Part shown: piece by piece, positions 1 to 64,000 of the stretch
How the letters are laid out: each line of letters opens with the position of its first letter
How positions within the stretch are numbered: position 1 is the stretch's first letter
Source of the DNA: an uncultured Actinomycetota bacterium
GTDB taxonomy: Bacteria; Actinomycetota; Actinomycetes; Actinomycetales; Dermatophilaceae
Length of the DNA stretch: 64,000 nt
Direction: 5' to 3'
Assembly (NCBI GenBank): GCA_963795915.1
Contig: CAWCJA010000010.1
Span: 255,049-319,048 of the forward strand
Notes under the pieces: generated by a model
Seen by the model: only the letters and a program-made list of their open reading frames with translations
Told to the model about the DNA's origin: nothing
Database searches by the model: none
Translations under genes and position numbers: made by a program

Positions 1-274
1 CCTGGCGTACAGCGTTCGCGGCGGTCCGCGCCGGACGGGCGGGGCCAGGCCCGTGGTCCGGTCGGCGTGGTGCCGGAGGTGGTGGCGCGTCCACTGCCGT
101 GCGATGCCGGGGGCTGACGAGGTCGAGACCGTCAGGTCACCAGATCGCGGGCGGAGCGCTCGAGAGACAGCCTACGACGTCCACCCCTTGTTCACCCACT
201 CGACCACGCCCGGTGGACCGGCGGGCGCCTCGTCGGGGTCTCGGCATGCGGGGTCCTGGGGTGCGAGAGCCCGG

Positions 275-318
275 GTATGCGGAAGGCCGCCTCCGTGGGG
301 GAGGCGGCCTTCGCATAC
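275..318. terminator. GC-rich hairpin downstream of clpC1, probable intrinsic terminator
   Basis: GTATGCGGAAGGCCGCCTCC / GGAGGCGGCCTTCGCATAC inverted repeat starting 23 bp past the clpC1 stop. Confidence 0.7.
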
Positions 319-340
319 GGCTCAGCGGGTGGAACGGGCG

Positions 341-2929
341 TCAGGCGGACGCCGCTCCGCCGGAGTCCTGCGGGCCGGGGGTCGCGGCCCCCGGCGCGCC
401 GACGGTGTCGACGGGCGGGGTGTCGGGGATCTCCGGCAGGGTCTCCTCGCGCTTGGACCCGGCGAAGGTGAACGCCGCGTCCTTCCAGCTCTCGCCGTCG
501 AAACCGGTGGCGTCGACGAGCACGAACTCACCCGGCTTCAGCTCGCCGTAGAGGATCTTCTCGGACAGCACGTCCTCGATCTCGCGCTGGATGGTGCGGC
601 GCAGCGGCCGGGCCCCCAGCACGGGGTCGTAGCCCTTCTTGGCGAGCAGGTTCTTGGCCGCGGTCGTGAGCTCCATGCCCATGTCCTTGTCCTTGAGCCG
701 CACGTCGAGCTTGGCGATCTCCAGGTCGACGATCGAGACGATCTCCGACTGCGTGAGCTGCGGGAAGACGATCGTGTCGTCGACGCGGTTGAGGAACTCG
801 GGGCGGAAGTGCTGCTTGAGCTCGTCCGTGACCTTGTTCTTCATCCGCTCGTAGTCGCTGCGTGAGTCGGGACCGGAGGAGAAGCCCAGGGTGCCCTTGG
901 TGATGTCACGCGTACCGAGGTTGGTCGTCATGATGATGACGGTGTTCTTGAAGTCGACCATCCGGCCCTGGGAGTCGGTGAGCCGGCCGTCCTCGAGCAC
1001 CTGCAACAGCGTGTTGAAGATGTCGGGGTGGGCCTTCTCGACCTCGTCGAAGAGCACGACCGAGAACGGCTTGCGCCGCACCTTCTCGGTCAGCTGGCCG
1101 CCCTCCTCGTAGCCGATGTAGCCGGGAGGCGAGCCGAACAGCCGCGAGACGGTGTGCTTCTCGGAGTACTCGGACATGTCGAGCTGGATGAGGCTGTCCT
1201 CGTCGCCGAAGAGGAACTCCGCGAGCGTCTTGGCCAGCTCGGTCTTCCCGACGCCGGTGGGGCCGGCGAAGATGAACGAGCCGCCGGGACGGCGGGGGTC
1301 CTTGAGGCCGGCGCGGGTGCGGCGGATCGCCTGGGACAGCGCCCGGATGGCGTCGTCCATGCCGACGATGCGCTTGTGGAGCTCGGCCTCCATGTTGAGC
1401 AGGCGGCTGGACTCCTCCTCGGTCAGCTTGAAGACCGGGATGCCGGTGCTGGCCGCGAGGACCTCGGCGATGATCTCCTCGTCGACCTCGGCGACGACGT
1501 CCATGTCACCGGACTTCCACTGCGCCTCACGCTCCGCGCGCTGCTGCGACAGCTGCTTCTCGTCGTCGCGCAGACGGGCGGCCTTCTCGAAGTCCTGGCC
1601 GTCGATGGCGGCCTCCTTCTGGCGCCGCACGGTGGCGATCTTGTCGTCGTACTCGCGCAGGTCCGGCGGAGCCGTCATCCGACGGATGCGCAGTCGCGCG
1701 CCCGCCTCGTCGATGAGGTCGATGGCCTTGTCGGGCAGGAAGCGGTCGTTGATGTAGCGGTCGGCCAGGTTGGCCGCGCTCACCAGCGCCGCGTCCGTGA
1801 TGGAGACGCGGTGGTGCGCCTCGTAGCGGTCGCGCAGGCCCTTGAGGATCTCGATGGCGTGGGCCAGCGTCGGCTCGGCCACCTGGATCGGCTGGAACCG
1901 GCGCTCGAGGGCCGAGTCCTTCTCGATGTGCTTGCGGTACTCGTCGAGGGTGGTCGCCCCGATGGTCTGGAGCTCACCACGGGCCAGCATCGGCTTGAGG
2001 ATGCTCGCCGCGTCGATGGCGCCCTCGGCCGCACCGGCACCGACGAGGGTGTGGATCTCGTCGATGAAGATGATGATGTCGCCGCGGGTGCGGATCTCCT
2101 TGAGGACCTTCTTCAGGCGCTCCTCGAAGTCACCGCGGTAGCGGCTGCCGGCGACGAGCGCACCGAGGTCGAGCGTGTAGAGCTGCTTGTCCTTGAGCGT
2201 CTCAGGCACCTGGCCGCGGACGATGTCCTGGGCGAGCCCCTCGACGACGGCGGTCTTGCCCACGCCGGGCTCCCCGATGAGCACGGGGTTGTTCTTCGTG
2301 CGGCGCGACAGGACCTGCATGACGCGCTCGATCTCTTTCTCGCGCCCGATGACCGGGTCGAGCTTGCCCTCTCGCGCCGCCTGGGTGAGGTTGCGGCCGA
2401 ACTGGTCGAGCACGAGGGACCCCGCGGGGGTGCCCTCCGCCTGGCCCTGGCCCTGGCCGACGCCCGCGCCGGCCTTCTCGCCCTGGCCGCCCTGGTAGCC
2501 CGCGAGCAGCTGGATGACCTGCTGGCGCACCTTGTTGAGGTCGGCGCCGAGCTTGACGAGGACCTGGGCGGCGACGCCCTCACCCTCGCGGATGAGGCCG
2601 AGCAGGATGTGCTCGGTCCCGATGTACGTGTGGCCGAGCTGCAGACCCTCGCGCAGCGAGTACTCGAGGACCTTCTTCGCGCGCGGCGTGAAGGGGATGT
2701 GGCCGGTGGGGGCCTGCTGCCCCTGGCCGATGATCTCCTGGACCTGCTCCCTGACGGCGACGAGCGAGATGTCGAGGTTCTCGAGCGCCTTGGCGGCGAG
2801 ACCTTCGCCTTCGTGGATGAGCCCCAGCAGGATGTGCTCGGTGCCGATGTAGTTGTGGTTGAGCATGCGCGCCTCTTCCTGCGCAAGCACCACGACCCGT
2901 CGAGCCCGATCGGTGAATCGTTCGAACAT
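341..2929 (-). CDS. clpC1: ATP-dependent Clp protease ATP-binding subunit ClpC1
   Basis: [22 protein letters not shown]-terminus, two Walker A motifs ([16 protein letters not shown]), UVR-like middle domain; GGAG RBS upstream of ATG at 2929. Confidence 0.98.
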
Positions 2930-3033
2930 CGCCAAAGCTCCCTACCTGTGTCGAGACAACCCGATGGTATGCGAGGTGTCTGTGCGAGCCCCACGGCTTC
3001 GTGTTCGGAGAAGCCACGGGTCTGCGATGGGTC

Positions 3034-3060
3034 CAACTCCCGGGGTGGCTGTGCTGTTCC
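3034..3060 (-). promoter_or_regulatory. SigH/SigR-type ECF promoter for clpC1
   Basis: Minus strand reads GGAAC-N18-GTTG, matching the recalled SigH/sigmaR consensus GGAAY-N18-GTT; clpC is a typical member of that regulon. Confidence 0.7.
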
Positions 3061-3087
3061 TGCGTTGAGTCGGGTGGGCGCAAGTTT

Positions 3088-3271
3088 CGCCGCAGGCGAA
3101 CAGAGTCGTGGCGCCGGAGGCGAACAGAGTCGTGGCGCCGCAGGCGAACAGAGTCCTGGCGCCGCAGGCGAACAGAGTCCTGGCGCCGCAGGCGAACAGA
3201 GTCGTGGCGCCGGAGGCGAACAGAGTCGTGGCGCCGGAGGCGAACAGAGTCGTGGCGCCGGAGGCGAACAG
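3088..3271 (-). repeat. 24-bp tandem repeat, about 7.7 units, each containing a ClgR-type box
   Basis: Unit GCGCCG(C/G)AGGCGAACAGAGTC(G/C)TG; full units start at 3111, 3135, 3159, 3183, 3207, 3231, with partial units at both ends; minus strand of every unit contains GTTCGC-N5-GCG. Confidence 0.95.
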
Positions 3272-3273
3272 GC

Positions 3274-3543
3274 TCACGTCCGGTCCTGGGGGGTCCACGC
3301 CTCGCGACGCCGGAAGAGCGGGAAAGCGTTGAACGTGCCGCCGGGGTCGGCGGTCGTCGTCCAGCGGTCCAGGACCCACCCGGCCTGCTCCACGGCGTCC
3401 ACGCTGTCCATCCACGCGGTCAGCTGCCCGACCCCGGTGCCCCAGGCCCCGAGCTTGAACCGTGCGACGAACGTGGGCCGGCCTTGCTGGTATGCCGCCT
3501 GAGCCTGCGCATACAGCGCCTTGAGGTCGGACTCCGTGCTCAT
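3274..3543 (-). CDS. Small hypothetical protein (89 aa)
   Basis: ATG with GAGGT upstream, balanced non-shadow composition, stop abuts the repeat array. Confidence 0.6.
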   Translation of the reverse strand: MSTESDLKALYAQAQAAYQQGRPTFVARFKLGAWGTGVGQLTAWMDSVDAVEQAGWVLDRWTTTADPGGTFNAFPLFRRREAWTPQDRT

Positions 3544-3561
3544 ACCTCAGGCTAGACGCCC

Positions 3562-3609
3562 CGGAGTGGTGCTCAGCGCGCGCCCTTCCGAGCAGCGAGC
3601 ACCACTCCG
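3562..3609. repeat. REP-like hairpin, left flank of DUF559 gene
   Basis: CGGAGTGGTGCTC...GAGCACCACTCCG 13-bp inverted repeat; homologous to 4669-4714. Confidence 0.7.
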
Positions 3610-3634
3610 CTGGCGTTCACCCCGGAGTCGGGCA

Positions 3635-4564
3635 TCAACCGACGCGGCGGATGGTGAGCGCAGAGTAGGCCCGGCAGACCTGCGCCATGAACGCGTCCGG
3701 CTGGAGCCGCAGCCCGACGAGGTCGATCCGGAGCACCGTTCCCCCGTCGAGGACGACGGCGTTCTGCCGCAGGTTGTCGTCCATCACGGCCAGCCCGGAG
3801 CGGTGGCCAGACCCGTCGATCTCGACGACCAGGCCGACGTCGGACCAGCAGACGTCGAGATAGATGCGACCGGTGGGGGTCGTGCGCACGAGCTGGCGGT
3901 CCGGGACGGGCAACCCGTGGCGCCGGCACAGCGAGGCGAAGTCCAGCTCACCGAGCGACTGCGCACCCGCCGCGACGTCGGCGGCCAGGAGCAGGATCAG
4001 GGCGCGCCGACTCCGCACGGGCACCGCCGAGGCCGCGACGAGCAGCTGACCCGCCGTGACGACACGTTGCTGGACGACGAGGGCGAGGACCAGCGCGGCC
4101 TGCCGGTCGGAGACGGCCCAGGACGCGGCGCGGATGGCGGCGGTGGCCGGCCGGACGCGAGGTATGCCGGCTACGGCCAGCTCCCCGGGACCTCGCTCGA
4201 TCCGGTGGATCCGCACGCCGGACACGCGGCGGGGGTGGACGGCGCGCGGCACCGAGACGTGCTCGACCGCCTCACCGAACCCCGTGACGCCGGCCGCCTG
4301 CAGCGCGCTGACGCCGTCGAGGACGGCGGCGCCGGCCCCCACCTCCCAGATCGACCGCCACCGCCGGGCGACGTCACCCAGGGCCACGGTGTGCACGGCC
4401 ACCGTCTCGTGACCGTGACGCCGCCACCGGCCGGCCGCGACCTCACGGGCCAGCGCGTTGCGGTCCACGCCCAGCTCGCGGAGCAGACGCCGGGAGAGGA
4501 CGCCGCCATAGTCGTCCGCGGCGAGGGCGGCCCGCTCGCGTCGCGCCCGGGCCACAGCGGTCAT
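3635..4564 (-). CDS. AbiEi-like N-terminal / DUF559 (Vsr-like endonuclease fold) protein
   Basis: N-terminal GGVLSRRLLRELG...GRWRR; C-terminal YLDVCW...LVVEIDGSGH...RQN...VLRI, typical of this actinobacterial family. Confidence 0.75.
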   Translation of the reverse strand: MTAVARARRERAALAADDYGGVLSRRLLRELGVDRNALAREVAAGRWRRHGHETVAVHTVALGDVARRWRSIWEVGAGAAVLDGVSALQAAGVTGFGEAVEHVSVPRAVHPRRVSGVRIHRIERGPGELAVAGIPRVRPATAAIRAASWAVSDRQAALVLALVVQQRVVTAGQLLVAASAVPVRSRRALILLLAADVAAGAQSLGELDFASLCRRHGLPVPDRQLVRTTPTGRIYLDVCWSDVGLVVEIDGSGHRSGLAVMDDNLRQNAVVLDGGTVLRIDLVGLRLQPDAFMAQVCRAYSALTIRRVG

Positions 4565-4668
4565 GACGTGACGCTGACACACGCGACGGTCCCGGGCGAG
4601 AGCGGGCTGCGCCTCTGTGGACGACGGGACGACGCGGTCAGGGGATGGGGATCCCGAGCGCAGCGCCG

Positions 4669-4714
4669 GGAGTGGTGTCGGCTGCTCGTCGTCAGGTGCG
4701 CTCGGCACCATTCC
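4669..4714. repeat. REP-like hairpin, right flank of DUF559 gene
   Basis: GGAGTGGTGTCG...CGGCACCATTCC; its reverse complement matches 3563-3608 at 32/46 positions without gaps. Confidence 0.65.
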
Positions 4715-4762
4715 GACCATGACGGCCAGGGCCCGGCGGGCTCGACGACGACGACGGGTCGG

Positions 4763-5800
4763 TCAGCGGCGGCGCTGGCAGCGGCCGCACCAGAAGAGGT
4801 TGCGGCCGGCCACGACCGTGGTGCGCACGCGCGACCCGCACACCCGGCAGGGCTCGCCCTGGCGCCGGTAGACGTAGTAGCGACGCCGCATCCCGGCGTA
4901 CCGCTGCCCCACGACTGCGGTCTCGTCCTCCGGACCGTCCGTGTCCTCGCCCGCCTCGTCGGCGTCGCCCAGCGCCTCGGCCTCCAGGGCCGCCTCCACC
5001 TCGGCGAGCGCCTCGAGGTCGGCCACCGCGACGACACCTGCGGGTCCGGGCGCCGAGCGGCGGGCGGAGTCGGTCCACGTGGACGTCAGGGCCGGTACGC
5101 GCCCCGCCGCCTTCAGCGCCTCGGCCCGCTCGACCTGGTCGGGCATGGTGATGATCTGGTTGAACGCCACCCCGAGCGGCAGCAGCCGGCTGAGGTCGGC
5201 CCAGATCGCGTCCCACGTGGCGCGGCGGATCTCCTTGCCGGGCCGGAACGGGTCGACCCGGTGCCGGTAGAGGACCTCGCAGCGGTAGACGTTGCCGACG
5301 CCGGCGAGGATCGACTGGTCCATGAGCAGCTCGGCGATGCTCCGCCCGGACTTCGCGATCCGGGCCCACGCGCGCGACGGGTCCTGATCGGGGCGCAGCG
5401 GGTCGGGACCGAGCCGGGCCACGATGGCGTCGACCTCAGGAGGGGTGACCACCTGGCAGACCACGGCGCCGCGCAGGTCGGCGACGTAGCGGTCGTTGAG
5501 CAGACGCAGGCGCACAGCGCCCCAGGGAGCCGGCACCGCGGCATACCCGTCGGCATCGACGGCGAGCTGGTCCACCGAGAACTTGCCGATGAGGCCGAGG
5601 TGCACGTTGAGCCAGGTGTCGCCCGCGAACTCCATGAACAGGTGCTTGCCCCAGGCCGACGCCTCGAGCACCTCACGGCCGTCGAGAAGTGCGGCACCGT
5701 CCTCGAACCGCCCCTGAGGCGAGGAGGCGGCGGGGGCCGTGCCGCGGAAGGCGGCGTCGAGCGCCTGCGCCAAACGGTGCAGCGTGTGGCCTTCGGGCAC
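4763..5800 (-). CDS. nei: Fpg/Nei family DNA glycosylase/AP lyase
   Basis: N-terminal MPEGH, WGKHLF, H2TH LMDQSILAGVGNVYRCE, C-terminal zinc finger CRVC...CGRCQ. Confidence 0.92.
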   Translation of the reverse strand: MPEGHTLHRLAQALDAAFRGTAPAASSPQGRFEDGAALLDGREVLEASAWGKHLFMEFAGDTWLNVHLGLIGKFSVDQLAVDADGYAAVPAPWGAVRLRLLNDRYVADLRGAVVCQVVTPPEVDAIVARLGPDPLRPDQDPSRAWARIAKSGRSIAELLMDQSILAGVGNVYRCEVLYRHRVDPFRPGKEIRRATWDAIWADLSRLLPLGVAFNQIITMPDQVERAEALKAAGRVPALTSTWTDSARRSAPGPAGVVAVADLEALAEVEAALEAEALGDADEAGEDTDGPEDETAVVGQRYAGMRRRYYVYRRQGEPCRVCGSRVRTTVVAGRNLFWCGRCQRRR

Positions 5801-6718
5801 TCAGCTGGCCTTCTTCTTGGCGGCCGTCTTCTTGGCGGTGGTCTTGGCCGCGGCCCTCTTGGCCGGAGCGGCCTTGCTCGCCGTCTTGGCGTCGGTCTTC
5901 GCCGCCGGCGCGGCCTTGCGCTCGGTCACCGGCTCGCCGCGCGACGCCTTGGCGCGGTCGACGGAGCGCTGCAGGGCCTCGAGCAGGTCGACGACCTCAC
6001 CCGAGCCGTCCTTGGCCGTCGGCTGCTCCTTGACCTCGCCGCCGTCGAGCTTCGTCTGCACCATCGACTCGACCGCCTGGGCGTAGTCGTCCTCGAACTC
6101 CTCGGGGTCGTAGTCGCCCGACAGGGAGTCGATGAGCATCGTGGCCATCGACAGCTCGCGCTCGGTGGCACTGCCGACGTCGCCGAGGTTGGCGAAGTCG
6201 GAGGAGCGGATCTCGTCGGGCCAGAGCATCGTCTGCAGCACGATGATGCCGTCGCGCACGCGCAGGACGGCCATGTTCTTGCGGTTGCGGATCGCCACGG
6301 TCACCACGGCCATCCGGTCGGCCGTTTCCAGGGCGTCGCGCAGCAGCGCGTAGGCCTTGGCCGCGCCCTTCTCGGGCTCGAGGTAGTAGGGCTTGTCGAG
6401 CAGCATGGGGTCGATCTGGTCCACCGGGACGAACTTCTCGACCGCGATCTCCTTGCTCGACTGGTTGGGCAGATGCTTGAGGTCCTCATCGGTGATGACG
6501 ACCATCTGGCCGTCCTCGGTCTCGTAGCCCTTGGCGATGTCGTCGTAGGAGACCTCCTCGCCGTCGATCGAGCAGACCCGCTTGTAGTGGATCCGGCCGC
6601 CGTCCTCCCGGTGCACCTGCCGGAAGGAGATGTCGTGGTCCTCCGTCGCCGAGTAGAGCTTGACCGGCACGTTGACCAGGCCGAAGGAGACGGCGCCCTT
6701 CCACATCGCACGAGGCAT
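5801..6718 (-). CDS. ku: Non-homologous end joining protein Ku
   Basis: MPRAMWKGAVSFGLVNVPVKLYSAT N-terminus, basic Lys/Ala-rich tail. Confidence 0.97.
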   Translation of the reverse strand: MPRAMWKGAVSFGLVNVPVKLYSATEDHDISFRQVHREDGGRIHYKRVCSIDGEEVSYDDIAKGYETEDGQMVVITDEDLKHLPNQSSKEIAVEKFVPVDQIDPMLLDKPYYLEPEKGAAKAYALLRDALETADRMAVVTVAIRNRKNMAVLRVRDGIIVLQTMLWPDEIRSSDFANLGDVGSATERELSMATMLIDSLSGDYDPEEFEDDYAQAVESMVQTKLDGGEVKEQPTAKDGSGEVVDLLEALQRSVDRAKASRGEPVTERKAAPAAKTDAKTASKAAPAKRAAAKTTAKKTAAKKKAS

Positions 6719-6721
6719 GGG

Positions 6722-8047
6722 CTAACTCTCGCAGACGGCACCGACAGATGCCGGGTTGTCGGTCCCGGAGACCTCCGCCAGCCGGCCGGTGAGGTATGCG
6801 CGCTCCCCCCCGTTCGCGGTGAGCTCCAGCGCCCGCCGGTACGCCTGCGCCGCCTCCTCGTCACGGCCCAGCCGGCGCAGCAGGTCGGCTCGCACGGCGT
6901 GGAACGGGTGGTACGCCTCCAGCCCAGCGATCGCGTCGACGGCCTCCAGACCCGCGTCCGGCCCGTGCACCTCGGCCACCGCCACCGCCCGGTTCAGGGC
7001 CACGACGGGCGTGGGTGTGACGGTGTGGAGCTGGTCGTAGAGGGCGAGGACCTGGCTCCAGTCGGTGTCGGCCGCCCGCGCGGCGTCGGTGTGCACGGCG
7101 CCGACCGCCGCCTGCAGCTGGTAGGGCCCCGGTCGGCCCCGGCGCAGACAGGCGCGCACCAGTGCGTGGCCCTCGGCCACCAGCCCGCGGTCCCACAGCG
7201 ACCGGTCCTGCTCCGGGAGCGTGACGAGCACCCCACCCTCGAACCGCGCGGGCCGGCGCGCCTCCGAGAGCAGCATCAGCGCGAGCAGGCCGAGCGCCTC
7301 GGGCTCGTCGGGCATCAGCGCCGCCAGCATCCGGGCCAGCCGCACCGCCTCGGCGCCGAGGTCCTGACGGGCGCCGGCGGTGGCGCCCGCCGACAGGTAG
7401 CCCTCGTTGTAGATCAGGTAGAGGGTCGCAAGGACCGCGGCCAGCCGACCCGGCAGCTCGTGGTCCGCGGGAACGCGGTAGGGGATGCGGGCGGCCTTGA
7501 TCTTGGCCTTGGACCGGGTGAGCCGCTTGGCCATCGCGGCCTCCTCGACGAGGAAGGCGCGGGCGATCTCCTCGGTGGTGAGCCCGCCGAGCAGCCGCAG
7601 GGTGAGCGCCACCTGGGCGTCCGGGGCCAGGGCGGGGTGGCAGCAGGTGAAGATCAGCCGCAGCCGCTCGTCCGCCACGCCGCTGACGCCCTCCTCCCCA
7701 CTCACCCCGCCCGTCCCGCCTGTCGCTGTCGGGTCGTCGGCCGCTGGGTCGAGCCGGGCCGCCTGGGCGTGCCGCGCGTCGCGGGTCGACTCGCGTCGTA
7801 GCCGGTCGATGGCCCGGTTGCGGGCGGTCGTGGCCAGCCAGGCCCCCGGGTTCGGGGGCAGCCCGGCGGTGGGCCACCGCCGGGCGGCCTCGACGTACGC
7901 CTCCTGGGCGGCGTCCTCGGCGAGGTCGATGTCGCCGAACCGGCGGACGAGACCGGCGACGACGCGCCCGTGCTCCTCACGGAAGACCTGCTCGAAGGAC
8001 GCGTCGAAGGACGGGCCGGGCGGCGGTGGTCGGGAGGCCTCAGACAT
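6722..8047 (-). CDS. ECF sigma factor with C-terminal TPR-like extension (ECF42-type)
   Basis: DLAEDAAQEA, LRLIFTCCHPAL, YLIYNEGY, GPYQLQAA motifs; directly downstream of a DGPF/YciI gene. Confidence 0.88.
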   Translation of the reverse strand: MSEASRPPPPGPSFDASFEQVFREEHGRVVAGLVRRFGDIDLAEDAAQEAYVEAARRWPTAGLPPNPGAWLATTARNRAIDRLRRESTRDARHAQAARLDPAADDPTATGGTGGVSGEEGVSGVADERLRLIFTCCHPALAPDAQVALTLRLLGGLTTEEIARAFLVEEAAMAKRLTRSKAKIKAARIPYRVPADHELPGRLAAVLATLYLIYNEGYLSAGATAGARQDLGAEAVRLARMLAALMPDEPEALGLLALMLLSEARRPARFEGGVLVTLPEQDRSLWDRGLVAEGHALVRACLRRGRPGPYQLQAAVGAVHTDAARAADTDWSQVLALYDQLHTVTPTPVVALNRAVAVAEVHGPDAGLEAVDAIAGLEAYHPFHAVRADLLRRLGRDEEAAQAYRRALELTANGGERAYLTGRLAEVSGTDNPASVGAVCES

Positions 8048-8390
8048 CGTCCTGGAAGGGCCGCACTTCGACCGGTCCGCCGCAGGCGGCCGAGCCCCGC
8101 CGGGCGAGGTCGACCGCGGCGTCGAGGTCGGCGACGTCGACGACCCAGAACCCGCCGAGGTGCTCCTTGGCCTCGGCGAACGGACCGTCGGTCATGACCG
8201 CCTCGCCGCTGCGCCCGTCGACGACGGTGGCGGTGCTGACGGGGTGCAGGCCGCCGGCGAACACCCAGGCGCCCGAGGCCTTGACCTCCTCGTTGAACGC
8301 GCCGACGTCGGCGTACATCCGCTGGGTCTCCTCCTCGCTCGGCGTCGGGTCTCCGTCGCGCGACCACACGGACAACAGGTACTGGGCCAT
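8040..8390 (-). CDS. YciI/DGPF family protein
   Basis: FAGGLHP...TDGPFAEAKEHLGGFW...VEVRPF; GGAG RBS before ATG at 8390. Confidence 0.9.
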   Translation of the reverse strand: MAQYLLSVWSRDGDPTPSEEETQRMYADVGAFNEEVKASGAWVFAGGLHPVSTATVVDGRSGEAVMTDGPFAEAKEHLGGFWVVDVADLDAAVDLARRGSAACGGPVEVRPFQDDV

Positions 8391-8404
8391 CTCGGTCTCC
8401 TTCG

Positions 8405-8450
8405 TTGGTGGTGCAGGTCGGTGGTGGTGCAGGTCGTTGGTGGTGGTGCT
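8405..8450. repeat. Short 16-bp tandem repeat between the DHFR-like and yciI genes
   Basis: (T/G)TGGTGGTGCAGGTCG twice plus a partial third copy. Confidence 0.5.
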
Positions 8451-8452
8451 GG

Positions 8453-9097
8453 TCAGCGCACGACGTCGCGGCCGTCCTCGACGGTCGCCGTGGCGACCTC
8501 GAGGCCGCCTGCCGGCCGCAGCACCATGTACTGGCAGCCGGTCGCCGTCTGCTCGGTGGTGACCAGCTCGAAGCCGGTGGGGACACGGCCGGTCTCGAAC
8601 AGCCGCTTGCCGGAGCCGACGATGACCGGGGCCACGATGACCCGGTACTCGTCGACGAGCCCGGCGTCGTGCAGGGTCTGGACGAGCCCGTGGCTGCCGT
8701 GCACCTGTAGCTCGCGCCCGGGCTGCGCCTTCAGCTCCCGGATCCGGGCCACCACGGCGTCGGTGTGGCCGCTCACCACTGTGGTGTCGGCCCACGTGGG
8801 GTCGGTGAGGGTCGTCGAGACGACGTACTTCGGCGCGGTGTTGAGGGCGTGCGCGACGGTGTTGTCCGGGTCGGTGACCTGCGGCCAGTACGCGGCGAAC
8901 AGCCCGTACGTGGTGCGGCCGAGCAGCAGCGCGTCGGTCTGCGCGAACCAGCCGTCGACGATCCGGCCGAAGTCCTCGTCGGTGAGCGGCATGAGCCAGC
9001 CGCCCCTCTCGAAGCCTCCGGAGCGGTCCTCGTCGGGCGCACCCGGGCCCTGCATGACGCCGTCGAGGGTGACGAAGGTGTGGACGGTGAGCTTCAT
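8453..9097 (-). CDS. Dihydrofolate reductase-like (RibD C-terminal domain) protein
   Basis: TLDGVMQGPG, LLLGRTTY, VHGSHGL, LVDEY, GSGKRLF. Confidence 0.88.
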   Translation of the reverse strand: MKLTVHTFVTLDGVMQGPGAPDEDRSGGFERGGWLMPLTDEDFGRIVDGWFAQTDALLLGRTTYGLFAAYWPQVTDPDNTVAHALNTAPKYVVSTTLTDPTWADTTVVSGHTDAVVARIRELKAQPGRELQVHGSHGLVQTLHDAGLVDEYRVIVAPVIVGSGKRLFETGRVPTGFELVTTEQTATGCQYMVLRPAGGLEVATATVEDGRDVVR

Positions 9098-9165
9098 CGG
9101 GACTCCTGGTGGGTGGATGGTGGCGCGGCCGGGCTGGGAACGATCGGGCCGGCCTCACTCTCTCC

Positions 9166-9191
9166 ACGAACGGGTCGGGCCCACCAGGACA
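9166..9191 (-). promoter_or_regulatory. Possible ECF42-type promoter for the dhfr-like - yciI - ECF operon
   Basis: Minus strand TGTCCT-N16-TCGTG; imperfect match to the recalled TGTCGA / CGTC-like ECF42 motif. Confidence 0.35.
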
Positions 9192-9227
9192 GGGGTATGC
9201 GAGGAGTTTCGGCGAACGTCGTCGACC

Positions 9228-10067
9228 TCACCGGAACCGGGCGGCGAACTCACCGGGCGTCAAGCCCGTGGCCGCCCGGAAGTCGCGGGTGAAGTGGGGC
9301 TGGTCGGCGTAGCCGAGGTCGGCGGCGATCCCGGCCAGCGACGGTCCCTCGTCCCGGAGCCGGTCGGCCGCCTCCTGCAGCCGGCGGCGGCGGATGAGCC
9401 ACGTGGGGCTGAGCCCGATCCGCCGCGACAGCAGCCGCTGGAGGGATCGCTCCGCGATGTCGAAGCGGGCGCACAGGTCCTCGACGCGCAGCAGCTCGGG
9501 GGTCTGCTCCACGTGGCCGACCACCGCGTTGACGAGCAGTCCCTCGTCGTCGACCGGGAGCAGCGACCGCAGGGCACCCTCGACCGCTCCTCGGGCGGTG
9601 GCCTGGGCCGGGGCCGCCTCCGGGGCGTCTCCCATCGCGGCACGCACCTGGTCGGTGAGCTCTGCCCCCGGGAGACCGGGGACCTCGGCGAGCTCCACCC
9701 ACCGGTCGGTGAGGCGACGCACCGGAGCCTGCGTCACGGCATACCCGGCGGCGGGCTGCAGCATGAGGCCGACCGCCCAGCCGCGTCCCTCGAGCACCGT
9801 CTCGGAGATCCCCGACATGACCCCGTAGAACCGGGCGTACGTGTCCGAGATGACGACGAGACAGACGGGGTACTGCAGCACGCGTTGTGGCGCCTGGTGG
9901 CCGGACGGCACGTCCCACACGGGGATCCAGAACCGGCGGGCCACGTCGGCGAGGTCCGGCGAGACGGGGTGGCGCGCGATCGTGAAGGAGCGGTCGGCCG
10001 GGTCCACGAGGTGCGCCCGCTCGACGTCGTCGCGGCCCCGCGCCAGGCGGGACGCGTCGACGGGCAT
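9228..10067 (-). CDS. AraC-family transcriptional regulator (DUF6597-type N-terminus)
   Basis: C-terminal RSLQRL...RRRLQEAA...LGYADQPHFTRDFR HTH; divergent from TIGR03086 gene. Confidence 0.88.
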   Translation of the reverse strand: MPVDASRLARGRDDVERAHLVDPADRSFTIARHPVSPDLADVARRFWIPVWDVPSGHQAPQRVLQYPVCLVVISDTYARFYGVMSGISETVLEGRGWAVGLMLQPAAGYAVTQAPVRRLTDRWVELAEVPGLPGAELTDQVRAAMGDAPEAAPAQATARGAVEGALRSLLPVDDEGLLVNAVVGHVEQTPELLRVEDLCARFDIAERSLQRLLSRRIGLSPTWLIRRRRLQEAADRLRDEGPSLAGIAADLGYADQPHFTRDFRAATGLTPGEFAARFR

Positions 10068-10155
10068 GTGTCGGAAAGTATCAAGACCCGCCCCCGGAGC
10101 CGGTCCTAGCGTCGAACCACCGAAGACAGAACCCGACCCACGCAGGAGACACCTG

Positions 10156-10716
10156 ATGGACCACACGACCGAGACCACCCCGCTGCAGGCCTACACCGAT
10201 CTGGCCATGCCCTTCGCCGCCGTCGTCGAGCGGCTAGACCCCTCCGACTGGGACCGTCCGTCCCCCTGCGAGGGCTGGTCGGCCCGCGACGTGCTCGCGC
10301 ACGTGATCGACACCCAGCGGCAGTTCCTCGAGGCGCGCGGCCTCGACGTCGGCGACCGGCCCGACCTGGGCGACCCGACATCGGCCTGGGAACGCCACGC
10401 GAGTCGGGTGCAGGACCTGCTGGGCGACGCCAGCGTCGCCGGCCTGGTGTACGACGGGGTCTTCGGCCGCACGACGGTCGGCGCCTCGATGGTGCGGTTC
10501 TACGGGTTCGACCTCGTCGTCCACCGCTGGGACATCGCCCGGTCGGCCGGGCTGGACGAGCCGCTGAGCGACGCCGAGCTCGAGATGGTCGACACCGCGG
10601 CCGACGGGTTCGGCGGGCACCTCTACGACGAGGGGGTGTGCCGGACGGCCGTCGACGTGAGCGACGACGCCGACCGGCAGACGCGCGTGCTGGCGCGCCT
10701 CGGCCGCGCCGCCTGA
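10156..10716 (+). CDS. TIGR03086-type / MDMPI-like metal-binding protein
   Basis: WDRPSPCEGWSARDVLAHV and DLVVHRWDIAR; AGGAG RBS. Confidence 0.85.
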   Translation: MDHTTETTPLQAYTDLAMPFAAVVERLDPSDWDRPSPCEGWSARDVLAHVIDTQRQFLEARGLDVGDRPDLGDPTSAWERHASRVQDLLGDASVAGLVYDGVFGRTTVGASMVRFYGFDLVVHRWDIARSAGLDEPLSDAELEMVDTAADGFGGHLYDEGVCRTAVDVSDDADRQTRVLARLGRAA

Positions 10717-10768
10717 GGCCGACGGGATCGACCTCCCTGCACCCGGGCGGGTGCGCCAGGATGGCCGT

Positions 10769-11713
10769 ATGCGTCCGATGCTCGCGACCCCAGGTCGGGC
10801 CATCCCACCGGGCGAGCAGTGGGTGCACGAGGTCAAGTGGGACGGGATGCGGGTGCTCGCCGACGTCGTCGACGGCCGGCTCACCCTGACCAGCCGCACC
10901 GAGCGCGACGTCACCGTGGCCTTCCCCGAGCTGGCCGGCCTCGCCGACGAGTACGAGGACATGCTGCTCGACGGCGAGGTGGTGGCGCTGCACGACGGGG
11001 TGCCGTCGTTCGCGGCGCTCGCCGAGCGGTTCCACGTGACGAGCGCGCGGCGGGCCGCGGCCCAGGCGACCCACAACCCCGCCACGCTGATGGCGTTCGA
11101 CCTGCTGCGTCTCTACGGCGTCGACCTGACCGCCCGGTCCTTCGCCGACCGGCGCGCCACGCTGGAGCGCCTGGAGCTGGCCGGCCGGCACTGGCAGGTG
11201 CCGCCGACCTTCGCCGACGGACGGTCCCTCCACGACGCGACGCGCGACCAGGGCCTGGAGGGGATCGTCAGCAAGCGGGTCTCCTCGCGGTACCACCCCG
11301 GGGTGCGCAGCGAGGAGTGGCTGAAGTTCCCCCACCGCACGTCGATCTCGCTGGTCATCGGCGGCTGGCGCCCCGAGACCGACACGACCGACCGGATGGG
11401 CGCCGTGCTGGTCGGCGCGCCGGAGCCGGGCGGGCTGCGCTACCTCGGCCGCGTGGGCAGCGGCATCGCCGGGAAGGCCGGCGCCGCCCTGCGCACCGAC
11501 CTGGAGCCGCTGGCCGTCGCGACCTCCCCCTTCGTCGACGAGGTGCCCCGCGTCGACGCCGTCGGGGCCACCTGGGTGCACCCCCTCCTCGTCTGCGAGG
11601 TGCAGGCGCTGGGGCTGACCCGCCAGGGGCGGCTGCGGCAACCGGCCTACCGGGGCCTGCGGCCCGACCTGACGCCCGCGGACGTCGACGTCACGGACGT
11701 GCCCCGTGCCTGA
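10769..11713 (+). CDS. ligD: ATP-dependent DNA ligase (LigD ligase domain only)
   Basis: MRPMLA, motif I EVKWDG, LDGEVVA, FDLL, EGIVSKR, WLKF, OB domain RQPAYRGLRPD. Confidence 0.9.
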   Translation: MRPMLATPGRAIPPGEQWVHEVKWDGMRVLADVVDGRLTLTSRTERDVTVAFPELAGLADEYEDMLLDGEVVALHDGVPSFAALAERFHVTSARRAAAQATHNPATLMAFDLLRLYGVDLTARSFADRRATLERLELAGRHWQVPPTFADGRSLHDATRDQGLEGIVSKRVSSRYHPGVRSEEWLKFPHRTSISLVIGGWRPETDTTDRMGAVLVGAPEPGGLRYLGRVGSGIAGKAGAALRTDLEPLAVATSPFVDEVPRVDAVGATWVHPLLVCEVQALGLTRQGRLRQPAYRGLRPDLTPADVDVTDVPRA

Positions 11714-12650
11714 GCGGGCGGCCGGCGCCGGGCGCGGCGAGAAGGTCAGTGTCGAGGTCGCGGGCCGCCGGCTGGCCGTGAGCAACCTCGACAAGGTCAT
11801 GTACCCCGCCACGGAGACCACCAAGGGCGAGGTGCTCAGCTACTACGCCCAGGTCGCCCCGGTCATCCTCCCGCTCCTGGGCCGGCGCGCGGTGACCCGC
11901 ATCCGTTGGCCCCACGGCGTCGAGGGCCCGAGCTTCTTCGAGAAGAACCTGCCCTCCGGCGCCCCCGACTGGCTGCCCCGCGTCACGGTCTCGTCGCACG
12001 GCCGCGACGCCGAGGAGCACCCCGAGCGCGACCGGCTCACCTACCCGCTCGTGCTCGACCTCGCCGACCTCACCTACCTCGTCAACCTCGCTTCGCTGGA
12101 GCTGCACGTGCACCAGTGGCAGGTCGACGAGGAGGGGCACCCGCTCGAGCCCGACCGCCTCGTCATCGACCTCGACCCCGGGTCGGGCGCGGGGCTGCAG
12201 CAGTGCGCGCAGGTGGCCCTGTGGGTGCGGCCCCGGCTGGCGGAGATGGGGCTCGACGTGACCGTGCCCGTGACGAGCGGGAGCAAGGGCATGCAGCTGT
12301 ATGCCGTGCTGCCGGGCCGGCACTCCGCCGACGACATCCGGGCGCTCGCGCAGCAGCTCGCCCAGGAGATGACCAAGGAGCATCCCGACCTCGTCGTGTG
12401 GAAGATGACCAAGTCCCTTCGTCCCGGGAAGGTGCTGCTCGACTGGAGCCAGAACACGGCCGCGAAGACGACGATCTGCCCCTATTCGCTGCGCGGGAAG
12501 GCGGCGCCGTATGCCGCGGCGCCGCGGTCCTGGGACGAGGTCGAGAAAGGCGCCCGGTCGGCGACGGGGATGACCCAGCTGCTCATGGACGAGGTGCTGA
12601 CCCGCCTCGACGAGGTCGGCGACCTCGCGGCGGCACTCGTGGGCAGATAG
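11706..12650 (+). CDS. ligD: LigD polymerase (PrimPol) domain protein
   Basis: SNLDKVMYP, RWPHGV...FFEKN, PDRLVIDLDPG, SGSKG, DWSQN...KTTICPYSLR; overlaps the ligase stop by 8 bp. Confidence 0.92.
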   Translation: MPERAAGAGRGEKVSVEVAGRRLAVSNLDKVMYPATETTKGEVLSYYAQVAPVILPLLGRRAVTRIRWPHGVEGPSFFEKNLPSGAPDWLPRVTVSSHGRDAEEHPERDRLTYPLVLDLADLTYLVNLASLELHVHQWQVDEEGHPLEPDRLVIDLDPGSGAGLQQCAQVALWVRPRLAEMGLDVTVPVTSGSKGMQLYAVLPGRHSADDIRALAQQLAQEMTKEHPDLVVWKMTKSLRPGKVLLDWSQNTAAKTTICPYSLRGKAAPYAAAPRSWDEVEKGARSATGMTQLLMDEVLTRLDEVGDLAAALVGR

Positions 12651-12696
12651 GCGCAGGACGGGTTTTTCGGGGCCATCGGCAGGCAAACACCGCGCA

Positions 12697-12730
12697 AAAA
12701 GGGACATCCACAGCAATGGATGTCCCTTTT
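12697..12730. terminator. Bidirectional intrinsic terminator between ligD-pol and lsr2
   Basis: Perfect 14-bp inverted repeat AAAAGGGACATCCA-N6-TGGATGTCCCTTTT with T-runs on both strands. Confidence 0.85.
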
Positions 12731-12828
12731 CGGCATTAAACCCGGTATTCAGGCTGCGCGTGGGGTGTGCCGGTCAACCGAGCCCGGGCACCCCTGAGGG
12801 TCCAGCGCGGCTAGCGCGTTCAGCTCGT

Positions 12829-13179
12829 TCAGTGGGCCTTGTCGTAGGCCTCCTGGACGGCGGCCGAGACGCGGCCGCGGTCGCTGACCTGGTGGCCGTG
12901 CTCACGGGCCCAGGCCCGCACGGCGGCGAGGTCGCTGCGCTTGGCGGCGCCCGACGTGGAGGAGGAGGAGGAGGAGCTGGGGCGGCGGCCCGCAGCACGA
13001 CGGCCGCCCGCGCGGCGCGCGTGGCCGATCCAGGTGGCAAGCTCGTCCCGCAGCTTGCCGGCGTTCTGGTCGCTCAGGTCGATCTCGTAGCTGACGCCGT
13101 CGAGACCGAAGGTCACGGTCTCGGCGGCCTCGCCACCGTCGAGGTCGTCCTCGAGGACGATCTGGACACGTTGTGCCAT
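12829..13179 (-). CDS. lsr2: Nucleoid-associated protein Lsr2
   Basis: MAQRVQIVLEDDLDG, YEIDLS, VRAWAREHG...DRGRV. Confidence 0.97.
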   Translation of the reverse strand: MAQRVQIVLEDDLDGGEAAETVTFGLDGVSYEIDLSDQNAGKLRDELATWIGHARRAGGRRAAGRRPSSSSSSSTSGAAKRSDLAAVRAWAREHGHQVSDRGRVSAAVQEAYDKAH

Positions 13180-13273
13180 GAAGAGTGTTCCTTTCGACTT
13201 ACATCAAGCAGGGGGATTGATGTAGGCGGTGGTTCGGGGCCCGGTCGAATAACCGGTGCCGATCCCAGAGTAA

Positions 13274-13468
13274 TCACTCCGTCGGTTTTTGGGAATTCTC
13301 CTCGACATTGCCCGTGTCGGCCCTTCGGTGCTCCGCTTCCCATTTCGACTGGGCAAGCCGTTCGCGGCGGTCACCTTCGAGAATGGTCTTGATGAGGAAA
13401 TAGAACAACGTGCCCACGGCGACGGTCGGCAGCAGCGCGGCGACATAGGGAAAGACGGCGTCCCACAT
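13274..13468 (-). CDS. Small single-TM hypothetical protein between lysS and lsr2
   Basis: One hydrophobic helix followed by DRRERLAQ; starts 3 bp after the lysS stop. Confidence 0.7.
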   Translation of the reverse strand: MWDAVFPYVAALLPTVAVGTLFYFLIKTILEGDRRERLAQSKWEAEHRRADTGNVEENSQKPTE

Positions 13469-13471
13469 CGC

Positions 13472-15013
13472 TCAGTCCTCCGGCTTCAGCAGGGGGAAGA
13501 GGATGGTCTCGCGGATGTTGACGCCGGTGAAGAGCATGACCATCCGGTCGAGCCCCAGCCCGAGCCCGCCCATCGGGGGCGCGCCGTACTCCAGCGCCCG
13601 CAGGAAGTCCTCGTCGAGCTGCATGGCCTCCTCGTCGCCGCCGGCGGCCAGGCGCGACTGGGCGGTGAGGACCTCCCGCTGCACGACCGGGTCGACGAGC
13701 TCGGAGAACCCCGTGCCCCGCTCGACGCCGGCGATGATGAGGTCCCACGCCTCGATGAGCCCGGGCTCGCTGCGGTGCGGCCGGGCCAGCGGCTGCGCCG
13801 ACGCCGGGTAGTCGCAGAGGAACGTCGGCTGCAGGAGCGTGGGCTCCACCAGCTCGCCGAGCAGCTCGAGGGCGACCTTCTCCGCGGACCAGCCCGGGTC
13901 GACCGCGATGTCGTGCTTCGCGGCATACCCCTGCAGGGTCGCCAGCGGCGTCTCGACGGTGACCACCTCGCCGACCGCCTCGCTGATGCCCTCGTAGACC
14001 GGCAGCCACCGCCACTCGTCCGTGTCGGAGCCGAGGTCGACGGTGCCCTGCGGGGTCTCGATGGTGCGCGAGCCGAGGGTGTCGGCGACGGCGAGGTAGA
14101 GGTCGCGGGTCAGGGCGGCGATGCTCGTCTGGTCGCCGTAGGCCTGGTAGGCCTCGAGCATGGAGAACTCGGGGCTGTGGGTGGCATCGACGCCCTCGTT
14201 CCGGAAGATACGGCCGAGCTCGTAGACCCGGTCGACCCCGCCGACGACGGCCTTCTTCAGCGGCAGCTCCAGCGCGATCCGCAGGGTCATGTCCTGCTGG
14301 AAGGCGTTGAGGTGGGTGCGGAAGGGGCGGGCCGCGGCGCCGCCGTGCACCAGCTGGAGCACCGGGGTCTCGATCTCGACGTAGTCCTGCCGGTAGAGCT
14401 CCTCCCGGATCGCCCGGGTCACGGCCGCCCGCGTGCGCACGAGGTCGCGGGCCTCCTGCCGCACGACGAGGTCGGCGTACCGCTGGCGGACCCGGGTCTC
14501 CTCGGACAGCTCCTTGTGCAGGGTGGGCAGGGGCCGCAGCGCCTTGCTCGCCATCAGCCACGACGTCGCCAGCACCGACAGCTCGCCGCGCCGGCTCGAG
14601 ATGACGCGCCCCTCGACGACCACGTGGTCCCCGATGTCGACCAGGGCCTTCCAGTCGGCGAGCGCCTGCTCCCCGACCTCGCCCAGGCTGAGCATGACCT
14701 GCAGCCGGGTGCCGACCCCCTCCTGCAGGGTGGCGAAGCAGAGCTTGCCGGTGTTGCGCACGAAGACGACCCGCCCGGCGACGCGGACGACCTCGTCGGT
14801 CTCCTCGCCGGTCTCGAGGTGGCCCCAGGCCTCGCGGACGGCCTGCAGGGTATGCGTGCGCGCGACGTCCACGGGGTAGGCCGCGACCCCGGCGTCGAGC
14901 AGCCGCTGCCGCTTCTCGCGCCGCACCCGCATCTGCTCCGGCAGGTCGTCGGAGGTCGGGTCGGAGGTCGTCTGGGCGGCGGTCTCGTCGGCCGGGCGCG
15001 GCGGGGCAGTCAC
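13472..15013 (-). CDS. lysS: Lysine--tRNA ligase (class II)
   Basis: RVRQRYADL, IETPVLQ, GAAARPF, RIFRNEG...HSPEF, YGAPPMGGLGLGLDR; start estimated at GTG 15013. Confidence 0.97.
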   Translation of the reverse strand: MTAPPRPADETAAQTTSDPTSDDLPEQMRVRREKRQRLLDAGVAAYPVDVARTHTLQAVREAWGHLETGEETDEVVRVAGRVVFVRNTGKLCFATLQEGVGTRLQVMLSLGEVGEQALADWKALVDIGDHVVVEGRVISSRRGELSVLATSWLMASKALRPLPTLHKELSEETRVRQRYADLVVRQEARDLVRTRAAVTRAIREELYRQDYVEIETPVLQLVHGGAAARPFRTHLNAFQQDMTLRIALELPLKKAVVGGVDRVYELGRIFRNEGVDATHSPEFSMLEAYQAYGDQTSIAALTRDLYLAVADTLGSRTIETPQGTVDLGSDTDEWRWLPVYEGISEAVGEVVTVETPLATLQGYAAKHDIAVDPGWSAEKVALELLGELVEPTLLQPTFLCDYPASAQPLARPHRSEPGLIEAWDLIIAGVERGTGFSELVDPVVQREVLTAQSRLAAGGDEEAMQLDEDFLRALEYGAPPMGGLGLGLDRMVMLFTGVNIRETILFPLLKPED

Positions 15014-15087
15014 ACCCTCCAGGGTACGAGGCTCCGAGCGAGGTCCGACGCACGCACGACCGCCACGGGTGCGGCTACGGTGCAGGC

Positions 15088-15837
15088 GTGGGGTCAGGAG
15101 CCGACTGGGCGCAGCCGCTCCCGGTGCGTCGGGTGCGGGCGGACGGCGACCGGCCACTGCCCCCGGACCGGTGGCCGGCCACGCTCGCGCCGGTGGCCCA
15201 GCTCCTGCGCGACGGTCTCGGCCTCGGCCCCGCCACCGTGCTCGTCGGGGAGAACGGCTCCGGCAAGTCGACCGTCGTCGAGGCGGTCGCGATGGCCTTC
15301 GGGATGAACGCCGAAGGCGGCTCCACCGGGGCCATGCACCGCACCTGGGCGAGCGAGTCACCGCTCCATCAGGCCCTGGCCATCGAGCGGGGCCCCGGCG
15401 CCAGCCGGTGGGGGTACTTCGTCCGGGCCGAGACGATGCACGGCCTCTTCACCTTCCTCGACGGCTCGAGGGCGGACTCCCGCATCCTGGACCCCGAGTT
15501 CCACCGGCTCAGCCACGGGGAGTCGTTCCTCGCCATGCTGTCCACCAACCGGTTCCGCGACACCGGGTTCTTCGTTCTCGACGAGCCGGAGGCCGGCCTC
15601 TCGTTCGGCGCCCAGCTGGCCCTCGTCGGCGAGCTGGCCACCCTCGCCGCTCGCACCGGGACCCAGGTACTGGTCGCGACCCACTCGCCCGTCATCGCCA
15701 GCCTGCCCGGCGCCACCCTGCTCGAGCTCGACGAGACGGGGTTCCACGAGACGGCCTGGGCCGACCTGGCGCTCGTGAACCACCACCGGCGGTTCCTGGA
15801 GGGTCCCGAGCGCTACCTGCGCCACCTGAGGCCGTGA
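15088..15837 (+). CDS. Stand-alone ABC/AAA-type ATPase (COG3910-like)
   Basis: Walker A GENGSGKST, signature LSHGES, Walker B FVLDEPE, H-loop ATHSP. Confidence 0.85.
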   Translation: MGSGADWAQPLPVRRVRADGDRPLPPDRWPATLAPVAQLLRDGLGLGPATVLVGENGSGKSTVVEAVAMAFGMNAEGGSTGAMHRTWASESPLHQALAIERGPGASRWGYFVRAETMHGLFTFLDGSRADSRILDPEFHRLSHGESFLAMLSTNRFRDTGFFVLDEPEAGLSFGAQLALVGELATLAARTGTQVLVATHSPVIASLPGATLLELDETGFHETAWADLALVNHHRRFLEGPERYLRHLRP

Positions 15838-15874
15838 CCCTCCGCCGTCGGAGGGGCGCCCTGCGACGGGCGGG

Positions 15875-16765
15875 TCAGGCGTCGGCGGGAAGGAGGTCGA
15901 GGGCGAGGTCGAGGATCGGGGAGGAGTGGGTGAGGCCCCCGACGCTGAGGTAGTCGACCCCGGTCTCGGCGTAGGCGCGAGCGACCTCCAGGGTGAGCCC
16001 ACCCGTGGCCTCGATCTCCACCGGTCCCGGACGGGACCGCAGCGCCGCGACGGTCTCGGCCAACTCGGACACCGACATGTTGTCGGCCATGACGAACCGC
16101 GCACCCACGTCGTAGGCCTCGAGCGCCTCCGCGACGGTGGTCACCTCGACCTCCACGTCGACGTCGGGGTAGGCCGAACGCACCGCGGCATACGCGGCCC
16201 GGAGGGAACCGGCGGCGAGCTTGTGGTTGTCCTTGATCATGGCCACGTCGAAGAGGCCCAGCCGCTTGTTGGTGCCGCCGCCGACGCGCACGGCGTACTT
16301 CTCGAGGGCGCGGAGGCCGGGGGTCGTCTTGCGGGTGTCGAGCACGGTGGCGCCGGTGCCGGCCAGCGCGTCGGCCCAGCAGCGGGTATGCGTGGCGATG
16401 CCGGAGAGGCGGCAGACGACGTTGAGCAGGGTGCGCTCGCCGATGAGCACGGTGCGCAGCGGGCCGGTCACCCGAGCCACGACGTCACCCCGCTCGACGG
16501 CCGTGCCGTCGGTCACGAGCAGGTCCACCTGCGCCGGGCCGGTGTCGACGAGCCGGGCCACCTCGTCGAGCACGAGCCGCACGGCCTCGAGACCGGCGAC
16601 GACTCCCGGAGCGCGGGCGACGACGGCGGCGCTGCGCACCTGGTCGGCCGGGATCGTCGCCAGCGTCGTGACGTCGAGGTGGTTGGGGCCGAGGTCCTCG
16701 TCGAGGGCCACGCGCACGACGCGACGGGCGTCGTCCAGCGGGAACGTCTCGGCTGCGCCCGTCAT
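15875..16765 (-). CDS. nadC: Nicotinate-nucleotide pyrophosphorylase (carboxylating)
   Basis: ERTLLN, DTRKTTPGLR, IKDNH, EATGG, VDYLSVGGLTHS. Confidence 0.96.
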   Translation of the reverse strand: MTGAAETFPLDDARRVVRVALDEDLGPNHLDVTTLATIPADQVRSAAVVARAPGVVAGLEAVRLVLDEVARLVDTGPAQVDLLVTDGTAVERGDVVARVTGPLRTVLIGERTLLNVVCRLSGIATHTRCWADALAGTGATVLDTRKTTPGLRALEKYAVRVGGGTNKRLGLFDVAMIKDNHKLAAGSLRAAYAAVRSAYPDVDVEVEVTTVAEALEAYDVGARFVMADNMSVSELAETVAALRSRPGPVEIEATGGLTLEVARAYAETGVDYLSVGGLTHSSPILDLALDLLPADA

Positions 16766-18498
16766 GGCGTCGTCTCCTTCGGCACCGGGTGGTACGTGGC
16801 CGTGACGACCCCGTCGAGGCCGCGCACGGACTGCAGGTGGCCCAGCCAGTGGGCGTCGTCGCGCTCGGGGAAGTCGGAGCGCAGGTGGCCGCCACGGGTC
16901 TCCTCGCGCAGGGAGGCGACCTGGGTGAGCACCTGGCCCAGCTGCAGCAGGTTGGTGGCCTGCCACGCGGCCGGGCCGGGGGTCTCCGAGCCGGGCGCCG
17001 CGCCCTTGGCCAGCACGGCCAGCTCGTCGGCCGTGGCCGCCAGCCCCTGGGCGGAGCGGACCACGCCGCTGCCGGCCGTCATCGCGCGCTGCACGTCGCG
17101 CCGGTGCTCCGCAGCGAGGATCGCCTCGTCCGCGGCGGCGGAGGGGACGGCCGCCCCGACGAGGCTCCCGACGATCGCCGGGTCGACGGCCGCGAGCTCG
17201 CCGGCGGCGAAGCGCGAGGTGATGTCGTCGGCGATGCGGTGGGCGAAGACCAGCCCCTCCAGCAGTGAGTTCGACGCGAGCCGGTTGGCGCCGTGGACCC
17301 CCGAGCACGAGACCTCGCCGCACGCGTACAGCCCGTCGAGCGACGACCGGCCCGTGAGGTCGACCTTCACGCCACCGCTGGCGTAGTGCTGGGCGGGCGC
17401 CACCGGCACGAGGTCGGTGGCGAGGTCGAAGCCGTGGCTGCGCAGGCTCGCGACGATGGAGGGGAACCGGCGCTCGAGGAAGTCGCGGCCGAGGTGGCGG
17501 GCGTCGAGGAAGACGTGGTCGGTGCGGGTGTCGCGCATCCGGGCGACGATGGCCCGCGAGACGACGTCGCGCGGGGCGAGGTCACCGAGCTCGTGCGCCC
17601 CCTGCATGAACCGCACCCCGTCGGGCTGGTCACTGTCGACGAGGAACGCGCCCTCGCCGCGTACCGCCTCGCTGATGAGAGGCTGCTGGCCGTTGGCCCC
17701 CTCGCCGAGCCACAGCACCGTGGGGTGGAACTGCACGAACTCGACGTCGGCCATGACCGCGCCGGCGCGCAGGGCGATGGCCATGCCGTCGCCGGTCGCG
17801 ACCGACGGGTTGGTCGTGGCGGTGTAGAGCTGGCCCAGACCCCCGGTGGCGAGGACGACCGCTCGCGCGTGGGCCGCTCCGACCCCGTCCACCTGACCCT
17901 CGCCGATGACGTGCACGGTGACGCCGCAGACCCGCCCGTCGTCGGTCTGCAGGAGGTCGACGACGAGTGCGTGCTCGATGACCTGGATGTTGGGGTCGGA
18001 CTGCACTCGGTGCAGGGCCTCGATGAGCGCCCGGCTGATCTCCTTGCCGGTGGCGTCCCCGCCGGCGTGGGCGATGCGGTCGCGGTGGTGGCCGCCCTCG
18101 CGGGTCAGCAGGATCTGTCCCTCGGCGTCGCGGTCGAACTCCGCGCCGAGCGCGACGAGCTCGCGCACCCGCTGTGGGCCCTCGGTGACCAACGCGCGCA
18201 CGGCGGTCTCGTCGCACAGCCCGACCCCGGCGACGAGGGTGTCCTCGAGGTGCTCCTCCGGGGAGTCGGCGGGGTCCATCGCCGCAGCGATCCCGCCCTG
18301 CGCCCACGCCGTCGACCCCTCGTTGAGGACGGTCTTGGTGACGAGCAGCACGGTGTCGACCTGCTCGCGCAGGCGCAGGGCCGCTGTGAGCCCGGCGATG
18401 CCCGAGCCGACGACGATGACGTCGGCCGAGGTCGCCCACCCGGGTGGGGGCGCCGCCAGCCGGCGGGGCACGTGCACGGGCACGGGGGTATGCGTCAT
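16762..18498 (-). CDS. nadB: L-aspartate oxidase
   Basis: GSGIAG, WAQGGIA, EGGHHRDRI, QFHPT, SEAVRGEG, GVHGANRLASNSL. Confidence 0.96.
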   Translation of the reverse strand: MTHTPVPVHVPRRLAAPPPGWATSADVIVVGSGIAGLTAALRLREQVDTVLLVTKTVLNEGSTAWAQGGIAAAMDPADSPEEHLEDTLVAGVGLCDETAVRALVTEGPQRVRELVALGAEFDRDAEGQILLTREGGHHRDRIAHAGGDATGKEISRALIEALHRVQSDPNIQVIEHALVVDLLQTDDGRVCGVTVHVIGEGQVDGVGAAHARAVVLATGGLGQLYTATTNPSVATGDGMAIALRAGAVMADVEFVQFHPTVLWLGEGANGQQPLISEAVRGEGAFLVDSDQPDGVRFMQGAHELGDLAPRDVVSRAIVARMRDTRTDHVFLDARHLGRDFLERRFPSIVASLRSHGFDLATDLVPVAPAQHYASGGVKVDLTGRSSLDGLYACGEVSCSGVHGANRLASNSLLEGLVFAHRIADDITSRFAAGELAAVDPAIVGSLVGAAVPSAAADEAILAAEHRRDVQRAMTAGSGVVRSAQGLAATADELAVLAKGAAPGSETPGPAAWQATNLLQLGQVLTQVASLREETRGGHLRSDFPERDDAHWLGHLQSVRGLDGVVTATYHPVPKETTP

Positions 18499-19604
18499 CG
18501 GTCCTCCGTGGGTCCCGGGCGTCGGGTCTCTCCGCCGTCACGGTCGTCGCCGCCGTCGTCTCCGTCGTCTCCGTCGTCTCCGTCGTCTCCGTCGTCACGG
18601 GCGTCGCGCTGCTCGCCGGGTCCGTCGGGCTCGTCGTCGCGCTGCTCGGCGAGGACGGCGAGCACCGACTCGGCCTCCGCCGCACGCAGCCGGCCGCGCT
18701 GGCGGGCCAGCTCGACCGAGGCTCGCGACAGGGCGCGGTAGGTGGAGCGGATCTGGGGCTCCGTGGCGAGCTCGGCCAGGTGCTCGGCCACCGTGCCCGC
18801 GTCCCCCGCGACGGCCGGGCCGGTGAGCGCCTGGTCGCCGTCGCGCAGCGCGTTCTCGAGGGCCGACGCCAGCAGCGGCGCGAGGATCCGGCCCGGCTGC
18901 TCGACCCCGGCGTCCTCCAGCAGCCGGGTCGCCTGCGCGACGACGGTGGCGAGGTGGGTCGCACCGAGGGTGAGGGCCGCGTGGTAGAGCGGGCGGTCCT
19001 CCTCCTCGACGAGGAACGGGTCGCCGCCCATCTCGAGGACGAGCGCCTCGCCGAGGGGCTGCAGCTCCTTGAGCGTCGTCACCGCGAAGCAGGCGTCGCT
19101 CAGCCGGTCGAGGTCGACGGCGGTGCCGGTGAACGACATTGCCGGGTGCAGGCCGAGCGGGAGGGCGCCGGCACGGGCGGCGGCCTCCAGCACGCCGGCG
19201 CCGTAGCGCCCGCTCGTGTGCACGAGCACCTGGCCGGGCCGGAAGGCGCCGAGGGTGGCCAGGCCGCTCGCCAGCCCGGGCAGCGCATCGTCGGGGACCG
19301 CGATCAGGACGAGGTCGGCCGCGGCGACGACATCGGGCACGTCGCGCACGGGCACTCCCGGCAGCAGGCGCTCAGCGCGCTCGAGCGACGCCTCGCTCAC
19401 GGCCGCCACGGCCACGACCCGGTGGCCCGCGCGGTGCAGGGCCGCGCCGAGCACCGCGCCCACCCGGCCGGCGCCGACCACGCCGACCCGGAACCGCGCC
19501 GGCCGCTCCGAACCTGCGGAACCGCCGGAACCGCCGGACCTGCCCGAACCGCCCGGGTCCCGCGGGCCGCTGGGGCCGCCCTGGCCTCCGGTCGTGTCGC
19601 TCAC
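18495..19604 (-). CDS. Rossmann-fold/DUF2520 oxidoreductase (PanG-like ketopantoate reductase family)
   Basis: VGAGRVG, AVPDD, HTSG, LHPAMSFTG, YHAAL, LTGP...GDAGTV; start estimated. Confidence 0.85.
   Translation of the reverse strand: MSDTTGGQGGPSGPRDPGGSGRSGGSGGSAGSERPARFRVGVVGAGRVGAVLGAALHRAGHRVVAVAAVSEASLERAERLLPGVPVRDVPDVVAAADLVLIAVPDDALPGLASGLATLGAFRPGQVLVHTSGRYGAGVLEAAARAGALPLGLHPAMSFTGTAVDLDRLSDACFAVTTLKELQPLGEALVLEMGGDPFLVEEEDRPLYHAALTLGATHLATVVAQATRLLEDAGVEQPGRILAPLLASALENALRDGDQALTGPAVAGDAGTVAEHLAELATEPQIRSTYRALSRASVELARQRGRLRAAEAESVLAVLAEQRDDEPDGPGEQRDARDDGDDGDDGDDGDDGGDDRDGGETRRPGPTEDR
18553..18596. repeat. 9-bp tandem repeat encoding (DDG)n in the DUF2520 C-tail
   Basis: CCGTCGTCT about 5 copies. 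Confidence 0.85.
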
Positions 19605-19678
19605 AGCGCGAGACGCTACCCCGCCGGTCCGACGGACGGCTCCAGTGCCGCGGCACCACCGCCGGGCAGGATGGTCCG

Positions 19679-20662
19679 ATGCGCGCACCGGTGTCCTGGC
19701 GTCAGGCCTGGCACGAGGCGCTGTACGGCCCGGACGGGTTCTACCGCAGCGCCTCCGGCCCGGCGGGACACTTCGCGACGGCGACGCACGGGGCCACGGG
19801 CGCGGAGCTCGCGCGGGCCCTGTGGACGTGGGCCGACCGGCTGGGGGCCGAGGGCATCGTCGACCTCGGAGCCGGGCGAGGCGAGCTGCTGCGCCACCTG
19901 TATGCCGCCGCGCCGCGCCGCCCGCTCGCCGGCCTCGACGTCGTCCCCCGCCCGCCCGACCTTCCGGCGGAGGTCACGTGGACCGTGTCCCCCGGCGGGG
20001 CGTTGCTCCCCGACGAGCCCTTCCCCGCCGGCCACCTGGTGGTCGCCCACGAGTGGCTCGACGTCGTCCCGTGCGTCGTGGGTGAGGTCGGCGTCGACGG
20101 GGTCCTGCGCGAGGTACTCGTCGACCCGTCGAGCGGTCACGAGTGGGCCGGCGACCCGCTGGATGACGCGGATCTGCTGTGGTGCCAACGGTACTGGCCG
20201 TCGGTGCTCCAGTCCGACGCGTTGCCGGGCGCCCGGGTCGAGGTCGGCCGGTCCCGCGACGACGCGTGGGTGGCCCTGCTCGACCGGCTCGTCGGGGGCG
20301 CCGCGCTGGCCGTCGACTACGGGCATACGGCGGGCGAGCGCCCCGCGAGCGGCAGCCTCACGGCATACCGGTCGGGCCGGGAGGTCGACCCCGTGCCGGA
20401 CGGCACCTGCGACCTCACCGCCCACGTCGCGGTCGACGCGCTGCGCCAGACCTCGCGGCGGCGGCAGCGTGACGCCGTGGCCGCCCCGACCCCGCCCGAC
20501 CACGGGCTGGCCCGCAGCGACCCCGCCGGCTACCTGGCCGCCCTGGCCCGGGCGAGCGAGGCCGCGGCGCTCCGCCGGAACGGGGGGTTCGGCGACTTCT
20601 GGTGGGTGCTCTGGGACGCCCGCGACGAGGCTCAGACCGGGGCGACACGCAGCGACTCGTAG
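19679..20662 (+). CDS. SAM-dependent methyltransferase, MidA/NDUFAF7-like
   Basis: WRQAWHEALYGPDGFY, HFATA, VDLGAGRGELL, AHEWLDVVP, AVDYGH, CDLTAHV. Confidence 0.8.
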   Translation: MRAPVSWRQAWHEALYGPDGFYRSASGPAGHFATATHGATGAELARALWTWADRLGAEGIVDLGAGRGELLRHLYAAAPRRPLAGLDVVPRPPDLPAEVTWTVSPGGALLPDEPFPAGHLVVAHEWLDVVPCVVGEVGVDGVLREVLVDPSSGHEWAGDPLDDADLLWCQRYWPSVLQSDALPGARVEVGRSRDDAWVALLDRLVGGAALAVDYGHTAGERPASGSLTAYRSGREVDPVPDGTCDLTAHVAVDALRQTSRRRQRDAVAAPTPPDHGLARSDPAGYLAALARASEAAALRRNGGFGDFWWVLWDARDEAQTGATRSDS

Positions 20663-21825
20663 CCGCGCAGGACGAAGGTGGGCCGCCGCACGGCCTCGAC
20701 GACCTCGAGCATGGTGAACCGCTGCAGCAGCGCGGCGATGCTCGTCTCGAGCTCGAGGCGGGCCAGCGGCGCGCCGATGCAGAAGTGGATGCCGGCCCCG
20801 AACGCGAGGTGGGCGTTGGGCTCGCGGTCGGGCCGGAACGCGTCGGGCTCGTCGAAGACGGCCGGGTCGCGGTTCGCGGCGCCGAGCAGGGCGGCCACCT
20901 TCTGCCCGGCCCGCACGGTGACCTCCCCGACCATGACGTCGCGGGTGGCGGTGCGCTCGAACAGCTGCAGGGGGGAGTCGTGCCGCAGCATCTCCTCGAC
21001 GAGCGACTCGGGATGGTGCGGGTGACCGCCCGACCCGATGATCGACGCCAGCCCGTTGCCGAAGCCGTTGACGCTGGCCTCGTGCCCCGCGTTGAGCAGG
21101 AGCACCGCGGTGGCCACCAGCTCACGGGTGGACAGCCGGTCGCCGCCCTCACGCACGGCGACGAGGTCGGAGAGCAGGTCGTCACCGGGAGCCGAGACCC
21201 GTTGCGCCGCAATAGCTTCGACGTATGCCGCGAACTCGCCCGCCGCCGCCACGGCCTCGCTCTCCTGGGCGGGCGTGCGGTTGACCTCGTACATCTTGAC
21301 GATGGCCTGTGACCAGGGACGCAGGAGGGGCCGGTCGGCCTCGGGCCAGCCGAGCAGCTCGGCGATGACCAGCACCGGCAGTGGCTCGGCCAGGTGGGCG
21401 ATGGCGTCGAAGGAGCCGGTATCGGCGAGCTCGGCCTCGCAGCCGTCGAGGAGGCCAGCCGTGAGGTCGGCGATGCGGGGGGCCAGCCGGGCGACGTGAC
21501 CCCGACTGAAGGCGCTCTGCACGAGCCGGCGCAGCCGGGTGTGCTTCGGTGGCTCGCTGTCGAGGATCGAGTCGGCGTGCAGCCAGTTGAACGTCTCCCA
21601 CACCGCGTCGGGCTCGCGGGGTCGGAACACCCGACCCAGCCCGCGGTCGCGGAGCACGCGGTTGCACTCGGCGTACCCGGTGGCCACCCAGAGGCCGAGC
21701 CCGCTGTGCCAGGCCACGGGAGCGGCGGCACGCAGGGCGGCGAAGGCGGGGTAGGGGTCCGCGACGACGTCCGGGTCGCCGAGGTCGAGCAGCTCCGCGG
21801 CGTCCAGCGACTCGAGGTGGGCCAT
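20632..21825 (-). CDS. Cytochrome P450
   Basis: [12 protein letters not shown]-helix [13 protein letters not shown], heme motif [10 protein letters not shown]. Confidence 0.95.
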
Positions 21826-21870
21826 GGCGAGAGGGTAGGCGCCCGCACGGCATACGGCAGACTGGCGCGC

Positions 21871-23061
21871 ATGACCCCGTCGTCCGCCGAGCCCCACGCC
21901 GGGGCCGGTCGCGAGCTGACGGTCGGGGTCGGCGCCGGCGGGCTCGCGACCTCCGACATGGTCCTCAACATCGGCCCGCAGCACCCGGCGACCCACGGCG
22001 TCCTGCGGCTGCGGATCGTCCTCGACGGCGAGCAGATCGTGCGGGCGGAGCCGATCGTCGGCTACATGCACCGCGGCGCCGAGAAGCTCTTCGAGGTGCG
22101 CGACTACCGCCAGATCATCGTGCTGGCCAACCGGCACGACTGGCTGTCGGCGTTCTCCAACGAGCTCGGCGTCGTGCTCGGGGTCGAGCAGATGCTCGGC
22201 ATGGAGGTGCCCGTGCGCGCGGTCTGGGTGCGCACGCTGCTGGCCGAGCTCAACCGGGTGCTCAACCACCTCATGTTCCTCGGCTCCTACCCGCTCGAGC
22301 TCGGCGCCATCACCCCCGTCTTCTACTCGTTCCGCGAGCGCGAGGAGCTGCAGGCAGTCATGGAGGAGGCGTCCGGCGGCCGGATGCACTACATGTTCAA
22401 CCGGGTCGGCGGCCTCAAGGAGGACCTCCCCGCGGGTTGGCTCGACCGCGTCGCGCATGCCGTGCGCGAGGTGCGGCGCCGCCTGCCGGATCTGCGGAAC
22501 ATGCTGGTGGGCAACGAGATCCTCCTCGCCCGCACCCGCGGCGTCGGCGTCCTCCCGCCCGACCGCGTGCTCGCCTACGGGGTCTCCGGACCCATCGCCC
22601 GGGCCAGCGGCGTCGACGTCGACCTGCGCCGCGACGCGCCGTACCTCGCGTACGGCGAGCTGTTCGCCGAGGGCGGTCCGGGCCGGGTCGTCACCCGCAC
22701 CGCCGGGGACTGCGAGGCCCGGCTGTCGGTGCTGCTGGAGCAGACCGACGTCAGCCTCGACCTCGCCGACGCCTGCCTCGACCGGCTACGCAGCCTCCCC
22801 CAGGGGCCGGTCAACGTCCGATTGCCCAAGGTGCTGCGGGTGCCCGAGGGCCACCTCTACACCGCCACCGAGAACCCCCTCGGCTTCAACGGCTACTACC
22901 TCGTCTCGCGCGGCGACAAGACGCCGTGGCGCCTCAAGCTGCGGTCCGCGTCCTTCAACAACGTCGCCGTGCTCGCCGAGATGCTGCCCGGCCACGTCGT
23001 CGCCGACATGACGGCCATCCTCGGCTCGATGTTCTTCGTGGTCGGGGACATCGACAAGTGA
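21871..23061 (+). CDS. nuoD: Stand-alone NADH-quinone oxidoreductase subunit D-like protein
   Basis: [49 protein letters not shown]. Confidence 0.92.
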
Positions 23062-23654
23062 GCCGGCGGCTCGGGGTACGCGCCCGCCGGCTCCCTCCGG
23101 CTGCGCTGGCCGTGGTGGCTGTGGTGGCGCTCGCCGGCTGCGCCGACCGCGAGCCCACCGCCCCGGCCCCGCCCGCGCCGGCGTCCACCTCAGCGGCCTC
23201 AGCGGCCTCAGCGAGCCCGACGGCCTCGGGGAAGGCCTCCACGGGCGCGGCCGGGAAGCCCGGTGCCTCGTCGAGCACGACGACGGCCCTGCCCGGTATG
23301 CCGGTGCCCTCCTCGGTGGGGGCGTCGGCCGTCGACAGCACCCGGCTGCGCTCGACCGACGACCTGGCGTCGGCATTCGGGTGTGCGACCGCGGTGCCGC
23401 CGATCCGGCTCACGGCGACGCCCGCCCCCACCGGGGCCACGGCTCCCCCCGCGCCGGACGCCGTGGTCTGTGCCAGCTCGCTGGCCGACGGCGAGGCGCT
23501 GTTCCTCTGGTACACCCCGACGCCCGAGGCCAAGCTCGGCGCGCTGACCGCGGCGCTCGACCGCGCCCGCTACGTGCACGGCGGGCCCAACTGGGTGGCT
23601 GCCGGCACGATCAACCCGCAGATGGGCCGGGTCGGCGGCGAGGTCTACCGGTAG
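23058..23654 (+). CDS. Putative lipoprotein
   Basis: Basic N-terminus, hydrophobic stretch, lipobox LAGC, Ala/Ser/Pro linker; GTGA overlap with the nuoD stop. Confidence 0.7.
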
Positions 23655-24160
23655 CGGGAGTCGTCGGAGCCGAAGCGGGGGTCGCTGGGGTCCCTCGGGT
23701 CACGGTCCCGCTCGTCGTCGAGGCGGCACCACCGCTGCACCAGCAGCCCGACCGCCGCGAGCGCCGCGGCCACCAGGGCGAGCAGGCCCAGCACGAGGAG
23801 GCGCTGGCGCTGGGACGAGACGTCGGAGTCGGGGAGCACGAGGGCGAGCTGCGCGGCATACCAGCCGGCGATCGCCGCACCACCGAGCGCCGCGGCCTGG
23901 GCCATGGCGAGCACCCGCGCCGCGTAGAGGGGGTGGACCGGCCGCGTCGCGGTGCCGGCCACGAGCCGCTTGACGGGCCGCCCGGCGAGCACGAGGCCGA
24001 GGCCCAGCGCCCCGAGCAGCACGGCCGTCAGCCAGCTCTCCCCCGGCAGGTCGCGCCCGGCCACGGCGGCGAGCCGCAGCACGACCCACGAGAGGCCGGC
24101 GACGACAACCCCGACGACGACCACCAGCCGCAGCCGGATGCCCTGCGCCTCGTTCACCAC
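23645..24160 (-). CDS. DUF3180 membrane protein
   Basis: Four hydrophobic helices, AARVLAMAQAAA, C-terminal WCR; usual position after folK. Confidence 0.85.
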   Translation of the reverse strand: MVNEAQGIRLRLVVVVGVVVAGLSWVVLRLAAVAGRDLPGESWLTAVLLGALGLGLVLAGRPVKRLVAGTATRPVHPLYAARVLAMAQAAALGGAAIAGWYAAQLALVLPDSDVSSQRQRLLVLGLLALVAAALAAVGLLVQRWCRLDDERDRDPRDPSDPRFGSDDSRYR

Positions 24161-25035
24161 GCCGGGCTCCAGTCCGGGCCGGCCCGCACCCCGGAGGTGT
24201 CGACGCCCTCGATGACCTCGGCCACGGGGCGGACCTGCGCGCCCACCCGGACCCGGGCCTGCGGGTCGGCCTGCGACCAGGGCACGAGGACGAACCCCCG
24301 CTCGGCGGCGCGAGGGTGGGGCAGGGCCAGGTCGGGCGTGTCGCTGCGCACCTCGGAGGCGGTGCCGGGCACGCCGGCCTGCACGAGGTCGAGGTCGAGC
24401 GTGCGGGCCCCCCAGCGCACCTCGCGGGTGCGGCCGTGGGCATGTTCGACGGCGTGCAGCCGCACCAGCAGCTCGGCCGCGGTGAGGGTGGTCTCGGCCG
24501 TGAGCACGGCGTTGAGGTAGGCCGGCTGCTCCGGGCCGCCGACGGGGTCGGTCTCGACCAGCGGGGAGACGGCGAGCACCCGGAGGCCGGGCGTCGCGCC
24601 CACCTCGGCCACCGCCTGCGTGAGCGTGGCCCGGGCGTCACCGAGGTTGGCGCCGAGCGCGACGACGACGGGCCGGGTGCGATGGCGGGTGACCTCGACC
24701 CCGACGTCGGTGAAGGGCGTGCCCACCGGGGCCTGCGGCTTGTGCACGGTGACCGTGACCGCGTCGACGAGGGGGCGCTCGAGCGCGTCGGCGGCGATGA
24801 CCTCGGCCAGCCGCTCGATGAGGTCGAACGACGGACCGGTGATCCGGGTGACGACGTCGGCGGCGACGTCGGCGTAGGAGACCGTGTCGTCGAGCGCGTC
24901 GGAGCCGCCGGCCCGGGAGAGGTCGAGCTCGAGCACGACGTCGACGACGAAGGGCTGCCCGTCACGCTTCTCGAAGGCGAGGACGCCGTGCTGGCCGACC
25001 GCTTCGACGCCGCGCAGGTGGATCCGGTCGGTCAT
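24154..25035 (-). CDS. folK: Bifunctional FolB-FolK (dihydroneopterin aldolase / HPPK)
   Basis: FolB half ([34 protein letters not shown]) in frame with FolK half (VALGANLGD, YLNAV, WGARTLDLD, PHPRAAERGFV). Confidence 0.92.
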   Translation of the reverse strand: MTDRIHLRGVEAVGQHGVLAFEKRDGQPFVVDVVLELDLSRAGGSDALDDTVSYADVAADVVTRITGPSFDLIERLAEVIAADALERPLVDAVTVTVHKPQAPVGTPFTDVGVEVTRHRTRPVVVALGANLGDARATLTQAVAEVGATPGLRVLAVSPLVETDPVGGPEQPAYLNAVLTAETTLTAAELLVRLHAVEHAHGRTREVRWGARTLDLDLVQAGVPGTASEVRSDTPDLALPHPRAAERGFVLVPWSQADPQARVRVGAQVRPVAEVIEGVDTSGVRAGPDWSPAW

Positions 25036-25877
25036 CGGTGGGCCTCCAGCTCGTGGACCACGGCGAACGCGTCGCGGGTGCCGGCGACGTCGTGCACGCG
25101 GACCCCCCAGACGCCCGCCTGGGCGCACAGGACGCTCGTCGCCGCGGTGGCGACGTCGCGCTCCGCGGGCGGCCGGGGCGGGTCACCCGGGGCGACGCCG
25201 AGCCGGCCGAGGAACGCCTTGCGCGAGGTGCCGACGAGCACGGGGTGGCCGAGTGCCGCCAGCGCGTCGAGGTGGGCCAGGAGCGTCCAGTTCTGCTCGG
25301 CGTTCTTGGCGAAGCCCAGCCCCGGGTCGAGGACGAGATGCTCCGGGGAGACCCCGGCCGAGACGATGGCGCTCCGCCGGCGGGCCAGCTCGTGCGTGAC
25401 GTCGGCGACGACGTCGTCGTAGACCGCGCGCGACTGCATGTCGACGCTGTGGCCCCGCCAGTGCATGGCGACGTAGGGGCAGCCGGCGTCGGCGACGACG
25501 GTGAGCATGTCCGGGTCGGCGAGCCCGCCGCTGACGTCGTTGACGAGCGTGGCCCCCGCGCGCAGGGCCTGGCGGGCGACGACGGCACGCATCGTGTCGA
25601 CGGAGACGACAGCCCCCTCGTCGGCGAGGGCCTCGACGACCGGCAGCACCCGGCGCAGCTCCTCCTCCACGGAGGGCCGCTCGGCGCCGGGCCGGGTGGA
25701 CTCCCCGCCGACGTCGACGATGTCGGCGCCCTGGGCGATGAGGAGGCGGCCGTGCTGGACGGCGTCGTCGGGCGCGAACCACGCCCCGCCGTCGCTGAAG
25801 GAGTCGGGCGTGACGTTGACGACGCCCATCACCACCGGGCGTCCGACGGGATGCGGGAGGCCGGCGGGAGCGGTCAC
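25032..25877 (-). CDS. folP: Dihydropteroate synthase
   Basis: [46 protein letters not shown]. Confidence 0.96.
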
Positions 25878-26482
25878 CGCTGGCCGCCGAGCAGCAGCGA
25901 CATCGCCTCGGCTCGGGTGGCGGGGTTGCGCAGCTGGCCGCGCACGGCCGACGTGATGGTGCGCGAGCCGGGCTTGCGGACCCCGCGCATCGACATGCAC
26001 AGGTGCTCGCACTCGACGACGACGAGGCAGCCCTGCACCTCGAGGTGCGTCACGAGCGCGTCGGCCACCTGGGTCGTGAGCCGCTCCTGCACCTGGGGGC
26101 GGCGCGCATACACCTCGACGAGGCGGGCGATCTTCGACAGACCGGTGACCCGGCCGTCGCGGGCGGGGATGTAGGCGACGTGGGCGACCCCGTGGAAGGG
26201 GACGAGATGGTGCTCGCAGGTGCTGTAGAGCTCGATGTCGCGCACGATGATGAGCTCGTCGTGGTCGATGGCGAACGTCGTGCCGAGGACGTCCTCGGCC
26301 CGCTGGTCGAGGCCGGCGAAGGTCTCGGCGTAGGCCCGGGCGACCCGGCCGGGGGTCTCCTTCAGCCCTTCGCGGTCGGGGTCCTCCCCGACCGCGATGA
26401 GCAGCTCACGGACCGCCGCGGCCGCCCGCTCCAGGTCGACGGACACGCCGTCAGCGTTCCTCGGACGGGTCGACGCGGCCAC
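25874..26482 (-). CDS. folE: GTP cyclohydrolase I
   Basis: [45 protein letters not shown]; start could be 26446. Confidence 0.97.
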
Positions 26483-28661
26483 CCTCGGGGACCTCGATCA
26501 CCTGCGTGCGCGGCTCCTCCTCGGCGAGGGGGCTGGCCCCGGCCTGGGCGGCGTCCTCGATACGCTGGCCCATGTCGCGGTCGCCGGACGCGTCCTGCGG
26601 ACCGGCATACCCCTGGTGGCCGTTCGACCCGTTCGACCCGTGAGAGCCGTTGGACCCGTTCGAGCCGTGGCCGCCCGGGCCGTAGCCGTTGCGGTTGTAG
26701 CCGTTCGGGGTGCCGTTGCGGTTGGTGACCGACGCCTCGCGCTCGGCGGGGGTGAGCACCGGCGGCAGGTCGCTGAGCAGCCGGGACTCGCTGGAGAGCC
26801 AGGTCGGCCGCAGCGGGCGCTTGCGCACCTTCTGGAAGATCGTGGCCAGCTCGGCGGCGTTGAGCGTCTCCTTCTCGAGCAGCTCGAGGACGAGCCCGTC
26901 GAGGACGTCGCGGTTGTCGTTGATGACGTGCCACGCCTCGTCGTGCGCGTTCTCGATGAGCTTGCGCACCTCCTCGTCGACGACCCCGGCGATCTCCTCG
27001 CTGTAGTCGCGCTGGTGGCCCATGTCGCGGCCGAGGAAGACCTCGGAGTTGCTCTGGCCCAGCTTGATCGCGCCGACGCGCTCGGACATGCCGTACTCGG
27101 TGACCATCTTGCGGGCCATCGCCGTGGCCTTCTCGATGTCGTTGGCCGCCCCGGTCGTGGGGTCGTGGAAGACCATCTCCTCGGCGACACGGCCACCGAG
27201 GGCATACGCCAGCTGGTCGAGGATCTCGTTGCGGGTCGTCGAGTACTTGTCGTCCTGCGGCATGACCATCGTGTAGCCGAGGGCCCGGCCGCGGGGCAGG
27301 ATCGTCACCTTGGTGACCGGGTCGGTGTGGTTGAGCGACGCGGCGACGAGGGCGTGACCACCCTCGTGGTAGGCCGTCATCTTGCGCTCGGCCGCCGACA
27401 TGATCCGGGTGCGCTTCTGCGGGCCGGCGACAACCCGGTCGATGGCCTCGTCGAGAGTGCTGTCGTCGATGAGCTTCTTGTTGCTGCGCGCCGTGAGGAG
27501 CGCCGCCTCGTTGAGCACGTTGGCCAGGTCGGCGCCGGTGAACCCCGGGGTGCGGCGGGCGACCGTGAGCAGGTCGACCGCGGGCGCCATCGGCTTGCCG
27601 GCCGAGTGCACCTGGAGGATGCGGTGCCGGCCGATCATGTCGGGCGAGTCCACTGCGATCTGGCGGTCGAAGCGGCCGGGGCGCAGGAGCGCCGGGTCGA
27701 GGATGTCGGGCCGGTTGGTGGCCGCGATGAGGATGACGTTGGTCTTGACGTCGAAGCCGTCCATCTCGACGAGCAGCTGGTTGAGGGTCTGCTCGCGCTC
27801 GTCGTGGCCACCGCCGAGACCGGCGCCACGGTGTCGGCCGACGGCGTCGATCTCGTCGACGAAGACGATGGCGGGCGCGTTGGCCTTGGCCTGCTCGAAG
27901 AGGTCACGCACGCGGGAGGCGCCGACACCGACGAACATCTCGACGAAGTCCGAGCCGGAGATCGAGTAGAACGGCACGCCGGCCTCGCCGGCGACGGCGC
28001 GGGCCAGGAGGGTCTTGCCCGTGCCCGGCTGGCCGTAGAGCAGGACGCCCTTGGGGATCTTCGCGCCGACCGCGAGGAACTTGGCGGGCTCCTGGAGGAA
28101 CTCCTTGATCTCGTGCAGCTCCTCGACCGCCTCGTCGCACCCGGCGACGTCCGCGAAGGTCACCTTGGGGGTGTCCTTGGAGGCCAGCTTGGCGCGCGAC
28201 TTGCCGAACTGCATGACCCGCGAGCCCCCGCCCTGCATCTGGCCCATGAGGAACCAGAAGAGGCCCAGCACGATGACGATGGGGATGAGGCTGACGAGCA
28301 TCGAGCCGAGCCAGCTCGGGTCGTCGATCTGGTCGGTGTAGCCGTTCGGCGGCACGTGGGCGTCCAGGGCCGCGACGACGTTGGTGCCGCGGGCGTCGAC
28401 GTAGTACGCGTAGACCTTCGTCGCGTTCTTGACCTTGTCGCCGTCGGAGTAGGCGTCACCGGCCTTGAGGGTCAGCTCGATGCGCTCGTTGTTGAGCAGC
28501 TTCGCCGAGTCGACCTTGCCCTGGTTGACGAGCTCGAGCGCCTTGGAGGTGTCGATACGGGTGAACCCGCTGTTGTCGGACAGCGAGAGGAAGAGGATCG
28601 AGGCCCCGATGAGCACGATCACCCACACCATGGGGGTTCGTAGGATGCGCTTCACGTCCAT
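26451..28661 (-). CDS. ftsH: ATP-dependent zinc metalloprotease FtsH
   Basis: Two TM segments, [25 protein letters not shown] zinc motif. Confidence 0.98.
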
Positions 28662-28838
28662 GTACGTCTGGGCTGTTGGCCCCGACCCTCCTGCTTCACT
28701 GAGGCGTCATTGAGTCTGTCCGGGGAGACGAGGTGGGGCCGTCGCCGGACCTGTCGCCTCTCCATTCTCGCAGGTGAACGCCCGGAGGCAGACGCGTGTT
28801 CCGTTCCGGTCCGGTCAGCGGGCCCGGGGTGCTACGCC

Positions 28839-29390
<552 letters not shown>

Positions 29391-29399
29391 GCGCGCAGG

Positions 29400-30392
29400 C
29401 TATCCGACGGCCGGCGCCGCGGGCTCCAGGGCGGCGAGGGTCACCCGGTCGCCCGAGCGGCTGGCGCTCACGCGGCCGGGCAGGTGCAGCGGCCCCTGCC
29501 CGTGCCAGGAGGTCAGCAGGGCGTCGAGCGACTCGACGTGCGCGGCCGTCAGGCTGCCCGCTCCCGACCCGGCCTCGACGGCGAGCAGGCGCCAGATCCG
29601 GGTGCGCAGGGCCCTCGGCAGCTCGAGGAGCCGGGCGGCGGACCACGGCCCGGGGCCGAGCGCGGGGCGCAGCGCCCGGGCCTCGTCCTCGAGGTAGTCG
29701 GCGTCCTCGCGCAGCATCTCGGCGCTGCGGGCCAGGGCGGCGCTGATCCCCGGGCCCAGCTCGTCCTCGAGGGCGCGCAGGAAACCCCGGGCCCGCACCC
29801 GCGCGAAGGTCGGGTCCTCGTTGTGTGGGTCGCGCCACGGGTCGATGCCGTATGCCTCGCAGGCCGCCTCCGTCTCGGCCCGGGCCAGGGCGATGAACGG
29901 CCGCACGAACAGGCCGCGACGACGCGGCATACCGGAGAGGGAGCGGGAGCCCGACCCCCGGGCCAGACCCAGGAGCACCTGCTCGGCCTGGTCGTCACGG
30001 GTGTGGCCGATGAAGACGGCCGCGGCCCCGAGCCGCTCGGCGGTGTCCTCGAGGGCGGTGTAGCGGGCCGAGCGGGCCGCCCCCTCGGGTCCCGCCCCAC
30101 GGCGGGCGACCCGGACGGTCTGCACCTCGACCGGGTCGAGGCCGAGGGCGCGGCAGCGCTCGGCGGCGCGCTCGGCGACCGCGGTGGACCCCTCCTGCAG
30201 GGCGTGGTCGACGACGAGACCGGCGGCCTTGACCCCGGCCTTGGGCGCCTCGAACCCGACCGCCCCGGCGAGGGCGAGCGAGTCGGGGCCGCCGCTGCAG
30301 CCGACGAGCACGACGCTGCCCTCCGGAAGGAGGGCGAGCTCGGCCCGGACGGCGAGGCGGGTGGCGGCGACGGCGGAGGCCGGGCCGGTCAC
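29400..30392 (-). CDS. tilS: tRNA(Ile)-lysidine synthase
   Basis: CSGGPDSLAL, VDHALQ, GHTRDDQAEQVL, DPHNED; start estimated. Confidence 0.95.
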   Translation of the reverse strand: MTGPASAVAATRLAVRAELALLPEGSVVLVGCSGGPDSLALAGAVGFEAPKAGVKAAGLVVDHALQEGSTAVAERAAERCRALGLDPVEVQTVRVARRGAGPEGAARSARYTALEDTAERLGAAAVFIGHTRDDQAEQVLLGLARGSGSRSLSGMPRRRGLFVRPFIALARAETEAACEAYGIDPWRDPHNEDPTFARVRARGFLRALEDELGPGISAALARSAEMLREDADYLEDEARALRPALGPGPWSAARLLELPRALRTRIWRLLAVEAGSGAGSLTAAHVESLDALLTSWHGQGPLHLPGRVSASRSGDRVTLAALEPAAPAVG

Positions 30393-30402
30393 GGGCGCGC
30401 CC

Positions 30403-31506
30403 TCACGCGCCGTGGACGCGCCGGACCCAGGACGGCGGGTCGGCGATCTCGGCCGGGGTGGGCAGGGTCTCGGGCGAGGTCCAGACGGCGTTGAACGCGT
30501 CGAGTCCGGCCTGGTCGACGACCCGGCGCACGAAGCCGGCGCCGTCGGAGTACTGCCGCATCTTGGCCTCCAGGCCGAGCACGCGCCGCAGGATGAGGTC
30601 GACACCGGAGGCGCCCTGCCGGCGCTGGGTGAACATCGTGCGGATGTGGGCCACGGACGGGATGACCTGCGGCCCGACCTCGTCCATCATGACGTCGGCG
30701 TGGCCCTCGAGCAGGGACATGACGGCGGTGATCGACTCGACCTTGACCCGCTGCTCGGGGGTGAGGAGCACCTCGGCCAGGCCCTGGCTGCCCGGCTGGA
30801 AGGCCTGCGGCAGCTTCCGGGCGATCTCCTGCAGACGACCGGCGAGCTCGGCCGGGGTGGGCGCCACGTCGACCGCGAGGTCGCGGGTGCGCTCCACGAG
30901 GTGGTCGCGCAGCCACGGCACGGCCGTGAACTGCACGCGGTGGGTCTCCTCGTGCATGGCGACCCAGAGGCGGAAGTCGCTGGGGTCGACCTCGAGCTCG
31001 CGCTCGGTCTGCACGATGTTGGGCGCGACGAGCACGAGCCGCGGCGTCCCCTGCGGCGCGAGGTCGTACTGACCGAGGATCTTGCCCGCGAGGAAGGCCA
31101 TGACGGCACCGGTCTCGGCGCCCGTGACCTTGCCGCCGATGGCGGTGACGCTGGCCGACTGCGGCTTCGTGGCGGCGGCCGTCACCTTCTCGATGACCGG
31201 GGTGACGAGCGAGCGCATCGACTCGATGTTGACGTCCATCCAGCCCGGCCGGTCGACGATGAGCACGGCAGGGGCGCTGGGCGGGCTGGTGAGGCGGGAC
31301 GTCTCGGCGATCGGGCCCTCGGCCCGTTCCGCGGCGCGCCGCAGCTCGGCGACGATCTCGCGGGCCTCGGCGGCCGACACCTTGGGGCCGGGGTTCACCA
31401 GGCGGCGACCGGTCGCCTTGGCGAACTCCCAGTCGACGTACTGCGCCGACCGGTCGTCGGACCGGTCCTGAGGGTCGTCCTGGGGGACGTCGGCCAGCTC
31501 GCTCAT
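30403..31506 (-). CDS. Zinc-dependent metalloprotease, DUF2342 / F420-associated family
   Basis: VDWEFA, LGQYD, HEETHRVQF (HExxH), EGHADVMMD; conserved position between dacB and tilS. Confidence 0.88.
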   Translation of the reverse strand: MSELADVPQDDPQDRSDDRSAQYVDWEFAKATGRRLVNPGPKVSAAEAREIVAELRRAAERAEGPIAETSRLTSPPSAPAVLIVDRPGWMDVNIESMRSLVTPVIEKVTAAATKPQSASVTAIGGKVTGAETGAVMAFLAGKILGQYDLAPQGTPRLVLVAPNIVQTERELEVDPSDFRLWVAMHEETHRVQFTAVPWLRDHLVERTRDLAVDVAPTPAELAGRLQEIARKLPQAFQPGSQGLAEVLLTPEQRVKVESITAVMSLLEGHADVMMDEVGPQVIPSVAHIRTMFTQRRQGASGVDLILRRVLGLEAKMRQYSDGAGFVRRVVDQAGLDAFNAVWTSPETLPTPAEIADPPSWVRRVHGA

Positions 31507-31531
31507 CGCACTCGGTTCCTGTCCTCGTCAC

Positions 31532-32983
31532 TCACGTCCGGCACCCGCACGAGACGAGCACCGCTACGACCCGGTCCAACGCGGCCCGCGCGGCGGGCGT
31601 TCCCGCGCCCGCTCCGGCGCTGTTGGCGATGACGTCGACGACGAGCAGCCGACCATCGGCGGTGACCAGGGTGCCGGCGAGCGCGTTGACCCCGGTCAGC
31701 GTGCCCGTCTTGCCGCGGAACAGGCCGGCGGCCAGGCGGCTGTTCGCCTCGTCGAAGCGGTCGGTGAGCGTGCCCGTGAGGCCCCCGACGGCGAGCGCCC
31801 CGACGACCGCCCGCATGTCCGGCAGCCGGTCCCCCAGGCCGAGGCCGATGACGTCGGCGACGACCCGGGTCGGCACCTGGTTCTCCCGCGAGAGCCCGCT
31901 CGCGTCGGCAAGGCTCACCCCGGTGACGTCGACGCCGAGCCCGGCCAGGGTGTCGCGCACGAACCCGCCGGTGGGCGCGAACCCTGGCGCCACCCCCTTG
32001 AGGTATGCCGCCTGCCGGGTCAGCGCCTCGGTGAGGGCGTCGTCGGAGTCGACGAGGGCCAGCTCCAGCTGGTCGAGCACGGGGGCGGAGGACACGGTCG
32101 CAAGGACGGCGGCGCCCGCGGGGGCGGCGCCGGACGGGGCGAGGGTGGCCTTGACCCCGTTCGCCTGCAGCCCGGCGACGAAGGCGGCGGCGACCGCGGC
32201 GGTCGGGTCGGCCGGGCCGGGTTTGCCCGGCACGACCCGCTGGGAGCCGAGGCCGATGGCCGCGACGGCCCCGGTGATGCCGCTCGGGCGGAAGTCACGG
32301 CCCCAGGTGGCGGCGAGGAGGGGACCCGGCGCATACGAGAGGTCCAGGGAGACGGTGGCGGTGGTGAGGCCCTTGGCCTTGAGGGCCTGGGCCGTGCCCG
32401 TGACGAGGTCGCCGAGCCCGGCGCGGCCGACGACCGCCGTGGGGTCACCGGCGCCCGGGTTGAGCAGGGTGTCGCCGCCCGCGACGAGGACGACGGCGTC
32501 GGGGCCGGCCCCCTGCACGACCTTCGTCGTGAGGTCGGCTCCGGCGGGGAAGGTCGCGGCGACCGCAGCGGCTGACAGGAGCTTCAGGTTGGAGGCGGGG
32601 ATGAGGGGCGTGTCGGCGTCCCGGTCGAGCAGGTGGGCCCCCGTGGCCGCGTCACGCACCGTGACGCCGAGGCGACCGGCGAGCGCGGGGTCGGCCAGCA
32701 CCGGCTGCAGTGCCGCCTGCAGGCCCGCCGTGGTCGGCACCGGCTCCTGGGCCCCGGCCGTCGCCAGCGGGGGCCCGACCGTCTCGGTCGCCGGCTGCGG
32801 AACGCTCGTCGTCGCCGTGCCCGTGGCGCCCGCGCCGGGGGTGGGGTCGCCGGGGGGCGGGGGGGTCGGGTCGGGGGCGTGGGCCAGCGTGAGCACCCCG
32901 GGGACGACGTCGTAGACGTCCAGCGCGGCATACCCGACGACGAGCACCAGCAGGGTGGCGACGACCGCCAGGGCACGACGCAC
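31532..32983 (-). CDS. dacB: D-Ala-D-Ala carboxypeptidase/endopeptidase (PBP4, peptidase S13)
   Basis: PASNLK (SxxK), SDD, DASGLS, KTGTL; N-terminal anchor. Confidence 0.92.
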   Translation of the reverse strand: MRRALAVVATLLVLVVGYAALDVYDVVPGVLTLAHAPDPTPPPPGDPTPGAGATGTATTSVPQPATETVGPPLATAGAQEPVPTTAGLQAALQPVLADPALAGRLGVTVRDAATGAHLLDRDADTPLIPASNLKLLSAAAVAATFPAGADLTTKVVQGAGPDAVVLVAGGDTLLNPGAGDPTAVVGRAGLGDLVTGTAQALKAKGLTTATVSLDLSYAPGPLLAATWGRDFRPSGITGAVAAIGLGSQRVVPGKPGPADPTAAVAAAFVAGLQANGVKATLAPSGAAPAGAAVLATVSSAPVLDQLELALVDSDDALTEALTRQAAYLKGVAPGFAPTGGFVRDTLAGLGVDVTGVSLADASGLSRENQVPTRVVADVIGLGLGDRLPDMRAVVGALAVGGLTGTLTDRFDEANSRLAAGLFRGKTGTLTGVNALAGTLVTADGRLLVVDVIANSAGAGAGTPAARAALDRVVAVLVSCGCRT

Positions 32984-33106
32984 CGCGACCTCCTCCCGCC
33001 GCTCCTCCGGGCCCCCTCGTGGGGCCGTGATCTGACAAGATGCCAGACGGGGCCGTGACCGGCGGCACACCCGTCCGCTTCAGCGCCGATCCGTAGGAGA
33101 GTCTCC

Positions 33107-33622
33107 GTGGAGTTCTACGTGACCATCGAGATCCCCAAGGGTGCCCGCAACAAGTACGAGGTCGACCACGAGACGGGGCGGATCCGGCTCGACCGGCTGC
33201 TCTTCACCTCGATGAGCTATCCGGCCGACTACGGCTACGTGGAGGACAGCCTCGGCGAGGACGGCGACCCGCTCGACGCCCTCGTGCTGCTCGACGAGCC
33301 GACGTTCCCCGGCTGCCAGGTGCTGGCCCGCCCCATCGGCGTCTTCCACATGACCGACGAGGCCGGGGGCGACGACAAGCTGCTCTGTGTGCCCGCCAAC
33401 GACCCGCGCCAGGCCCACGTGCGCGAGCTCGAGCACATCAACGAGTTCGACCGGCTGGAGATCCAGCACTTCTTCGAGACCTACAAGGACCTCGAGCCCG
33501 GCAAGTCCGTCGAGGGCGCGTCGTGGGACGGTCGCGAGGGGGCCGAGCAGTGCGTGCACGAGGCGCTTGCCCGGGCCACCGAGCAGGGCGTGACGACGGC
33601 CCGCTGGCGCCTGCCGCACTGA
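33107..33622 (+). CDS. ppa: Inorganic pyrophosphatase
   Basis: NKYEVD, YPADYG, DGDPLD, DDKLL, HFFETYK; AGGAGA RBS. Confidence 0.97.
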
Positions 33623-33680
33623 CCCGCCGCGGGGGTCGGTATGGCGTCGGGGTCGGTATGCCGGCTGGGACGGCTGCCGG

Positions 33681-33851
33681 CTATGACGGCTTGAGGAACC
33701 GGACGTAGAACGCCGCGAAGACGAGGACGATGCCGACGTTGGCCATGAGCCGCGGCCACGGCAGGTCCCAGAAGACCAGCAGGTCGACGCCGATGATGAC
33801 GGCGACCATCACGAGGCCGTACAGGACCAGTCCAGCCGTGGGACCACTCAC
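33681..33851 (-). CDS. Small two-helix membrane protein (56 aa, below the ORF-track cutoff)
   Basis: Manual translation MSGPTAGLVLYGLVMVAVIIGVDLLVFWDLPWPRLMANVGIVLVFAAFYVRFLKPS; GC3-rich codons; GAGG upstream. Confidence 0.75.
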   Translation of the reverse strand: MSGPTAGLVLYGLVMVAVIIGVDLLVFWDLPWPRLMANVGIVLVFAAFYVRFLKPS

Positions 33852-33891
33852 CGTCCCTCACCTCCGGCTCCGTCGCGCTACCCGGTGCCCC

Positions 33892-33921
33892 CGTGCTACC
33901 TCGTGCTACCTCGTGCTACCC
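33892..33921. repeat. 10-bp tandem repeat upstream of the 56-aa gene
   Basis: CGTGCTACC(T/C) three times, plus related GCGCTACC at about 33875. Confidence 0.75.
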
Positions 33922-33955
33922 CTGGAGAACGAGCCCGGCGCGGCCGGCGTGCCCG

Positions 33956-35494
33956 TCAGGACGGGCGGCCGCCGTAGGGGAGGAGGTCGCTCATCGAGTA
34001 GATCGACGCGTACTTCACGACGGTGCTCGGGTTCGGCGCGTGGATCATCTGGCCGTTGCCGATGTAGAGGCCCACGTGGTGGCTGGCGGGGCCGCTCGTG
34101 CCGTAGAAGACGAGGTCGCCGGGCTGCAGTTGGCTGATGGGCACGCGGGCGGTCTCGTTGTACTGGTCGCCCGTGTAGTGGTTGAGGCTCACGCCGACCT
34201 GGCGCCACGCCATCATCGTCAGGCCGGAGCAGTCCCAGACGTTCGGGCCGGCGCCGCCCCAGACGTAGGGCTTACCGATCTGGGCCTTCGCGAACGCGAT
34301 GACGGCGGCCACTCCGCCGGACGGCGCGGGGGCGTTGACGACGGGAGCCGACACGACCGGGGCCGGGGCCGACGGCGCGCGGGTGGTGACGGGCGCGGGG
34401 GCCTTGGCGGCGTTGGCCGCGGCGGCGGCTGCGGCCGCGGCCGCGGCCCGCTGGGCGGCGGCGGCGTCGGCCTGCCTCTGGGCCTGGGCGGCCGCGGCGG
34501 CCTGGGCGGCGGCGGCGGCATCGGCCTGCTTCTTGGCCAGGGCGTCGGCGGAGGCCTTGGCGGCGGCCGCCTCCTCGCGGGCGGTGCGGGCGGCCTCCTC
34601 GGCGGCCGCAGCCGCAGCGACGCGGGCGGCCTCCTCGGCGGCGGCCTTCTGCGCGGCGGCCTGGGCGGCGGCCTCGGCGGCGCGACGGTTGGCCTCCTCG
34701 CGGGCCCGCTCCTCCTCGGCGGCGATGCCCGCCTGCCGCTGCTGCTCGAGCTGCACGGAGGTGTTCTGCAGCGTGGCGAGCTGGGCGGTCATGTCCTGCT
34801 GCTGGGCCTGGAGCTGCACCGTCTGGGTCTCGGCGTCCTTGGCGGCCGTCATGGCCTTCTGCGCGGCGGCGGTGGCGGCCGCGGCGGCCGCGGCGCGGCG
34901 CGCCTCGGCCTCGGTGGACTGCTGGCGCAGGTTCTGAGCGAGGTACTTGGCCGAGTCGGCCTCCTGCACCATCCGGGCCCGCTCGGCGCCGACGGCGTCG
35001 ACGCCCGCGGCGCGGTCGAGGACCTCCTGCGGTCCCCCACCCCCGAAGAAGACGTTGAGCTGGCTGGTGTCGCCGCCGCCCTGGTAGACCTCAGCGGCAT
35101 AGCGCGACAGGACGAGCACGGCCTCGTCGGCCTTGCCCTGGGCCTCGTCGGCCTTGCCCTTCGCGTCGGTGCTGGCGGCGGTGGCGGCGTCGAGCGCGAC
35201 CTGCGCCCCGTTGGCGAGCTCGGCGGCGTCGCCGGCGGCCTGCTGCAGGTCGGCCATCCGGGACCGCGAGGAGGCGAGCCGGCGGTCGAGGTCGGCCACC
35301 GAGCCGGCGGCGGCCGAGGCCGCGGCCTGCGCGCCCTTGACCTGGTCGGCGGACGGGTAGACCGGGTTGGGGTCGGCGTGGGCCGTCCCGAGCGGGAAGG
35401 CCAGTCCCCCGACCAGCCCGACGCCGCACAGCATGGAGACCAGGGTCGGTCCGCGCCGCGCGCGACGGCGCGCGGCCAGAGGGGCGTGGGGCAC
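33956..35494 (-). CDS. Secreted NlpC/P60 (C40) peptidoglycan endopeptidase, RipA-like
   Basis: Signal peptide ending TAHA-D, long Ala/Gln coiled coil, C-terminal PYVWGG...DCSGL...HHVG...MIHA. Confidence 0.93.
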   Translation of the reverse strand: MPHAPLAARRRARRGPTLVSMLCGVGLVGGLAFPLGTAHADPNPVYPSADQVKGAQAAASAAAGSVADLDRRLASSRSRMADLQQAAGDAAELANGAQVALDAATAASTDAKGKADEAQGKADEAVLVLSRYAAEVYQGGGDTSQLNVFFGGGGPQEVLDRAAGVDAVGAERARMVQEADSAKYLAQNLRQQSTEAEARRAAAAAAATAAAQKAMTAAKDAETQTVQLQAQQQDMTAQLATLQNTSVQLEQQRQAGIAAEEERAREEANRRAAEAAAQAAAQKAAAEEAARVAAAAAAEEAARTAREEAAAAKASADALAKKQADAAAAAQAAAAAQAQRQADAAAAQRAAAAAAAAAAANAAKAPAPVTTRAPSAPAPVVSAPVVNAPAPSGGVAAVIAFAKAQIGKPYVWGGAGPNVWDCSGLTMMAWRQVGVSLNHYTGDQYNETARVPISQLQPGDLVFYGTSGPASHHVGLYIGNGQMIHAPNPSTVVKYASIYSMSDLLPYGGRPS

Positions 35495-35730
35495 GGGGGG
35501 ACCTCTCAAGCACGATCGGCGTGTCGCCTTGACTTCGGGGGGTCGCGGCGTCGCGCACGGGAGAACGGGCGTCGCCGACACTAGGACCCATTCGTCACAC
35601 AGGGAACACCTCCCCCACGAATCCCGTTGGAAACACGCGCGATTCGGGAATGACAGCCGTGTAGTGCGGTGAATGACACCCCTGTTTTTCCGCACGTCAC
35701 CGTCGTGATTCGTTCACCTGTGCGACCAAG

Positions 35731-35747
35731 GTCACGAGTAGGTCACA
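35731..35747. promoter_or_regulatory. Candidate MtrA/GlnR-type direct-repeat box upstream of the NlpC/P60 gene
   Basis: GTCAC-N6-GTCAC(A) with further GTCAC/TTCAC/GACAC half-sites nearby; MtrA is known to control ripA-type hydrolases. Confidence 0.5.
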
Positions 35748-35919
35748 AATGTCCAGTTCGTGACAGCCGGACGACGGTGGACGGCCGCTCGGCCCGCCCC
35801 ACCGACCTCATCAGCCCCAGGGGTATGCCGCATCCCTCCTGACGACCGGATGGCCACGCCCGCATGCACCGGCTCCGGGCACGACGGGACGCCCCCCGGG
35901 TGGTGCCGCCGGGGGAGGG

Positions 35920-37449
35920 TCAGGAGCGGCCGGAGATGGCGCCCGCGACGATCTTGACGATGTCGGGGTCGAACACGCTGGGCACGATGTAGTTGGGGTT
36001 CAGCTCGTCAGCGGTCACGACGGACGCGAGCGCGTCGGCGGCCCGGATGAGCATCTCCGTCGTGACCTGGCTGGCGCGCGCGTCGAGCAGGCCCCGGAAC
36101 ACCCCCGGGAAGGCCAGCACGTTGTTGATCTGGTTCGGGTAGTCCGATCGGCCCGACGCGACGACCGCGGCCCGCTTCGTGGCCTCGGCGATGTCGACCT
36201 CGGGGTCGGGGTTGGCGAGCGCGAAGACGATCGGGCGGGGGGCCATCTCGTCGATCCACTCGGGTCGCAGCACGTTGGGCGCGCTGACCCCGATGAAGAC
36301 GTCGGCGTCGCGCACCGCGTCGCGCAGGGTGCCGGTGACGCCGCGGGGGTTGGTGCGCTCCGCCAGCGCCAGCTTGGCCGGCGGCAGCGCGGTGTCCTTG
36401 GCGTTGAGGACGCCCTCCTTGTCCCAGACGACGACGTCATAGGCCCCGGCAGCCAGCAGCAGCTGCACGATGGCCGAGCCCGCCGCTCCGGCCCCGCTGA
36501 CGGCGATGCGCGCGCTCTGGATGGTCTTGTCGACGCAGCGCAGGGCGTTGCGCAGCGCGGCGAGGACGACGATCGCGGTGCCGTGCTGGTCGTCGTGGAA
36601 GACGGGGATGTCGAGCAGCTCGCGCAGCCGGGCCTCCACCTCGAAGCACCGGGGCGCCGCGATGTCCTCGAGGTTGATGCCGCCGAAGCCGGGGGCGATG
36701 AGCTGCACGGTGCGCACGATCTCGTCGACGTCCTGGGTGTCGAGGCAGATCGGCCACGCGTCGATGTTGGCGAACCGCTTGAACAGCGCGGCCTTGCCCT
36801 CCATGACCGGCAGGGCCGCCCCGGGTCCGATGTTGCCCAGCCCGAGCACGGCGCTGCCGTCGGTGACCACCGCGACCGCGTTGCCCTTGATCGTCAGGCG
36901 CGAGACGTCGGACGGGTTCTCGGCGATGGCCATGCTCACCCGGCCCACCCCGGGGGTGTAGGCCATCGACAGGTCGTCGCGGTTGCGCAGCGGCACCGTG
37001 GGCTCGACGCTGATCTTGCCGCCGATGTGGATGAGGAAGACCCGGTCGGAGACCTTGTGGACCGTCACGCCCTCGACGGCGCGGATGGCGTCGACGACCT
37101 CGATGGCGTGGTCGCCGTTGGACGCCGAGCAGGTGAGGTCGATGACGAGGCGGTCGTGGCGGGACTCGACGATGTCGAGGGCCGTGGTGATGCCGCCGGC
37201 GTCGGACACGGCGGTGGCCAGCTGGCCTACGACGGCCGGGTCCGTGCCCGAGTGGATGCGCACGGTGATGGAGTACGAGCCGGTCGTCGCGCGCGCCCGC
37301 TGGATCTGGCGGGAGCGGTTCTGCTGCTCGTCGCTGTGGCTCTCCAGCCCGCTGAAGTCCGGTGCGTCCGAGACGTCCGGCGTCTCCGGCGCCCCGCTCG
37401 CCCCGACCGTATCGCCGACCACGCCGTTGTCCGTCTGCATGGCGGTCAT
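35920..37449 (-). CDS. NAD(P)-dependent malic enzyme with N-terminal ACT domain
   Basis: DLSMAYTPGV, VMEGKA, INLEDI, FHDDQHGTA, SGAGAAG, NNVLAFPG; start uncertain. Confidence 0.93.
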   Translation of the reverse strand: MTAMQTDNGVVGDTVGASGAPETPDVSDAPDFSGLESHSDEQQNRSRQIQRARATTGSYSITVRIHSGTDPAVVGQLATAVSDAGGITTALDIVESRHDRLVIDLTCSASNGDHAIEVVDAIRAVEGVTVHKVSDRVFLIHIGGKISVEPTVPLRNRDDLSMAYTPGVGRVSMAIAENPSDVSRLTIKGNAVAVVTDGSAVLGLGNIGPGAALPVMEGKAALFKRFANIDAWPICLDTQDVDEIVRTVQLIAPGFGGINLEDIAAPRCFEVEARLRELLDIPVFHDDQHGTAIVVLAALRNALRCVDKTIQSARIAVSGAGAAGSAIVQLLLAAGAYDVVVWDKEGVLNAKDTALPPAKLALAERTNPRGVTGTLRDAVRDADVFIGVSAPNVLRPEWIDEMAPRPIVFALANPDPEVDIAEATKRAAVVASGRSDYPNQINNVLAFPGVFRGLLDARASQVTTEMLIRAADALASVVTADELNPNYIVPSVFDPDIVKIVAGAISGRS

Positions 37450-37610
37450 CCTTGCACCCGGCGGCCTTCCGGGTCGCCGAGCGCCGCTCACGACTGCGGG
37501 GCACCGCCGTCGTGCGCGTATCAGACCCCGCCGGGCACCGTCCTCTCGTGGCGACCCCCTTTCGCGCCGGTGACGACGCGCGAGCCCCGCCCGGCAGCCC
37601 AGGAGCCCTC

Positions 37611-38786
37611 ATGACGATCACCCAGCCCGCCGCGGTGACGGTCGGCGCCCCGGGGCCCGGCACCGACGCCCACCCGAGCCCCTTCGCCTCCCCCGGAGGG
37701 CTGCCGACGACACCGTTCCTCGAGCTCGAGGTCTCCGTCGCCGTCGAGCGCTACCGGGCGATGACCGCGGCCATGCCGGGCGTCGTCGTGCACTACGCCG
37801 TCAAGGCCAACCCGCACCCCGAGCTGCTGGCGGCCCTCGTCGCGGCCGGCTGCAACGCCGACGTCGCGAGCCCCAGCGAGGTGCGCGCCGCGCTGGCCGC
37901 GGGGGCCAGCCCCGACGACCTGCTCTACTCCAACCCGGTCAAGCGACGCGACCACCTGGTCGAGGCCGCCGCGCTCGGGGTGCGGCTGTTCGTCGTCGAC
38001 TCCGAGGCCGAGGTGTGCAAGGTCGCGGAAGCGGCGCCCGGCACCGCCGTCCTCTGCCGTCTGCTGACGAGCGGGGAGGGCTCGGACTGGCCGCTGTCGC
38101 GCAAGTACGGCTGCTCGGTCACGCAGGCCGTCGACCTCCTGAGGCTGGCGGCCGACCTCGGGCTCGACCCCGCCGGCGTCAGCTTCCACGTCGGCTCCCA
38201 GCAGCGTGACGCCGAGGCGTGGCGCTCCCCCATCGCCGCCTCGGCGCGGGTCTTCGCGGCCCTCCGGGGCGCCGGCCTGCGGCCCTGGCTGCTCGACCTC
38301 GGCGGTGGCTTCCCGGCCCGGCACGAGGGCGACGCCCCGGCACTGGAGACGTATGCCGCCGTCATCGAGGACCAGCTGGGGCGCTCCTTCGGCGCCGCCC
38401 GCCCCCGGGTCGTCGTGGAGCCCGGGCGCGGCATCGTCGGCGACGCCGGCGCCGTCGTGTCGAGCGTCGTGGCCGTCGTGCCGCGGGGGGGCGTGCGCTG
38501 GGTCTACCTCGACGCCGGGGTCTACACGGGCCTCGTGGAGACCCTCGACGAGGCCATCCGCTACCGCCTCGAGACGAGCGCCGACGGCGGCCCGACCGGC
38601 CCCTGCGTGCTCGCCGGGCCCACCTGCGACAGCGCGGACGTGCTCTACCAGGTCGAGCCGGTGTCCCTGCCCCTCGCGCTGGCGGAGGGGGACATCGTGC
38701 GGCTGGAGTCGGCCGGGGCGTACACGAGCTGCTACTCCACCGTGGGCTTCAACGGGTTCGACCCGCTGCCGACGGTCACCGGCTGA
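37611..38786 (+). CDS. Fold-type III PLP-dependent decarboxylase (Orn/Lys/DAP family)
   Basis: HYAVKAN, FHVGSQ, DLGGGF, EPGRG, GPTCDSAD, GAYT; AGGAG RBS. Confidence 0.92.
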   Translation: MTITQPAAVTVGAPGPGTDAHPSPFASPGGLPTTPFLELEVSVAVERYRAMTAAMPGVVVHYAVKANPHPELLAALVAAGCNADVASPSEVRAALAAGASPDDLLYSNPVKRRDHLVEAAALGVRLFVVDSEAEVCKVAEAAPGTAVLCRLLTSGEGSDWPLSRKYGCSVTQAVDLLRLAADLGLDPAGVSFHVGSQQRDAEAWRSPIAASARVFAALRGAGLRPWLLDLGGGFPARHEGDAPALETYAAVIEDQLGRSFGAARPRVVVEPGRGIVGDAGAVVSSVVAVVPRGGVRWVYLDAGVYTGLVETLDEAIRYRLETSADGGPTGPCVLAGPTCDSADVLYQVEPVSLPLALAEGDIVRLESAGAYTSCYSTVGFNGFDPLPTVTG

Positions 38787-38789
38787 GCG

Positions 38790-38930
38790 TCACGCGCAAC
38801 GCACGCCCAGCAGCTCGTCGACCTGCTCCTGGCGCATCCGACCGCAGCAGGCGGTCGCCGCGACGACGAGCTCACCCACGAGCTCGATCTCCTGGCGCAG
38901 GGCCTCGTCCGTGAGGTCGATATCGGTCAT
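38790..38930 (-). CDS. Small hypothetical protein (46 aa)
   Basis: Manual translation MTDIDLTDEALRQEIELVGELVVAATACCGRMRQEQVDELLGVRCA; GC3-rich; converges on the decarboxylase stop. Confidence 0.6.
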   Translation of the reverse strand: MTDIDLTDEALRQEIELVGELVVAATACCGRMRQEQVDELLGVRCA

Positions 38931-39039
38931 GACCCCACCGTAGGCGGCGGTTTTCGAAGATGGACATCCGGGGAACGAGAGTTGACGGTCCCTTGACCCA
39001 AGATGGTCCGTTCGGACTAGGCGCCCGCTCCCCCAGACC

Positions 39040-39546
39040 TCAGGACCGGTCCTCCTCGCCCGGCCAGGCGGCGTCGGTGACGCGCCCCCCGTGCACCTCG
39101 AGTCGCAGCGGGGCGCTCGCCCCGGGGACGAAGAGGTCGTACGAGCCCTCGGTCAGCGAGGGGAAGACCGCGCTGTGGTCGACCCGGTCGCCGACGGGCC
39201 GTCCCACGACGGCGACGTGCGGCCGGTGGGGATGGTCGTGGGGATGGTCGTGGGGATGGTCGTCGGTAGGCGGGTGGTCATAGGTATGCGGGTGGTCCTG
39301 CGCGTGCGGGTGGTCGTGGGGATGCGCAGTGGGTGAGCCGTGGCCGGCCCCCGCGGCGTCGGCCGGCGCGATCTCGACCTCCGCCCCCTCGAGGGAGGCC
39401 GGGAGGTGCAGGACGATGGCCCCGACGTCGTCGCCGATGTCGAGCATGACCATGCCCTGACCGGCATGCGGGTTCTCGGCCAGGTTGGCCGCCCGCTGCG
39501 GGTCGAGTGGCTGGCGATCGGCGGGCTCGGCAGCCTCGTCCGGCAC
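39040..39546 (-). CDS. His-rich hypothetical protein
   Basis: About 15 His in a DHPH-repeat insert between ENPHAGQG..LDIGDD and PHVAVV..SAVFPSL..GSY; AAGGAG RBS. Confidence 0.8.
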   Translation of the reverse strand: MPDEAAEPADRQPLDPQRAANLAENPHAGQGMVMLDIGDDVGAIVLHLPASLEGAEVEIAPADAAGAGHGSPTAHPHDHPHAQDHPHTYDHPPTDDHPHDHPHDHPHRPHVAVVGRPVGDRVDHSAVFPSLTEGSYDLFVPGASAPLRLEVHGGRVTDAAWPGEEDRS

Positions 39547-39634
39547 GAGTGGTCTCCTTCGGTGACGGGACAGACGGACGGACGGTGCGAGGGGCGGCGA
39601 CCCCGGTCGGGGGTCGCCGCCTTCAAGCGTCGGG

Positions 39635-41020
39635 TCAGACGACGGCGGTGCCGGGCATGGACTGGTAGCCCCCGGCCGGCGCCCCGAGGTACGGGAAGTG
39701 CGCCGTGACCGCCGTGTTGGTGTTCGTCGTCCCGTCGGTGACCGCCGAGGCGGCGCCGTCGGGGGTGAACGACGGGTCGACGAACGGCAGGGTGGCCCCG
39801 GCGATCGCGCGCAGCTCGATGGTCACGACGTCGTCGTCGGGCCGCCGGCCGTTCGGGAACCCGGCGATATCCCCACCGAGCAGCCCGAGGTTGCTCGGCG
39901 CGGCCGCCGGGGGGACGGCGAGGTTGAGCCGCAGGAGGTCGGCCTGCTTGGGCCCGGTGTAGTTCCCCGGGAACCCGGGGACCACGCCGGCGGGGATGCC
40001 CGTGAGGAGGATGGCGAGCAGGTCGGCCCGGTCCTTCTTGTAGGCGGCCAGCTTCGGGAAGACGCCCGGGTAGAGCACCGGCAGGAGCTTGGCGAGCTCC
40101 GGCTGGGCCACGTACTGGGCGAAGTCCCCGTCGTCCGAGGGGTCGACCGTGTTCCAGATGTCCTTGCGGGCCATCGGCACGACGGCCTCGTTGAACAGCG
40201 GGTTGCCGAGGCGGGAGACCTGCTCCCACGGGCCGTACGCGACGAACTTCCCGGACCGCTTGTCGAAGATGCGCGTCTTCTGGCGGCTGGCCGAGGCATA
40301 CACGCCGATGACCGAGTCCGCGCTGGCGACGTCGGTCGGGTTCTTGCCGCCCTTGGTCAGGTCGGTCTTGGGCACCTTGATGGCGATGGTGTGCACGTTG
40401 AGGCCCTGGACGCCGTTGACGCCCTGGGCGGACGGCAGCGGGATGAGGTGGGCCTGGTTGAACGGCCGCAGCGCACCGAGGTCGAAGATCGACCCGAGGT
40501 CGACGTGGAAGGCGTCGCTGCGCTGGCCGGCGAAGACGGTCCGGCTGCCCTGGATGGGGTGCACGGCGGGCTTGCCGAGGTTGGCCTCGTAGTTCGGGGT
40601 GCTGCGCACGCCGACGTTGCACGGCGGGACGAGCAGACCCGAGGCCAGCAGCTGGCTCTTGCCGGTGCGGGGGGCCCGCGTCACGGTGTAGGTCTGCGGA
40701 CGGTTGAAGTCCTTGTCGTCGAGCGAGGTCACCTGGCCGGTGTTGTAGAGGAACGTGTTGGGGTTGCGGATCGTCGTGGTGAACCGGAACTGGTAGGACA
40801 CGTCCGGCTTGCCGTCGCCGCTGTTGCAGACGTGGATCTCGTAGAGGACGTCGTCGCCGAACTCGAAGAAGTTGGGGCCGCCCCAGGGGCTCTGCAGCGG
40901 GATGAAGTTGGCGATGAGGGTGACGTAGCTGGGGTCGTCCGGGCTGACGAAGGCGTAGACGTCGGTGTTGTCGGCGACGGGATCCTTGGCGATCTCCGGC
41001 GCTTCGCGGTGCGATGACAT
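39635..41020 (-). CDS. DUF4331 family protein
   Basis: MSSHREAP, DNTDVYAF, YEIHV, FAGQRSDAF, QVSRLGNPL, GFPNGRRPDDD, FPYL. Confidence 0.9.
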   Translation of the reverse strand: MSSHREAPEIAKDPVADNTDVYAFVSPDDPSYVTLIANFIPLQSPWGGPNFFEFGDDVLYEIHVCNSGDGKPDVSYQFRFTTTIRNPNTFLYNTGQVTSLDDKDFNRPQTYTVTRAPRTGKSQLLASGLLVPPCNVGVRSTPNYEANLGKPAVHPIQGSRTVFAGQRSDAFHVDLGSIFDLGALRPFNQAHLIPLPSAQGVNGVQGLNVHTIAIKVPKTDLTKGGKNPTDVASADSVIGVYASASRQKTRIFDKRSGKFVAYGPWEQVSRLGNPLFNEAVVPMARKDIWNTVDPSDDGDFAQYVAQPELAKLLPVLYPGVFPKLAAYKKDRADLLAILLTGIPAGVVPGFPGNYTGPKQADLLRLNLAVPPAAAPSNLGLLGGDIAGFPNGRRPDDDVVTIELRAIAGATLPFVDPSFTPDGAASAVTDGTTNTNTAVTAHFPYLGAPAGGYQSMPGTAVV

Positions 41021-41159
41021 GTGGAACCTCTCGGTACAGGAACGAGCGAGCGATGGACGCGCATACCGAGTCGAGGGGTCGACGCTCCCCGGTGAGCGAC
41101 TGCGGTGGGGGACGGTGACCGGTCAGCGCAGGAGGGTCACCACCTGGGTGATGACCCGG

Positions 41160-41402
41160 TCAGGCCCGCACGTAGGACTGGATGCGGGCGGCCAGGTCCT
41201 TGTCGACGACCTGCACCTCGCGCTCGCCGACCATGATGGACAGCGCTCCGGTCTTCGCGTCGACCACGTGGGCGACGATCGTCGCCGGCCCGCCGGCCGC
41301 GTGGGCCGAGGCGGGGGACATCAGGGCCGGGGCGACCGCGGCCGCAGCCACGCCCGTTCCGGTGGCGACGAGGAAACCTCGCCGGCTGGACTCTTTCATC
41401 AA
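41160..41402 (-). CDS. Small protein with twin-arginine (Tat) signal peptide
   Basis: SRRGFL followed by a hydrophobic stretch and ASAHA-A cleavage site; roughly 45-aa mature part. Confidence 0.75.
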   Translation of the reverse strand: MMKESSRRGFLVATGTGVAAAAVAPALMSPASAHAAGGPATIVAHVVDAKTGALSIMVGEREVQVVDKDLAARIQSYVRA

Positions 41403-41439
41403 CAGACCTCTCGTTGGTGGGGACCCCTACGTCGAGTCG

Positions 41440-41465
41440 TTCGTAGCGGAGGGTCGGGCGGATGG
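41440..41465 (-). promoter_or_regulatory. SigK-type ECF promoter for the Tat-peptide/DUF4331 operon
   Basis: Minus strand CCATCC-N15-ACGAA versus the recalled SigK consensus CCATCC-N15-CCGAA. Confidence 0.55.
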
Positions 41466-41554
41466 GGTGAGCCGTCAGGTTGGGGGATATCGGGGGGTTT
41501 GCCCGGGCGGTTAGGGGGGAGCGGGGCTCTCTCCCCCGTAACGCACGGAGAACG

Positions 41555-41588
41555 CGACGACCCCGGACCAGGAGGTCCGGGGTCGTCG
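41555..41588. terminator. Hairpin downstream of tRNA-Thr
   Basis: Perfect 15-bp stem CGACGACCCCGGACC-AGGA-GGTCCGGGGTCGTCG. Confidence 0.8.
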
Positions 41589-41619
41589 GCGCTGAGCCGA
41601 GTGGTACGTCGAGCTGGGG

Positions 41620-41696
41620 TGGAGCCGCCTATCGGAATCGAACCGATGACCTATTCATTACGAGTGAATCGCTCTGGCCGACTGAGCTAAGGCGGC
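41620..41696 (-). tRNA. tRNA-Thr (anticodon CGT)
   Basis: GCCGCCT acceptor, TAGCTCAG D-arm, ATTCA-CTCGTAA-TGAAT anticodon arm, GGTTCGATTCC T-loop, encoded CCA. Confidence 0.97.
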
Positions 41697-41754
41697 GTGC
41701 GCCCGTCGGGCGCGGGGCACCACTATACGGACTTCGACGCCGGCGTCCGCACGC

Positions 41755-43326
41755 TCAGCACTTCGTGCCGTCCGGCGGCGGGGTGCCGTCGAGCAGGTAG
41801 CCGTCGACCGCCTTGTCGACGCAGGTGCTCGACCGGGGGTATGCCGTGTGCCCGTCGCCGTCGAAGGTGACGAGCACGCCGTGGGCCAGCTGCTGGCGCA
41901 GGCGTACGGCCCACTCGTAGGGCGTGGCGGGGTCGCGGGTCGTGCCCACGACGACGATGGGCCCCGAGCCCTGCGCCGAGACCGTGTGCGGCTGGTTGGT
42001 CGCCTTGACCGGCCAGACGCCGCAGGGCACCGAGCTCCAGGCGAGGAACCGGCCCCAGGTCGGCGCCACCTTCTCGGCCTCCGCGGCGAACGCGTCGATC
42101 TGGGCCGGGTCGGCGGTGTCGGTCTTGTCGAGGCAGTTGACCGCGTAGATCGACTCCATGATGTTGCTCTGGTACTGACCGCCTGGGGTGCGTCGGGCAT
42201 AGGCGTCGGCCAGGCGCATGAGGGCGTTGCCGTCACCGTTCTTGGCGTCCTTCAGGGCGTCGGTCAGCTGGGGCCAGATCTCCTTGGCGTACATGGCGTA
42301 GGCGATGCCGCTGGACCCCCACGCCTCGTTGAGCTGGGTGACCGTCTGGTCGTCGGTGACGGGCAGCGGCGAGGCGTCGAGGCTCTTGAGGAAGTCGCGG
42401 ATCCACGCCATCCCCTCGTCGACGCTCTGGCCCACCGGGCAGTCGCGGGACTTCACGCAGTCCGCGACGTAGGCCTGCGTGGCCGTCTCGAAGCCCTTGG
42501 CCTGGCCGAGGTTGGACTGCTGCGAGGTGAGGTCGGGCGGCACCGCGCCGTCGAGGACCAGTCGACCGGCATACGCGGGGAAGAGGTCGGCGTAGATGGT
42601 GCCGAGGTAGGTGCCGTAGGAGAAGCCGAGGTAGTTCAGCTTGGGCTCGCCGAGGGCGGCGCGCAGGACGTCCATGTCCTTGGCGGCGTCGACCGTGGAC
42701 ACGTGGGCGATGGTCTTGGGGTTCTTCGCCGCGCAGCCGTCGGCCAGCTTCTTGGCCTGGGCGATGCTGTTCTGCTCCTCGGCGGGGGTGTCGGGGGTGG
42801 GGTCGGTGCCCAGGAAGGTGTCGAGGTCCTTGTCGCTGAGGCAGTCGATCGGCGCCGACCGGCCGACGCCGCGCGGGTCGAAGCCGACGATGTCGTAGCG
42901 GCGCCGCACGTCGGCGCTGACGATCTGGGCCGCCTGGCGGGCGAAGTCGACGCCCGAGCCGCCCGGACCGCCGGGGTTGACGACGAGAGAGCCGATGCGC
43001 TGGTTCGTCGTGCGCGCCTTGACCCGCAGCAGGGCGAGCTGGATGGTCTCGCCGCCGGGGTTGGCGTAGTCGATCGGCACCGAGAGCTTGGCGCACTCGC
43101 CGCCGGTGCACGGGCTCCAGGCCAGCCGCTGGGCGTAGAACCCGTCGAGCCCGACCGTGCCCGGGGGCGCCGTCTGGGGAGTGACGGGAGCGTTGTTCGA
43201 CGAGGAGGACGAGCTGTCGTCGCCGCCACTGGGCAGGAACGGCAGCACGAGGCACGACGACAGCGTCAGGCTCGCCAGCACCGCCGTCGCGACGAGGGCG
43301 ACGCTCCGACCGATACGTCGGCTCAC
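41755..43326 (-). CDS. Secreted/lipoprotein alpha/beta hydrolase (TAP tripeptidyl-peptidase-like)
   Basis: LSSC lipobox-like, NPGGPGGSG, GFDPRGVG, GFSYGT, DPATPY, GDGHTAY. Confidence 0.92.
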   Translation of the reverse strand: MSRRIGRSVALVATAVLASLTLSSCLVLPFLPSGGDDSSSSSSNNAPVTPQTAPPGTVGLDGFYAQRLAWSPCTGGECAKLSVPIDYANPGGETIQLALLRVKARTTNQRIGSLVVNPGGPGGSGVDFARQAAQIVSADVRRRYDIVGFDPRGVGRSAPIDCLSDKDLDTFLGTDPTPDTPAEEQNSIAQAKKLADGCAAKNPKTIAHVSTVDAAKDMDVLRAALGEPKLNYLGFSYGTYLGTIYADLFPAYAGRLVLDGAVPPDLTSQQSNLGQAKGFETATQAYVADCVKSRDCPVGQSVDEGMAWIRDFLKSLDASPLPVTDDQTVTQLNEAWGSSGIAYAMYAKEIWPQLTDALKDAKNGDGNALMRLADAYARRTPGGQYQSNIMESIYAVNCLDKTDTADPAQIDAFAAEAEKVAPTWGRFLAWSSVPCGVWPVKATNQPHTVSAQGSGPIVVVGTTRDPATPYEWAVRLRQQLAHGVLVTFDGDGHTAYPRSSTCVDKAVDGYLLDGTPPPDGTKC

Positions 43327-43447
43327 CCTCGGACGCACACGACTCCCCGTGACCCCTGTTTCCCGCACCGGAGCACGGTAACCCGCCGACCTGGCGGGCC
43401 GTGGTGGCCTGAGGTCACGAGCGTCCAACGGTCTCGGCCGTCAGGAT

Positions 43448-43526
43448 CGGTGTCAGGACGGCGTCAGCACGGCGCCAGTACGGGAGGTCAGCGGGTGGTC
43501 GGTGCGGGTGGTCGGTGCGGGTGGTC
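43448..43526. repeat. Short direct repeats in the holB - hydrolase intergenic region
   Basis: GCGGGTGGTC at 43491, 43504, 43517 (13-bp period), preceded by GTCAG(G/C)A-like units spaced about 11-12 bp. Confidence 0.55.
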
Positions 43527-43534
43527 ACGGGGGC

Positions 43535-44695
43535 TCAGGGGGTCGCGTCGGCGGTGCTGCGACCCGTCATCACGGTCACCGTCATCGCCTCGAGCGCGAG
43601 CAGCGGCGCGACGTTGAGGTTGATCCGCTCGCGCGCCTCCCCGATCGCCTCCATCGCGAGGAGCAGCTCCTCGGGGGTGCGCATCGCCGCGAGGGCGCGC
43701 ACGAGGTCGATGCTGTCCTCGTTGACGAGCTCGACGCGGGCGCCGAGGTGGAGCACGAGCGCGTCGCGGTGGATCGACAGCAGGTCGACGAGGCCGCGGT
43801 CGACGGTGTCGCGGGCGGAGCGGGTGGCCCGGGTCTTCTGCTCCTTCTCCAGGGCGGCGACCTGCGCGCGGACGTGCGGCGGCTGGGTGCGTGCACTCGG
43901 GTCGGCCCCGAGCGTCTCGAGGAGCCGCGTGCGCTCGGCGCCGTCCCGCTCGGCCGACGACGCGCTCGACTCCTCGTCGGCGATGGAGGCGAGGTCGGCG
44001 GCGGCCCCGACCGCGTCCCCGATCGTGCGGATCCGAGCCGGCATGGCGATGACGTCGCGGCGGCGGATGCGGGCCGCCTCGTCCCGGGCCAGCCGGCGGG
44101 CCAGCCCGACGTGGGACTGGGCGGCGCGGGCGGCATACCGGGCCATGGCGGGGTCGACCCCGTCGCGGCGCACGAGGAGCCGGGCGACGTCCTCGACCGG
44201 AGGGGTGCGCAGCCGCACGTGCCGCGACCGCGACCGGATGGTGACGATGACGTCCTCGACGGAGGGCGCGCAGAGCATCCAGACGGTGCGCGGCGTCGGC
44301 TCTTCCAGGGCCTTGAGCAGGGCGTCGGCGGCGCGCTCGGTGAGCCGGTCGGCGTCCTCGACGATGATGACCCGCCACCGCCCGACCGAAGGCCGCAGCG
44401 CCGCCTCCTGCACGAGGGCGCGGGTGTCCTCGACCTTGATCGACAGACCCTGGGTGGCCTTGACGGTGACGTCGGCGTGCGTCCCGTCGAGGGCGGTGCG
44501 ACACTCGCGGCACGTGCCGCAGCCGCCGTCAGGGCACTGGAGGGCGGCGGCGAACGCACGTGCGGCCACGGAGCGGCCCGACCCCGGTGGCCCCGTGAAC
44601 AGCCAGGCGTGGGTCATCGCGGCGGGGTCGGCGACCGCTCGCCTCAGCGTGGCCACCGCCTCCTGCTGGCCGACGACGTCGTCCCAGACGCTCAT
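43535..44695 (-). CDS. holB: DNA polymerase III subunit delta-prime
   Basis: MSVWDDVVGQ, HAWLFTGPPGSGRS, CxxGCGxCxxC, LLKALEEP, TIRSR. Confidence 0.95.
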   Translation of the reverse strand: MSVWDDVVGQQEAVATLRRAVADPAAMTHAWLFTGPPGSGRSVAARAFAAALQCPDGGCGTCRECRTALDGTHADVTVKATQGLSIKVEDTRALVQEAALRPSVGRWRVIIVEDADRLTERAADALLKALEEPTPRTVWMLCAPSVEDVIVTIRSRSRHVRLRTPPVEDVARLLVRRDGVDPAMARYAARAAQSHVGLARRLARDEAARIRRRDVIAMPARIRTIGDAVGAAADLASIADEESSASSAERDGAERTRLLETLGADPSARTQPPHVRAQVAALEKEQKTRATRSARDTVDRGLVDLLSIHRDALVLHLGARVELVNEDSIDLVRALAAMRTPEELLLAMEAIGEARERINLNVAPLLALEAMTVTVMTGRSTADATP

Positions 44696-45372
44696 CGGCG
44701 CGCTTCCGACAGCAGGCCCGAGCGCGCCAGGCCGTCGAGGACGGCCGCGTGGATCTGTTCCGGCGTGGCCCCCGCGTCGACGACGAGGTAGCGCTGCGGG
44801 TCGGCCGCGGCGAGCGCGAGGAAGTGCTCGCGCACGGCCTGGTGGAAGGCGTCCCCCTCGGCCTCGAGCCGGTCGTGTACGTCGCCGCGACGCTGCCGGC
44901 CGGCCTGCGGGCTGACGTCGAGCACGATCGTCAGGTCGGGCACGAGACCGCCGACGGCCCACTGCTGCAGGTTCGCCACCTCGTCGGCGCCGAGGTCGCG
45001 GCCCCCGCCCTGGTAGGCCGTGGCCGAGTCGACGTAGCGGTCGGTGAGGACGACCCGGCCGGCCTCGAGCGCCGGTCGGAGCATCGTGTCGACGTGGTGG
45101 GCCTTGTCGGCGGCGTAGATGAGCGCCTCGGCCCGCGGCGACACGTGGTCGCCGTGCAGCACGAGGTCGCGCAGGGCGGTCCCCAGGTCGGTGCCCCCCG
45201 GCTGGCGGGTCTCCAGCACGTCGTGGCCGGCGGCGCGCAGGGCCTCGGCGAGCAGGCGCACCTGCGTCGACTTGCCCGCCCCGTCGCCCCCCTCGAAGGC
45301 GATGAACACGCCGGTCTGCCGCGCGCCCACCGCCGGGGCGGTCGGCGGGGTCGGCGGGGTCGGCGGGGTCAC
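44692..45372 (-). CDS. tmk: Thymidylate kinase
   Basis: FIAFEGGDGAGKSTQ, TRQPGGT, DRYVDS, AYQG. Confidence 0.96.
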   Translation of the reverse strand: MTPPTPPTPPTAPAVGARQTGVFIAFEGGDGAGKSTQVRLLAEALRAAGHDVLETRQPGGTDLGTALRDLVLHGDHVSPRAEALIYAADKAHHVDTMLRPALEAGRVVLTDRYVDSATAYQGGGRDLGADEVANLQQWAVGGLVPDLTIVLDVSPQAGRQRRGDVHDRLEAEGDAFHQAVREHFLALAAADPQRYLVVDAGATPEQIHAAVLDGLARSGLLSEARR

Positions 45373-45495
45373 GCCCGCGACTCTAGGACAGACCCCCGTC
45401 ACGGCCACGCCGTCGTCGTCCCGCGACCACCGCGTGCAGGCGGCGCCACCGTCCTACAATCCCCGGACCAGGGAGGGGTGCTCGTGGGCAAAGAC

Positions 45496-46089
45496 ATGGC
45501 GAAGCGGGAGGCCGAGGCCGAGACGGCCTGGCACTCGGCCCAGCGGTACGCCTACCACCTCGCGGGCGGCGGGCGTCCGGCAACCATCGTCCCCCACGGC
45601 GCGATCCTCCGAGCCGGCGAGCAGGCGGCGTTCGAGACGGTGGCGGACCAGGCCCGGTTCTACGGAGACGACGGCACCTACCGGCATACCAACGGGATGT
45701 TCCTGGGCAGCTGGCAGTTCGTCGCCGCAGGGTTCGCCGCCACGGCGATGGCCAACTCGATGAAGAAGCACCGGGCCGAGGCCCACTCCGTGCCGCGATG
45801 GCGGGACGTCGTCCGCGCCCGCGTCATCGCCACGGACCAGCGGCTGCTCGTCGAGGTGCCCAGCCGCGGCCTGCTCTCCTTCTGGTACGCGGGGATGCAG
45901 GAGCTCTACCCGGCTCCGCGGCAGTGGGGCGTCGTGATGGCCTGGTCGGACTCCCCGCCCCTGCGGCTGTCCGGGCTCTCGGCTCCCTACCTGGCGGTGC
46001 ATGTCGCGGCGCACGTCATGCCTCAGCAGTGGACCAGGCACCCCGCCCTCGCCGAGCTGGTCCAGGGACCCGTGGACCGACCGCGATGA
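45496..46089 (+). CDS. Hypothetical protein
   Basis: Protein-like composition, divergent from tmk; no family recognised; start 45484 or 45496. Confidence 0.65.
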   Translation: MAKREAEAETAWHSAQRYAYHLAGGGRPATIVPHGAILRAGEQAAFETVADQARFYGDDGTYRHTNGMFLGSWQFVAAGFAATAMANSMKKHRAEAHSVPRWRDVVRARVIATDQRLLVEVPSRGLLSFWYAGMQELYPAPRQWGVVMAWSDSPPLRLSGLSAPYLAVHVAAHVMPQQWTRHPALAELVQGPVDRPR

Positions 46090-46147
46090 CGCGCCGGCCG
46101 GGCTCGATGCGCGTCGGACATCACGCCGTCGTCGCTAGGGTGCCGGG

Positions 46148-46681
46148 ATGACGGTGCGGGTGGGGTTCCTGCGGGCGGTCAACGTCGGCAAGCGACGGGT
46201 GGCGATGAGCCGGCTCGCGGCGGTCGCGGAGGGCCTCGGGCATACCGACGTGTGGACGCACATCAACAGCGGCAACGTCGTGTTCGACGCCACCGGCTCG
46301 CGTGCGGCCCTGGAGAAGGCCTTCGAGTCGGCGCTGTCGGATGAGTTCGGGTTCGAGTGCACGACGTTCGTCCGCAGCCCGGCCGAGCTGCTGACGATCC
46401 TCGAGGCCGACCCCTTCCCGGTCGCCGCGGGGGACACGCACTTCGTCACGTTCCTCAAGACGGCGCCGAGCGCAGCCCAGAAGAAGGACCTCGAGGCCCT
46501 GTCCGGGGACTTCGACACGCTCGTCGTCGTGGGGTCCGAGGTCCACTGGCGGATGCACGGCCGGTCCAGCGACTCGCCCCTCACCCGGCGTGACTGGGAG
46601 AAGGTGCTCGGGCCGCTGAGCTCGACCAGCCGCAACGTGACGATGCTGACCAAGCTCGTCGACAGGATCGAGGCCCGCTGA
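46148..46681 (+). CDS. DUF1697 family protein
   Basis: FLRAVNVG, THINSGNVVF, TSRNVTML. Confidence 0.88.
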   Translation: MTVRVGFLRAVNVGKRRVAMSRLAAVAEGLGHTDVWTHINSGNVVFDATGSRAALEKAFESALSDEFGFECTTFVRSPAELLTILEADPFPVAAGDTHFVTFLKTAPSAAQKKDLEALSGDFDTLVVVGSEVHWRMHGRSSDSPLTRRDWEKVLGPLSSTSRNVTMLTKLVDRIEAR

Positions 46682-46688
46682 GCGGACG

Positions 46689-46736
46689 GGATGGGGAGTC
46701 GCGGGGTCGCATCTGCACCCTCGCGGCTCCCCATCC
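46689..46736. terminator. Hairpin between convergent DUF1697 and tipA-like genes
   Basis: GGATGGGGAGTCGCG...CGCGGCTCCCCATCC 15-bp stem with one G-U pair. Confidence 0.7.
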
Positions 46737-46752
46737 AGCCGGCCGCGGCCCC

Positions 46753-47559
46753 TCAGGCCTGCCGGTCGGCGTTGGCGTGGATGGCGTCGCGCACGTACTG
46801 CGCGAGGCCCGGCTCCAGCTCCTCGTACGTCGCCGTGAACCGCGGGTCGGAGAGGTACATGTCACCGAGGTTGCGGTGGAAGGCGGGCGTGAGCGAGTAG
46901 AACCGGCCGTCGATGTGCCGCCGGTGCAGCTCCGCCGCGTCCATCGCGCGCTCGCTCGTGGCCGGCTCGCCCGCACGCTTGGCCTCGACGAACGCCTCGT
47001 TGACCGCGTCCGTCTCCGCCTTGACCTCCACCCAGTCCTCCTTGGTGTAGGCCGCAGTGCGGAACTGCGACTGCTTCCACATCTCGCTGTCCCCCCACCG
47101 CTCCTGCGCCTCCGCGGCGTACTCCTCCGAGAAGCCGTCCCCGAACAGCTCGCGCTGCTCGTCCCTGCTCAGCTGGGTTCCTGACATCTGACTCTCCAAT
47201 GCTCGGTCGATCGCCGAGACGAGCCCACTGAGCTCGTCCAGCCTGGACATGACCGCGTCGCGCTGCCGACGCAGGTGAGACGTGAGGTCGGCCCCGCTCG
47301 CATCGAGCAGCGCCCCGATCTCCTCGAGCGGGAACCCCAGCCGCCGGTAGACGACGACGTTCTGGAGCCGTTCGAGGTCGGGGGTGCCGTAGAGGCGGTA
47401 GCCCGCGGCGGTGCGCCCGCTCGGGCGCACCAGCCCGATCTCGTCGTAGTGGTGCAGCGTGCGCACCGTCACGCCGAGGTCGTCGGCCACCTGCCCGACG
47501 GTCCACATCGGGTCGGCCCCGGCGTCCGTCACCATGCTCAGCACCTGTTCTGCGGTCAT
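46753..47559 (-). CDS. tipA: MerR-family regulator with TipAS-type effector domain
   Basis: TVGQVA...VRTLHHYDEIGL...GYRLY MerR HTH; AEAQERWGDS...MYLSDPRF TipAS domain. Confidence 0.9.
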   Translation of the reverse strand: MTAEQVLSMVTDAGADPMWTVGQVADDLGVTVRTLHHYDEIGLVRPSGRTAAGYRLYGTPDLERLQNVVVYRRLGFPLEEIGALLDASGADLTSHLRRQRDAVMSRLDELSGLVSAIDRALESQMSGTQLSRDEQRELFGDGFSEEYAAEAQERWGDSEMWKQSQFRTAAYTKEDWVEVKAETDAVNEAFVEAKRAGEPATSERAMDAAELHRRHIDGRFYSLTPAFHRNLGDMYLSDPRFTATYEELEPGLAQYVRDAIHANADRQA

Positions 47560-47566
47560 GACGTCC

Positions 47567-47597
47567 AGCGTCCGGCCTGACGTCGCGTGAGGGTCAA
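47567..47597 (-). promoter_or_regulatory. MerR/TipA-type promoter with 19-bp spacer and dyad operator
   Basis: Minus strand TTGACC-N19-GACGCT with CCTCACG-CGA-CGTCAGG dyad in the spacer; ATG 7 nt after the -10 suggests a leaderless mRNA. Confidence 0.8.
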
Positions 47598-47634
47598 GCC
47601 CCATTCTGGGCTTCGGTGCCGCCGATGCCGAGGG

Positions 47635-48735
47635 TCAGGCCGAGGCGCCGACCCCCACCGGGCGGCGCTCGGTGAGCACACCCGCGAGCAGCTCGAGCGT
47701 GCGCTCCCGGGTGTCGGCCCGGCGCGGGTCCGCTCCCTCGCGCGACCCGGCCACCGGGTGCACCATCACCTCGTCGACGCCGAAGGTGGCGGCGAGGTCG
47801 GTGAGCTGCGCGGCGGCCTCGTCGGGCGTGCCGACCACCCAGCGCTCGAGCATCGATGCGGCGAGCGCCTCGTGCTCCGGCGGCAGGGTCTCGGCCGCGG
47901 CGGCCTCGACCGACAGCTGCGGGCGCAGGGCGCCGCTCGTGCGTAGGGCGACCATCGCCAGCAGCTGGGGGCGGACCAGCGCCAGCGCCTCCTCGCGGGT
48001 CTCGGCGACGCAGACGTTGACGGTGAGGAAGGTCGTCGGGGCGGCGGCGGCCGGGCTCGGGCGGAACTCGCGCCGGTATGCCGCGAGCGCCTCACCCGTG
48101 CCCTGGCCGGAGAAGTGATGGGCGAAGACGTAGGGCAGACCGAGCTCGGCCGCGAGGTGGGCCGAGTAGCCCGACGACCCGAGCAGCCAGACGGCCGGAA
48201 CCGAGGTGGAGCGGGGCGTCGCGTGGAGCACGTACTGGCGGCCGCCGAGGTCGAGGCCGACGCCGCCCGGGTCCATCATCGCGACGACGTTCTGCACGTA
48301 CTCCGGGAAGTGGCTCACCGCGTCGGCCTCCACGCCACCGCCGCCGTGGCGCAGGGCCCAGCTCGTCACCGGGTCGCTGCCGGGAGCGCGACCGATGCCG
48401 AGGTCGATGCGGCCGGGGTGGGCCGCCTCGAGCAGCGCGAACTGCTCCGCGACGACCAGAGGGGCGTGGTTGGGCAGCATGACCCCGCCCGACCCCACCC
48501 GGATGCGCTCGGTGGCGCCGGCCACCATGGCGATGAGCACCGCCGGGTTGGTCGCCGCGACCGCCGGCATGTTGTGGTGCTCCGCGAGCCAGTAGCGGCG
48601 GTAGCCCAGGCCGTCGGCGGCCCGGGCCAGGCCCAGGGTCGCCGCGAGGGCGTCACCGGTGCTCTGGTCGGCCCGCACGGGCACGAGGTCGAGCACGGAG
48701 AGGGTCAGCGGAGCAGACGGGGAGGAGTCAGACAC
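47635..48735 (-). CDS. LLM-class flavin-dependent oxidoreductase (luciferase-like)
   Basis: [43 protein letters not shown]. Confidence 0.92.
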
Positions 48736-48839
48736 GTCAGGGCCAACGCGGTTCGGCCCGGATGCTGTTCCCATCCGGCGGTCCTACCGTGGCCGAGGGC
48801 CCGGGTGGGCCGCTCCGTCGCCCACCGGCGCCCCCAATG

Positions 48840-49593
48840 CCACCGGCTACTCCCTCGCGCTCGGGGACTCCCTCGCCGCCGGCTACCAGCCGGGCCAGGG
48901 GGACGACAAGACCGGGGGCTACGTCGGCGCCGTGAAGGCCGCCGTCGCCCAGAGCTCGCCCAAGACCCGGCTGGTCGACCTCGCGGGCTCCGGTGAGACG
49001 ACGGTGACCATGGTGTCGGGCGGCGTCTGCGCCTACGACGAGGGCAGCCAGTTCGACCAGGCCCTCGCGCTCCTGCACGCCCACGGACGGTTCACCCGGG
49101 TCGTCACCATCGACATGGGGGCCAACGACGTGCAGCGCTGCGTCAGCCGCACCACCGGCGCCATCGACGTGCCGTGTGTGCACACCGGGGGGGCTCGCCA
49201 CCGTCGCGACGAACCTCCCGATGATGCTGGGCAAGATCCGCAGCGAGGCACCGAACGCGACCGTGGTGGTCCTGAACTACGACAACCCTTTCCTCGCGGC
49301 CTCCATCCGGGGGCCCGCCGGGCAGGCGCTCGCCGCGGCCTCCCAGCAGCTCGCGGCCCAGCTCAACGCGATCATCGCCGGGGCGGCCGCCGCGCACGGC
49401 ACTCGGCTCGCAGACATCGCCACGGCGTCTCCGCACGACCGACACGACCCCGGCCGCCTTCCCGGGCTTCGGCACGCTGCCGACCAACGTCGGCGACATC
49501 TGCACGCTCACCTGGATGTGCCTGAAGAACGACATCCACGCCAACGACGTCGGGTATGCGCTCATGGGCCGCACGGTGGTGGCGAAGCTCTAG
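48840..49593 (+). pseudogene. Frameshifted SGNH/GDSL hydrolase
   Basis: GDSL and GAND blocks in one frame, central part in a second frame after a G7 run (49187-49193), DIH block and stop in a third frame; no intact signal peptide. Confidence 0.8.
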
Positions 49594-49607
49594 GGCCGAG
49601 ACCCGAC

Positions 49608-50966
49608 TCAGGTCCAGCCGTTGTCGTCGACCCCGCCCGGGATGTCCCGGTCGGGGTCGTACGGCAGCCGCGTATAGCGGAACGAGGCGAGGTCGAGATG
49701 GCTGACCTCCCCGTCGGCCTCCCGCACCACCACGAGCGGCTCGCTCGCGTAGTACCCGTCGAGGCCCACCCACGTGCCGTCGTCGACGGGCCGGAACCGC
49801 GACCCGCGACCCTGTCCGGGCACGCCGAGCTCGAGACCGCCGTCGGGGGTCGCGCGCACCAGCGTGACGGACGGGCCCCAGTGCCAGAGGCCCGCGAGCT
49901 CGAGCGCGGCCGGCGAGGTGCCGGTGGCGTACCAGGTCTCTGGCTCCAACGGCTCCCGCTCGCGCACGAGCGTGAGCAGGTCGCGGGCGAAGGCCAGCGG
50001 TGCGCTCGTCGTGTTGGCGAACACGACGACGCCGTCGCCGGTCTCGACGTCGACCTGTAGCCCGGCGAGGAAGCCCGGCATCGACCCGCCGTGGCCCGCG
50101 TAGCGCCGGCCGGCGTCGTTCCACACCTGGAAGCCCAAGCCGTGTCCGGCGGTCCACGCCTGGCCGGGCAGGTCGCTCACCGCCTGCACGACGAGCATCT
50201 CGGCCAGCGTGTCGGCCGCGAGCACGTCTCCGGTGTCGCCGGCGAGGAAGGCGGCCCAGCGCGCCAGGTCCTGCGTCGTCGACCACAGCTGGCCCGCCGG
50301 GGCCATCGCGCCGGCGTCGTGCTCCGGCTCGGGCAGGAGCAGGTCGGCGAACGGGTGGACCGCGAGGCCCTGGGCCGCCGCCCCGGACGGCCGGGTCGTC
50401 GTCCGCGTCATACCGAGCGGGGCCAGGAGGTCGCGGGCGACGACGGCGTCCCAGGCCTTGCCGTAAGCCCGCGCGACGAGCTCGCCGAGGGCGGCATACC
50501 CGACGTTCGTGTAGTGGTAGCGGCTGCTCGCCCGCATCCGCTGCACGGGCGAGGGCGACATGAGGTCGGCCCAGCCGCCGCCGGGGGTGCGCTCCCACCA
50601 GGGGCCGTCGGTCTCCGACTGCAGGCCGGAGGTATGCGTCAGCAGCTGGGCGATGGTGGCTCGCCCGAACGCGCTGCCGGGCACGTGCTCCTCGAAGCGG
50701 TCGTCGAGGTCGAGGCGTCCGTCGTCCCGCAGGCGCATGACGGCGACCGCGACGAAGGTCTTGGTGATCGACCCGATCCGGTACTGCGTGTCGGGGGTCG
50801 CGGGGGCACTGCCCTCCCGGCCGTCGACGGTCCCGCGGGCGTCGGCCCAGACCAGCTCACCGCGGCGGACGAGACCAGCCGCCACCGACGGCAGCCGTTG
50901 CGCCCGCTGCTCGGTGGCCAGCCGGGCGGCCAGCAGGCGGGCGGTGGCCGGGTCGAGCGCCGTCAC
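49608..50966 (-). CDS. Serine hydrolase, beta-lactamase class C family
   Basis: GSITK (SxxK), LLTHTSGL, YTN, HGGSMPG. Confidence 0.9.
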   Translation of the reverse strand: MTALDPATARLLAARLATEQRAQRLPSVAAGLVRRGELVWADARGTVDGREGSAPATPDTQYRIGSITKTFVAVAVMRLRDDGRLDLDDRFEEHVPGSAFGRATIAQLLTHTSGLQSETDGPWWERTPGGGWADLMSPSPVQRMRASSRYHYTNVGYAALGELVARAYGKAWDAVVARDLLAPLGMTRTTTRPSGAAAQGLAVHPFADLLLPEPEHDAGAMAPAGQLWSTTQDLARWAAFLAGDTGDVLAADTLAEMLVVQAVSDLPGQAWTAGHGLGFQVWNDAGRRYAGHGGSMPGFLAGLQVDVETGDGVVVFANTTSAPLAFARDLLTLVREREPLEPETWYATGTSPAALELAGLWHWGPSVTLVRATPDGGLELGVPGQGRGSRFRPVDDGTWVGLDGYYASEPLVVVREADGEVSHLDLASFRYTRLPYDPDRDIPGGVDDNGWT

Positions 50967-50969
50967 GGG

Positions 50970-53792
50970 TCAGGCCTTCTTGGCTGCCGGGCTGGTGCGG
51001 GCAGCGGTCTTCTTGGCCGTCGCCTTCCGGGCGGTCGTCGTCTTCTTGGCCGCGACCTTCTTCGTCACCCGCTTGCGGGTGGTCGGGCCCTTGGCCCGCT
51101 TCTCGGCGAGCAGCTCGTAGCCGCGCTCCGGCGTGATGGCCTCCGGGTCGTCGTCGCGGCGCAACGTCGCGTTCGTCTCCCCATCGGTGACGTAGGGCCC
51201 GAACCGGCCGTCCTTGACGACGACCGGCTTGCCGGACACGGGGTCGGCCCCGAGCTCCTTGAGCGGCGCGGTCGCCGCCCGCCCCCGCTGCTTGGGCTGG
51301 GCGTAGATGGCGAGCGCCTCGTCGAGGGTGATGTCGAACAGCTGCTGCTCGGTGACGAGCGAGCGGGAGTCCGTGCCCTTCTTGAGGTACGGCCCGTAGC
51401 GACCGTTCTGCGCGGTGATCTCGACGCTCGTGCCGTCGTCCTGCGTCGCCGTGCCGACCACGCGGGGCAGGGACAGCAGCTTGAGGGCTGCGTCGAGGTC
51501 GATCGTCGCGAGGTCCATGTCCTTGAACAGCGAGGCGGTGCGCGGCTTGGCCTTGGCCGCCTTGCTGCGGGTCTTGGGAGCGTCCTCGCCGTCGTCGGGC
51601 AGGACCTCGGTGACGTAGGGCCCGTAGCGACCGGCCTTGGCGACGATCTCGCGACCGGAGGCCGGGTCGAGCCCCAGCACGCGCCCGTCGTCGGCCGCGG
51701 CCTCGAGCAGCTCGCGAGCCTTGGCCGGCGTCATCTCGTCGGGCGCGATGTCGTCGTTGATCGTGGCGCGGCGCGGGGTCTCGGGCCCGTCGGGGGCTCC
51801 GTCGAGGAGTACCTCACCGGTCGCGGGGTCGACCCCGGACGGGCTGACCTCCTCGACGTAGGGACCGTAGCGGCCGACGCGCACGACCATGCCGTCACCG
51901 AGCGGGATGGTGGAGATCTCGCGGGCGTCGATCTCACCGAGGTCGTCGACGAGCTCCTTGAGACCCTCGCCCGAGGTGGCGTCGTCGCCGAAGTAGAAGC
52001 GGTGCAGCCAGGCCACCCGTTGCTCGTCACCACCGGCGATGCGGTCGAGGTCCTCCTCCATCGAGGCGGTGAAGTCGTAGTCGACGAGCCGCGGGAAGTG
52101 CTCCTCGAGCAGCCGGGTCACGGCGAAGGCGAGCCACGTCGGCACGAGGGCGTTGCCGCGCGCCCCGACGTAGCCGCGGTCCTGGATCGTGCCCATGATC
52201 GACGCATACGTCGACGGGCGGCCGATCCCCTTCTCCTCCATGGCCTTGACGAGCGTGGCCTCGGTGTAGCGCGGCGGCGGCTGCGTCTCGTGGCCGTCGG
52301 CCTCGGCGCGGATCACGGCCAGGGGCACGCCCTCGCCGAGCTTCGGCAGCCGGCGCTCCTCCTGCGCGATCTCCTTCTTCTTCTTGCTCGCCGACTCGTC
52401 GCGGCCCTCCTCGTAGGCGGCCAGGAAGCCGCGGAAGGTGATGACGGTGCCGCTGGCGGTGAACTCTGCGGTGCGGGCGACCTCGACGCCGTCGAGCGTG
52501 GCGGTCAGCTTCACCGTCGCCGTCGAACCGGTGGCGTCGTTCATCTGCGACGCGACCGTGCGCTTCCAGATCAGCTCGTAGAGGGCGAACTCGTCACCGC
52601 GCAGCTCGCCCGCGACCTGGGCGGGGGTGCGGAACCGGTCACCTGCGGGGCGGATCGCCTCGTGCGCCTCCTGGGCGTTCTTGACCTTGCCGGTGTAGCG
52701 GCGGGGCTCGGCGGGCACGTAGTCGGCGCCGTAGAGGTCGCGCGCCTGGCTGCGGGCGGCCGTGATCGCGCTCTCCGACAACGTGATCGAGTCGGTACGC
52801 ATGTAGGTGATGTAGCCGTTCTCGTAGAGCCGCTGCGCCACGCGCATCGCGTTCTTCGAGCTGAGCCGCAGCTTGCGCGACGCCTCCTGCTGCAGGGTCG
52901 ACGTCGTGAACGGCGCCGCCGGACGCCGCGTGTAGGGCTTCTCGTTGACGCTCGTCACGAGGACCGACGACTGCGGGACCGCGGCGGCGATGGCCCGGGC
53001 CATCTGCTCGTCGACGTGGACGACCGACTTCGCCTTGAGCTCGCCGGCGTCGGTGAAGTCCCGGCCGGTGGCCACCCGGTCGCCGTCGACCGCGCTGAGC
53101 CGCGCGGTGAACGCGTCGGCGTCCACGAGAGCGCCGCTGCTGGACCGGGTCGTGAACTCGCCCTCGACGTCCCAGTAGGAGGCCATGACGAAGGCCATCC
53201 GCTCGCGCTCCCGCTCGACGACCATGCGGGTGGCGACCGACTGCACGCGGCCAGCGGACAGGCCCTGACGGACCTTGCGCCAGAGCACCGGGGAGACCTC
53301 GTAGCCGTAGAGCCGGTCGAGGATGCGTCGCGTCTCCTGCGCGTCGACGAGGCGGGTGTCGAGCTCGCGGGTGTCGGTGACGGCGCGCTGGATGGCCTCG
53401 CGGGTGATCTCGTGGAACACCATCCGCTTCACCGGCACGTGCGGCTTGAGGGTCTCGAGCAGGTGCCAGGCGATGGCCTCGCCCTCGCGGTCCTCATCAG
53501 TGGCGAGGTAGAGCTCGTCGGCCTGCTTGAGCAGCCGCTTGAGCTCCGCGACCTTCTTCTTCTTGTCGTTGTCGACGACGTAGTAGGGCTCGAAGCCGTC
53601 GTCGACGTTGATGGCGAACTTGCCGAACGGACCCTTCTTCATCTCGGGCGGAAGCTCCGACGGGTTCGGGAGGTCGCGGATGTGCCCCACCGACGCCTCG
53701 ACGTCGAAGTCGCCTCCGAGGTAGCCGGCGATGGTCTTGGCCTTGGCCGGCGACTCGACGATGACGAGCTTGCGGCCCTTCCCTGCTGCCAC
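50970..53792 (-). CDS. topA: DNA topoisomerase I
   Basis: KLVIVESPAK, ATDEDREGE, AGRVQS, GYITYMRTDS, GIGRPSTY, GRYGPY repeats, Lys/Ala tail. Confidence 0.98.
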   Translation of the reverse strand: MAAGKGRKLVIVESPAKAKTIAGYLGGDFDVEASVGHIRDLPNPSELPPEMKKGPFGKFAINVDDGFEPYYVVDNDKKKKVAELKRLLKQADELYLATDEDREGEAIAWHLLETLKPHVPVKRMVFHEITREAIQRAVTDTRELDTRLVDAQETRRILDRLYGYEVSPVLWRKVRQGLSAGRVQSVATRMVVERERERMAFVMASYWDVEGEFTTRSSSGALVDADAFTARLSAVDGDRVATGRDFTDAGELKAKSVVHVDEQMARAIAAAVPQSSVLVTSVNEKPYTRRPAAPFTTSTLQQEASRKLRLSSKNAMRVAQRLYENGYITYMRTDSITLSESAITAARSQARDLYGADYVPAEPRRYTGKVKNAQEAHEAIRPAGDRFRTPAQVAGELRGDEFALYELIWKRTVASQMNDATGSTATVKLTATLDGVEVARTAEFTASGTVITFRGFLAAYEEGRDESASKKKKEIAQEERRLPKLGEGVPLAVIRAEADGHETQPPPRYTEATLVKAMEEKGIGRPSTYASIMGTIQDRGYVGARGNALVPTWLAFAVTRLLEEHFPRLVDYDFTASMEEDLDRIAGGDEQRVAWLHRFYFGDDATSGEGLKELVDDLGEIDAREISTIPLGDGMVVRVGRYGPYVEEVSPSGVDPATGEVLLDGAPDGPETPRRATINDDIAPDEMTPAKARELLEAAADDGRVLGLDPASGREIVAKAGRYGPYVTEVLPDDGEDAPKTRSKAAKAKPRTASLFKDMDLATIDLDAALKLLSLPRVVGTATQDDGTSVEITAQNGRYGPYLKKGTDSRSLVTEQQLFDITLDEALAIYAQPKQRGRAATAPLKELGADPVSGKPVVVKDGRFGPYVTDGETNATLRRDDDPEAITPERGYELLAEKRAKGPTTRKRVTKKVAAKKTTTARKATAKKTAARTSPAAKKA

Positions 53793-53912
53793 GGCATACC
53801 TGCGCTTTCGTTCACTCGCGGTCACGTGCAGCGGATTCGTCGCTGCTCCGACGTGGGTCGCGGAAGCACACGGTAGCCCAGCCGTCGGCGTCGACCGCTC
53901 AGGTCAGAGGTT

Positions 53913-53943
53913 GTTGAATTTTCAACTTTATGGGCGGTATGCT
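53913..53943 (+). promoter_or_regulatory. Sigma70-type promoter with overlapping palindromic operator
   Basis: TTGAAT-N18-TATGCT, 6 nt before GTG 53950; GTTGAA-TT-TTCAAC palindrome covers the -35. Confidence 0.7.
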
Positions 53944-53949
53944 GGTCGG

Positions 53950-54753
53950 GTGACCTCCCAGCCCGTCCTCTACCTCTCCCACGGCGCCCCTCCGCTCGCC
54001 GACGACGCCACGTGGACCCGTGAGCTCGCGGACTGGAGCAGCGACCTCGGGGACGGGTACGAGAAGCCGGCCAACATCCTCGTCGTGTCCGCCCACTGGG
54101 AGGAGGCGCCGCTCGCGCTCTCGTCGACGACCGGGGCGCCGCTCACCTACGACTTCTGGGGCTTCCCCCAGCGCTACTACGACGTGACGTATGCCGCCCC
54201 GGCCGCGCCGGCGCTCGCCGACGAGGTGGCCCGCATCGTGGCCGCTCCCGGGACGCCGGTGCACCGGGACGAGGCGCGGGGCCTCGACCACGGCGCCTAC
54301 GTGCCGCTCGTCGAGATGTTCCCGGACGCCGACGTGCCGGTGCTGCAGATGTCGATGCCGACGCTCGACCCCCAGGCCCTCTTCCGGCTCGGCCAGAAGC
54401 TCGCGCCGCTGCGGGAGGCGGGCACGCTCATCATCGGCTCGGGGTTCACGACCCACAACCTGCGCGCCTTCAACCCCTCGCTGCCCCCGGACGCCCCGGC
54501 GCCGGGCTGGTCCACCGAGTTCGACGCCTGGGCCAAGGAGGCGATGGCGCACGACGACGTCGACGCCCTGCTCGACTTCCTCGACAAGGCGCCGGCGGCG
54601 CACACGGCCCACCCGCGCACCGAGCACTTCGCCCCGCTCTTCGTCTCCCTCGGCGCTGCGCACGGCACCGACGGGTCGGGGCGACTGGACGCCAGGAGCG
54701 TCATCGACGGCTTCTGGTTCGGTCTGAGCAAGCGCAGCTGGCAGCTCGGCTGA
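53950..54753 (+). CDS. Class III extradiol dioxygenase (LigB/DODA-like)
   Basis: YLSHGAP, VSAHW, YDFWGFP, GLDHGAYVP, GSGFTTHNL, AHPRTEHFAPL. Confidence 0.92.
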   Translation: MTSQPVLYLSHGAPPLADDATWTRELADWSSDLGDGYEKPANILVVSAHWEEAPLALSSTTGAPLTYDFWGFPQRYYDVTYAAPAAPALADEVARIVAAPGTPVHRDEARGLDHGAYVPLVEMFPDADVPVLQMSMPTLDPQALFRLGQKLAPLREAGTLIIGSGFTTHNLRAFNPSLPPDAPAPGWSTEFDAWAKEAMAHDDVDALLDFLDKAPAAHTAHPRTEHFAPLFVSLGAAHGTDGSGRLDARSVIDGFWFGLSKRSWQLG

Positions 54754-54755
54754 CC

Positions 54756-54798
54756 CACGGCGGAATCACGGCGGACCCACGGCGGGAATGCCCGGCGG
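54756..54798. repeat. CACGGCGG direct repeats at 11-bp period upstream of the MFS gene
   Basis: Copies at 54756, 54767, 54778 and a variant CCCGGCGG at 54791. Confidence 0.6.
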
Positions 54799-56281
54799 CT
54801 CCGGGGACTTGGCCACAGGTGTGACCTCCACGAGCAGCGTGACCACCTCCACGGACGCGGAGGTCGGCTTCCGGTCCGAGCGCGGGCCCATCCTCGTCGC
54901 CCTCATGGTCACCACCGGGCTCATCGCGGTCGACGCGACCATCCTCGCCACCGCGGTGCCGTCGATCGTCAAGGACCTCGGCGGCTTCGCCTCCTTCCCA
55001 TGGCTGTTCTCGGTCTACCTCCTCGCGCAGGCCGTCTCGGTGCCGGTCTACGCCAAGCTGGCCGACACGGTGGGCCGCAAGCCCCTGATGCTGCTCGGGA
55101 TCGGCCTGTTCCTCGCCGGCTCGGTGCTCTGCGGCTTCGCGTGGTCGATGCCCGCCCTCATCGCCTTCCGGGCCGTGCAGGGCCTGGGCGCCGGCGCCGT
55201 GCAGCCGATGGCCATCACCATCGCCGGTGACCTCTACAGCGTCGCCGAGCGGGCCAAGGTGCAGGGCTACATCGCCAGCGTCTGGGGCATCTCCTCGGTC
55301 GTCGGCCCGGCCCTCGGCGGCCTGTTCTCCCAGCTCGACGCGTGGCGCTGGATCTTCTTCGTCAACGTCCCGCTCTGCCTGCTCGCGGGCGCCCTCATCG
55401 TCCGGACGTTCCACGAGCGCATCGAGAAGCGCCGGCACACCATCGACTACGCCGGTGCCGTGCTGCTCATGGCCTCGATGACCCTGCTCATCCTCGGGGT
55501 CCTGGAGGGCGGCCAGGCGTGGGCGTGGAGCTCGCCCGCGAGCATCGGCGTCTTCGTCGGCGGAGCCGTGCTGCTCGTCGCCTTCACGCTGGTCGAGCGC
55601 CGCGCCGCCGAGCCGGTGCTGCCGCTGTGGGTGCTGAGCCGGCGGCTGCTGCTGACGACCAGCCTGCTGGCGCTGGGGGTCGGGGCCATCCTCATCGGGC
55701 TCTCCTCCTACGTCCCCACCTACCTCGAGGGCGCGATCGGCTCGCCCCCGCTCGTCGCCGGGCTCGCCCTCGCGGCGCTGACCCTGGGCTGGCCGTTGGC
55801 CGCGACGTTCTCCGGGCGGCTGCTGTACCTCCGCTACGGCTTCAAGCCCACGGTGCTCGTGGGGATGGGCTTCGTGCTGGTCGGCATCACGCTCCTGGCC
55901 GTGCGCGCCCACGCGCCCCACGTAGCGGTGGTCGCGGCGGGATGCTTCGTCATGGGTCTCGGGCTCGGGCTCGTCGCCTCCCCCAGCCTCATCGCCGCCC
56001 AGGCCAGCGTCGAGTGGAGCGAGCGCGGCGTCGTCACCGGCGCCAACATGTTCGCCCGCTCCATCGGCAGCGCCGTCGGCGTGGCCGTCTTCGGCGCCGT
56101 GGCCAACGGCATCATCGACCGGGCCGGTGGCCCGACCGTGCCCGCCGCGGTGCGCGACGGCGCGGCGGCCGTCTTCTGGGCCGTCCTCATCGCGACGGTC
56201 GCGACCGCGGTCATCGCGCTGTTCATGCCGCGCGTGCGGGCCGAGCAGGTCGAGGCCCGCGAGGAGCCGGCCACCGCCTGA
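54788..56281 (+). CDS. MFS drug-resistance-type transporter (about 14 TM)
   Basis: YAKLADTVGRKP motif A, FRAVQGLGAG, WRWIFFVNVP; start may be 54821. Confidence 0.92.
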   Translation: MPGGSGDLATGVTSTSSVTTSTDAEVGFRSERGPILVALMVTTGLIAVDATILATAVPSIVKDLGGFASFPWLFSVYLLAQAVSVPVYAKLADTVGRKPLMLLGIGLFLAGSVLCGFAWSMPALIAFRAVQGLGAGAVQPMAITIAGDLYSVAERAKVQGYIASVWGISSVVGPALGGLFSQLDAWRWIFFVNVPLCLLAGALIVRTFHERIEKRRHTIDYAGAVLLMASMTLLILGVLEGGQAWAWSSPASIGVFVGGAVLLVAFTLVERRAAEPVLPLWVLSRRLLLTTSLLALGVGAILIGLSSYVPTYLEGAIGSPPLVAGLALAALTLGWPLAATFSGRLLYLRYGFKPTVLVGMGFVLVGITLLAVRAHAPHVAVVAAGCFVMGLGLGLVASPSLIAAQASVEWSERGVVTGANMFARSIGSAVGVAVFGAVANGIIDRAGGPTVPAAVRDGAAAVFWAVLIATVATAVIALFMPRVRAEQVEAREEPATA

Positions 56282-56290
56282 CCGGCCACC

Positions 56291-57385
56291 TCATGGCGCG
56301 GGGGCGGGTCCTCGCGGGCCGGCCGCGCCGGCGGCGAGCCGGTTGGCGGAGCGCGTCCACAGCGCGAGCGCCACGACGCCCGCGACGATCTGCGGCACGA
56401 ACGAGGCCGCGCGCCAGACCAGGGCCGACGCGGTGGCCACCCCCGGCGCCACCCCCAGCCCGACGAGCAGGGCGACCATGGCGGCGTCGACGGTGCCGAG
56501 GCCCCCGGGCGTGACGGGCAGCAGCAGGCCGAGCTGGCTCACGGCGAACGCCCCGAACACGACGAGCACCGGCGTGCCCGCGGCGTTCCAGCCCTCGAGG
56601 CCGCGCAGCGCGAGGTGGAGGATGACGAACTGCGCCACCGAGACGCCCACCTGGGCCATCGTGACGGCCGCCCACCGGCGCCGGACGAGCTCGATGATGC
56701 CGGCCCGGAAGCTCACCACCGCGCTCGAGACGGGCGGCCCCTTGCGGCGCAGTCGAACCGGGAGGCGGGCCGCCGCGGCGTCACCCCAGGCGCCCAGCCG
56801 CACGGCGGCCCCCTCGCTGCGCATGACGACCGCGAACCCGCCCACGAGTACCAGCAGCACGACGAGCCCGACCACGGCGCCGAGCACGGAGGAGCCCGCG
56901 GCGTGGCCGGAGAGCACGAGGGCGAGCACCCCGAGCACCGGGAGGCCGAGCGTCACGAAGAGGCTCCAGACCCCGATGGCCGCGATGGCCGAGGCCGCCG
57001 CCACCGAGGGGTACCCCCAGGAGGCGAACATCGCATACTGCACGCCGAGGCCGAAGGCGCCGCCGCCGGGCACGCCGTTGCTGATGGCGAAGGCCGCCTG
57101 GTTGAGCTGCTGCGCGTGCCGGAAGCCCAGTCCCGGGGCAGCGGCGACGAAGGGTAGGCCGTACCAGACGAGATAGACGACGACGGCCGCCGCGACGAGC
57201 AGCAGCGCCGGCACCGACATACTGCGCAGGGCGTCCGCCGCCTGCGCGTAGGAGCCGACCTGAGGCATGACCCGGAACACGATGAGGGCCAGCACCGCGA
57301 CCTCGACGACCGCGAGGATGACGACCCGCCGCTTGCTCAGGCCGGTGCGGGTGGGAGCCGGGGTCGCGGGCTCCGCCTCCGTCAT
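56291..57385 (-). CDS. Lysylphosphatidylglycerol synthase TM / flippase-like membrane protein
   Basis: Multiple TM helices, NGVPGGGAFG, PVTPGGLGTVDA, LVWR. Confidence 0.82.
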   Translation of the reverse strand: MTEAEPATPAPTRTGLSKRRVVILAVVEVAVLALIVFRVMPQVGSYAQAADALRSMSVPALLLVAAAVVVYLVWYGLPFVAAAPGLGFRHAQQLNQAAFAISNGVPGGGAFGLGVQYAMFASWGYPSVAAASAIAAIGVWSLFVTLGLPVLGVLALVLSGHAAGSSVLGAVVGLVVLLVLVGGFAVVMRSEGAAVRLGAWGDAAAARLPVRLRRKGPPVSSAVVSFRAGIIELVRRRWAAVTMAQVGVSVAQFVILHLALRGLEGWNAAGTPVLVVFGAFAVSQLGLLLPVTPGGLGTVDAAMVALLVGLGVAPGVATASALVWRAASFVPQIVAGVVALALWTRSANRLAAGAAGPRGPAPAP

Positions 57386-59457
57386 GCCACGGAGTCCAGG
57401 GGCTCGGAGCCCGGGCTGCTCAGGTCGGCCAGCGACCTCACCTGGCTCTTGACCGCCGCACCCGCCCGGGCCATCTGCTCGGCGACCATGCGCCGTTCGG
57501 CCCACCGCCGCTCGCGGTCGCGCAGGGCGTGCTCGATCCGCAGCATCACCTCGTCGCTCACCGGCAGCCGGTACGCCTCGGACACCATGCGCGGGATGGT
57601 CGCCCGGTAGTCGTGGCCGCGGGCGACGAAGACACCGGGCACGAAGTCGATGGCGTTGATGACATCGACCAGGAGCACGAGGAAGGTCGTGTAGGGCATC
57701 CACAGCGCCGACTCGGGCACTCCGGGCGGGCGCGGTCCCTTCGCGGGGAGCCACGTGGGACGCATGAAGGCCATGCGTGGCGCGAACTTGGTGATGGGGT
57801 CCTCGGGGTTGTTGAGCAGGACGAAGCGGGGCCGGGTGGGCCGTTCGGCGACCGCGGCGTCCCACTCGGCGGCGTTGGCGACCTCGACGACGAAGCCCTG
57901 GGGGTCGTGGCTGCGCGGGTCACGGCGCCACTCCGTCGCCCACGCGCTGCCGGCCGGGGTACCGAGGAACAGGGCCGAGTCCATGCCGACCCGGTCGAAA
58001 CCGGTGGACCCCTCGTGCAGGAAGCAGCTCTGCAGGGTCTGCGCACCGAGGGACTCACCGAACCCGACCAGCCGCGGCCGCTGGTCGACGGGCAGCCCTC
58101 GGATGCGCCAGGCGATCGCGTTGAGCAGGGCGAGGTTCTGCTCCCGCGCCGTCCGCACCCGGTCGAGGGAGAGGTAGGAGGGTCGCAGCGAGTACTGCAG
58201 GGCGACGGTGGCGCAGTCGCCCCGGGTGAGGTACTCGAGGGTCTCGATCGCGACGTAGTTGAGGTAGCCCGTGCCCGTCGGCGAGGCCACGCAGATGACC
58301 GCGCGGTCGAACGCACGGAGCCGCTCCATGTCCTCCATGACCATCGAGACCCGGGCCCCGACGCTCACCGCCGTCTCGAGTCCGGCGAAGCACCGGATGG
58401 GGTCCTTGACGTCCTCGATCGGGGTGCCGGTGGTGTCGGCGATCTGGTTCCGGGGGAGGGACATCGCGACGAACCGCACCCCCTCACGGCTGAGGGTCGT
58501 CCAGTCGATGCCCGAGCTCGACCCCCCGCTGACGAACGCGGACTCGGGCGCCGTCGTGTAGGCCGCGTCGATGGCCGAGCCGCCCGCCTCGGCCCAGCGG
58601 TAGAGCAGCTCGCCCCCCACGCCGAGGGCGGCCACGAAGACGCCGAGGACGACGCTGCGTCCGGCCAGGACCGCATACGGCTCGGTGCCCGGCAGCACGC
58701 GGCTGACGCCGCGCGCCACCTGACGGGCCGCCGCCGCCTCGGTGTCCCCCACGACGTTGAGGACCACCGCGACCCCGAGACCGAGGCCGGCGGAGACGGG
58801 GAACGAGGTCACCCAGCGTTCCGTCCGGCGGTCGGGACGCAGCTCCTCGCCCGTCAGCGGGTCGACCGTGGCCTGCCGCCGGGCGGCGATGACGGGGTCG
58901 TAGCGGCGGAAGCGGCGGATCAGGCCCGTGGCCACCGCGGCCCCGACGAGGAAGCCCGCGGACGGGGCCAGCACGCGGATGACGGGATGCCGTTCCCCGT
59001 AGCGTTGGTCGACCCCCTCCGTCGCGGCGATCGCGAGGGTGGCCACCCCGACCCGGAGCATCCGGACGCCCATCGTGCGCGCCACCCGACGGGAGTACCG
59101 CTGACCCGGATGGTTCGGGATCCCCACGACCACCGCGGCGCCCACCACCGCCGTGCCCGCCGCGACCCCGGCCTCGACCACACGGATGAAGTCGGGGTTG
59201 TCCGAGCGACCGGTCCAGCCGGCGATCAACCGCGCCGTGACGTGATGACGCGCCTGCGCGTTCATCACCAGGCCGTGCTGAAGGGCGGCGGCGACACCGG
59301 TCACGAGCACCTGCTCGCGCCGGCCTCGCGGCATCAGGCCCGGCATGAACGACGCGCCCGCGGTGACGGTGGACAGCAAGGAGGCGGCCCGGGTCGCGGC
59401 GCTGTCGCCCATGAGGACGGTGCCCAGGGTGGCGATCACGGAGCGCACGGGTCTCAT
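57382..59457 (-). CDS. Membrane-anchored alpha/beta hydrolase (COG4425-like)
   Basis: N-terminal TMs, LSREG..FV, PTGTGY, QYSLRPS, FGESLG nucleophile elbow, DPIT, GHDY. Confidence 0.82.
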   Translation of the reverse strand: MRPVRSVIATLGTVLMGDSAATRAASLLSTVTAGASFMPGLMPRGRREQVLVTGVAAALQHGLVMNAQARHHVTARLIAGWTGRSDNPDFIRVVEAGVAAGTAVVGAAVVVGIPNHPGQRYSRRVARTMGVRMLRVGVATLAIAATEGVDQRYGERHPVIRVLAPSAGFLVGAAVATGLIRRFRRYDPVIAARRQATVDPLTGEELRPDRRTERWVTSFPVSAGLGLGVAVVLNVVGDTEAAAARQVARGVSRVLPGTEPYAVLAGRSVVLGVFVAALGVGGELLYRWAEAGGSAIDAAYTTAPESAFVSGGSSSGIDWTTLSREGVRFVAMSLPRNQIADTTGTPIEDVKDPIRCFAGLETAVSVGARVSMVMEDMERLRAFDRAVICVASPTGTGYLNYVAIETLEYLTRGDCATVALQYSLRPSYLSLDRVRTAREQNLALLNAIAWRIRGLPVDQRPRLVGFGESLGAQTLQSCFLHEGSTGFDRVGMDSALFLGTPAGSAWATEWRRDPRSHDPQGFVVEVANAAEWDAAVAERPTRPRFVLLNNPEDPITKFAPRMAFMRPTWLPAKGPRPPGVPESALWMPYTTFLVLLVDVINAIDFVPGVFVARGHDYRATIPRMVSEAYRLPVSDEVMLRIEHALRDRERRWAERRMVAEQMARAGAAVKSQVRSLADLSSPGSEPLDSVA

Positions 59458-59504
59458 GCCCCTAGAGTCTGTCCTACCGGGTCCGCGGGGTGAGTGCCCT
59501 TGGC

Positions 59505-61562
59505 CTACTCCGATGCCCGAGGGGCCATCCGGGCCCCGGCGAGCACCGGGCCGGACGAGAGCGGCATCTCCTCGTCGAGGCCGTCCGCCGCGCCGCTGAA
59601 CTGCGCGGCATACAGGCGGGCGTATGCGCCGGAGCGGGCGAGCAGCTCGTCGTGCGTCCCCTGCTCGACGATGTGGCCCTCCTCCATGACGAGGATGACG
59701 TCGGCGTCGCGGATCGTCGACAGGCGGTGGGCGATGACGAAGCTCGTGCGGTCGCTGCGGAGCGCGGCCATGGCGTGCTGCACGAGCTGCTCGGTGCGGG
59801 TGTCGACCGAGCTCGTGGCCTCGTCGAGGATGAGCAGCTCGGGTGCCGCGAGGAAGGCCCGGGCGATGGTCAGCAGCTGCTTCTCCCCCGCCGAGATGTT
59901 GCCCGCCTCGGAGTCGAGCAGCGTGTCGTAGCCGTCGGGCAGCGAGTGGACGAACCGGTCGACGTAGGTCGCCCGGGCGGCGGCGACGATCTCCTCCTCC
60001 GTGGCGTCCGGGCGGGCGTAGGCGATGTTGTCGCGGATGGTGCCCTGGAACAGCCAGGTGTCCTGCAGCACCATGCCGATCCGGGCCCGCAGGTCGTGGC
60101 GCGACATCGCGGTGATGTCGACGCCGTCGATGGTGATGCGGCCGGCGTCGAGCTCGTAGAAGCGCATGACGAGGTTGACGAGGGTCGTCTTCCCGGCGCC
60201 GGTGGGACCGACGATGGCCACGGTCTGGCCCGGCTCGACGCAGAGGTCGAGGTGCTCGATGAGCGGCGTGTCGGGCGTGTAGGAGAAGCTGACGTCCTCG
60301 AAGGCGACCCGCCCTCCGGACGGGACCGGCGAGCCCTTCGCCACCACGGGGTCGGGCCGCTGCTCCGGCGCGTCGAGCACCTCGAACACCCGCTCGGCCG
60401 AGGCCACTCCGGACTGCAGGAGGTTGGCCATCGAGGCCACCTGGGTCAGGGGCTGCGTGAACTGGCGCGAGTACTGGATGAACGCCTGCACGTCGCCGAG
60501 GGACATCGTGCCGCTGGCGACGCGCAGCCCGCCGATGACGGCGATGACGACGTAGTTGAGGTTCCCGATGAACATCATCGCCGGCATGATGATGCCGCTG
60601 ATGAACTGCGCCCCGAAGGACGCGGAGAACAGCTCGTCGTTCTTCACCTCGAAGTCGCGCTGCGACTCCTTCTGGCGACCGAAGACCTTGACCAGGCCGT
60701 GGCCGGTGAACGTCTCCTCGATGATGCCGTTGAGCTGCCCGGTGTTCTTCCACTGCTGCACGAACAGCTTCTGCGAGCGCTTGGCGATCATCGTCGTCAG
60801 CAGCAGGGAGATGGGGATCGTCACCAGGGCGATGAGGGCCAGGACCCAGGAGATGCTGAACATGAGGCCGACGACGGCCACCACCGTGAGCAGCGAGGTG
60901 AGCAGCTGGCTGAGGGTCTGCTGGAGGCTCTGCTGCACGTTGTCGACGTCGTTGGTGACACGGCTCAGCAGCTCGCCGCGCGGCTGACCGTCGAAGTAGG
61001 GCAACGGGAGTGCGTTGAGCTTGTCCTCCACGTCGGAGCGGAGCGTGTTGGTCGTGCGGGTGACGACGCCGGCGAGGATCCAGCCCGACAGCCACTGCAG
61101 CAGGGCACCGAGGGCGTACAGGCTGAGGACGAGGACGAGGATCTGGCCGAGGTGGGTGACATCGATGCCCTGGCCGGGCACGAGGTTCATCCCCGAGATG
61201 AGGTCGGCCTGCTGCGCGTCGCCCTGGGCCCGCAGACCGGCGACGACCTGCTCCTTGGTGACGCCCGCGGGCAGCCGCTTGCCGATGAACCCCTCGAAGA
61301 TGAGGTTGGTCGCGGTGCCGAGGATCTTGGGTCCGATCGCCGTGAGGGCGACGCCGACCACCGCGAGGACGACGACCACACCGACGTGGGCCCGTTCCGG
61401 ACGGAGCCGCCGCATCAGCCGCTTCGCCGAGGGCAGGAACGTCTGCGACTTCTCACCCGGCATCGCCATGCCCATCGGGCCGCGCTGGCGCTGGGCTCCC
61501 GCGGCGGGGCCGCGGCGTTGCTCGGCCGCCCGCTCCTCCTCGGACTTCACTCCCTCGCTCAT
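59505..61562 (-). CDS. ABC exporter, fused permease/ATPase subunit
   Basis: GPTGAGKTT, ISAGEKQ, LILDEAT, IAHRLSTI. Confidence 0.95.
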   Translation of the reverse strand: MSEGVKSEEERAAEQRRGPAAGAQRQRGPMGMAMPGEKSQTFLPSAKRLMRRLRPERAHVGVVVVLAVVGVALTAIGPKILGTATNLIFEGFIGKRLPAGVTKEQVVAGLRAQGDAQQADLISGMNLVPGQGIDVTHLGQILVLVLSLYALGALLQWLSGWILAGVVTRTTNTLRSDVEDKLNALPLPYFDGQPRGELLSRVTNDVDNVQQSLQQTLSQLLTSLLTVVAVVGLMFSISWVLALIALVTIPISLLLTTMIAKRSQKLFVQQWKNTGQLNGIIEETFTGHGLVKVFGRQKESQRDFEVKNDELFSASFGAQFISGIIMPAMMFIGNLNYVVIAVIGGLRVASGTMSLGDVQAFIQYSRQFTQPLTQVASMANLLQSGVASAERVFEVLDAPEQRPDPVVAKGSPVPSGGRVAFEDVSFSYTPDTPLIEHLDLCVEPGQTVAIVGPTGAGKTTLVNLVMRFYELDAGRITIDGVDITAMSRHDLRARIGMVLQDTWLFQGTIRDNIAYARPDATEEEIVAAARATYVDRFVHSLPDGYDTLLDSEAGNISAGEKQLLTIARAFLAAPELLILDEATSSVDTRTEQLVQHAMAALRSDRTSFVIAHRLSTIRDADVILVMEEGHIVEQGTHDELLARSGAYARLYAAQFSGAADGLDEEMPLSSGPVLAGARMAPRASE

Positions 61563-63292
61563 GCCGCCACCTCCGCGCTGCGCTGGGACTCCACGATCTG
61601 CTGGTAGGTCTCGCACGTCTGCAGCAGCTCGGTATGCGTGCCCTGGCCGACCACCACCCCGTCGTCGAGGACGACGATCCGGTCGGCGTCGATGATCGTC
61701 GACACGCGCTGGGCGACGACGATCACCGTCGCCTCGCGGGTGACCGGACGCAGGGCCTGCCGCAGGCGGGCGTCGGTCGCGAGGTCGAGCGCCGAGAAGG
61801 CGTCGTCGAAGAGGTAGACCTCGGGTCGGCGGACCAGGGCCCGGGCGATGGCCAGCCGCTGACGCTGACCGCCCGACACGTTGGTGCCGCCCTGCGTGAT
61901 CGGGGACTCGAGCCGGTCCGGCATCCGCTCCACGAAGTCCTGCGCCTGGGCGATGCGCAGCGCCTCCCAGAGCTCCTCGTCGGTGGCCTCGGGGTTGCCG
62001 TAGCGCAGGTTGGTGGCCACCGTGCCGGTGAACAGGTAGGGGCGCTGGGGGATGAGCCCGATCCTCGACCAGAGCGTGTCGAGGTCGGCCTCCCGGACCT
62101 GCACCCCGCCCACCGTGAGCGAGCCCCCCGTGATGTCGAACAGCCGCGGGACGAGGTTGACAAGGGTCGTCTTCCCGGCCCCCGTGCTGCCGATGACCGC
62201 GGTCGTCTCACCGGGCTCGGCCCGGAAGCTGACGTCGCACAGCACGGGCGACTCCGCGCCCGGATAGTGGAAGTCGACGTGGTCGAAGACGACGGCTGAC
62301 CCCCGGGCGATCGACCGGACGGGGTGGGTGGGCTCGGCCACCGACGACACCGTGTCGAGCACCTCGGCGATCCGCTCGGACGACACCGACGCCCGCGGGA
62401 TCATCATCGACATGAAGGTCGCCATCATCACGGCGAACAGGATCTGGATGAGGTACGCCATGAATGCGGTGAGCGCACCGACCTGGAGGTCGCCGCTGTC
62501 GACGCGTCCGGCCCCGAACCACAGCACGCCCACGGTCGAGGCGTTGAGGATGATCATGACGATCGGGAAGATGAGCGCCTGGAGCCGCCCGACGCGCAGC
62601 GCCGTCCCGGTGAGGGTGGCGTTGGCCCCCGCGAACCGGTCGGTCTCGTAGTCCTCGCGCACGAAGGCCCGCACGACGCGGATGCCGGTGATCTGCTCCC
62701 GCATGATCCGGTTCACGCTGTCGATCGAGGTCTGCATCAGCCGGAACTGGGGCAGCATCTGCCGGATGACCAGCCCGACCGCGATGGCCAGGACCGGCAC
62801 CGCGACGGCCACGAGCCAGGAGAGGCCGACGTCCTGGCGCAGGGCCATGATGATGCCGCCGATCATGTTGATCGGGGCGGACACCATGATGGCCAGCCCC
62901 ATGAACACGACCATCTGCACCTGGGTCACGTCGTTGGTGTTGCGCGAGATCAGGGTCGGGGCACCGAACCGGGACACCTCCTGCGCCGAGAAGTCACCGA
63001 CCCGGTGGAAGATCGCGGCGCGCAGGTCACGGCCGAGCCCCATCGACGAGCGCGAGGCGAGGTAGACGGCCGCGATCGTCGCGACGATCTGGACGACGCT
63101 GACCGCGAGCATCCAGCCACCGGTGCGGATGATGTAGCCGGTGTCGCCCTTGGCCACGCCCTCGTCGATGATGTCGGCGTTGAGGGTGGGCAGGTAGAGG
63201 GCGCTGAGCGCCCCGATGAGCTGCAGGACGAGGATCACCGTGATCGGGCCCTTGTAGGGCGCGAGGTAGGTGCGGACGAGGCGGACGAGCAT
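61559..63292 (-). CDS. ABC exporter, fused permease/ATPase subunit (heterodimer partner)
   Basis: GSTGAGKTT, VSGGQRQR, degenerate Walker B YLFDD and switch VAQR. Confidence 0.95.
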   Translation of the reverse strand: MLVRLVRTYLAPYKGPITVILVLQLIGALSALYLPTLNADIIDEGVAKGDTGYIIRTGGWMLAVSVVQIVATIAAVYLASRSSMGLGRDLRAAIFHRVGDFSAQEVSRFGAPTLISRNTNDVTQVQMVVFMGLAIMVSAPINMIGGIIMALRQDVGLSWLVAVAVPVLAIAVGLVIRQMLPQFRLMQTSIDSVNRIMREQITGIRVVRAFVREDYETDRFAGANATLTGTALRVGRLQALIFPIVMIILNASTVGVLWFGAGRVDSGDLQVGALTAFMAYLIQILFAVMMATFMSMMIPRASVSSERIAEVLDTVSSVAEPTHPVRSIARGSAVVFDHVDFHYPGAESPVLCDVSFRAEPGETTAVIGSTGAGKTTLVNLVPRLFDITGGSLTVGGVQVREADLDTLWSRIGLIPQRPYLFTGTVATNLRYGNPEATDEELWEALRIAQAQDFVERMPDRLESPITQGGTNVSGGQRQRLAIARALVRRPEVYLFDDAFSALDLATDARLRQALRPVTREATVIVVAQRVSTIIDADRIVVLDDGVVVGQGTHTELLQTCETYQQIVESQRSAEVAA

Positions 63293-64000
63293 CAGCGGTC
63301 CTCAGGGGTTCTCGGGGTGAGTGGAGTGGCGTCGGAGGTCCCGGTCGGGTCGGGTATGCGGACGGTCGGGGCGCCACATCGGCCCTCGCCGCGGGCGGCG
63401 GGGGTGAGGGTGCCGTCGAGGAGGAGGTCGACGATCTCCTGCGGGCGCAGGATCGGGCCGGCCGAGATCTCCGGGTGGCTCGCCGAGAAGGTCAGCAGCC
63501 GCACGTAGCGCACCAGGTCGGCCGGGCTGCAGGTCAGCTGGTCGGCGAACGGCTCGACGAAGGCCTGCATCCGGGTGCCGGGCGGCCCCCAGTCGTTGTC
63601 GCGGCTGAGGTCCTGCTCGTCGAGCGGGACGTGGCCGGTGTCGGGACGGCACCCTCGGTGTTCCTCGACGTGGGCCGGCGGGGCGGTCAGCCCGAGCGCG
63701 CCCATGACCCCGAAGATCTCGCTGAACCGGTTCTGGAGCACGGTCACCACCGCGACCAGACGCCCGCGCAGCGGCAGGTCGGGGTCGATGGCGGCGAACT
63801 GCTCCGCGACGGGAGCGGGGCAGAACGCCTCCTCCACGACCGCGTCGACGAGCCGCTCCTTGGTGTCGAAGGCCCGGAAGACGGTGCCCTCGGCGATGCC
63901 GGCCGCCTCGGCGATCTCCCGCGTGGTCGGCATCGTGCCCCGCTCCCGGATGAGGGCGAGGGCCGAGCGCACGATCGACACCCGGCGCTCGGTCGGGGGC
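63292..64000 (-). CDS. TetR-family regulator (5-prime end probably outside the window)
   Basis: TTREIAEAAGIAEGTVFRAFDTKERL HTH; frame is open to the window edge; TGATG coupling to the ABC gene. Confidence 0.88.
   Translation of the reverse strand, partial: PPTERRVSIVRSALALIRERGTMPTTREIAEAAGIAEGTVFRAFDTKERLVDAVVEEAFCPAPVAEQFAAIDPDLPLRGRLVAVVTVLQNRFSEIFGVMGALGLTAPPAHVEEHRGCRPDTGHVPLDEQDLSRDNDWGPPGTRMQAFVEPFADQLTCSPADLVRYVRLLTFSASHPEISAGPILRPQEIVDLLLDGTLTPAARGEGRCGAPTVRIPDPTGTSDATPLTPRTPEDR

Follow-up and report, generated by a model that had tools for sequence, protein, structure and literature searches.

The window, a stretch of 64,000 nucleotides with a GC content of 72.8%, comes from the genome (G000; 72% GC, assembled in 10 contigs) of a soil actinobacterium, a Lapillicoccus of the family Dermatophilaceae. 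Scattered over it, within genes and between them, are 58 copies of one hexamer, 30 read as GTATGC and 28 as the reverse complement GCATAC (Table 1), exactly as counted in the preliminary description, and the base composition at 72.8% GC indeed predicts about 15. A preceding G was said to extend about 60% of the copies, and the recount gave 21 GGTATGC and 14 GCATACC, or 60%. The one-mismatch neighbours are as scarce as had been reported, with one GTATGG, two GTATCG (and three in reverse complement) and two GCATAG, while GCATGC occurs six times. The proposal that the word forms both arms of a terminator agrees with the hairpin that the first pair of copies flanks, directly 3' of a gene.

Table 1. 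Copies of GTATGC in the window, with the reading in the sense of the gene where the copy is genic. The gene names nadC and topA follow the preliminary description; intergenic status follows the gene calls of the present analysis.
Context	Positions	Strand	Remarks
Intergenic, 5' arm of hairpin 275-318	275..280	+	Fold -51 kcal/mol, just 3' of gene ending at 341
Intergenic, 3' arm of hairpin 275-318	313..318	-	
Intergenic	2967..2972	+	Conserved in G010, G012
Gene 3274-3543(-), GCA-TAC	3490..3495	+	
Gene 3274-3543(-), G-TAT-GC	3509..3514	-	
Gene 3635-4555(-), GC-ATA-C, rare Ile ATA	4162..4167	+	
G-TAT-GC	5541..5546	-	
GCA-TAC	6794..6799	+	GTACGC in G010, G009, G012
Intergenic	9195..9200	+	
G-TAT-GC	9739..9744	-	
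Intergenic; ATG may be putative downstream gene start	10767..10772	+	ATGC conserved in relatives
G-TAT-GC	12299..12304	+	GTACGC in G015
G-TAT-GC	12509..12514	+	
G-TAT-GC	13923..13928	-	
G-CAT-AC	14850..14855	+	
nadC, G-TAT-GC	16188..16193	-	
nadC, G-CAT-AC	16386..16391	+	CAC form in G015
Intergenic	18488..18493	+	
G-TAT-GC	19900..19905	+	
G-CAT-AC	20323..20328	-	
GCA-TAC	20363..20368	-	
GCA-TAC	21223..21228	+	
GCA-TAC	21850..21855	-	
GGT-ATG-C	23296..23301	+	
G-TAT-GC	23856..23861	-	GTACGC in 4/4 aligned relatives
G-TAT-GC	26106..26111	-	
ftsH, G-TAT-GC	26605..26610	-	
ftsH, G-TAT-GC	27202..27207	-	Conserved in G009, G011, G012
tilS, GCA-TAC	29850..29855	+	Position common to several congeners
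tilS, GGT-ATG-C	29927..29932	-	Conserved in G010, G009, G011, G012
GCA-TAC	32003..32008	+	
G-TAT-GC	32331..32336	-	
G-TAT-GC	32928..32933	-	
Intergenic	33656..33661	+	
Intergenic	35823..35828	+	
G-TAT-GC	38351..38356	+	
G-CAT-AC	39284..39289	+	
G-TAT-GC	40296..40301	-	
Intergenic	41061..41066	-	
GCA-TAC	41839..41844	+	
G-TAT-GC	42569..42574	-	
G-TAT-GC	44133..44138	-	
Intergenic	45684..45689	-	
G-CAT-AC	46240..46245	-	
GCA-TAC	48076..48081	+	
Intergenic	49554..49559	+	
G-TAT-GC	50494..50499	-	
G-CAT-AC	50632..50637	+	
topA, G-TAT-GC	52204..52209	-	
Intergenic	53794..53799	-	
Intergenic, putative -10 site	53937..53942	+	8 nt upstream of gene starting at 53950
G-TAT-GC	54189..54194	+	
G-TAT-GC	57033..57038	-	
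G-TAT-GC	58673..58678	-	
G-TAT-GC	59608..59613	-	Inverted pair with 59622
GCA-TAC	59622..59627	+	Inverted pair with 59608
G-CAT-AC	61632..61637	+	
GC-ATA-C, rare Ile ATA	63354..63359	+	

The whole genome contains 3297 copies, about one per 1.35 kb, against expectations of 1141 from composition and of 709 and 812 from second- and third-order Markov models. Other ATA-bearing one-mismatch neighbours of the word number just 63-282 each, of the related palindromes there are few copies (20 of GTATAC, 662 of GCATGC), and 36% of all ATA/TAT trimers of the genome fall inside GTATGC. Within genes 2593 copies were found, compared with 510.6 +/- 20.4 in shuffles preserving protein sequence and codon usage (O/E 5.08, z about 100). 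The over-representation is therefore confirmed as real and far above chance: the ratio is nowhere near 1, and the word stands out among hexamers containing TAT or ATA.

Codon routes to the word

Inside genes the word is reached, as had been proposed, through several rare codons, the synonymous routes running via TAT, CAT, ATA, GCA, GTA and GGT; the codons given earlier for individual sites were all verified (TAT at 27202, 52204 and 16188, GCA-TAC at 29850 and 32003, CAT-ACC at 16386, GGT-ATG at 29927, ATA at 4162). The codon TAT accounts for 62% of Tyr within G-TAY-GC and 3% elsewhere, and the shares in the word context and elsewhere are 43% and 6% for CAT, 10% and 0.3% for ATA, 13% and 2.5% for GCA, 12.5% and 0.8% for GTA, and 27% and 10% for GGT, corresponding to odds ratios of 10-50 for the word-forming codons. 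Protein sequence is scarcely bent (O/E of the YA dipeptide 1.18), and the effect is equally strong between genes. Third-position A/T is conserved in enriched congeners at 0.46-0.68 within the word and 0.23-0.26 outside it. GTATGC is thus actively maintained against the strong G+C and codon preference of the genome.

At orthologous sites the alternative state is mostly GTACGC (12 of 27 differences from the closest relative), with GTGTGC second. The preliminary description had named GCATGC as a possible C-to-T source, and its suggested depletion was indeed found, both GTACGC and GCATGC standing at 0.5-0.64 of the codon-preserving shuffle expectation; GCATGC, however, is not the main partner, and as it never appeared as the orthologous state it was rejected as the precursor. 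The word is created from all of its one-step neighbours, above all by transitions.

It is highly improbable that GTATGC arises by deamination of GTACGC (or GCATGC) marked by a cytosine methylase. The predominance of GTACGC among orthologous alternatives, a word/(word+GTACGC) ratio of 0.42-0.86 whatever the reading frame and also in intergenic DNA, and the depletion of GCATGC would all suit such a hotspot, but the His change CAC to CAT (the GTGTGC route) and transversion routes are likewise enriched at conserved amino acids, as the original argument against a single deamination hotspot had it, and the same-strand exclusion described below would not be expected. The C5 methylase family PF00145 occurs in 2 of the 26 genus genomes, the G000 copy lying on a low-GC island of contig C5, and because most carriers lack the methylase this explanation is largely refuted.

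An artefact, arising when long reads are base-called or assembled at a modified motif, was also considered, since G000 looks like a long-read MAG of 10 contigs and all six classes of codon could be imitated by one frame-blind change of GTACGC to GTATGC. The same word nevertheless occupies the same orthologous positions in many assemblies that are fragmented and whose contig names are of MEGAHIT/SPAdes style, and in isolate genomes, among them a complete Terrabacter chromosome, and amino acids are conserved at word sites. This conservation across assemblies refutes the artefact; a single frame-blind conversion, whether by base-calling or hypermutation, was rejected on the same grounds, the other routes being real. 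As first proposed, GTATGC behaves like HIP1 or uptake sequences: the word is fixed, and selection or drive favours it.

Distribution and dialects in Dermatophilaceae

Among 26 Lapillicoccus species the word is enriched in 25, of which G014, G006 and G017 are weak carriers, and it is also enriched in Terrabacter, Serinicoccus and the other Dermatophilaceae loci and MAGs sampled. In twelve further families of the order it is at control level, and there is no enrichment in Kribbella, Streptomyces or Catenulispora. GTATGC is a signature word of the whole genome in Dermatophilaceae, carried by most of the family; the searchable literature yielded no description of it.

The exception within the genus, G015, has 78 copies, keeps third-position A/T within the word at 0 of 17 sites, and showed no substitute word in 70 kb. 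Where the agent that maintains it has been lost, as in this lineage, the word decays completely. Among carriers the preferred extension differs between lineages, being GTATGCCG, GTATGCGK or GTATGGAG. The first is a strict octamer used by G017 and G006, G014 additionally uses GTATGGAG, and the dialect of G035 is GTATGCGG/GCGT, while G000 has a looser form, best with a preceding G and with CG, GT or GC after the word. The dialects, the family-wide spread with one loss, the same-orientation exclusion and the absence from islands are the most informative features of the word, and were missing from the preliminary description.

Spacing on each strand, islands and candidate genes

Pairs of copies in the same orientation number 108, 141, 148, 193, 261 and 305 per 250 bp with increasing distance before reaching a plateau of about 330, whereas opposite-orientation pairs are flat at about 335 per 250 bp. 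Copies in the same orientation therefore exclude one another out to about 1.25-1.5 kb, opposite ones are independent, and control words show no such exclusion. The T-fraction at GTAYGC climbs from 0.38 to 0.77 as the nearest same-strand copy becomes more distant, with the same course on either side, and the exclusion is repeated in the DNA of relatives, where 71% of gaps of up to 750 bp are between opposite orientations (p = 4e-7). Spacing per strand is regular (CV 0.86-0.93; same-strand gaps below 300 bp 4% vs 11% expected). Two same-strand copies within about 1.3 kb are redundant and opposite-strand copies mutually independent, a strand-restricted redundancy that is new here.

Recently acquired low-GC islands exclude the word, which occurs at most once per 10 kb in islands of 61-69% GC. 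Inverted pairs, 85 in total, make hairpins at gene ends. No orientation skew with the sign of the GC skew was seen in this 10-contig assembly, where GC skew is weak (strand counts 469/533 in G>C bins vs 284/275 in C>G bins).

The main rival of the self-DNA tag proposed below is a Chi-like signal, which we consider unlikely but a serious contender. A translocating end-processing machine, for example the actinobacterial AdnAB helicase-nuclease, would read the word on one strand, switch from degradation to recombination and so mark self. Under selection, any two-ended break would have a copy in the correct orientation no more than about 1-2 kb away, so that a nearby second same-strand copy would add little. 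Orientation-specific reading, the symmetric exclusion (in this model the benefit of a site scales with the same-strand gap on one side multiplied by that on the other), the absence from acquired islands and the length of 6-8 bases agree with this. The known Chi words of RecBCD and AddAB are likewise oriented, of 5-8 bases, recognised on a single strand by an enzyme that translocates, over-represented in the core genome, under-represented in foreign DNA, and functionally redundant when a second same-orientation copy is nearby. GTATGC differs in its lack of a detected replication-linked skew (in 10 contigs of weak GC skew) and in its far stronger enrichment and codon distortion, odds ratios of 10-50 for codon choice being far above those of Chi sites. 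RecC is not co-distributed with it, being present in G015 and G014 and absent from the complete, strongly enriched G005, G012, G016 and G018. AdnAB-type gene pairs (PDDEXK_1 search) occur in all genomes including the word-less G015 and are therefore uninformative on the trait; we know of no Chi for AdnAB.

Regular per-strand spacing and family-wide distribution would also suit a site for a chromosome-organisation or replication protein (nucleoid protein, strong topoisomerase I site or primase site) held at regular density per strand by ordinary selection, and mycobacterial topoisomerase I does prefer a specific hexamer. We regard this as improbable, for replichore skew was not seen in the 10-contig assembly, complete loss in G015 with no replacement word is hard to square with an essential architectural role, and absence from islands suggests slow accumulation rather than requirement.

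The preliminary description had offered an orphan methyltransferase, a Vsr-like enzyme and competence genes as candidates. Searches for C5, N6 and N4 methyltransferases found no co-distribution with the trait: PF01555 has a real match in G015 alone, PF02384 occurs only in G015, G036 and G006, and most strongly enriched genomes lack both as well as PF00145, while the word-less G015 has two such enzymes. A motif-based methylase shortlist in G000 held incidental matches only (nitrate reductase, HrpA and similar). Vsr (PF03852) is present in 2 of 16 good genomes, the G000 copy lying in the low-GC island beside the C5 methylase, and thus does not follow the word either. Of the competence genes, ComEC and Tad/type IV platform genes (T2SSF) are present in carriers as anticipated, but do not discriminate: they are intact in G015, and for this reason nothing links the trait to them. 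Neither RecC, ComEC, the T2SSF platform, PDDEXK_1/AdnAB nor the few DUF559 genes (of Vsr-like fold) separate G015 from carriers.

These searches also bear on word-directed biased repair, in which an enzyme would mend near-matches in heteroduplex or mismatched DNA towards the word with no uptake step, as proposed for HIP1. The draining of all one-step neighbours, transitions most, the depletion of GTACGC and GCATGC and an intergenic effect as strong as the genic one would follow from it. It is nonetheless distinctly unlikely, since Vsr is missing from 14 of the 16 good genomes, DUF559 genes are few and shared with G015, no cognate methylase was found with the three models, and a local bias does not predict suppression by a same-strand copy some 1 kb off but not by an opposite-strand one. 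HIP1 of cyanobacteria (GCGATCGC) is similarly hyper-abundant, reached by many codon routes, lineage-specific and attributed to biased repair or selection. It is, however, palindromic and linked to cognate methyltransferases, whereas GTATGC is asymmetric, strand-read, not its own reverse complement, and present in genomes with no detectable DNA methyltransferases. Dcm/Vsr very-short-patch repair (CCWGG over-, CTWGG under-represented) likewise shifts a word and its one-step transition neighbour in opposite directions, but here the T-bearing form wins, several neighbours feed it, and methylase and Vsr are missing in most carriers. An asymmetric target of restriction-modification or BREX type differs in that N6/N4 methyltransferases (PF01555 and PF02384 models) do not accompany the word in carriers. 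Since none of the known genes for methylation, repair or recombination accounts for it, GTATGC looks like an undescribed self-DNA signal, read strand by strand.

A candidate self-DNA tag

The reading that we tentatively prefer is that GTATGC is a candidate strand-read self-DNA tag, held by a drive linked to uptake or recombination, similar to DUS and USS but orientation-dependent. During DNA uptake or homologous recombination the tag would act on DNA that is linear or single-stranded, and a fragment, or a single strand entering the cell, would be favoured when the word sits on that strand. Through biased transmission, the molecular drive that has been proposed for DUS and USS, word-creating alleles would then spread, and one tag per strand may suffice for every 1-1.5 kb or so of imported or recombined DNA. 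This would explain why the two strands carry equal numbers, why same-strand copies exclude each other and why no replication-related skew was seen. The competence hardware, ComEC and the Tad/type IV platform genes, was counted in favour of a tag. Counted against it were its intact state in G015, a proteome effect slighter than those reported for USS, and the poor discrimination of a 6-8 base word against low-GC foreign DNA, low-GC loci having 5-10 copies per 21 kb by chance.

The DUS of Neisseriaceae, where the Neisseria uptake receptor is the minor pilin ComP, and the USS of Pasteurellaceae are, like GTATGC, short non-palindromic words. Both strands carry them at roughly one copy per kb, genic and intergenic alike; coding sequence is made to accommodate them, they are scarce in acquired DNA, and their inverted pairs form hairpins at gene ends. 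Hyper-abundance of a short specific word on both strands, typical of uptake sequences, is seen here at an O/E of 3-5. Uptake sequences reportedly have lineage-specific dialects, and related lineages differ in the same way here. GTATGC is distinguished by its host phylum, the Gram-positive Actinobacteria, by a core of just 6-8 bases with an A/T-rich TAT step in a 72% GC genome, by its slight effect on protein sequence in G000, and by a strand-specific redundancy for which we know of no documented precedent among uptake sequences. The even spacing and the absence of chromosome-wide orientation bias are shared, uptake sequences being more evenly spaced than random and showing no such bias (PMC1939737), whereas the strand-specific redundancy contrasts with uptake in Haemophilus, which is independent of sequence orientation (PMC1939737). 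Transformation itself is known in Actinobacteria, that of Micrococcus luteus being dependent on Flp pili (PMC4322843).

It is possible, if somewhat doubtful, that Dermatophilaceae hold the first self-DNA recognition word of Gram-positive Actinobacteria, a tag similar to DUS and USS but read on a single strand, required on each strand about every 1-1.5 kb, and with dialects that would correspond to exchange groups within a genus. To our knowledge, very few lineages, the Neisseriaceae, Pasteurellaceae and cyanobacteria, have signature words that run through the whole genome and prevail over codon choice, and each has been informative on DNA uptake, recombination or repair. GTATGC lies in another phylum, and its same-strand-only redundancy, not documented for the known words, points to a reader scanning one strand of linear DNA. 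If it is a self-DNA tag, the weak carriers and the natural loss in G015 would give a comparative handle on a new kind of sequence-specific reader; cultured carriers exist, and that loss along with the dialects within one genus offers a route to the reader gene. Dermatophilaceae include abundant soil bacteria and wastewater phosphorus removers (Tetrasphaera/Phosphoribacter). In their genomes GTATGC serves as a strong marker that tells native from acquired DNA, and it might help to improve the genetic transformation of these hard-to-manipulate bacteria.

Abundance and codon context of the word

Exact counting in the window gave 30 copies of GTATGC and 28 of its reverse complement GCATAC, which agrees with the preliminary description; 35 of these 58 copies carry the GGTATGC extension claimed there, and the one-mismatch neighbours singled out as rare occur 0-3 times each. 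In the source genome (G000, a Lapillicoccus assembly of 10 contigs, 4.45 Mb and 72% GC) the word occurs 3297 times; base composition predicts 1141 copies, and second- and third-order Markov models predict 709 and 812, respectively. A fourth-order model absorbs the signal, because the over-represented 5-mers are already inside the model. Other ATA-bearing neighbours of the word number 63-282 copies each, and 36% of all ATA/TAT trimers fall within GTATGC/GCATAC. The word is sharply delimited. CTAG is extremely depleted in the same genome, with 1160 copies where composition predicts 11328, a ratio lower than that of any other tetranucleotide, and TA is its rarest dinucleotide (0.45).

Genes were predicted with a self-trained, codon-usage-based caller (3769 genes, 83% coding), and genic counts were compared with a null in which synonymous codons were shuffled inside each gene. 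Genes contained 2593 copies versus 510.6±20.4 after shuffling (z≈100), and therefore the proposed over-representation holds under a codon-aware null, with an observed/expected ratio of 5.08 rather than about 1. The same shuffle gave ratios of 0.64 for GTACGC, 0.55 for GCGTAC and 0.50 for GCATGC.

In coding sequences of G000 the word is built in the sense classes xxG-TAT-GCx (1273 copies), GCA-TAC (425), xxG-CAT-ACx (402), xGT-ATG-Cxx (223), xGC-ATA-Cxx (159) and GTA-TGC (110), with a further 705 copies intergenic or at a gene edge; the codon assignments made site by site in the window were each confirmed against the gene calls. Rare-codon use rises exactly where the codon would complete GTATGC: TAT (Tyr) reaches 62% in word context versus 3% elsewhere, CAT (His) 43% versus 6%, ATA (Ile) 10% versus 0.3%, GCA (Ala) 13% versus 2.5%, GTA (Val) 12.5% versus 0.8%, and GGT (Gly) 27% versus 10%. 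The protein sequence is scarcely bent by the word (observed/expected 1.18 for YA).

The ratio of the word to the sum of the word and GTACGC is 0.42-0.86 in every reading frame. Since a single frame-blind change of GTACGC to GTATGC could mimic all six codon classes, and G000 has the look of a long-read MAG, an assembly or base-calling artefact was considered. GTATGC lies at conserved positions across many fragmented Lapillicoccus assemblies, and its carriers include isolate genomes as well as MAGs with MEGAHIT/SPAdes-style contig names. These shared positions, together with whole-genome counts in congeners and the isolates, rule out such an artefact, and the enrichment is therefore real.

Distribution, maintenance and dialects

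The word is carried by 25 of 26 Lapillicoccus species, with whole-genome counts of 1100-4700 copies in 16 of 19 species counted; G014 is a weak carrier, G006 and G017 are intermediate, and G036 and G037 are lowish. The single-contig 4.6-Mb genome of the congener G015 contains 78 copies, equal to its own control level, and no substitute word was seen in 70 kb of it. G015 represents a complete natural loss within a genus showing graded word densities. Enrichment was also found in Terrabacter (16 and 12 copies per 21 kb), Serinicoccus (13 and 12 per 21 kb) and several Dermatophilaceae MAGs (up to 38 copies per 17.5 kb). Twelve other families of the same order were at control level, and loci of Kribbella, Streptomyces and Catenulispora showed no enrichment.

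Comparison of G000 with its closest congener, G010, revealed 25 common word sites among 51 aligned. At differing sites the orthologous state was GTACGC (n=12), GTGTGC (n=3) and then transversion neighbours; GCATGC, previously suggested as a precursor through C-to-T change, was never found there. In carriers, third-position A/T was conserved at 0.46-0.68 inside the word versus 0.23-0.26 at other A/T third positions, while in G015 it was conserved inside the word at 0 of 17 positions. Where the trait is present the word is thus under active maintenance; where it is absent, the word decays quickly.

The longer form GTATGCCG is used by G017 and G006, in the latter at 40 per 200 kb versus 2.8 expected. 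The congener G035 uses GTATGCGG and GTATGCGT, and G014 has the additional form GTATGGAG. In sampled loci of G014 (L125-L134), GTATGGAG/CTCCATAC numbers 12 copies versus 1 expected in 199 kb, alongside GTATGCCG, and this second variant may be a dialect in transition. The Lapillicoccus hexamer dialect is looser than longer forms such as GTATGCCG and CGGCATAC. The bases that follow the word matter in G000: T-fractions are 0.75, 0.74 and 0.72 before CG, GT and GC, the favoured contexts, and 0.18-0.40 before the disfavoured CA, GA, CT and CC; the preferred base at −1 is G.

Strand-specific spacing along the chromosome

No orientation skew of the word relative to the sign of the weak GC skew was seen in G000, and the word is almost missing (≤1 per 10 kb) from the 61-69% GC islands of this genome. 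Adjacent copies tend to switch orientation (2100 alternating versus 1187 same), because same-orientation pairs are depleted at short range (108, 141, 148, 193, 261 and 305 in successive 250-bp bins, followed by a plateau) while opposite-orientation pairs remain flat at about 335 per bin at all distances. For five control words the pair correlation was flat or showed the reverse trend. At GTAYGC sites the T-fraction is 0.38 if another copy on the same strand lies no more than 250 bp away and climbs to 0.77 for a distance of 2-3 kb; the rise is symmetric on the upstream and downstream sides and is not produced by copies on the opposite strand. The interaction reaches about 1.3 kb, and the strands are independent of each other. 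Where copies in the sampled DNA of relatives lie ≤750 bp apart, 71% of the gaps separate opposite orientations (p=4e-7); no such exclusion was seen in G006 and G014, sparse carriers whose gaps exceed its range. Inverted pairs account for about 5% of copies and are mostly intergenic hairpins at gene ends.

Candidate agents and interpretation

Among the Lapillicoccus genomes, the C5 methylase family PF00145 was restricted to G006 and a low-GC island of G000, PF01555 gave a real match in G015 only, and PF02384 was confined to G015, G036 and G006. None of these three families follows the trait, which largely excludes methylation-based explanations, including the co-distributed methyltransferase envisaged in the preliminary description. 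The Vsr-like gene also envisaged there found no support: among 16 good genomes Vsr occurs in G000 (same island) and G006 only, and DUF559 is present in all genomes searched, including G015, with a copy number of 1-5 unrelated to the word. ComEC and pilus platform genes likewise occur in all genomes searched, including G015; they do not track the trait, and their distribution is uninformative. RecC is present in G015 and G014 and absent from the complete carriers G005, G012, G016 and G018, which excludes a Chi signal read by RecBCD.

Several features of these gene families are listed in the table below. Across the 26 genomes, a clear PF01555 methylase occurs in the word-less G015 alone, and a type I-like PF02384 methylase there and in two others. 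In most carriers no DNA methyltransferase at all could be detected, an unusual situation for soil bacteria of 3-5 Mb. RecBCD, judged by RecC, is patchy in the genus (13 of 26 genomes, several near-complete genomes lacking it), and AdnAB-type pairs are universal. The PF00145/PF03852 pair of G000 resembles a mobile Dcm-Vsr module carried by an acquired island. In G000 and G015 the open frame round ComEC spans about 1215-1235 aa, compared with about 820-940 aa in most congeners, and the extra length may reflect an N-terminal extension, a fusion, or merely an open upstream frame.

Coordinates of features associated with the word or with candidate agents
Feature	Sequence	Position	Remarks
Inverted word pair	Window	275/313	Intergenic gene-end hairpin
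Hairpin	Window	255-340	−51 kcal/mol; outer stem is the GTATGC/GCATAC pair; directly 3' of minus-strand gene ending at 341; no obvious U-tract
Gene with weak DUF559 (Vsr-like fold) match	Window	3635-4555 (−)	17.6 bits, below cut-off; holds one of the window's two ATA-Ile word copies
Sole C5 methyltransferase (PF00145)	G000	C5:87771-89260	530-aa frame; adjoins sole Vsr (PF03852); region about 61% GC, almost without the word
Low-GC island holding this pair	G000	C5:0-130 kb	Outside the window
PF01555/PF02384 methylase loci	G015	C1:49674-50744, C1:286110-287087	
ComEC	G000	C2:480236-481033	Locus L113
ComEC	G015	C1:107947-108738	

Three facts need explaining: the convergence from all neighbours, the maintenance against G+C pressure, and the strand-specific interaction over about 1.3 kb. 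Locally acting processes, whether a mutation hotspot or a repair bias, would at best cover the convergence. All three would follow if the word is a signal in linear or single-stranded DNA that is read on one strand. The tentatively favoured reading is a self tag linked to uptake or recombination and spread by biased transmission, because the word resembles the uptake sequences (DUS/USS) of Neisseriaceae and Pasteurellaceae in the size of the distortion, paired hairpins and dialects (PMC3630211), and in even spacing and the apparent lack of chromosome-wide orientation bias (PMC1939737). However, uptake in Haemophilus is independent of orientation, whereas the GTATGC interaction is strand-specific; the word would then have to be recognised either in the single strand that is imported or at a subsequent stage. 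Flp-pilus-dependent transformation is known in Actinobacteria (PMC4322843).

The main rival, a Chi-like signal for AdnAB, appears less probable. AdnAB-type nuclease pairs were found in all genomes searched, including the word-less G015, a distribution that does not track the trait and is uninformative. Word-directed biased repair ranks next and is unlikely, followed by a structural binding site, which is more doubtful still.

Full-text literature searches on the hexamer, on octamer forms of it, and on the family names combined with over-representation terms turned up no description of the word. New in this characterisation of GTATGC are the quantitative exclusion curve with control words, the spectrum of orthologous states, the relaxed hexamer dialect that Lapillicoccus uses, the negative co-distribution tests, and the loss in G015 with the graded series within its genus.

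What the first reader, a model, noticed from the sequence alone, without database searches (positions are those of the whole stretch)
3088..3271. Tandem array of eight ClgR-type operators upstream of clpC1
Seen: a 24-bp unit repeated about 7.7 times fills the gap between a small ORF and the clpC1 promoter. On the clpC1 strand each unit contains GTTCGC-CT(G/C)CG-GCG, with boxes at 3088, 3112, 3136, 3160, 3184, 3208, 3232 and 3256. The promoter-proximal copy continues as GCGAAAC (near-palindromic) and lies 27 bp upstream of a GGAAC-N18-GTT promoter. Established (recalled): GTTCGC-N5-GCG is the Streptomyces ClgR consensus and clpC is a ClgR target in actinobacteria. Inference: the native operator has been amplified into a VNTR. 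This could tune clpC1 output by copy number, confer cooperativity, or act as a decoy that titrates ClgR away from clpP/lon. Two positions vary in blocks, suggesting stepwise slippage.
Basis: partly seen in the sequence, partly recalled or inferred. Interest (0 to 1): 0.8.

Follow-up and report, generated by a model that had tools for sequence, protein, structure and literature searches.

The report
Amplified ClgR operator repeat before clpC
The binding site for the stress regulator ClgR in front of the protease-chaperone gene clpC has been copied head-to-tail into a 24-bp repeat whose copy number runs from 1 to 8 among closely related uncultured actinobacteria. It is a rare natural case of a bacterial regulator's docking site turned into a variable repeat, and its effect on expression is untested.

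Summary
Window 3088-3271 is a 24-bp x 7.7 tandem array (96% identity) between a conserved 89-aa ORF and clpC. All eight GTTCGC-N5-GCG boxes sit at the stated coordinates. The proximal box lies 27 bp upstream of a genus-conserved GGAAC-N18-GTT (SigH/SigE-type) promoter.

Nearly all of the roughly 21 genus genomes whose clpC upstream region was read carry one palindromic ClgR box at this position. One clade carries arrays in the same register, with 2, 3, 4, 4, 4+1 decayed and 8 copies. One nested lineage is back to a single copy.

The genome has a clgR gene with its own box, and a single box at clpP1P2.

Only the proximal copy is a full operator (23.5 bits on a genus-trained matrix). The seven distal copies keep a perfect left half-site and the CGCC/GGCG core but end in CCA instead of AAC, and score 10.5-12.4 bits.

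Across six lineages the units differ by 52% at eight positions (central N3 and a 5-nt linker) and by 0.9% at the other sixteen. These sixteen match the 18-bp ClgR footprint, which argues for constraint.

Best reading: an operator-derived VNTR supplying auxiliary low-affinity ClgR sites.

The parts
341..2929 (-). clpC (ClpC1-type AAA+ unfoldase), ATG at 2929
   Evidence: Pfam Clp_N, AAA, AAA_lid_9, UVR, AAA_2 and ClpB_D2-small. The N-terminus [11 protein letters not shown] is conserved in 41 relatives.
2955..3015 (-). clpC 5'UTR with two hairpins (GGCTTC/GAAGCC 3015..2995; GACACC/GGTTGTC 2980..2955) around the near-invariant core CGCATACCATC (L128 and L168 each carry one substitution)
   Evidence: Genus alignment with compensatory changes in relatives. 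No Rfam match. Role unknown.
3035..3060 (-). ECF (SigH/SigR/SigE-type) promoter GGAAC-N18-GTT
   Evidence: GGAACAG and GTT are invariant while the spacer varies in 21 genus genomes. It fits the published consensus (G/T)GGAA(C/T)A-N16-(C/G)GTT (PMC3489674). No sigma-70-like promoter is found in 2850-3700. The TSS is not mapped.
3064..3084 (-). HAIR-like inverted repeat CTTGCGC-N7-ACTCAAC (possible HspR site)
   Evidence: The rest of the genus has TGAGCCG-ACC-CGGCTCA here. In the genome scan it has 2 mismatches to TTGAGT-N7-ACTCAA. The best HAIR lies upstream of clpB. Assignment is inferred.
3085..3102 (-). Proximal, full 18-bp ClgR operator TGTTCGCCTGCGGCGAAA
   Evidence: Top-scoring site of the whole genome on the genus-trained half-site matrix (23.5 bits). 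It is positionally conserved as a single box in the genus. It has one mismatch to the C. glutamicum consensus WNNWMGCYNNNRGCGWWS.
3103..3271 (-). Seven distal operator-derived units (CCAnnnnnCT-GTTCGCC-nnn-GGCG); the outermost lacks the linker
   Evidence: Each has a perfect left half-site plus the GGCG core. They score 10.5-12.4 bits. Sixteen of 24 positions are constrained across six lineages.
3274..3543 (-). Conserved 89-aa ORF of unknown function; its stop-codon flank was part of the duplicated segment
   Evidence: tblastn finds it upstream of clpC in many genus members at 60-97% identity. 26 homologues exist in the protein database and none is annotated. No Pfam or NCBIfam hit. The linker CCACGACTCT resembles the flank CGATGACTCT or TCCTGACTCT of relatives.

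Best explanation
The array is a clade-specific variable-number tandem repeat.

Origin:
- A 24-bp segment was duplicated head-to-tail. It comprised the 10 nt before the clpC ClgR operator (the stop-codon flank of the upstream ORF) plus the first 14 nt of the operator (GTTCGCC-N3-GGCG).
- Slippage or unequal exchange has since moved the copy number between 1 and 8.
- The result is one complete operator next to the promoter, plus up to seven truncated copies. Each truncated copy keeps a perfect left half-site and the core of the right one.

Proposed working (inferred):
- ClgR is an unstable XRE-type activator whose C-terminal -SAA tail marks it for Clp degradation.
- ClgR occupies the full operator about 68 bp upstream of the predicted start of a SigH-type promoter.
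- The distal copies lie 24 bp apart centre to centre. They would act as low-affinity auxiliary ClgR sites that raise local ClgR occupancy and also soak up ClgR.
- Repeat number would therefore set the gain of clpC induction and the free ClgR pool.

Shown: the array, its origin from the operator, its copy-number variation, the presence of clgR and of single boxes elsewhere, and position-specific constraint on the units.

Inferred: that ClgR binds the distal copies, and that copy number changes expression.
For: Structure and origin:
- Array and boxes as described.
- A single palindromic box, T(T/C)CGC(C/T)-N3-GGCGAA, lies 172-213 nt upstream of the clpC ATG in nearly all of the ~21 genus genomes whose clpC upstream region was read.
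- Arrays occur in only 3 of 28 genus genomes. They are absent at clp genes in 401 order-level and 401 class-level genomes.
- Further metagenome contigs of the clade carry 1, 1 plus a decayed copy, 2, 3 and 4 copies in the same register, GGCG|CCAnnnnnCT|GTTCGCC.
- Array lineages form one clade (clpC tree support 0.98; small-ORF tree).

Constraint:
- Among 19 internal units of 6 lineages, divergence is 52% at 8 positions (N3 spacer and 5-nt linker) and 0.9% at the other 16.
- At least 17 substitutions avoid all 9 literature-defined core positions (P=3e-4).
- In G010 the units differ by 62% at the free positions and 0% at the others.
- 15 of the 16 constrained positions fall inside the 18-bp ClgR site mapped by mutagenesis in M. 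tuberculosis (PMC3613350).

ClgR system:
- clgR sits downstream of cinA. Its best hits are ClgR models and structures, and its HTH is nearly identical to 5WOQ.
- It is conserved in 27 of 28 genus genomes, with a (V/I)ASAA tail and an own box.
- The clpP1P2 operator, invariant across the genus, is asymmetric like the distal units: TGTTCGCC-N3-AGCGCA.
- The genus-trained matrix ranks clpC, clgR and clpP1 as the top three sites of the genome.
- ClgR is a known activator of clpC and clpP1P2 (PMC2905415, PMC3613350).
Against: - Distal units score only 10.5-12.4 bits. They lack the T/A at outward position 6 that all 66 training half-sites have.
- The invariant CCA after GGCG is not what the ClgR consensus predicts.
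- Decay and loss occur: the outermost unit of G007 and the distal unit of L168 are mutated, and the L070-type lineage has one copy. The extra copies are therefore dispensable.
- G000's own units are 96-100% alike, meaning a recent expansion, so their conservation says little by itself.
- The 24-bp spacing is 2.3 helical turns, so neighbouring sites are not on one face of the helix.
- All carriers are uncultured MAGs or metagenome contigs. There are no expression or binding data.
- Copy number was not checked against reads.
Confidence: 0.55

Rival explanations
1. The array is a neutral or nearly neutral VNTR. It is a slippage-prone by-product of one chance duplication that happened to include most of the operator. 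Only the proximal operator works, and the distal copies are not bound in vivo and do not change expression.
For: - Copy number is labile, running 1, 2, 3, 4, 4+1 and 8 among close relatives.
- Decayed units occur in G007 and L168, and the L070-type lineage has lost the array.
- Distal units are weak matches at 10.5-12.4 bits.
- Units are homogeneous within G000, L128 and G007, which indicates recent turnover.
- Unrelated intergenic VNTRs that contain TTCGC-N5-GCG by chance exist in other actinobacteria.
Against: - In G010 the three distal units have diverged by 62% at eight positions and by 0% at sixteen.
- Across lineages the figures are 52% against 0.9%.
- Neighbouring neutral DNA, the promoter N18 spacer, differs at 2-8 of 18 positions between the same lineages.
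- Recent homogenisation cannot explain G010.
Confidence: 0.3
2. The distal units are sites for a different DNA-binding protein that recognises TGTTCGCC-N3-GGCGCCA. This could be a ClgR/PopR-like paralogue or another factor. The array would then be a composite control region rather than a ClgR array.
For: - The invariant GGCG-CCA (19 of 22 internal junctions) is not explained by the ClgR half-site preference.
- A second clpP operon exists at C10:811736-812922. In Streptomyces such an operon has its own ClgR paralogue, PopR (PMC9775585).
Against: - No second ClgR-like gene was found at E<=1e-20 in the genome.
- The published PopR site (TCTGCC-N3-GGCAGA) is different.
- The left half-site is the perfect ClgR half-site.
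- TGTTCGCC-N3-GGCGCC occurs nowhere else in the genome (7 of 7 matches are in the array). No regulon is visible for such a factor.
Confidence: 0.1
3. The array is an assembly artefact, or it is an RNA or coding element rather than a DNA operator array.
For: - All carriers are metagenome assemblies.
- Three short-read contigs break inside the array (L129-L131).
- ORFs overlap the array (2942..3415 on the minus strand, 3108..3332 on the plus strand), and 24 is a multiple of 3.
Against: - Seven independent assemblies from different samples and platforms show arrays in the same register.
- The RNA fold has z=-0.02 and there is no Rfam hit.
- Variation falls in contiguous blocks of 5 and 3 nt, not at third codon positions.
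- The flanks are a conserved ORF stop and a conserved promoter.
Confidence: 0.03

Closest known systems
ClgR operators of clpC and clpP1P2 in Corynebacterium glutamicum, Streptomyces lividans and Mycobacterium tuberculosis (Engels 2004; Bellier & Mazodier 2004; PMC2905415; PMC3613350)
   Same: - Same regulator family.
- Same target gene.
- Same 18-bp imperfect palindrome with CGC-N5-GCG core upstream of the promoter.
- clgR is autoregulated and carries a C-terminal -AA degradation tail.
- It is combined with a SigH-type promoter and a possible HspR site, as in the C. glutamicum network.
   Different: - Described operators are single sites.
- Here the operator is amplified to 2-8 head-to-tail copies with variable number.
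- The extra copies are truncated in the right half-site.
Promoter tandem-repeat copy-number variation in M. tuberculosis (dop, lpdA, cysG promoters; PMC12817950)
   Same: An actinobacterial intergenic VNTR sits directly upstream of a stress or proteostasis-related gene. Copy number differs between close relatives, and the repeat is proposed to tune expression.
   Different: - Those units are 54-58 bp and duplicate whole promoters.
- Here the unit is 24 bp and duplicates an activator binding site, while the promoter stays single.
Arrays of adjacent operators for Cro/CI-type HTH dimers (lambda OR1-OR2-OR3; recalled: 17-bp sites, 23-24 bp centre to centre)
   Same: ClgR is a Cro/C1-type (HTH_3/XRE) dimer. 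Sites of 17-18 bp are separated by 6-7 bp, giving about the same 24-bp period. That geometry allows neighbouring dimers to sit side by side.
   Different: - Lambda has three diverged sites of fixed number, and a repressor with a dedicated cooperativity domain.
- ClgR has only a short tail.
- Here the sites are near-identical direct repeats of variable number.
Titration or decoy site clusters (plasmid iterons, the datA DnaA-box cluster)
   Same: Multiple tandem sites for one protein can sequester it and set its free concentration.
   Different: Those control replication and are experimentally proven. Here titration is only a possibility, and the sites sit in a promoter region.

Membership tests
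ClgR operator | Core CGC-N5-GCG (S. lividans form GTTCGC-N5-GCG) | tested here: met
   All eight units carry GTTCGC-N5-GCG. Motif from PMC9775585 and PMC3613350.
ClgR operator | 18-bp imperfect palindrome fitting WNNWMGCYNNNRGCGWWS, i.e. both half-sites | tested here: inconclusive
   - The proximal copy has 1 mismatch and scores 23.5 bits, the best in the genome.
- The seven distal copies have 3 mismatches (WW becomes CC) and score 10.5-12.4 bits.
- clpP1 scores 18.4 and clgR scores 20.3.
ClgR operator | Located upstream of the promoter of a ClgR-regulon gene (clpC, clpP1P2, clgR) | tested here: met
   27 nt upstream of the conserved GGAAC-N18-GTT promoter of clpC.
ClgR operator | Cognate clgR gene in the genome | tested here: met
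   - clgR lies at C5:781366-781671, downstream of cinA.
- NCBIfam NF041677 scores 118.5 bits, below the strict 170 cutoff.
- PDB ClgR 5WOQ E=1.5e-25 and 3F51 E=1.9e-16.
ClgR operator | Binding by ClgR protein (EMSA or footprint) and ClgR-dependent transcription | not testable with these tools
   The organism is uncultured and no experimental data exist.
VNTR / promoter tandem-repeat copy-number variation | Head-to-tail repeat whose copy number differs between close relatives | tested here: met
   1, 2, 3, 4, 4, 4+1 and 8 copies in one clade, all in the same register.
VNTR / promoter tandem-repeat copy-number variation | Copy-number polymorphism within a population or strain (reads) | not testable with these tools
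SigH/SigR/SigE-type ECF promoter | GGAA(C/T)-N16-19-GTT with conserved elements and a variable spacer | tested here: met
   GGAAC-N18-GTT at 3060..3035. Both elements are invariant in 21 genus genomes. Consensus from PMC3489674. TSS and sigma dependence were not tested.
HAIR (HspR operator) | CTTGAGT-N7-ACTCAAG inverted repeat | tested here: inconclusive
   The window has CTTGCGC-N7-ACTCAAC, which is 2 mismatches in the 12-position scan. A better HAIR lies upstream of clpB. The genus form is TGAGC-N7-GCTCA.

The most novel reading that the evidence does not exclude
The repeat is a selected, evolvable control element. It is a row of deliberately weakened ClgR sites, with the GGCG-CCA junction kept invariant, and it works both as a local ClgR reservoir for the clpC promoter and as a sponge for this short-lived activator. 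Repeat number would then set, lineage by lineage, the gain of clpC induction relative to clpP1P2 and clgR. That would make it a natural bacterial example of a transcription-factor operator VNTR acting as a rheostat or decoy in the proteostasis regulon.
Probability: 0.3. Interest if true: 0.75.

Novelty: new variant of a known kind. Interest (0 to 1): 0.55.

Why it matters
ClgR control of Clp proteases is conserved across actinobacteria, and ClpC1/ClpP are drug targets in mycobacteria. All described ClgR operators are single sites.

This clade offers a natural allelic series: 1, 2, 3, 4 and 8 operator copies in front of the same promoter. That series can be cloned into laboratory hosts and gives a direct test of three questions:
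- How does the number of activator sites shape the gain of a stress promoter?
- Do low-affinity decoy sites buffer an unstable regulator?
- Can bacterial cis-regulatory evolution proceed by operator amplification rather than point mutation?

If the distal copies prove inert, the case still documents how a VNTR is born from an operator plus a stop-codon flank. It also shows how position-specific conservation in repeats can mislead.

Tried and rejected
- Exact-protein look-up of the window's 89-aa ORF: nothing on record. Homologues had to be used instead.
- RNA element: the array RNA folds no better than shuffles (z=-0.02). There is no Rfam family in 2850-3350.
- Sigma-70 promoter or intrinsic terminator between the small ORF and clpC: none on the clpC strand.
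- Coding repeat: rejected, because variation is in contiguous blocks and the flanks are a conserved stop and a conserved promoter.
- ClgR-box arrays elsewhere:
  - The order scan for >=3 boxes and the class scan for >=2 boxes found only unrelated VNTRs, dispersed repeats or coding sequence.
  - One 24-bp array with CGC-N5-GCGAAC in a distant genome (G641) precedes a 60-aa ORF, not a clp gene.
- Genome-wide degenerate palindrome scan: uninformative at 72% GC, with 306 hits. It was replaced by a genus-trained half-site matrix.
- Perfect palindrome at C1:18869: it lies inside an SDR gene and is a chance match.
- Original ClgR papers (PMC400634, PMC1317013): not held.
- Literature search for ClgR plus tandem repeat: nothing relevant.

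Full report
**1. The observation**

Tandem Repeats Finder reports one strong array at window 3088-3271: period 24, 7.7 copies, 96% matches, score 326. It occurs once in the 4.45-Mb, 10-contig assembly, and the window is G000:C10:255049-319048. Among arrays with period >=12 and >=4 copies it ranks third in the whole genome.

The neighbours are as follows.
- clpC lies on the minus strand, with Clp_N, two AAA modules, UVR and D2-small domains. Its ATG is at 2929 ([11 protein letters not shown]).
- A conserved 89-aa ORF ends at 3274, 2 nt from the array.

On the clpC-sense strand the unit reads CCA(C/G)GACTCT-GTTCGCC-T(G/C)C-GGCG. The promoter-proximal copy continues into GGCGAAAC and forms the palindrome GTTCGCC-TGC-GGCGAAAC. 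Twenty-seven nt after its GCG comes GGAAC-N18-GTT (3060..3035).

**2. What the surrounding control region is**

I aligned the clpC upstream regions of 21 genomes of the same genus. The conserved order is:
- one palindromic box, T(T/C)CGC(C/T)-N3-GGCGAA;
- a second inverted repeat, TGAGC-N7-GCTCA (in the window CTTGCGC-N7-ACTCAAC);
- GGAACAG-N16-(C/A)GTTG, with invariant hexamer cores and a free spacer;
- a 100-150-nt leader with two hairpins that show compensatory changes;
- the Shine-Dalgarno sequence and the ATG.

GGAAC-N18-GTT fits the published SigH/SigR consensus, (G/T)GGAA(C/T)A-N16-(C/G)GTT (PMC3489674). No sigma-70-like promoter or terminator is detected on the clpC strand.

The middle repeat resembles the HspR operator HAIR. 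The best HAIR of this genome lies just upstream of clpB.

ClgR, HspR and SigH are the three players described for clpC and clpP1P2 in C. glutamicum (Engels et al. 2004, cited). The sigma and HspR assignments here are inferences from sequence.

**3. Is there a ClgR system?**

Yes.
- Downstream of cinA lies a 101-aa HTH protein (C5:781366-781671).
- Its best NCBIfam hit is 'transcriptional regulator ClgR' at 118.5 bits, below that model's strict 170-bit cutoff.
- Its best solved-structure hits are ClgR 5WOQ (E=1.5e-25, near-identical HTH) and C. glutamicum ClgR 3F51 (E=1.9e-16).
- It is present in 27 of 28 genus genomes. It always ends in (V/I)ASAA, like the ClpP-degraded ClgR-AA of S. lividans (PMC9775585). 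In most (20 of 27) it is preceded by its own box, T(T/C)CGCC-N3-GGCGGAAC.
- clpP1P2 has one box, TGCGC(T/C)CA(G/C)GGCGAACA, invariant across the genus. It lies 12 nt upstream of a conserved GGGATTC...CGTTAGGGTC promoter-like element.

The literature supports the motif.
- GTTCGC-5N-GCG is the S. lividans motif.
- WNNWMGCYNNNRGCGWWS is the C. glutamicum consensus.
- The M. tuberculosis clpC1 probe shifted by ClgR contains GGTTCGCCGCCAGCGAAC.
- Mutagenesis shows the site is 18 bp long (PMC3613350).

**4. The array is an amplified operator with variable copy number**

A pattern scan finds two or more adjacent boxes in only 3 of 28 genus genomes: G000 with 8, G007 with 4 plus a decayed fifth, and G010 with 4. 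The two relatives are MAGs from other studies: CAVVZM01 (MFD04580.bin.2.108) and JALZBI01 (KAP bin113).

Metagenome contigs found through the promoter sequence and through homologues of the 89-aa ORF add further lineages.

| Contig or lineage | State |
|---|---|
| L169 | 4 copies |
| L128 | 3 copies |
| L132 | 2 copies |
| L168 | full operator plus a decayed distal copy |
| L170 | single copy, directly after the stop codon |
| L070/L071 and L133-L136 | single copy; sister group of G007 |

Three short-read contigs break inside the array (L129-L131).

All arrays share the period and the register GGCG|CCAnnnnnCT|GTTCGCC. The array lineages form one clade (clpC tree support 0.98; small-ORF tree). 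This points to a single origin followed by expansion, contraction and one secondary loss.

The 10-nt linker resembles the stop-codon flank of the 89-aa ORF in relatives (CGATGACTCT and TCCTGACTCT against CCACGACTCT). The founding duplication therefore copied that flank plus the operator up to GGCG. This explains why the distal copies lack the right-hand AAC.

Order-level (>=3 boxes) and class-level (>=2 boxes) scans of 401 genomes each found no comparable array at a clp gene. The other hits are unrelated VNTRs, dispersed repeats or coding sequence.

**5. Are the distal copies more than debris?**

Evidence for constraint:
- Nineteen units with an internal linker from six lineages give 13 distinct sequences. 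They vary only at linker positions 4-8, at position 3 once, and at the three central spacer positions.
- Divergence between lineages is 52% at those eight positions and 0.9% at the other sixteen.
- At least 17 substitutions avoid all nine positions fixed by the published motif (P=3e-4).
- In G010 the three distal units have diverged by 62% at the free positions and by 0% at the rest.
- The promoter spacer of the same lineages differs at 2-8 of 18 positions, so neutral sites have moved.
- The constrained stretch, TGTTCGCC-nnn-GGCGCCA, is 18 nt long. That is the size of the ClgR site, leaving a 6-bp linker.

Evidence against function:
- I trained a half-site matrix on the genus's single boxes at clpC (array clade excluded), clgR and clpP1. 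It ranks clpC proximal (23.5 bits), clgR (20.3) and clpP1 (18.4) as the three best sites of the genome.
- The same matrix gives the distal units only 10.5-12.4 bits. Their right half lacks the T/A that all 66 training half-sites have.
- The invariant CCA is therefore unexplained by ClgR preference.
- Distal units have decayed in G007 and L168, and one lineage has reverted to a single copy.
- G000's own units are 96-100% identical, which means a recent expansion.

**6. Mechanism**

Most likely (0.55), the distal copies are auxiliary low-affinity ClgR sites.
- The full operator is centred about 68 bp upstream of the predicted start. That is roughly one helical turn further than the clpP1P2 operator (about -57), so both lie on the same face. 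This rests on unmapped start sites.
- The 24-bp centre-to-centre spacing equals that of adjacent operators of lambda-type repressors (recalled, not tested). It would let XRE-type dimers sit side by side.
- More copies would raise local ClgR occupancy and also sequester this Clp-degraded activator. Repeat number would then act as a gain control.

None of this is shown.

Rivals:
- A neutral VNTR (0.3).
- Sites for another protein that recognises the CCA-bearing form (0.1).
- An artefact, an RNA element or a coding repeat (0.03). These are rejected because seven independent assemblies show the array, the RNA fold has z=-0.02, there is no Rfam hit, and the variation pattern is not codon-like.

**7. 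Comparison and novelty**

- The proximal site is an ordinary member of the ClgR operator family.
- The distal sites meet the core criterion but not the full-palindrome criterion, so I do not file them as proven operators.
- Promoter tandem-repeat copy-number variation is known in M. tuberculosis (dop, lpdA and cysG, with 54-58-bp whole-promoter units; PMC12817950).
- I found no report of an amplified ClgR operator.

The finding is a new variant of known kinds: a ClgR operator that has become a VNTR. Interest is moderate (0.55). It offers a clean natural allelic series for testing site-number effects and decoy buffering. However, it is confined to uncultured lineages and is functionally untested.

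Noticed in passing
window 3064-3084 (minus strand): A HAIR-like inverted repeat, CTTGCGC-N7-ACTCAAC, sits between the ClgR operator and the -35 element. In the rest of the genus it is a better palindrome, TGAGCCG-ACC-CGGCTCA. The best HAIR of the genome (TTGAGCGGAATAGACTCAA, G000:C10:983567) lies just upstream of clpB.
   Followed up: partly
window 2955-3015 (minus strand): The clpC leader holds two hairpins: GGCTTC/GAAGCC, and GACACC/GGTTGTC around the near-invariant core CGCATACCATC (L128 and L168 each carry one substitution). Both show compensatory changes among relatives. There is no Rfam match.
   Followed up: partly
window 3031-3062 versus relatives L005-L023: The array-bearing clade has AGTTGG at the -10 element and (A/C)GGAAC at the -35 element. 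Most of the genus has CGTTG and GGGAAC. The core ECF promoter may therefore be weaker in the same clade that amplified the operator.
   Followed up: no
own genome G000:C2:541750-541935 and relatives L099-L124: The clpP1P2 control region is strongly conserved in the genus. A single asymmetric ClgR box, TGCGC(T/C)CA(G/C)GGCGAACA, lies 12 nt upstream of GGGATTC-N17-CGTTAGGGTC.
   Followed up: yes
own genome G000:C5:781276-781671 and relatives L072-L098: ClgR ends in (V/I)ASAA in all 26 full-length genus copies read, matching the ClpP degradation tail described for S. lividans ClgR. Most copies (20 of 27) are preceded by an autoregulatory box.
   Followed up: yes
L167 (G641:C8) about 2590-2830: A distant actinomycete (10.7-Mb genome) has about 10 tandem 24-bp units, GCGCCTGAAGCGAACCCCCG(C/T)TCC. 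Each contains CGC-N5-GCGAAC. The array abuts the ribosome-binding site of a 60-aa ORF (MNTDLFLYVERV...) downstream of an ArsR-type gene. It is not at a clp gene.
   Followed up: partly
own genome G000:C5:120100-121100: A low-GC stretch holds a 25-bp x 5.5 tandem repeat and a strong ClgR-like site, CGTTGCGCCAAGAGCGAACTC (18.3 bits). It may be foreign DNA or a contaminant contig segment.
   Followed up: no
window 3635-4720 (minus strand): This 361-aa gene next to the small ORF has no Pfam or NCBIfam hit. It has a 58%-identical paralogue at G000:C5:430306. It is missing between fpg and the small ORF in contig L168, so it may be mobile.
   Followed up: no

What the first reader, a model, noticed from the sequence alone, without database searches (positions are those of the whole stretch)
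3562..4714. DUF559/AbiEi-type gene bracketed by two homologous hairpins in inverted orientation
Seen: the 46-nt core of the left hairpin (3563-3608) and the reverse complement of 4669-4714 align without gaps at 32/46. They share the stem GGA(G/A)TGGTG...CACCACTCC and an internal GAGCAGC. Between them is one gene with a Vsr-like endonuclease-fold domain, preceded by a DnaA-box-like TGTGGACGA (about 4616). Inference: this resembles a REP/RAYT-style module or a non-classical mobile unit in which the nuclease acts on its flanking hairpins, with no transposase present.
Basis: partly seen in the sequence, partly recalled or inferred. Interest (0 to 1): 0.62.

Follow-up and report, generated by a model that had tools for sequence, protein, structure and literature searches.

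The report
Nuclease-like gene framed by its own hairpin repeats
A small gene for a DNA-binding, probably DNA-cutting protein sits between two mirror-image copies of a 46-base hairpin that is also scattered behind other genes; each of the seven related genes in this bacterium has its own hairpin family, an arrangement like REP/RAYT but with an unrelated protein and no description found in the papers searched.

Summary
The two hairpins (window 3563-3608 and 4669-4714) are homologous and inverted, and they belong to an 8-copy family in this genome.

A profile built only from the six other copies finds these two as the next-best hits genome-wide. The gene between them (3638-4564, minus strand) has an AbiEi-like winged-helix front and a C-terminal DUF559-type D..ExD..H motif. 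Its Pfam score is below threshold, and the fold search was uninformative.

They are not ordinary terminators:
- **Locus:** the hairpin-gene-hairpin unit is present, absent or flipped between nei and the 89-aa gene in related Lapillicoccus genomes.
- **Recurrence:** 60 of 75 homologous loci across Dermatophilaceae have matched flanking repeats, against about 1% of control genes.
- **Pairing:** in this genome seven paralogues each have their own hairpin family, including all three large families found de novo.
- **Co-variation:** the scattered copies carry the same outer-stem variant as each genome's own cassette.
- **Relative G010:** it has a different gene at this locus, no copies of this family and clean empty sites.
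- **Transposase:** no Y1/RAYT transposase was found.

Best reading is a REP/RAYT-like partnership with a non-HUH protein. That the protein acts on the hairpins is inferred, not shown.

This scan has noted the same pairing before on other DNA. I found no published description.

The parts
4669..4714 (-). Upstream hairpin repeat R (a-type). It lies 48 nt after the nei stop codon and 104 nt before the gene's start. The covariance-model match spans 4663-4720.
4615..4655 (-). Conserved upstream region between hairpin R and the gene. The proximal motif CGTCCACAG is at 4615-4623 on the minus strand. A degenerate distal copy (ATCCCCA) lies about 30 nt upstream. Likely promoter/operator.
   Evidence: The double (C/T)GTCCACAG motif, 30 nt apart, is found in 47 of 79 homologous loci.
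3635..4564 (-). Gene of 309 aa plus stop codon. It has an N-terminal AbiEi-like winged-helix module and a C-terminal DUF559-type domain carrying a D237..E248-x-D250..H254 motif.
   Evidence: The start at 4564 is supported by the coinciding N-termini of 23 homologues.
3563..3608 (+). Downstream hairpin repeat L (a-type), inverted relative to R. It lies 26 nt after the gene's stop codon and 19 nt before the start of the 89-aa gene. The covariance-model match spans 3557-3614.
4763..5800 (-). Flanking gene nei (Fpg/Nei DNA glycosylase). It marks the upstream border of the variable site.
3274..3543 (-). Flanking 89-aa gene of unknown function. It marks the downstream border of the variable site.

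Best explanation
This is a REPtron-like module. A vertically inherited gene, kept by selection, encodes an AbiEi-type winged-helix domain fused to a DUF559-type PD-(D/E)xK-like domain. The gene is bracketed by two inverted copies of its own cognate 46-nt hairpin, and other copies of that hairpin lie just behind unrelated genes.

**Proposed mechanism (inferred).** The protein recognises the outer stem of its own hairpin family through the winged-helix part. It then nicks or cuts there with the C-terminal domain. Repair and copying of these breaks would:
- keep the two flanking copies and the scattered copies alike;
- seed new copies at hairpin-prone sites behind genes;
- now and then flip or relocate the whole cassette.

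The double GTCCACAG motif between the upstream hairpin and the start codon is probably the gene's own operator or promoter.

**Shown here:** the architecture, the cognate pairing, gain and loss of solo copies, inversion and relocation of cassettes, co-variation between cassette and solo copies, and purifying selection on the gene.

**Not shown:** binding, cutting, or any causal role of the protein.
For: **1. One family.** L and R belong to an 8-copy family. A leave-out profile confirms this.

**2. Solo copies.** Six copies lie 10-25 nt after the stop codons of unrelated genes.

**3. The nei locus varies.** The order ku-nei-[X]-p89-clpC is conserved in the genus.
- X is the hairpin-flanked gene in G000, G007, G013 and G039.
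- X is empty (160-170 bp) in G018, G033 and G001.
- X is an oppositely oriented, only 61% identical gene without these hairpins in the close relative G010.

**4. Matched flanks are the rule for this gene family.** About 19 of 24 genus loci have them, and 60 of 75 loci across Dermatophilaceae. Only 12 of 1245 control genes in this genome reach the same score.

**5. One hairpin family per paralogue.** Seven paralogues in this genome each carry their own hairpin family: a 8 copies, b about 15, c 4, d 6, e 17, f 13, and a seventh with only 2 copies and a hairpin seen on one flank only. The three families of three or more members that a de novo census found each contain one pair flanking such a gene.

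**6. Outer-stem variants track the resident cassette.**
- GGAGTGGTG..CACCACTCC occurs in G000 (6), G007 (6) and G032 (1).
- CTGATGGTG..CACCATCAG occurs only in G013 (7-8) and G039 (4-5).
- Neither occurs in G010.

**7. Solo copies come and go as units.** G010 has clean empty sites at three of the G000 solo positions, and other hairpin types at two more. G007 has a copy where G000 has none.

**8. b-type copy number follows the b-type gene.** With the gene: 15 and 17 copies. Without it: 6, 3, 0 and 0.

**9. Hairpins travel with the gene.** Sister proteins at different loci (G039_c and G010_c) share a hairpin type. Cassettes lie in opposite orientations in place at three loci.

**10. Selection.** dN/dS is 0.15-0.34, similar to nei at 0.17.

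**11. No alternative enzyme.** No Y1/RAYT transposase was found in the 96.8%-complete genome.

**12. Protein features.** The N-terminal 200 aa match the AbiEi structures 6y8q and Rv2827c and the PADLOC AbiEi model. D237, E248, D250 and H254 are invariant.
Against: - No biochemical or genetic test of binding or cutting exists.
- The nuclease assignment is weak. Pfam DUF559 is below its cut-off (17.6 vs 20.6 bits) and NCBIfam gives 15.7 bits. Foldseek with the C-terminal model found no Vsr or DUF559 structure.
- Relic b-type hairpins persist in G010 (3 copies) and G032 (6 copies), where no b-type gene was found. Hairpins can therefore outlive the gene or exist without it.
- The up/down orientation is not fixed across the family: inverted is better at 35 loci, direct at 25.
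- 15 of 75 loci lack matched flanks, and so does the G010 gene at this very locus.
- Co-occurrence across genomes is confounded by relatedness, since only a handful of lineages are involved.
- Covariance-model searches scored only 150 candidates per genome, so the counts are lower bounds.
- An earlier check in this scan of the same kind of claim on other DNA priced the causal reading low.
Confidence: 0.45

Rival explanations
1. The cassette moves only itself. The hairpin-gene-hairpin unit is a small selfish element, similar to a homing endonuclease gene. Its protein targets hairpin-like sites behind genes. Solo hairpins are either landing pads or scars left when the gene is lost by recombination between its two near-palindromic flanks. 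On this view the protein does not spread or maintain the solo copies.
For: - Cassette sites in other genomes coincide with solo-hairpin sites in this genome: G008_a at C10c, G010_c at C2:243.1k, G001_a at C5:174.3k, and G011_a at an e-type site.
- One locus (C10:1028.1k) holds a cassette in nine genomes, in both orientations and with different hairpin types.
- Sister genes at different loci keep their hairpin type.
- The solo variant matches the resident cassette, as expected if solos derive from it.
Against: - The hairpin type at a shared site usually differs from that of the cassette found there in another genome. Most solos are therefore not scars of that same insertion.
- Families of 13-17 solos, with arrays and partial copies, imply many more events than the one cassette per family seen in this genome.
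- The cassette genes look long-resident and vertically inherited.
Confidence: 0.25
2. The gene is a passenger. The hairpins are REP- or MITE-like elements spread by host replication or repair, or by an unidentified enzyme. The protein is only an autoregulated AbiEi-like DNA-binding or defence protein. Its gene attracts or retains hairpins, for example as insulators.
For: - The N-terminal module is AbiEi-like, and a conserved operator-like double motif lies upstream.
- The nuclease assignment is weak.
- Relic hairpins occur without the cognate gene.
- Hairpins also flank ordinary genes, for example an aldo-keto reductase on C7.
Against: - It does not explain why seven paralogues each have a different, matching family on their flanks, nor why every large hairpin family has exactly one such gene.
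- It does not explain why the outer-stem variants of solos and cassette flanks change together between lineages.
- Only about 1% of ordinary genes have matched flanks.
- No AbiEii partner gene lies next to it.
Confidence: 0.15
3. The unit is a programmed inversion switch. The inverted hairpins serve as recombination sites that flip the gene, and with it read-through from nei into the 89-aa gene, as a phase-variable switch.
For: - Opposite orientations in place occur at three loci between genomes.
- DUF559 proteins are listed as enriched (odds ratio 14.3) among predicted programmed-inversion targets in PMC9881135.
Against: - The inversions seen here separate species, not cells.
- The inverted G010 gene at this locus is only 61% identical and falls outside the nei-locus clade, so it is a replacement rather than a flip.
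- The model does not explain the scattered solo copies.
- No invertase gene was noted beside the unit.
Confidence: 0.07
4. The hairpins are ordinary transcription terminators: one for nei and one for the DUF559-type gene. Their likeness is chance or convergence.
For: Both lie after stop codons. The left one is very stable.
Against: - Neither has a U-tract, and the terminator scan found none.
- The right hairpin is no more stable than shuffles.
- They are homologous members of an 8-copy family with a conserved asymmetric interior.
- Copies are gained and lost as discrete units, and ordinary terminator hairpins are retained beside the empty sites.
- Empty-site relatives have unrelated hairpins after nei.
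Confidence: 0.03

Closest known systems
REP / REPIN-RAYT systems (REPtrons)
   Same: - A short palindromic repeat family is dispersed in intergenic DNA just behind genes.
- A single-copy, vertically inherited gene under purifying selection is bracketed by two inverted copies of its own repeat.
- There is one cognate gene per repeat family.
- Repeat variants co-vary with the gene between lineages.
   Different: - The protein is not a HUH/Y1 transposase. PF01797 is absent from the genome.
- It is an AbiEi-like winged-helix module fused to a DUF559-type domain.
- Copy numbers are low (4-17 per family).
- Flank orientation is not strictly inverted across the family.
- No activity has been shown.
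AbiEi antitoxins of type IV AbiE toxin-antitoxin systems (S. agalactiae AbiEi, PDB 6y8q; M. tuberculosis Rv2827c, PDB 1zel)
   Same: The N-terminal ~200 residues match these structures (Foldseek E 2.5e-5, TM 0.60 on the target) and the PADLOC AbiEi model (E 7e-7). A likely autoregulatory repeated motif lies upstream of the gene.
   Different: - No AbiEii nucleotidyltransferase partner gene is present.
- An extra C-terminal DUF559-type domain is fused on.
- The gene is embedded in a hairpin-repeat cassette.
DUF559 (PF04480) / Vsr-like PD-(D/E)xK proteins such as E. coli YcjD
   Same: The C-terminal D..ExD..H motif and the alpha-beta-beta-beta-alpha-beta order of secondary structure are present. 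There are weak matches to PF04480, to NCBIfam PRK09767 and to the PvuRts1I nuclease core.
   Different: - All matches are below the curated cut-offs.
- No significant fold match was found.
- The protein is three times longer than stand-alone DUF559 proteins because of the AbiEi-like front.
BoxC / PIT / TM_ECO intrastrand-triplex repeats (PMC4666352)
   Same: Both are orphan, intergenic, GC-rich palindromic repeats with no known enzyme. Earlier notes of this scan link that class to DUF559 genes in other phyla (not checked here).
   Different: The TM_ECO consensus has three arms (CCCTCNCCC-N3-6-GGGNGAGGG-N3-GGGNGAGGG). The hairpins here have two arms only, and no third mirror-repeat arm appears in the flanks shown.
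IS200/IS605-family elements
   Same: Sub-terminal hairpins at both ends enclose a single small gene. Neither has classical terminal inverted repeats of the DDE-transposon type.
   Different: No TnpA (Y1) or TnpB is present. The hairpins here are near-perfect palindromes in inverted orientation, and they also occur as many solo copies.

Membership tests
REP/RAYT (REPtron) | A family of short palindromic repeats dispersed in extragenic DNA | tested here: met
   There are 8 a-type copies, and 6 are solo copies 10-25 nt after stop codons. Other families have 4-17 copies.
REP/RAYT (REPtron) | The gene is flanked by at least two copies of its cognate repeat in inverted orientation | tested here: met
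   L lies on + and R on -, confirmed by a leave-out profile. Identity is 32/46 inverted against 27/46 direct. Across the wider family, orientation is mixed.
REP/RAYT (REPtron) | The encoded protein is a HUH / Y1 tyrosine transposase (PF01797) | tested here: not met
   Pfam gives only weak DUF559 and AbiEi_4 matches. PF01797 has no match anywhere in the genome, while the control genomes do match.
REP/RAYT (REPtron) | One cognate gene per repeat family, co-varying with it | tested here: met
   Seven paralogues pair with seven hairpin families in this genome. The seventh pairing is weak: 2 copies, with a hairpin seen on one flank only. The outer-stem variant partitions between G000/G007 and G013/G039.
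Pfam DUF559 (PF04480) / Vsr-like nuclease | Score at or above the Pfam gathering threshold | tested here: not met
   The score is 17.6 bits against a cut-off of 20.6. Of 23 homologues, 14 match only at E below 0.1.
Pfam DUF559 (PF04480) / Vsr-like nuclease | Conserved acidic/His catalytic-type motif on a PD-(D/E)xK-like core | tested here: inconclusive
   D237, E248, D250 and H254 are invariant. The secondary-structure order fits. Foldseek found no significant nuclease match.
AbiE type IV toxin-antitoxin (AbiEi antitoxin) | AbiEi fold (N-terminal winged helix plus C-terminal domain) | tested here: met
   Foldseek matches 6y8q at E 2.5e-5 and 1zel at E 4.7e-3. PADLOC AbiEi gives E 7e-7. Pfam AbiEi_4 is below threshold for this protein (15.9 vs 25 bits) but above it in four paralogues.
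AbiE type IV toxin-antitoxin (AbiEi antitoxin) | Adjacent AbiEii nucleotidyltransferase toxin gene | tested here: not met
   The neighbours are nei and an 89-aa gene with no Pfam match.
BoxC / TM_ECO intrastrand triplex motif | Three arms: a pyrimidine arm, a purine arm and a repeated purine (reverse-Hoogsteen) arm | tested here: not met
   The consensus comes from PMC4666352. The eight copies with 15-20 nt flanks show two arms only. This was checked by eye, not with a triplex finder.
Intrinsic (Rho-independent) terminator | GC-rich stem followed by a U-run | tested here: not met
   The scan found no terminator-like sites in 3200-5000, and no T-run follows either hairpin.
TIR transposon / MITE | Terminal inverted repeats plus target-site duplication | tested here: inconclusive
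   The inverted hairpin ends are present. No direct repeat was visible at the unit's borders or at solo versus empty sites, and the flanks are too diverged to fix the junctions.

The most novel reading that the evidence does not exclude
Proteins of this AbiEi-winged-helix plus DUF559-type family are the missing enzymes behind orphan REP-like hairpin repeats in Actinobacteria, and possibly more widely. Each paralogue would recognise the outer stem of its own hairpin family and nick it. In that way it would create, homogenise and move the copies. This would be a second, independently evolved RAYT-like partnership built on a PD-(D/E)xK fold.
Probability: 0.4. Interest if true: 0.85.

Novelty: new variant of a known kind. 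Interest (0 to 1): 0.7.

Why it matters
- **A function for two large protein groups.** DUF559 proteins and AbiEi-like fusions are very large families with no known role.
- **A partner for orphan repeats.** REP-like hairpins in high-GC Gram-positive bacteria have no known partner enzyme.
- **A natural specificity panel.** This genome offers seven cognate protein-hairpin pairs, so the idea can be tested directly with purified proteins and oligonucleotides.
- **If true.** It would show that repeat-plus-domesticated-enzyme partnerships arose more than once. It would also explain a common source of assembly breaks and of intergenic variation in these bacteria.

Tried and rejected
- **Rfam:** a scan of the window and of a second hairpin locus found only a tRNA. 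The hairpin is not a described RNA family.
- **Ordinary terminators:** rejected.
- **RAYT / IS200 enzyme:** absent from the genome.
- **Triplex (BoxC/TM_ECO) class:** no third arm is present.
- **AbiE toxin-antitoxin pair:** there is no AbiEii neighbour gene.
- **Aldo-keto reductase on C7:** a b-type hairpin pair flanks this ordinary gene. Flanking by itself is therefore not specific, and the control and the pairing statistics carry the argument.
- **Fold search of the C-terminal domain:** uninformative.
- **Profile search of solved structures:** only a marginal PvuRts1I match.
- **Literature:** 25 papers mention DUF559 and none describes flanking repeats. The only relevant item is a table row on inversion targets.
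- **Target-site duplications:** not identifiable from the diverged flanks.
Full report
**1. The observation.**
The window is high-GC actinobacterial DNA. It is contig C10:255049-319048 of a 4.45-Mb genome, and record titles of close relatives name the genus Lapillicoccus, family Dermatophilaceae.

The left hairpin is GGAGTGGTGCTC...GAGCACCACTCC at 3563-3608. The right hairpin is GGAGTGGTG...CACCATTCC at 4669-4714.
- They match at 32/46 in inverted orientation and 27/46 in direct orientation.
- No other 46-mer in the window, on either strand, comes within four matches of that score.
- Only the left hairpin is unusually stable (z = -5.7 against -0.5). What links the two is common descent, not folding energy.

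**2. The gene.**
The long ORF 3635-4720 includes the right hairpin. However, 23 homologues all begin at the Met encoded at 4564, so the gene is 3638-4564 (309 aa) and hairpin R lies 104 nt upstream of it.
- *N-terminal part.* An AlphaFold model (pLDDT 88) matches the AbiEi antitoxin of S. agalactiae (6y8q, E 2.5e-5) and Rv2827c (1zel) over the first ~200 residues. PADLOC AbiEi models agree (E 7e-7).
- *C-terminal part.* The last ~90 residues carry an invariant D237..E248-x-D250..H254 motif. They give only sub-threshold matches to DUF559 (17.6 vs 20.6 bits; NCBIfam PRK09767) and to the PvuRts1I nuclease core. A separate model of this domain (pLDDT 86) has the strand/helix order of a PD-(D/E)xK core but found no significant structural neighbour. 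'Vsr-like nuclease' is therefore plausible but not established.
- *Neighbours.* No AbiEii partner gene is present. The neighbours are nei (Fpg/Nei glycosylase) and an 89-aa gene of unknown function.

**3. The hairpin is a dispersed family.**
Exact and profile searches find eight copies in the genome, all with the same 9+28+9 geometry and a conserved asymmetric interior (AGCGC...CGAGC).
- A profile built only from the six other copies retrieves L (+ strand, E 9e-6) and R (- strand, E 4.6e-4) as the next-best hits in the whole genome.
- The six solo copies lie 10-25 nt after the stop codons of unrelated genes: an EamA-type transporter, an AAA protein, XdhC, a methyltransferase and a DUF853-type protein.
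- Rfam has no matching family.
- Neither hairpin has a U-run.

**4. The locus in relatives.**
The gene order ku-nei-[X]-p89-clpC is conserved across the genus.
- X is the hairpin-gene-hairpin unit in G000, G007, G013 and G039.
- X is empty, with 160-170 bp holding unrelated hairpins, in G018, G033 and G001.
- X is other DNA in G012 and G036.
- In G010 and G035, X is a gene of the same family on the opposite strand.

G010 is a close relative: nei is 87-89% identical, p89 97%, and the sigma factor 94%. Yet its gene at this site is only 61% identical, lacks these hairpins, and falls outside the clade of the other nei-locus genes.

**5. How general the architecture is.**
In 25 paralogous loci of the genus the layout recurs:
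- a hairpin;
- 10-20 nt of spacer;
- a double (C/T)GTCCACAG motif with the two copies 30 nt apart;
- about 60 nt of spacer;
- a ~310-aa ORF;
- 0-27 nt of spacer;
- a matching hairpin.

The two flanks of one cassette match each other but differ between paralogues. About 19 of 24 testable loci exceed all shuffles.

Among the 80 best of 513 homologous loci in GTDB representatives, 60 of 75 testable loci have matched flanks. These loci come from Pedococcus, Phycicoccus, Terrabacter, Intrasporangium, Ornithinibacter, Nostocoides, Oryzobacter, Kribbia and others. The inverted orientation fits better at 35 loci and the direct orientation at 25.

As a control, only 12 of 1245 ordinary genes in this genome (about 1%) reach the same score. 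The window's own pair scores just 31 on that scale, a value that 3.8% of controls reach. Family membership (section 3), not the raw pairwise score, is the solid evidence here.

**6. Seven paralogues, seven hairpin families.**

| Type | Copies | Gene it flanks |
|---|---|---|
| a | 8 | the window's gene |
| b | about 15 | C5:430306-431220 (58% identical paralogue) |
| c | 4 | C10:986323-987324 |
| d | 6 | C5:560751-561725 (also has the double TCCACA motif) |
| e | 17 | C3:429641-430681 (AbiEi_4-type ORF) |
| f | 13 | C10:22930-24042 (AbiEi_4-type ORF) |

A seventh paralogue, on C2, has a hairpin of a two-copy type after its stop codon only.

A de novo census of perfect-arm hairpins yielded only three families of three or more members: e, f and b. 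Each contains one pair about 1.05-1.1 kb apart that flanks such a gene. No Y1/RAYT transposase is encoded in the 96.8%-complete genome.

**7. The repeats go with the gene.**
- *Stem variants.* The nei-locus cassette has GGA(G/A)TGGTG stems on both flanks in G000 and G007, and CT(A/G)ATGGT stems on both flanks in G013 and G039. The solo copies follow the same split. The first variant occurs in G000 (6), G007 (6) and G032 (1). The second occurs only in G013 (7-8) and G039 (4-5). Neither occurs in G010 (control hits are almost all at 3 mismatches).
- *Orthologous sites.* At the positions of the G000 solo copies, G010 has clean empty sites at three (C10c, C3b, C4a), with the ordinary terminator hairpins beside them retained. 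Other hairpin types occupy the remaining two (C3a, C5a). G007 shares C3a and C10c, and it has one copy that G000 lacks.
- *b-type counts.* There are about 15 and 17 copies in the two genomes that carry the b-type gene. In four genomes without it the counts are 6, 3, 0 and 0. This pattern is supportive but not clean, because relic copies persist without the gene.

**8. Cassettes move and flip.**
- Same-locus genes mostly cluster together in the protein tree, which indicates vertical descent.
- G039_c, at locus C10:1028.1k, is nevertheless sister (100% support) to G010_c at another locus, and the two share a hairpin type.
- Locus C10:1028.1k holds a cassette in nine genomes, in both orientations, while G000 is empty there.
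- The roughly 90% identical G039_b and G013_b genes abut the same end of the same flanking gene in opposite orientation.
- Cassette sites in other genomes often coincide with solo-hairpin sites in G000.

**9. Selection.**
dN/dS of five orthologous cassette pairs is 0.15-0.34. For nei between G000 and G007 it is 0.17. The dS values are similar (0.61 for the cassette gene, 0.44 for nei). The gene is a long-term, functional resident and not a decaying insertion.

**10. Reading.**
The anatomy parallels REP/RAYT point for point except for the enzyme.
- *Preferred reading (0.45).* The protein recognises and nicks its own hairpin family.
- *Main rival (0.25).* The cassette moves only itself, and the solo copies are landing pads or scars.
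- *Lesser rivals.* A passenger gene among autonomous repeats (0.15), a phase-inversion switch (0.07), and plain terminators (0.03).
- *Limit.* Nothing here shows binding or cutting.

**11. Prior notes and limits.**
This scan has recorded the DUF559-plus-flanking-repeat pairing many times on other DNA. A later check accepted the observation but priced the causal claim low. I used those notes only as leads.

Their link to BoxC/triplex motifs is not borne out here, because these hairpins have two arms rather than three. I found no paper describing the pairing.

Limits of this work:
- few independent lineages;
- MAG incompleteness (G007 72%, G032 68%);
- covariance-model searches that scored only 150 candidates per genome;

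Noticed in passing
window 3088-3271: A 24-nt tandem repeat (CGCCGCAGGCGAACAGAGTCGTGG, 7.7 copies, 96% matches) fills the gap between clpC and the 89-aa gene and ends 3 nt before that gene's stop codon.
   Followed up: no
G000 C3:~525200-525290 (outside the window): A 13-nt tandem repeat (GACGCGGAGATGG, 6 copies) lies directly after a solo a-type hairpin. Both the hairpin and the repeat are missing at the orthologous site of G010 and G032.
   Followed up: partly
window 4615-4655, and upstream of 47 of 79 homologous loci: A conserved double motif (C/T)GTCCACAG, with copies 30 nt apart, lies about 95 and 62 nt before the start codon. In some loci it reads TTATCCACA or TTGTCCACA, which from my own knowledge is the DnaA-box consensus. 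Whether DnaA or the protein's own winged helix binds it is open.
   Followed up: partly
G000 C10:1028110-1028170 (outside the window): This is an intergenic hot spot. Nine other genomes of the genus carry a cassette of this gene family here, in both orientations and with at least four hairpin types. This genome has about 60 nt of empty site.
   Followed up: partly
G000 C5:647395-647442 and orthologous sites in relatives: The same intergenic site after one gene holds an a-like hairpin in G000, a compound b-type element in G007, G010 and G032, and a third type in G013 and G039. Hairpin types are exchanged at a fixed site.
   Followed up: partly
G000 C7:50161-51391 (outside the window): Two b-type hairpins 1.14 kb apart flank an ordinary aldo-keto reductase gene rather than a gene of the AbiEi/DUF559 type.
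   Followed up: yes
G007 contigs C455 and C206: Two contigs of the related MAG end inside or right after an a-type hairpin (C206 at the hairpin's last base, C455 about 120 nt after it). These repeats appear to break short-read assemblies.
   Followed up: no
window 3543-3562: Hairpin L ends only 19 nt before the start codon of the 89-aa gene. The cassette has therefore displaced whatever promoter served that gene in empty-site relatives, and the gene may now be read through from the cassette.
   Followed up: no
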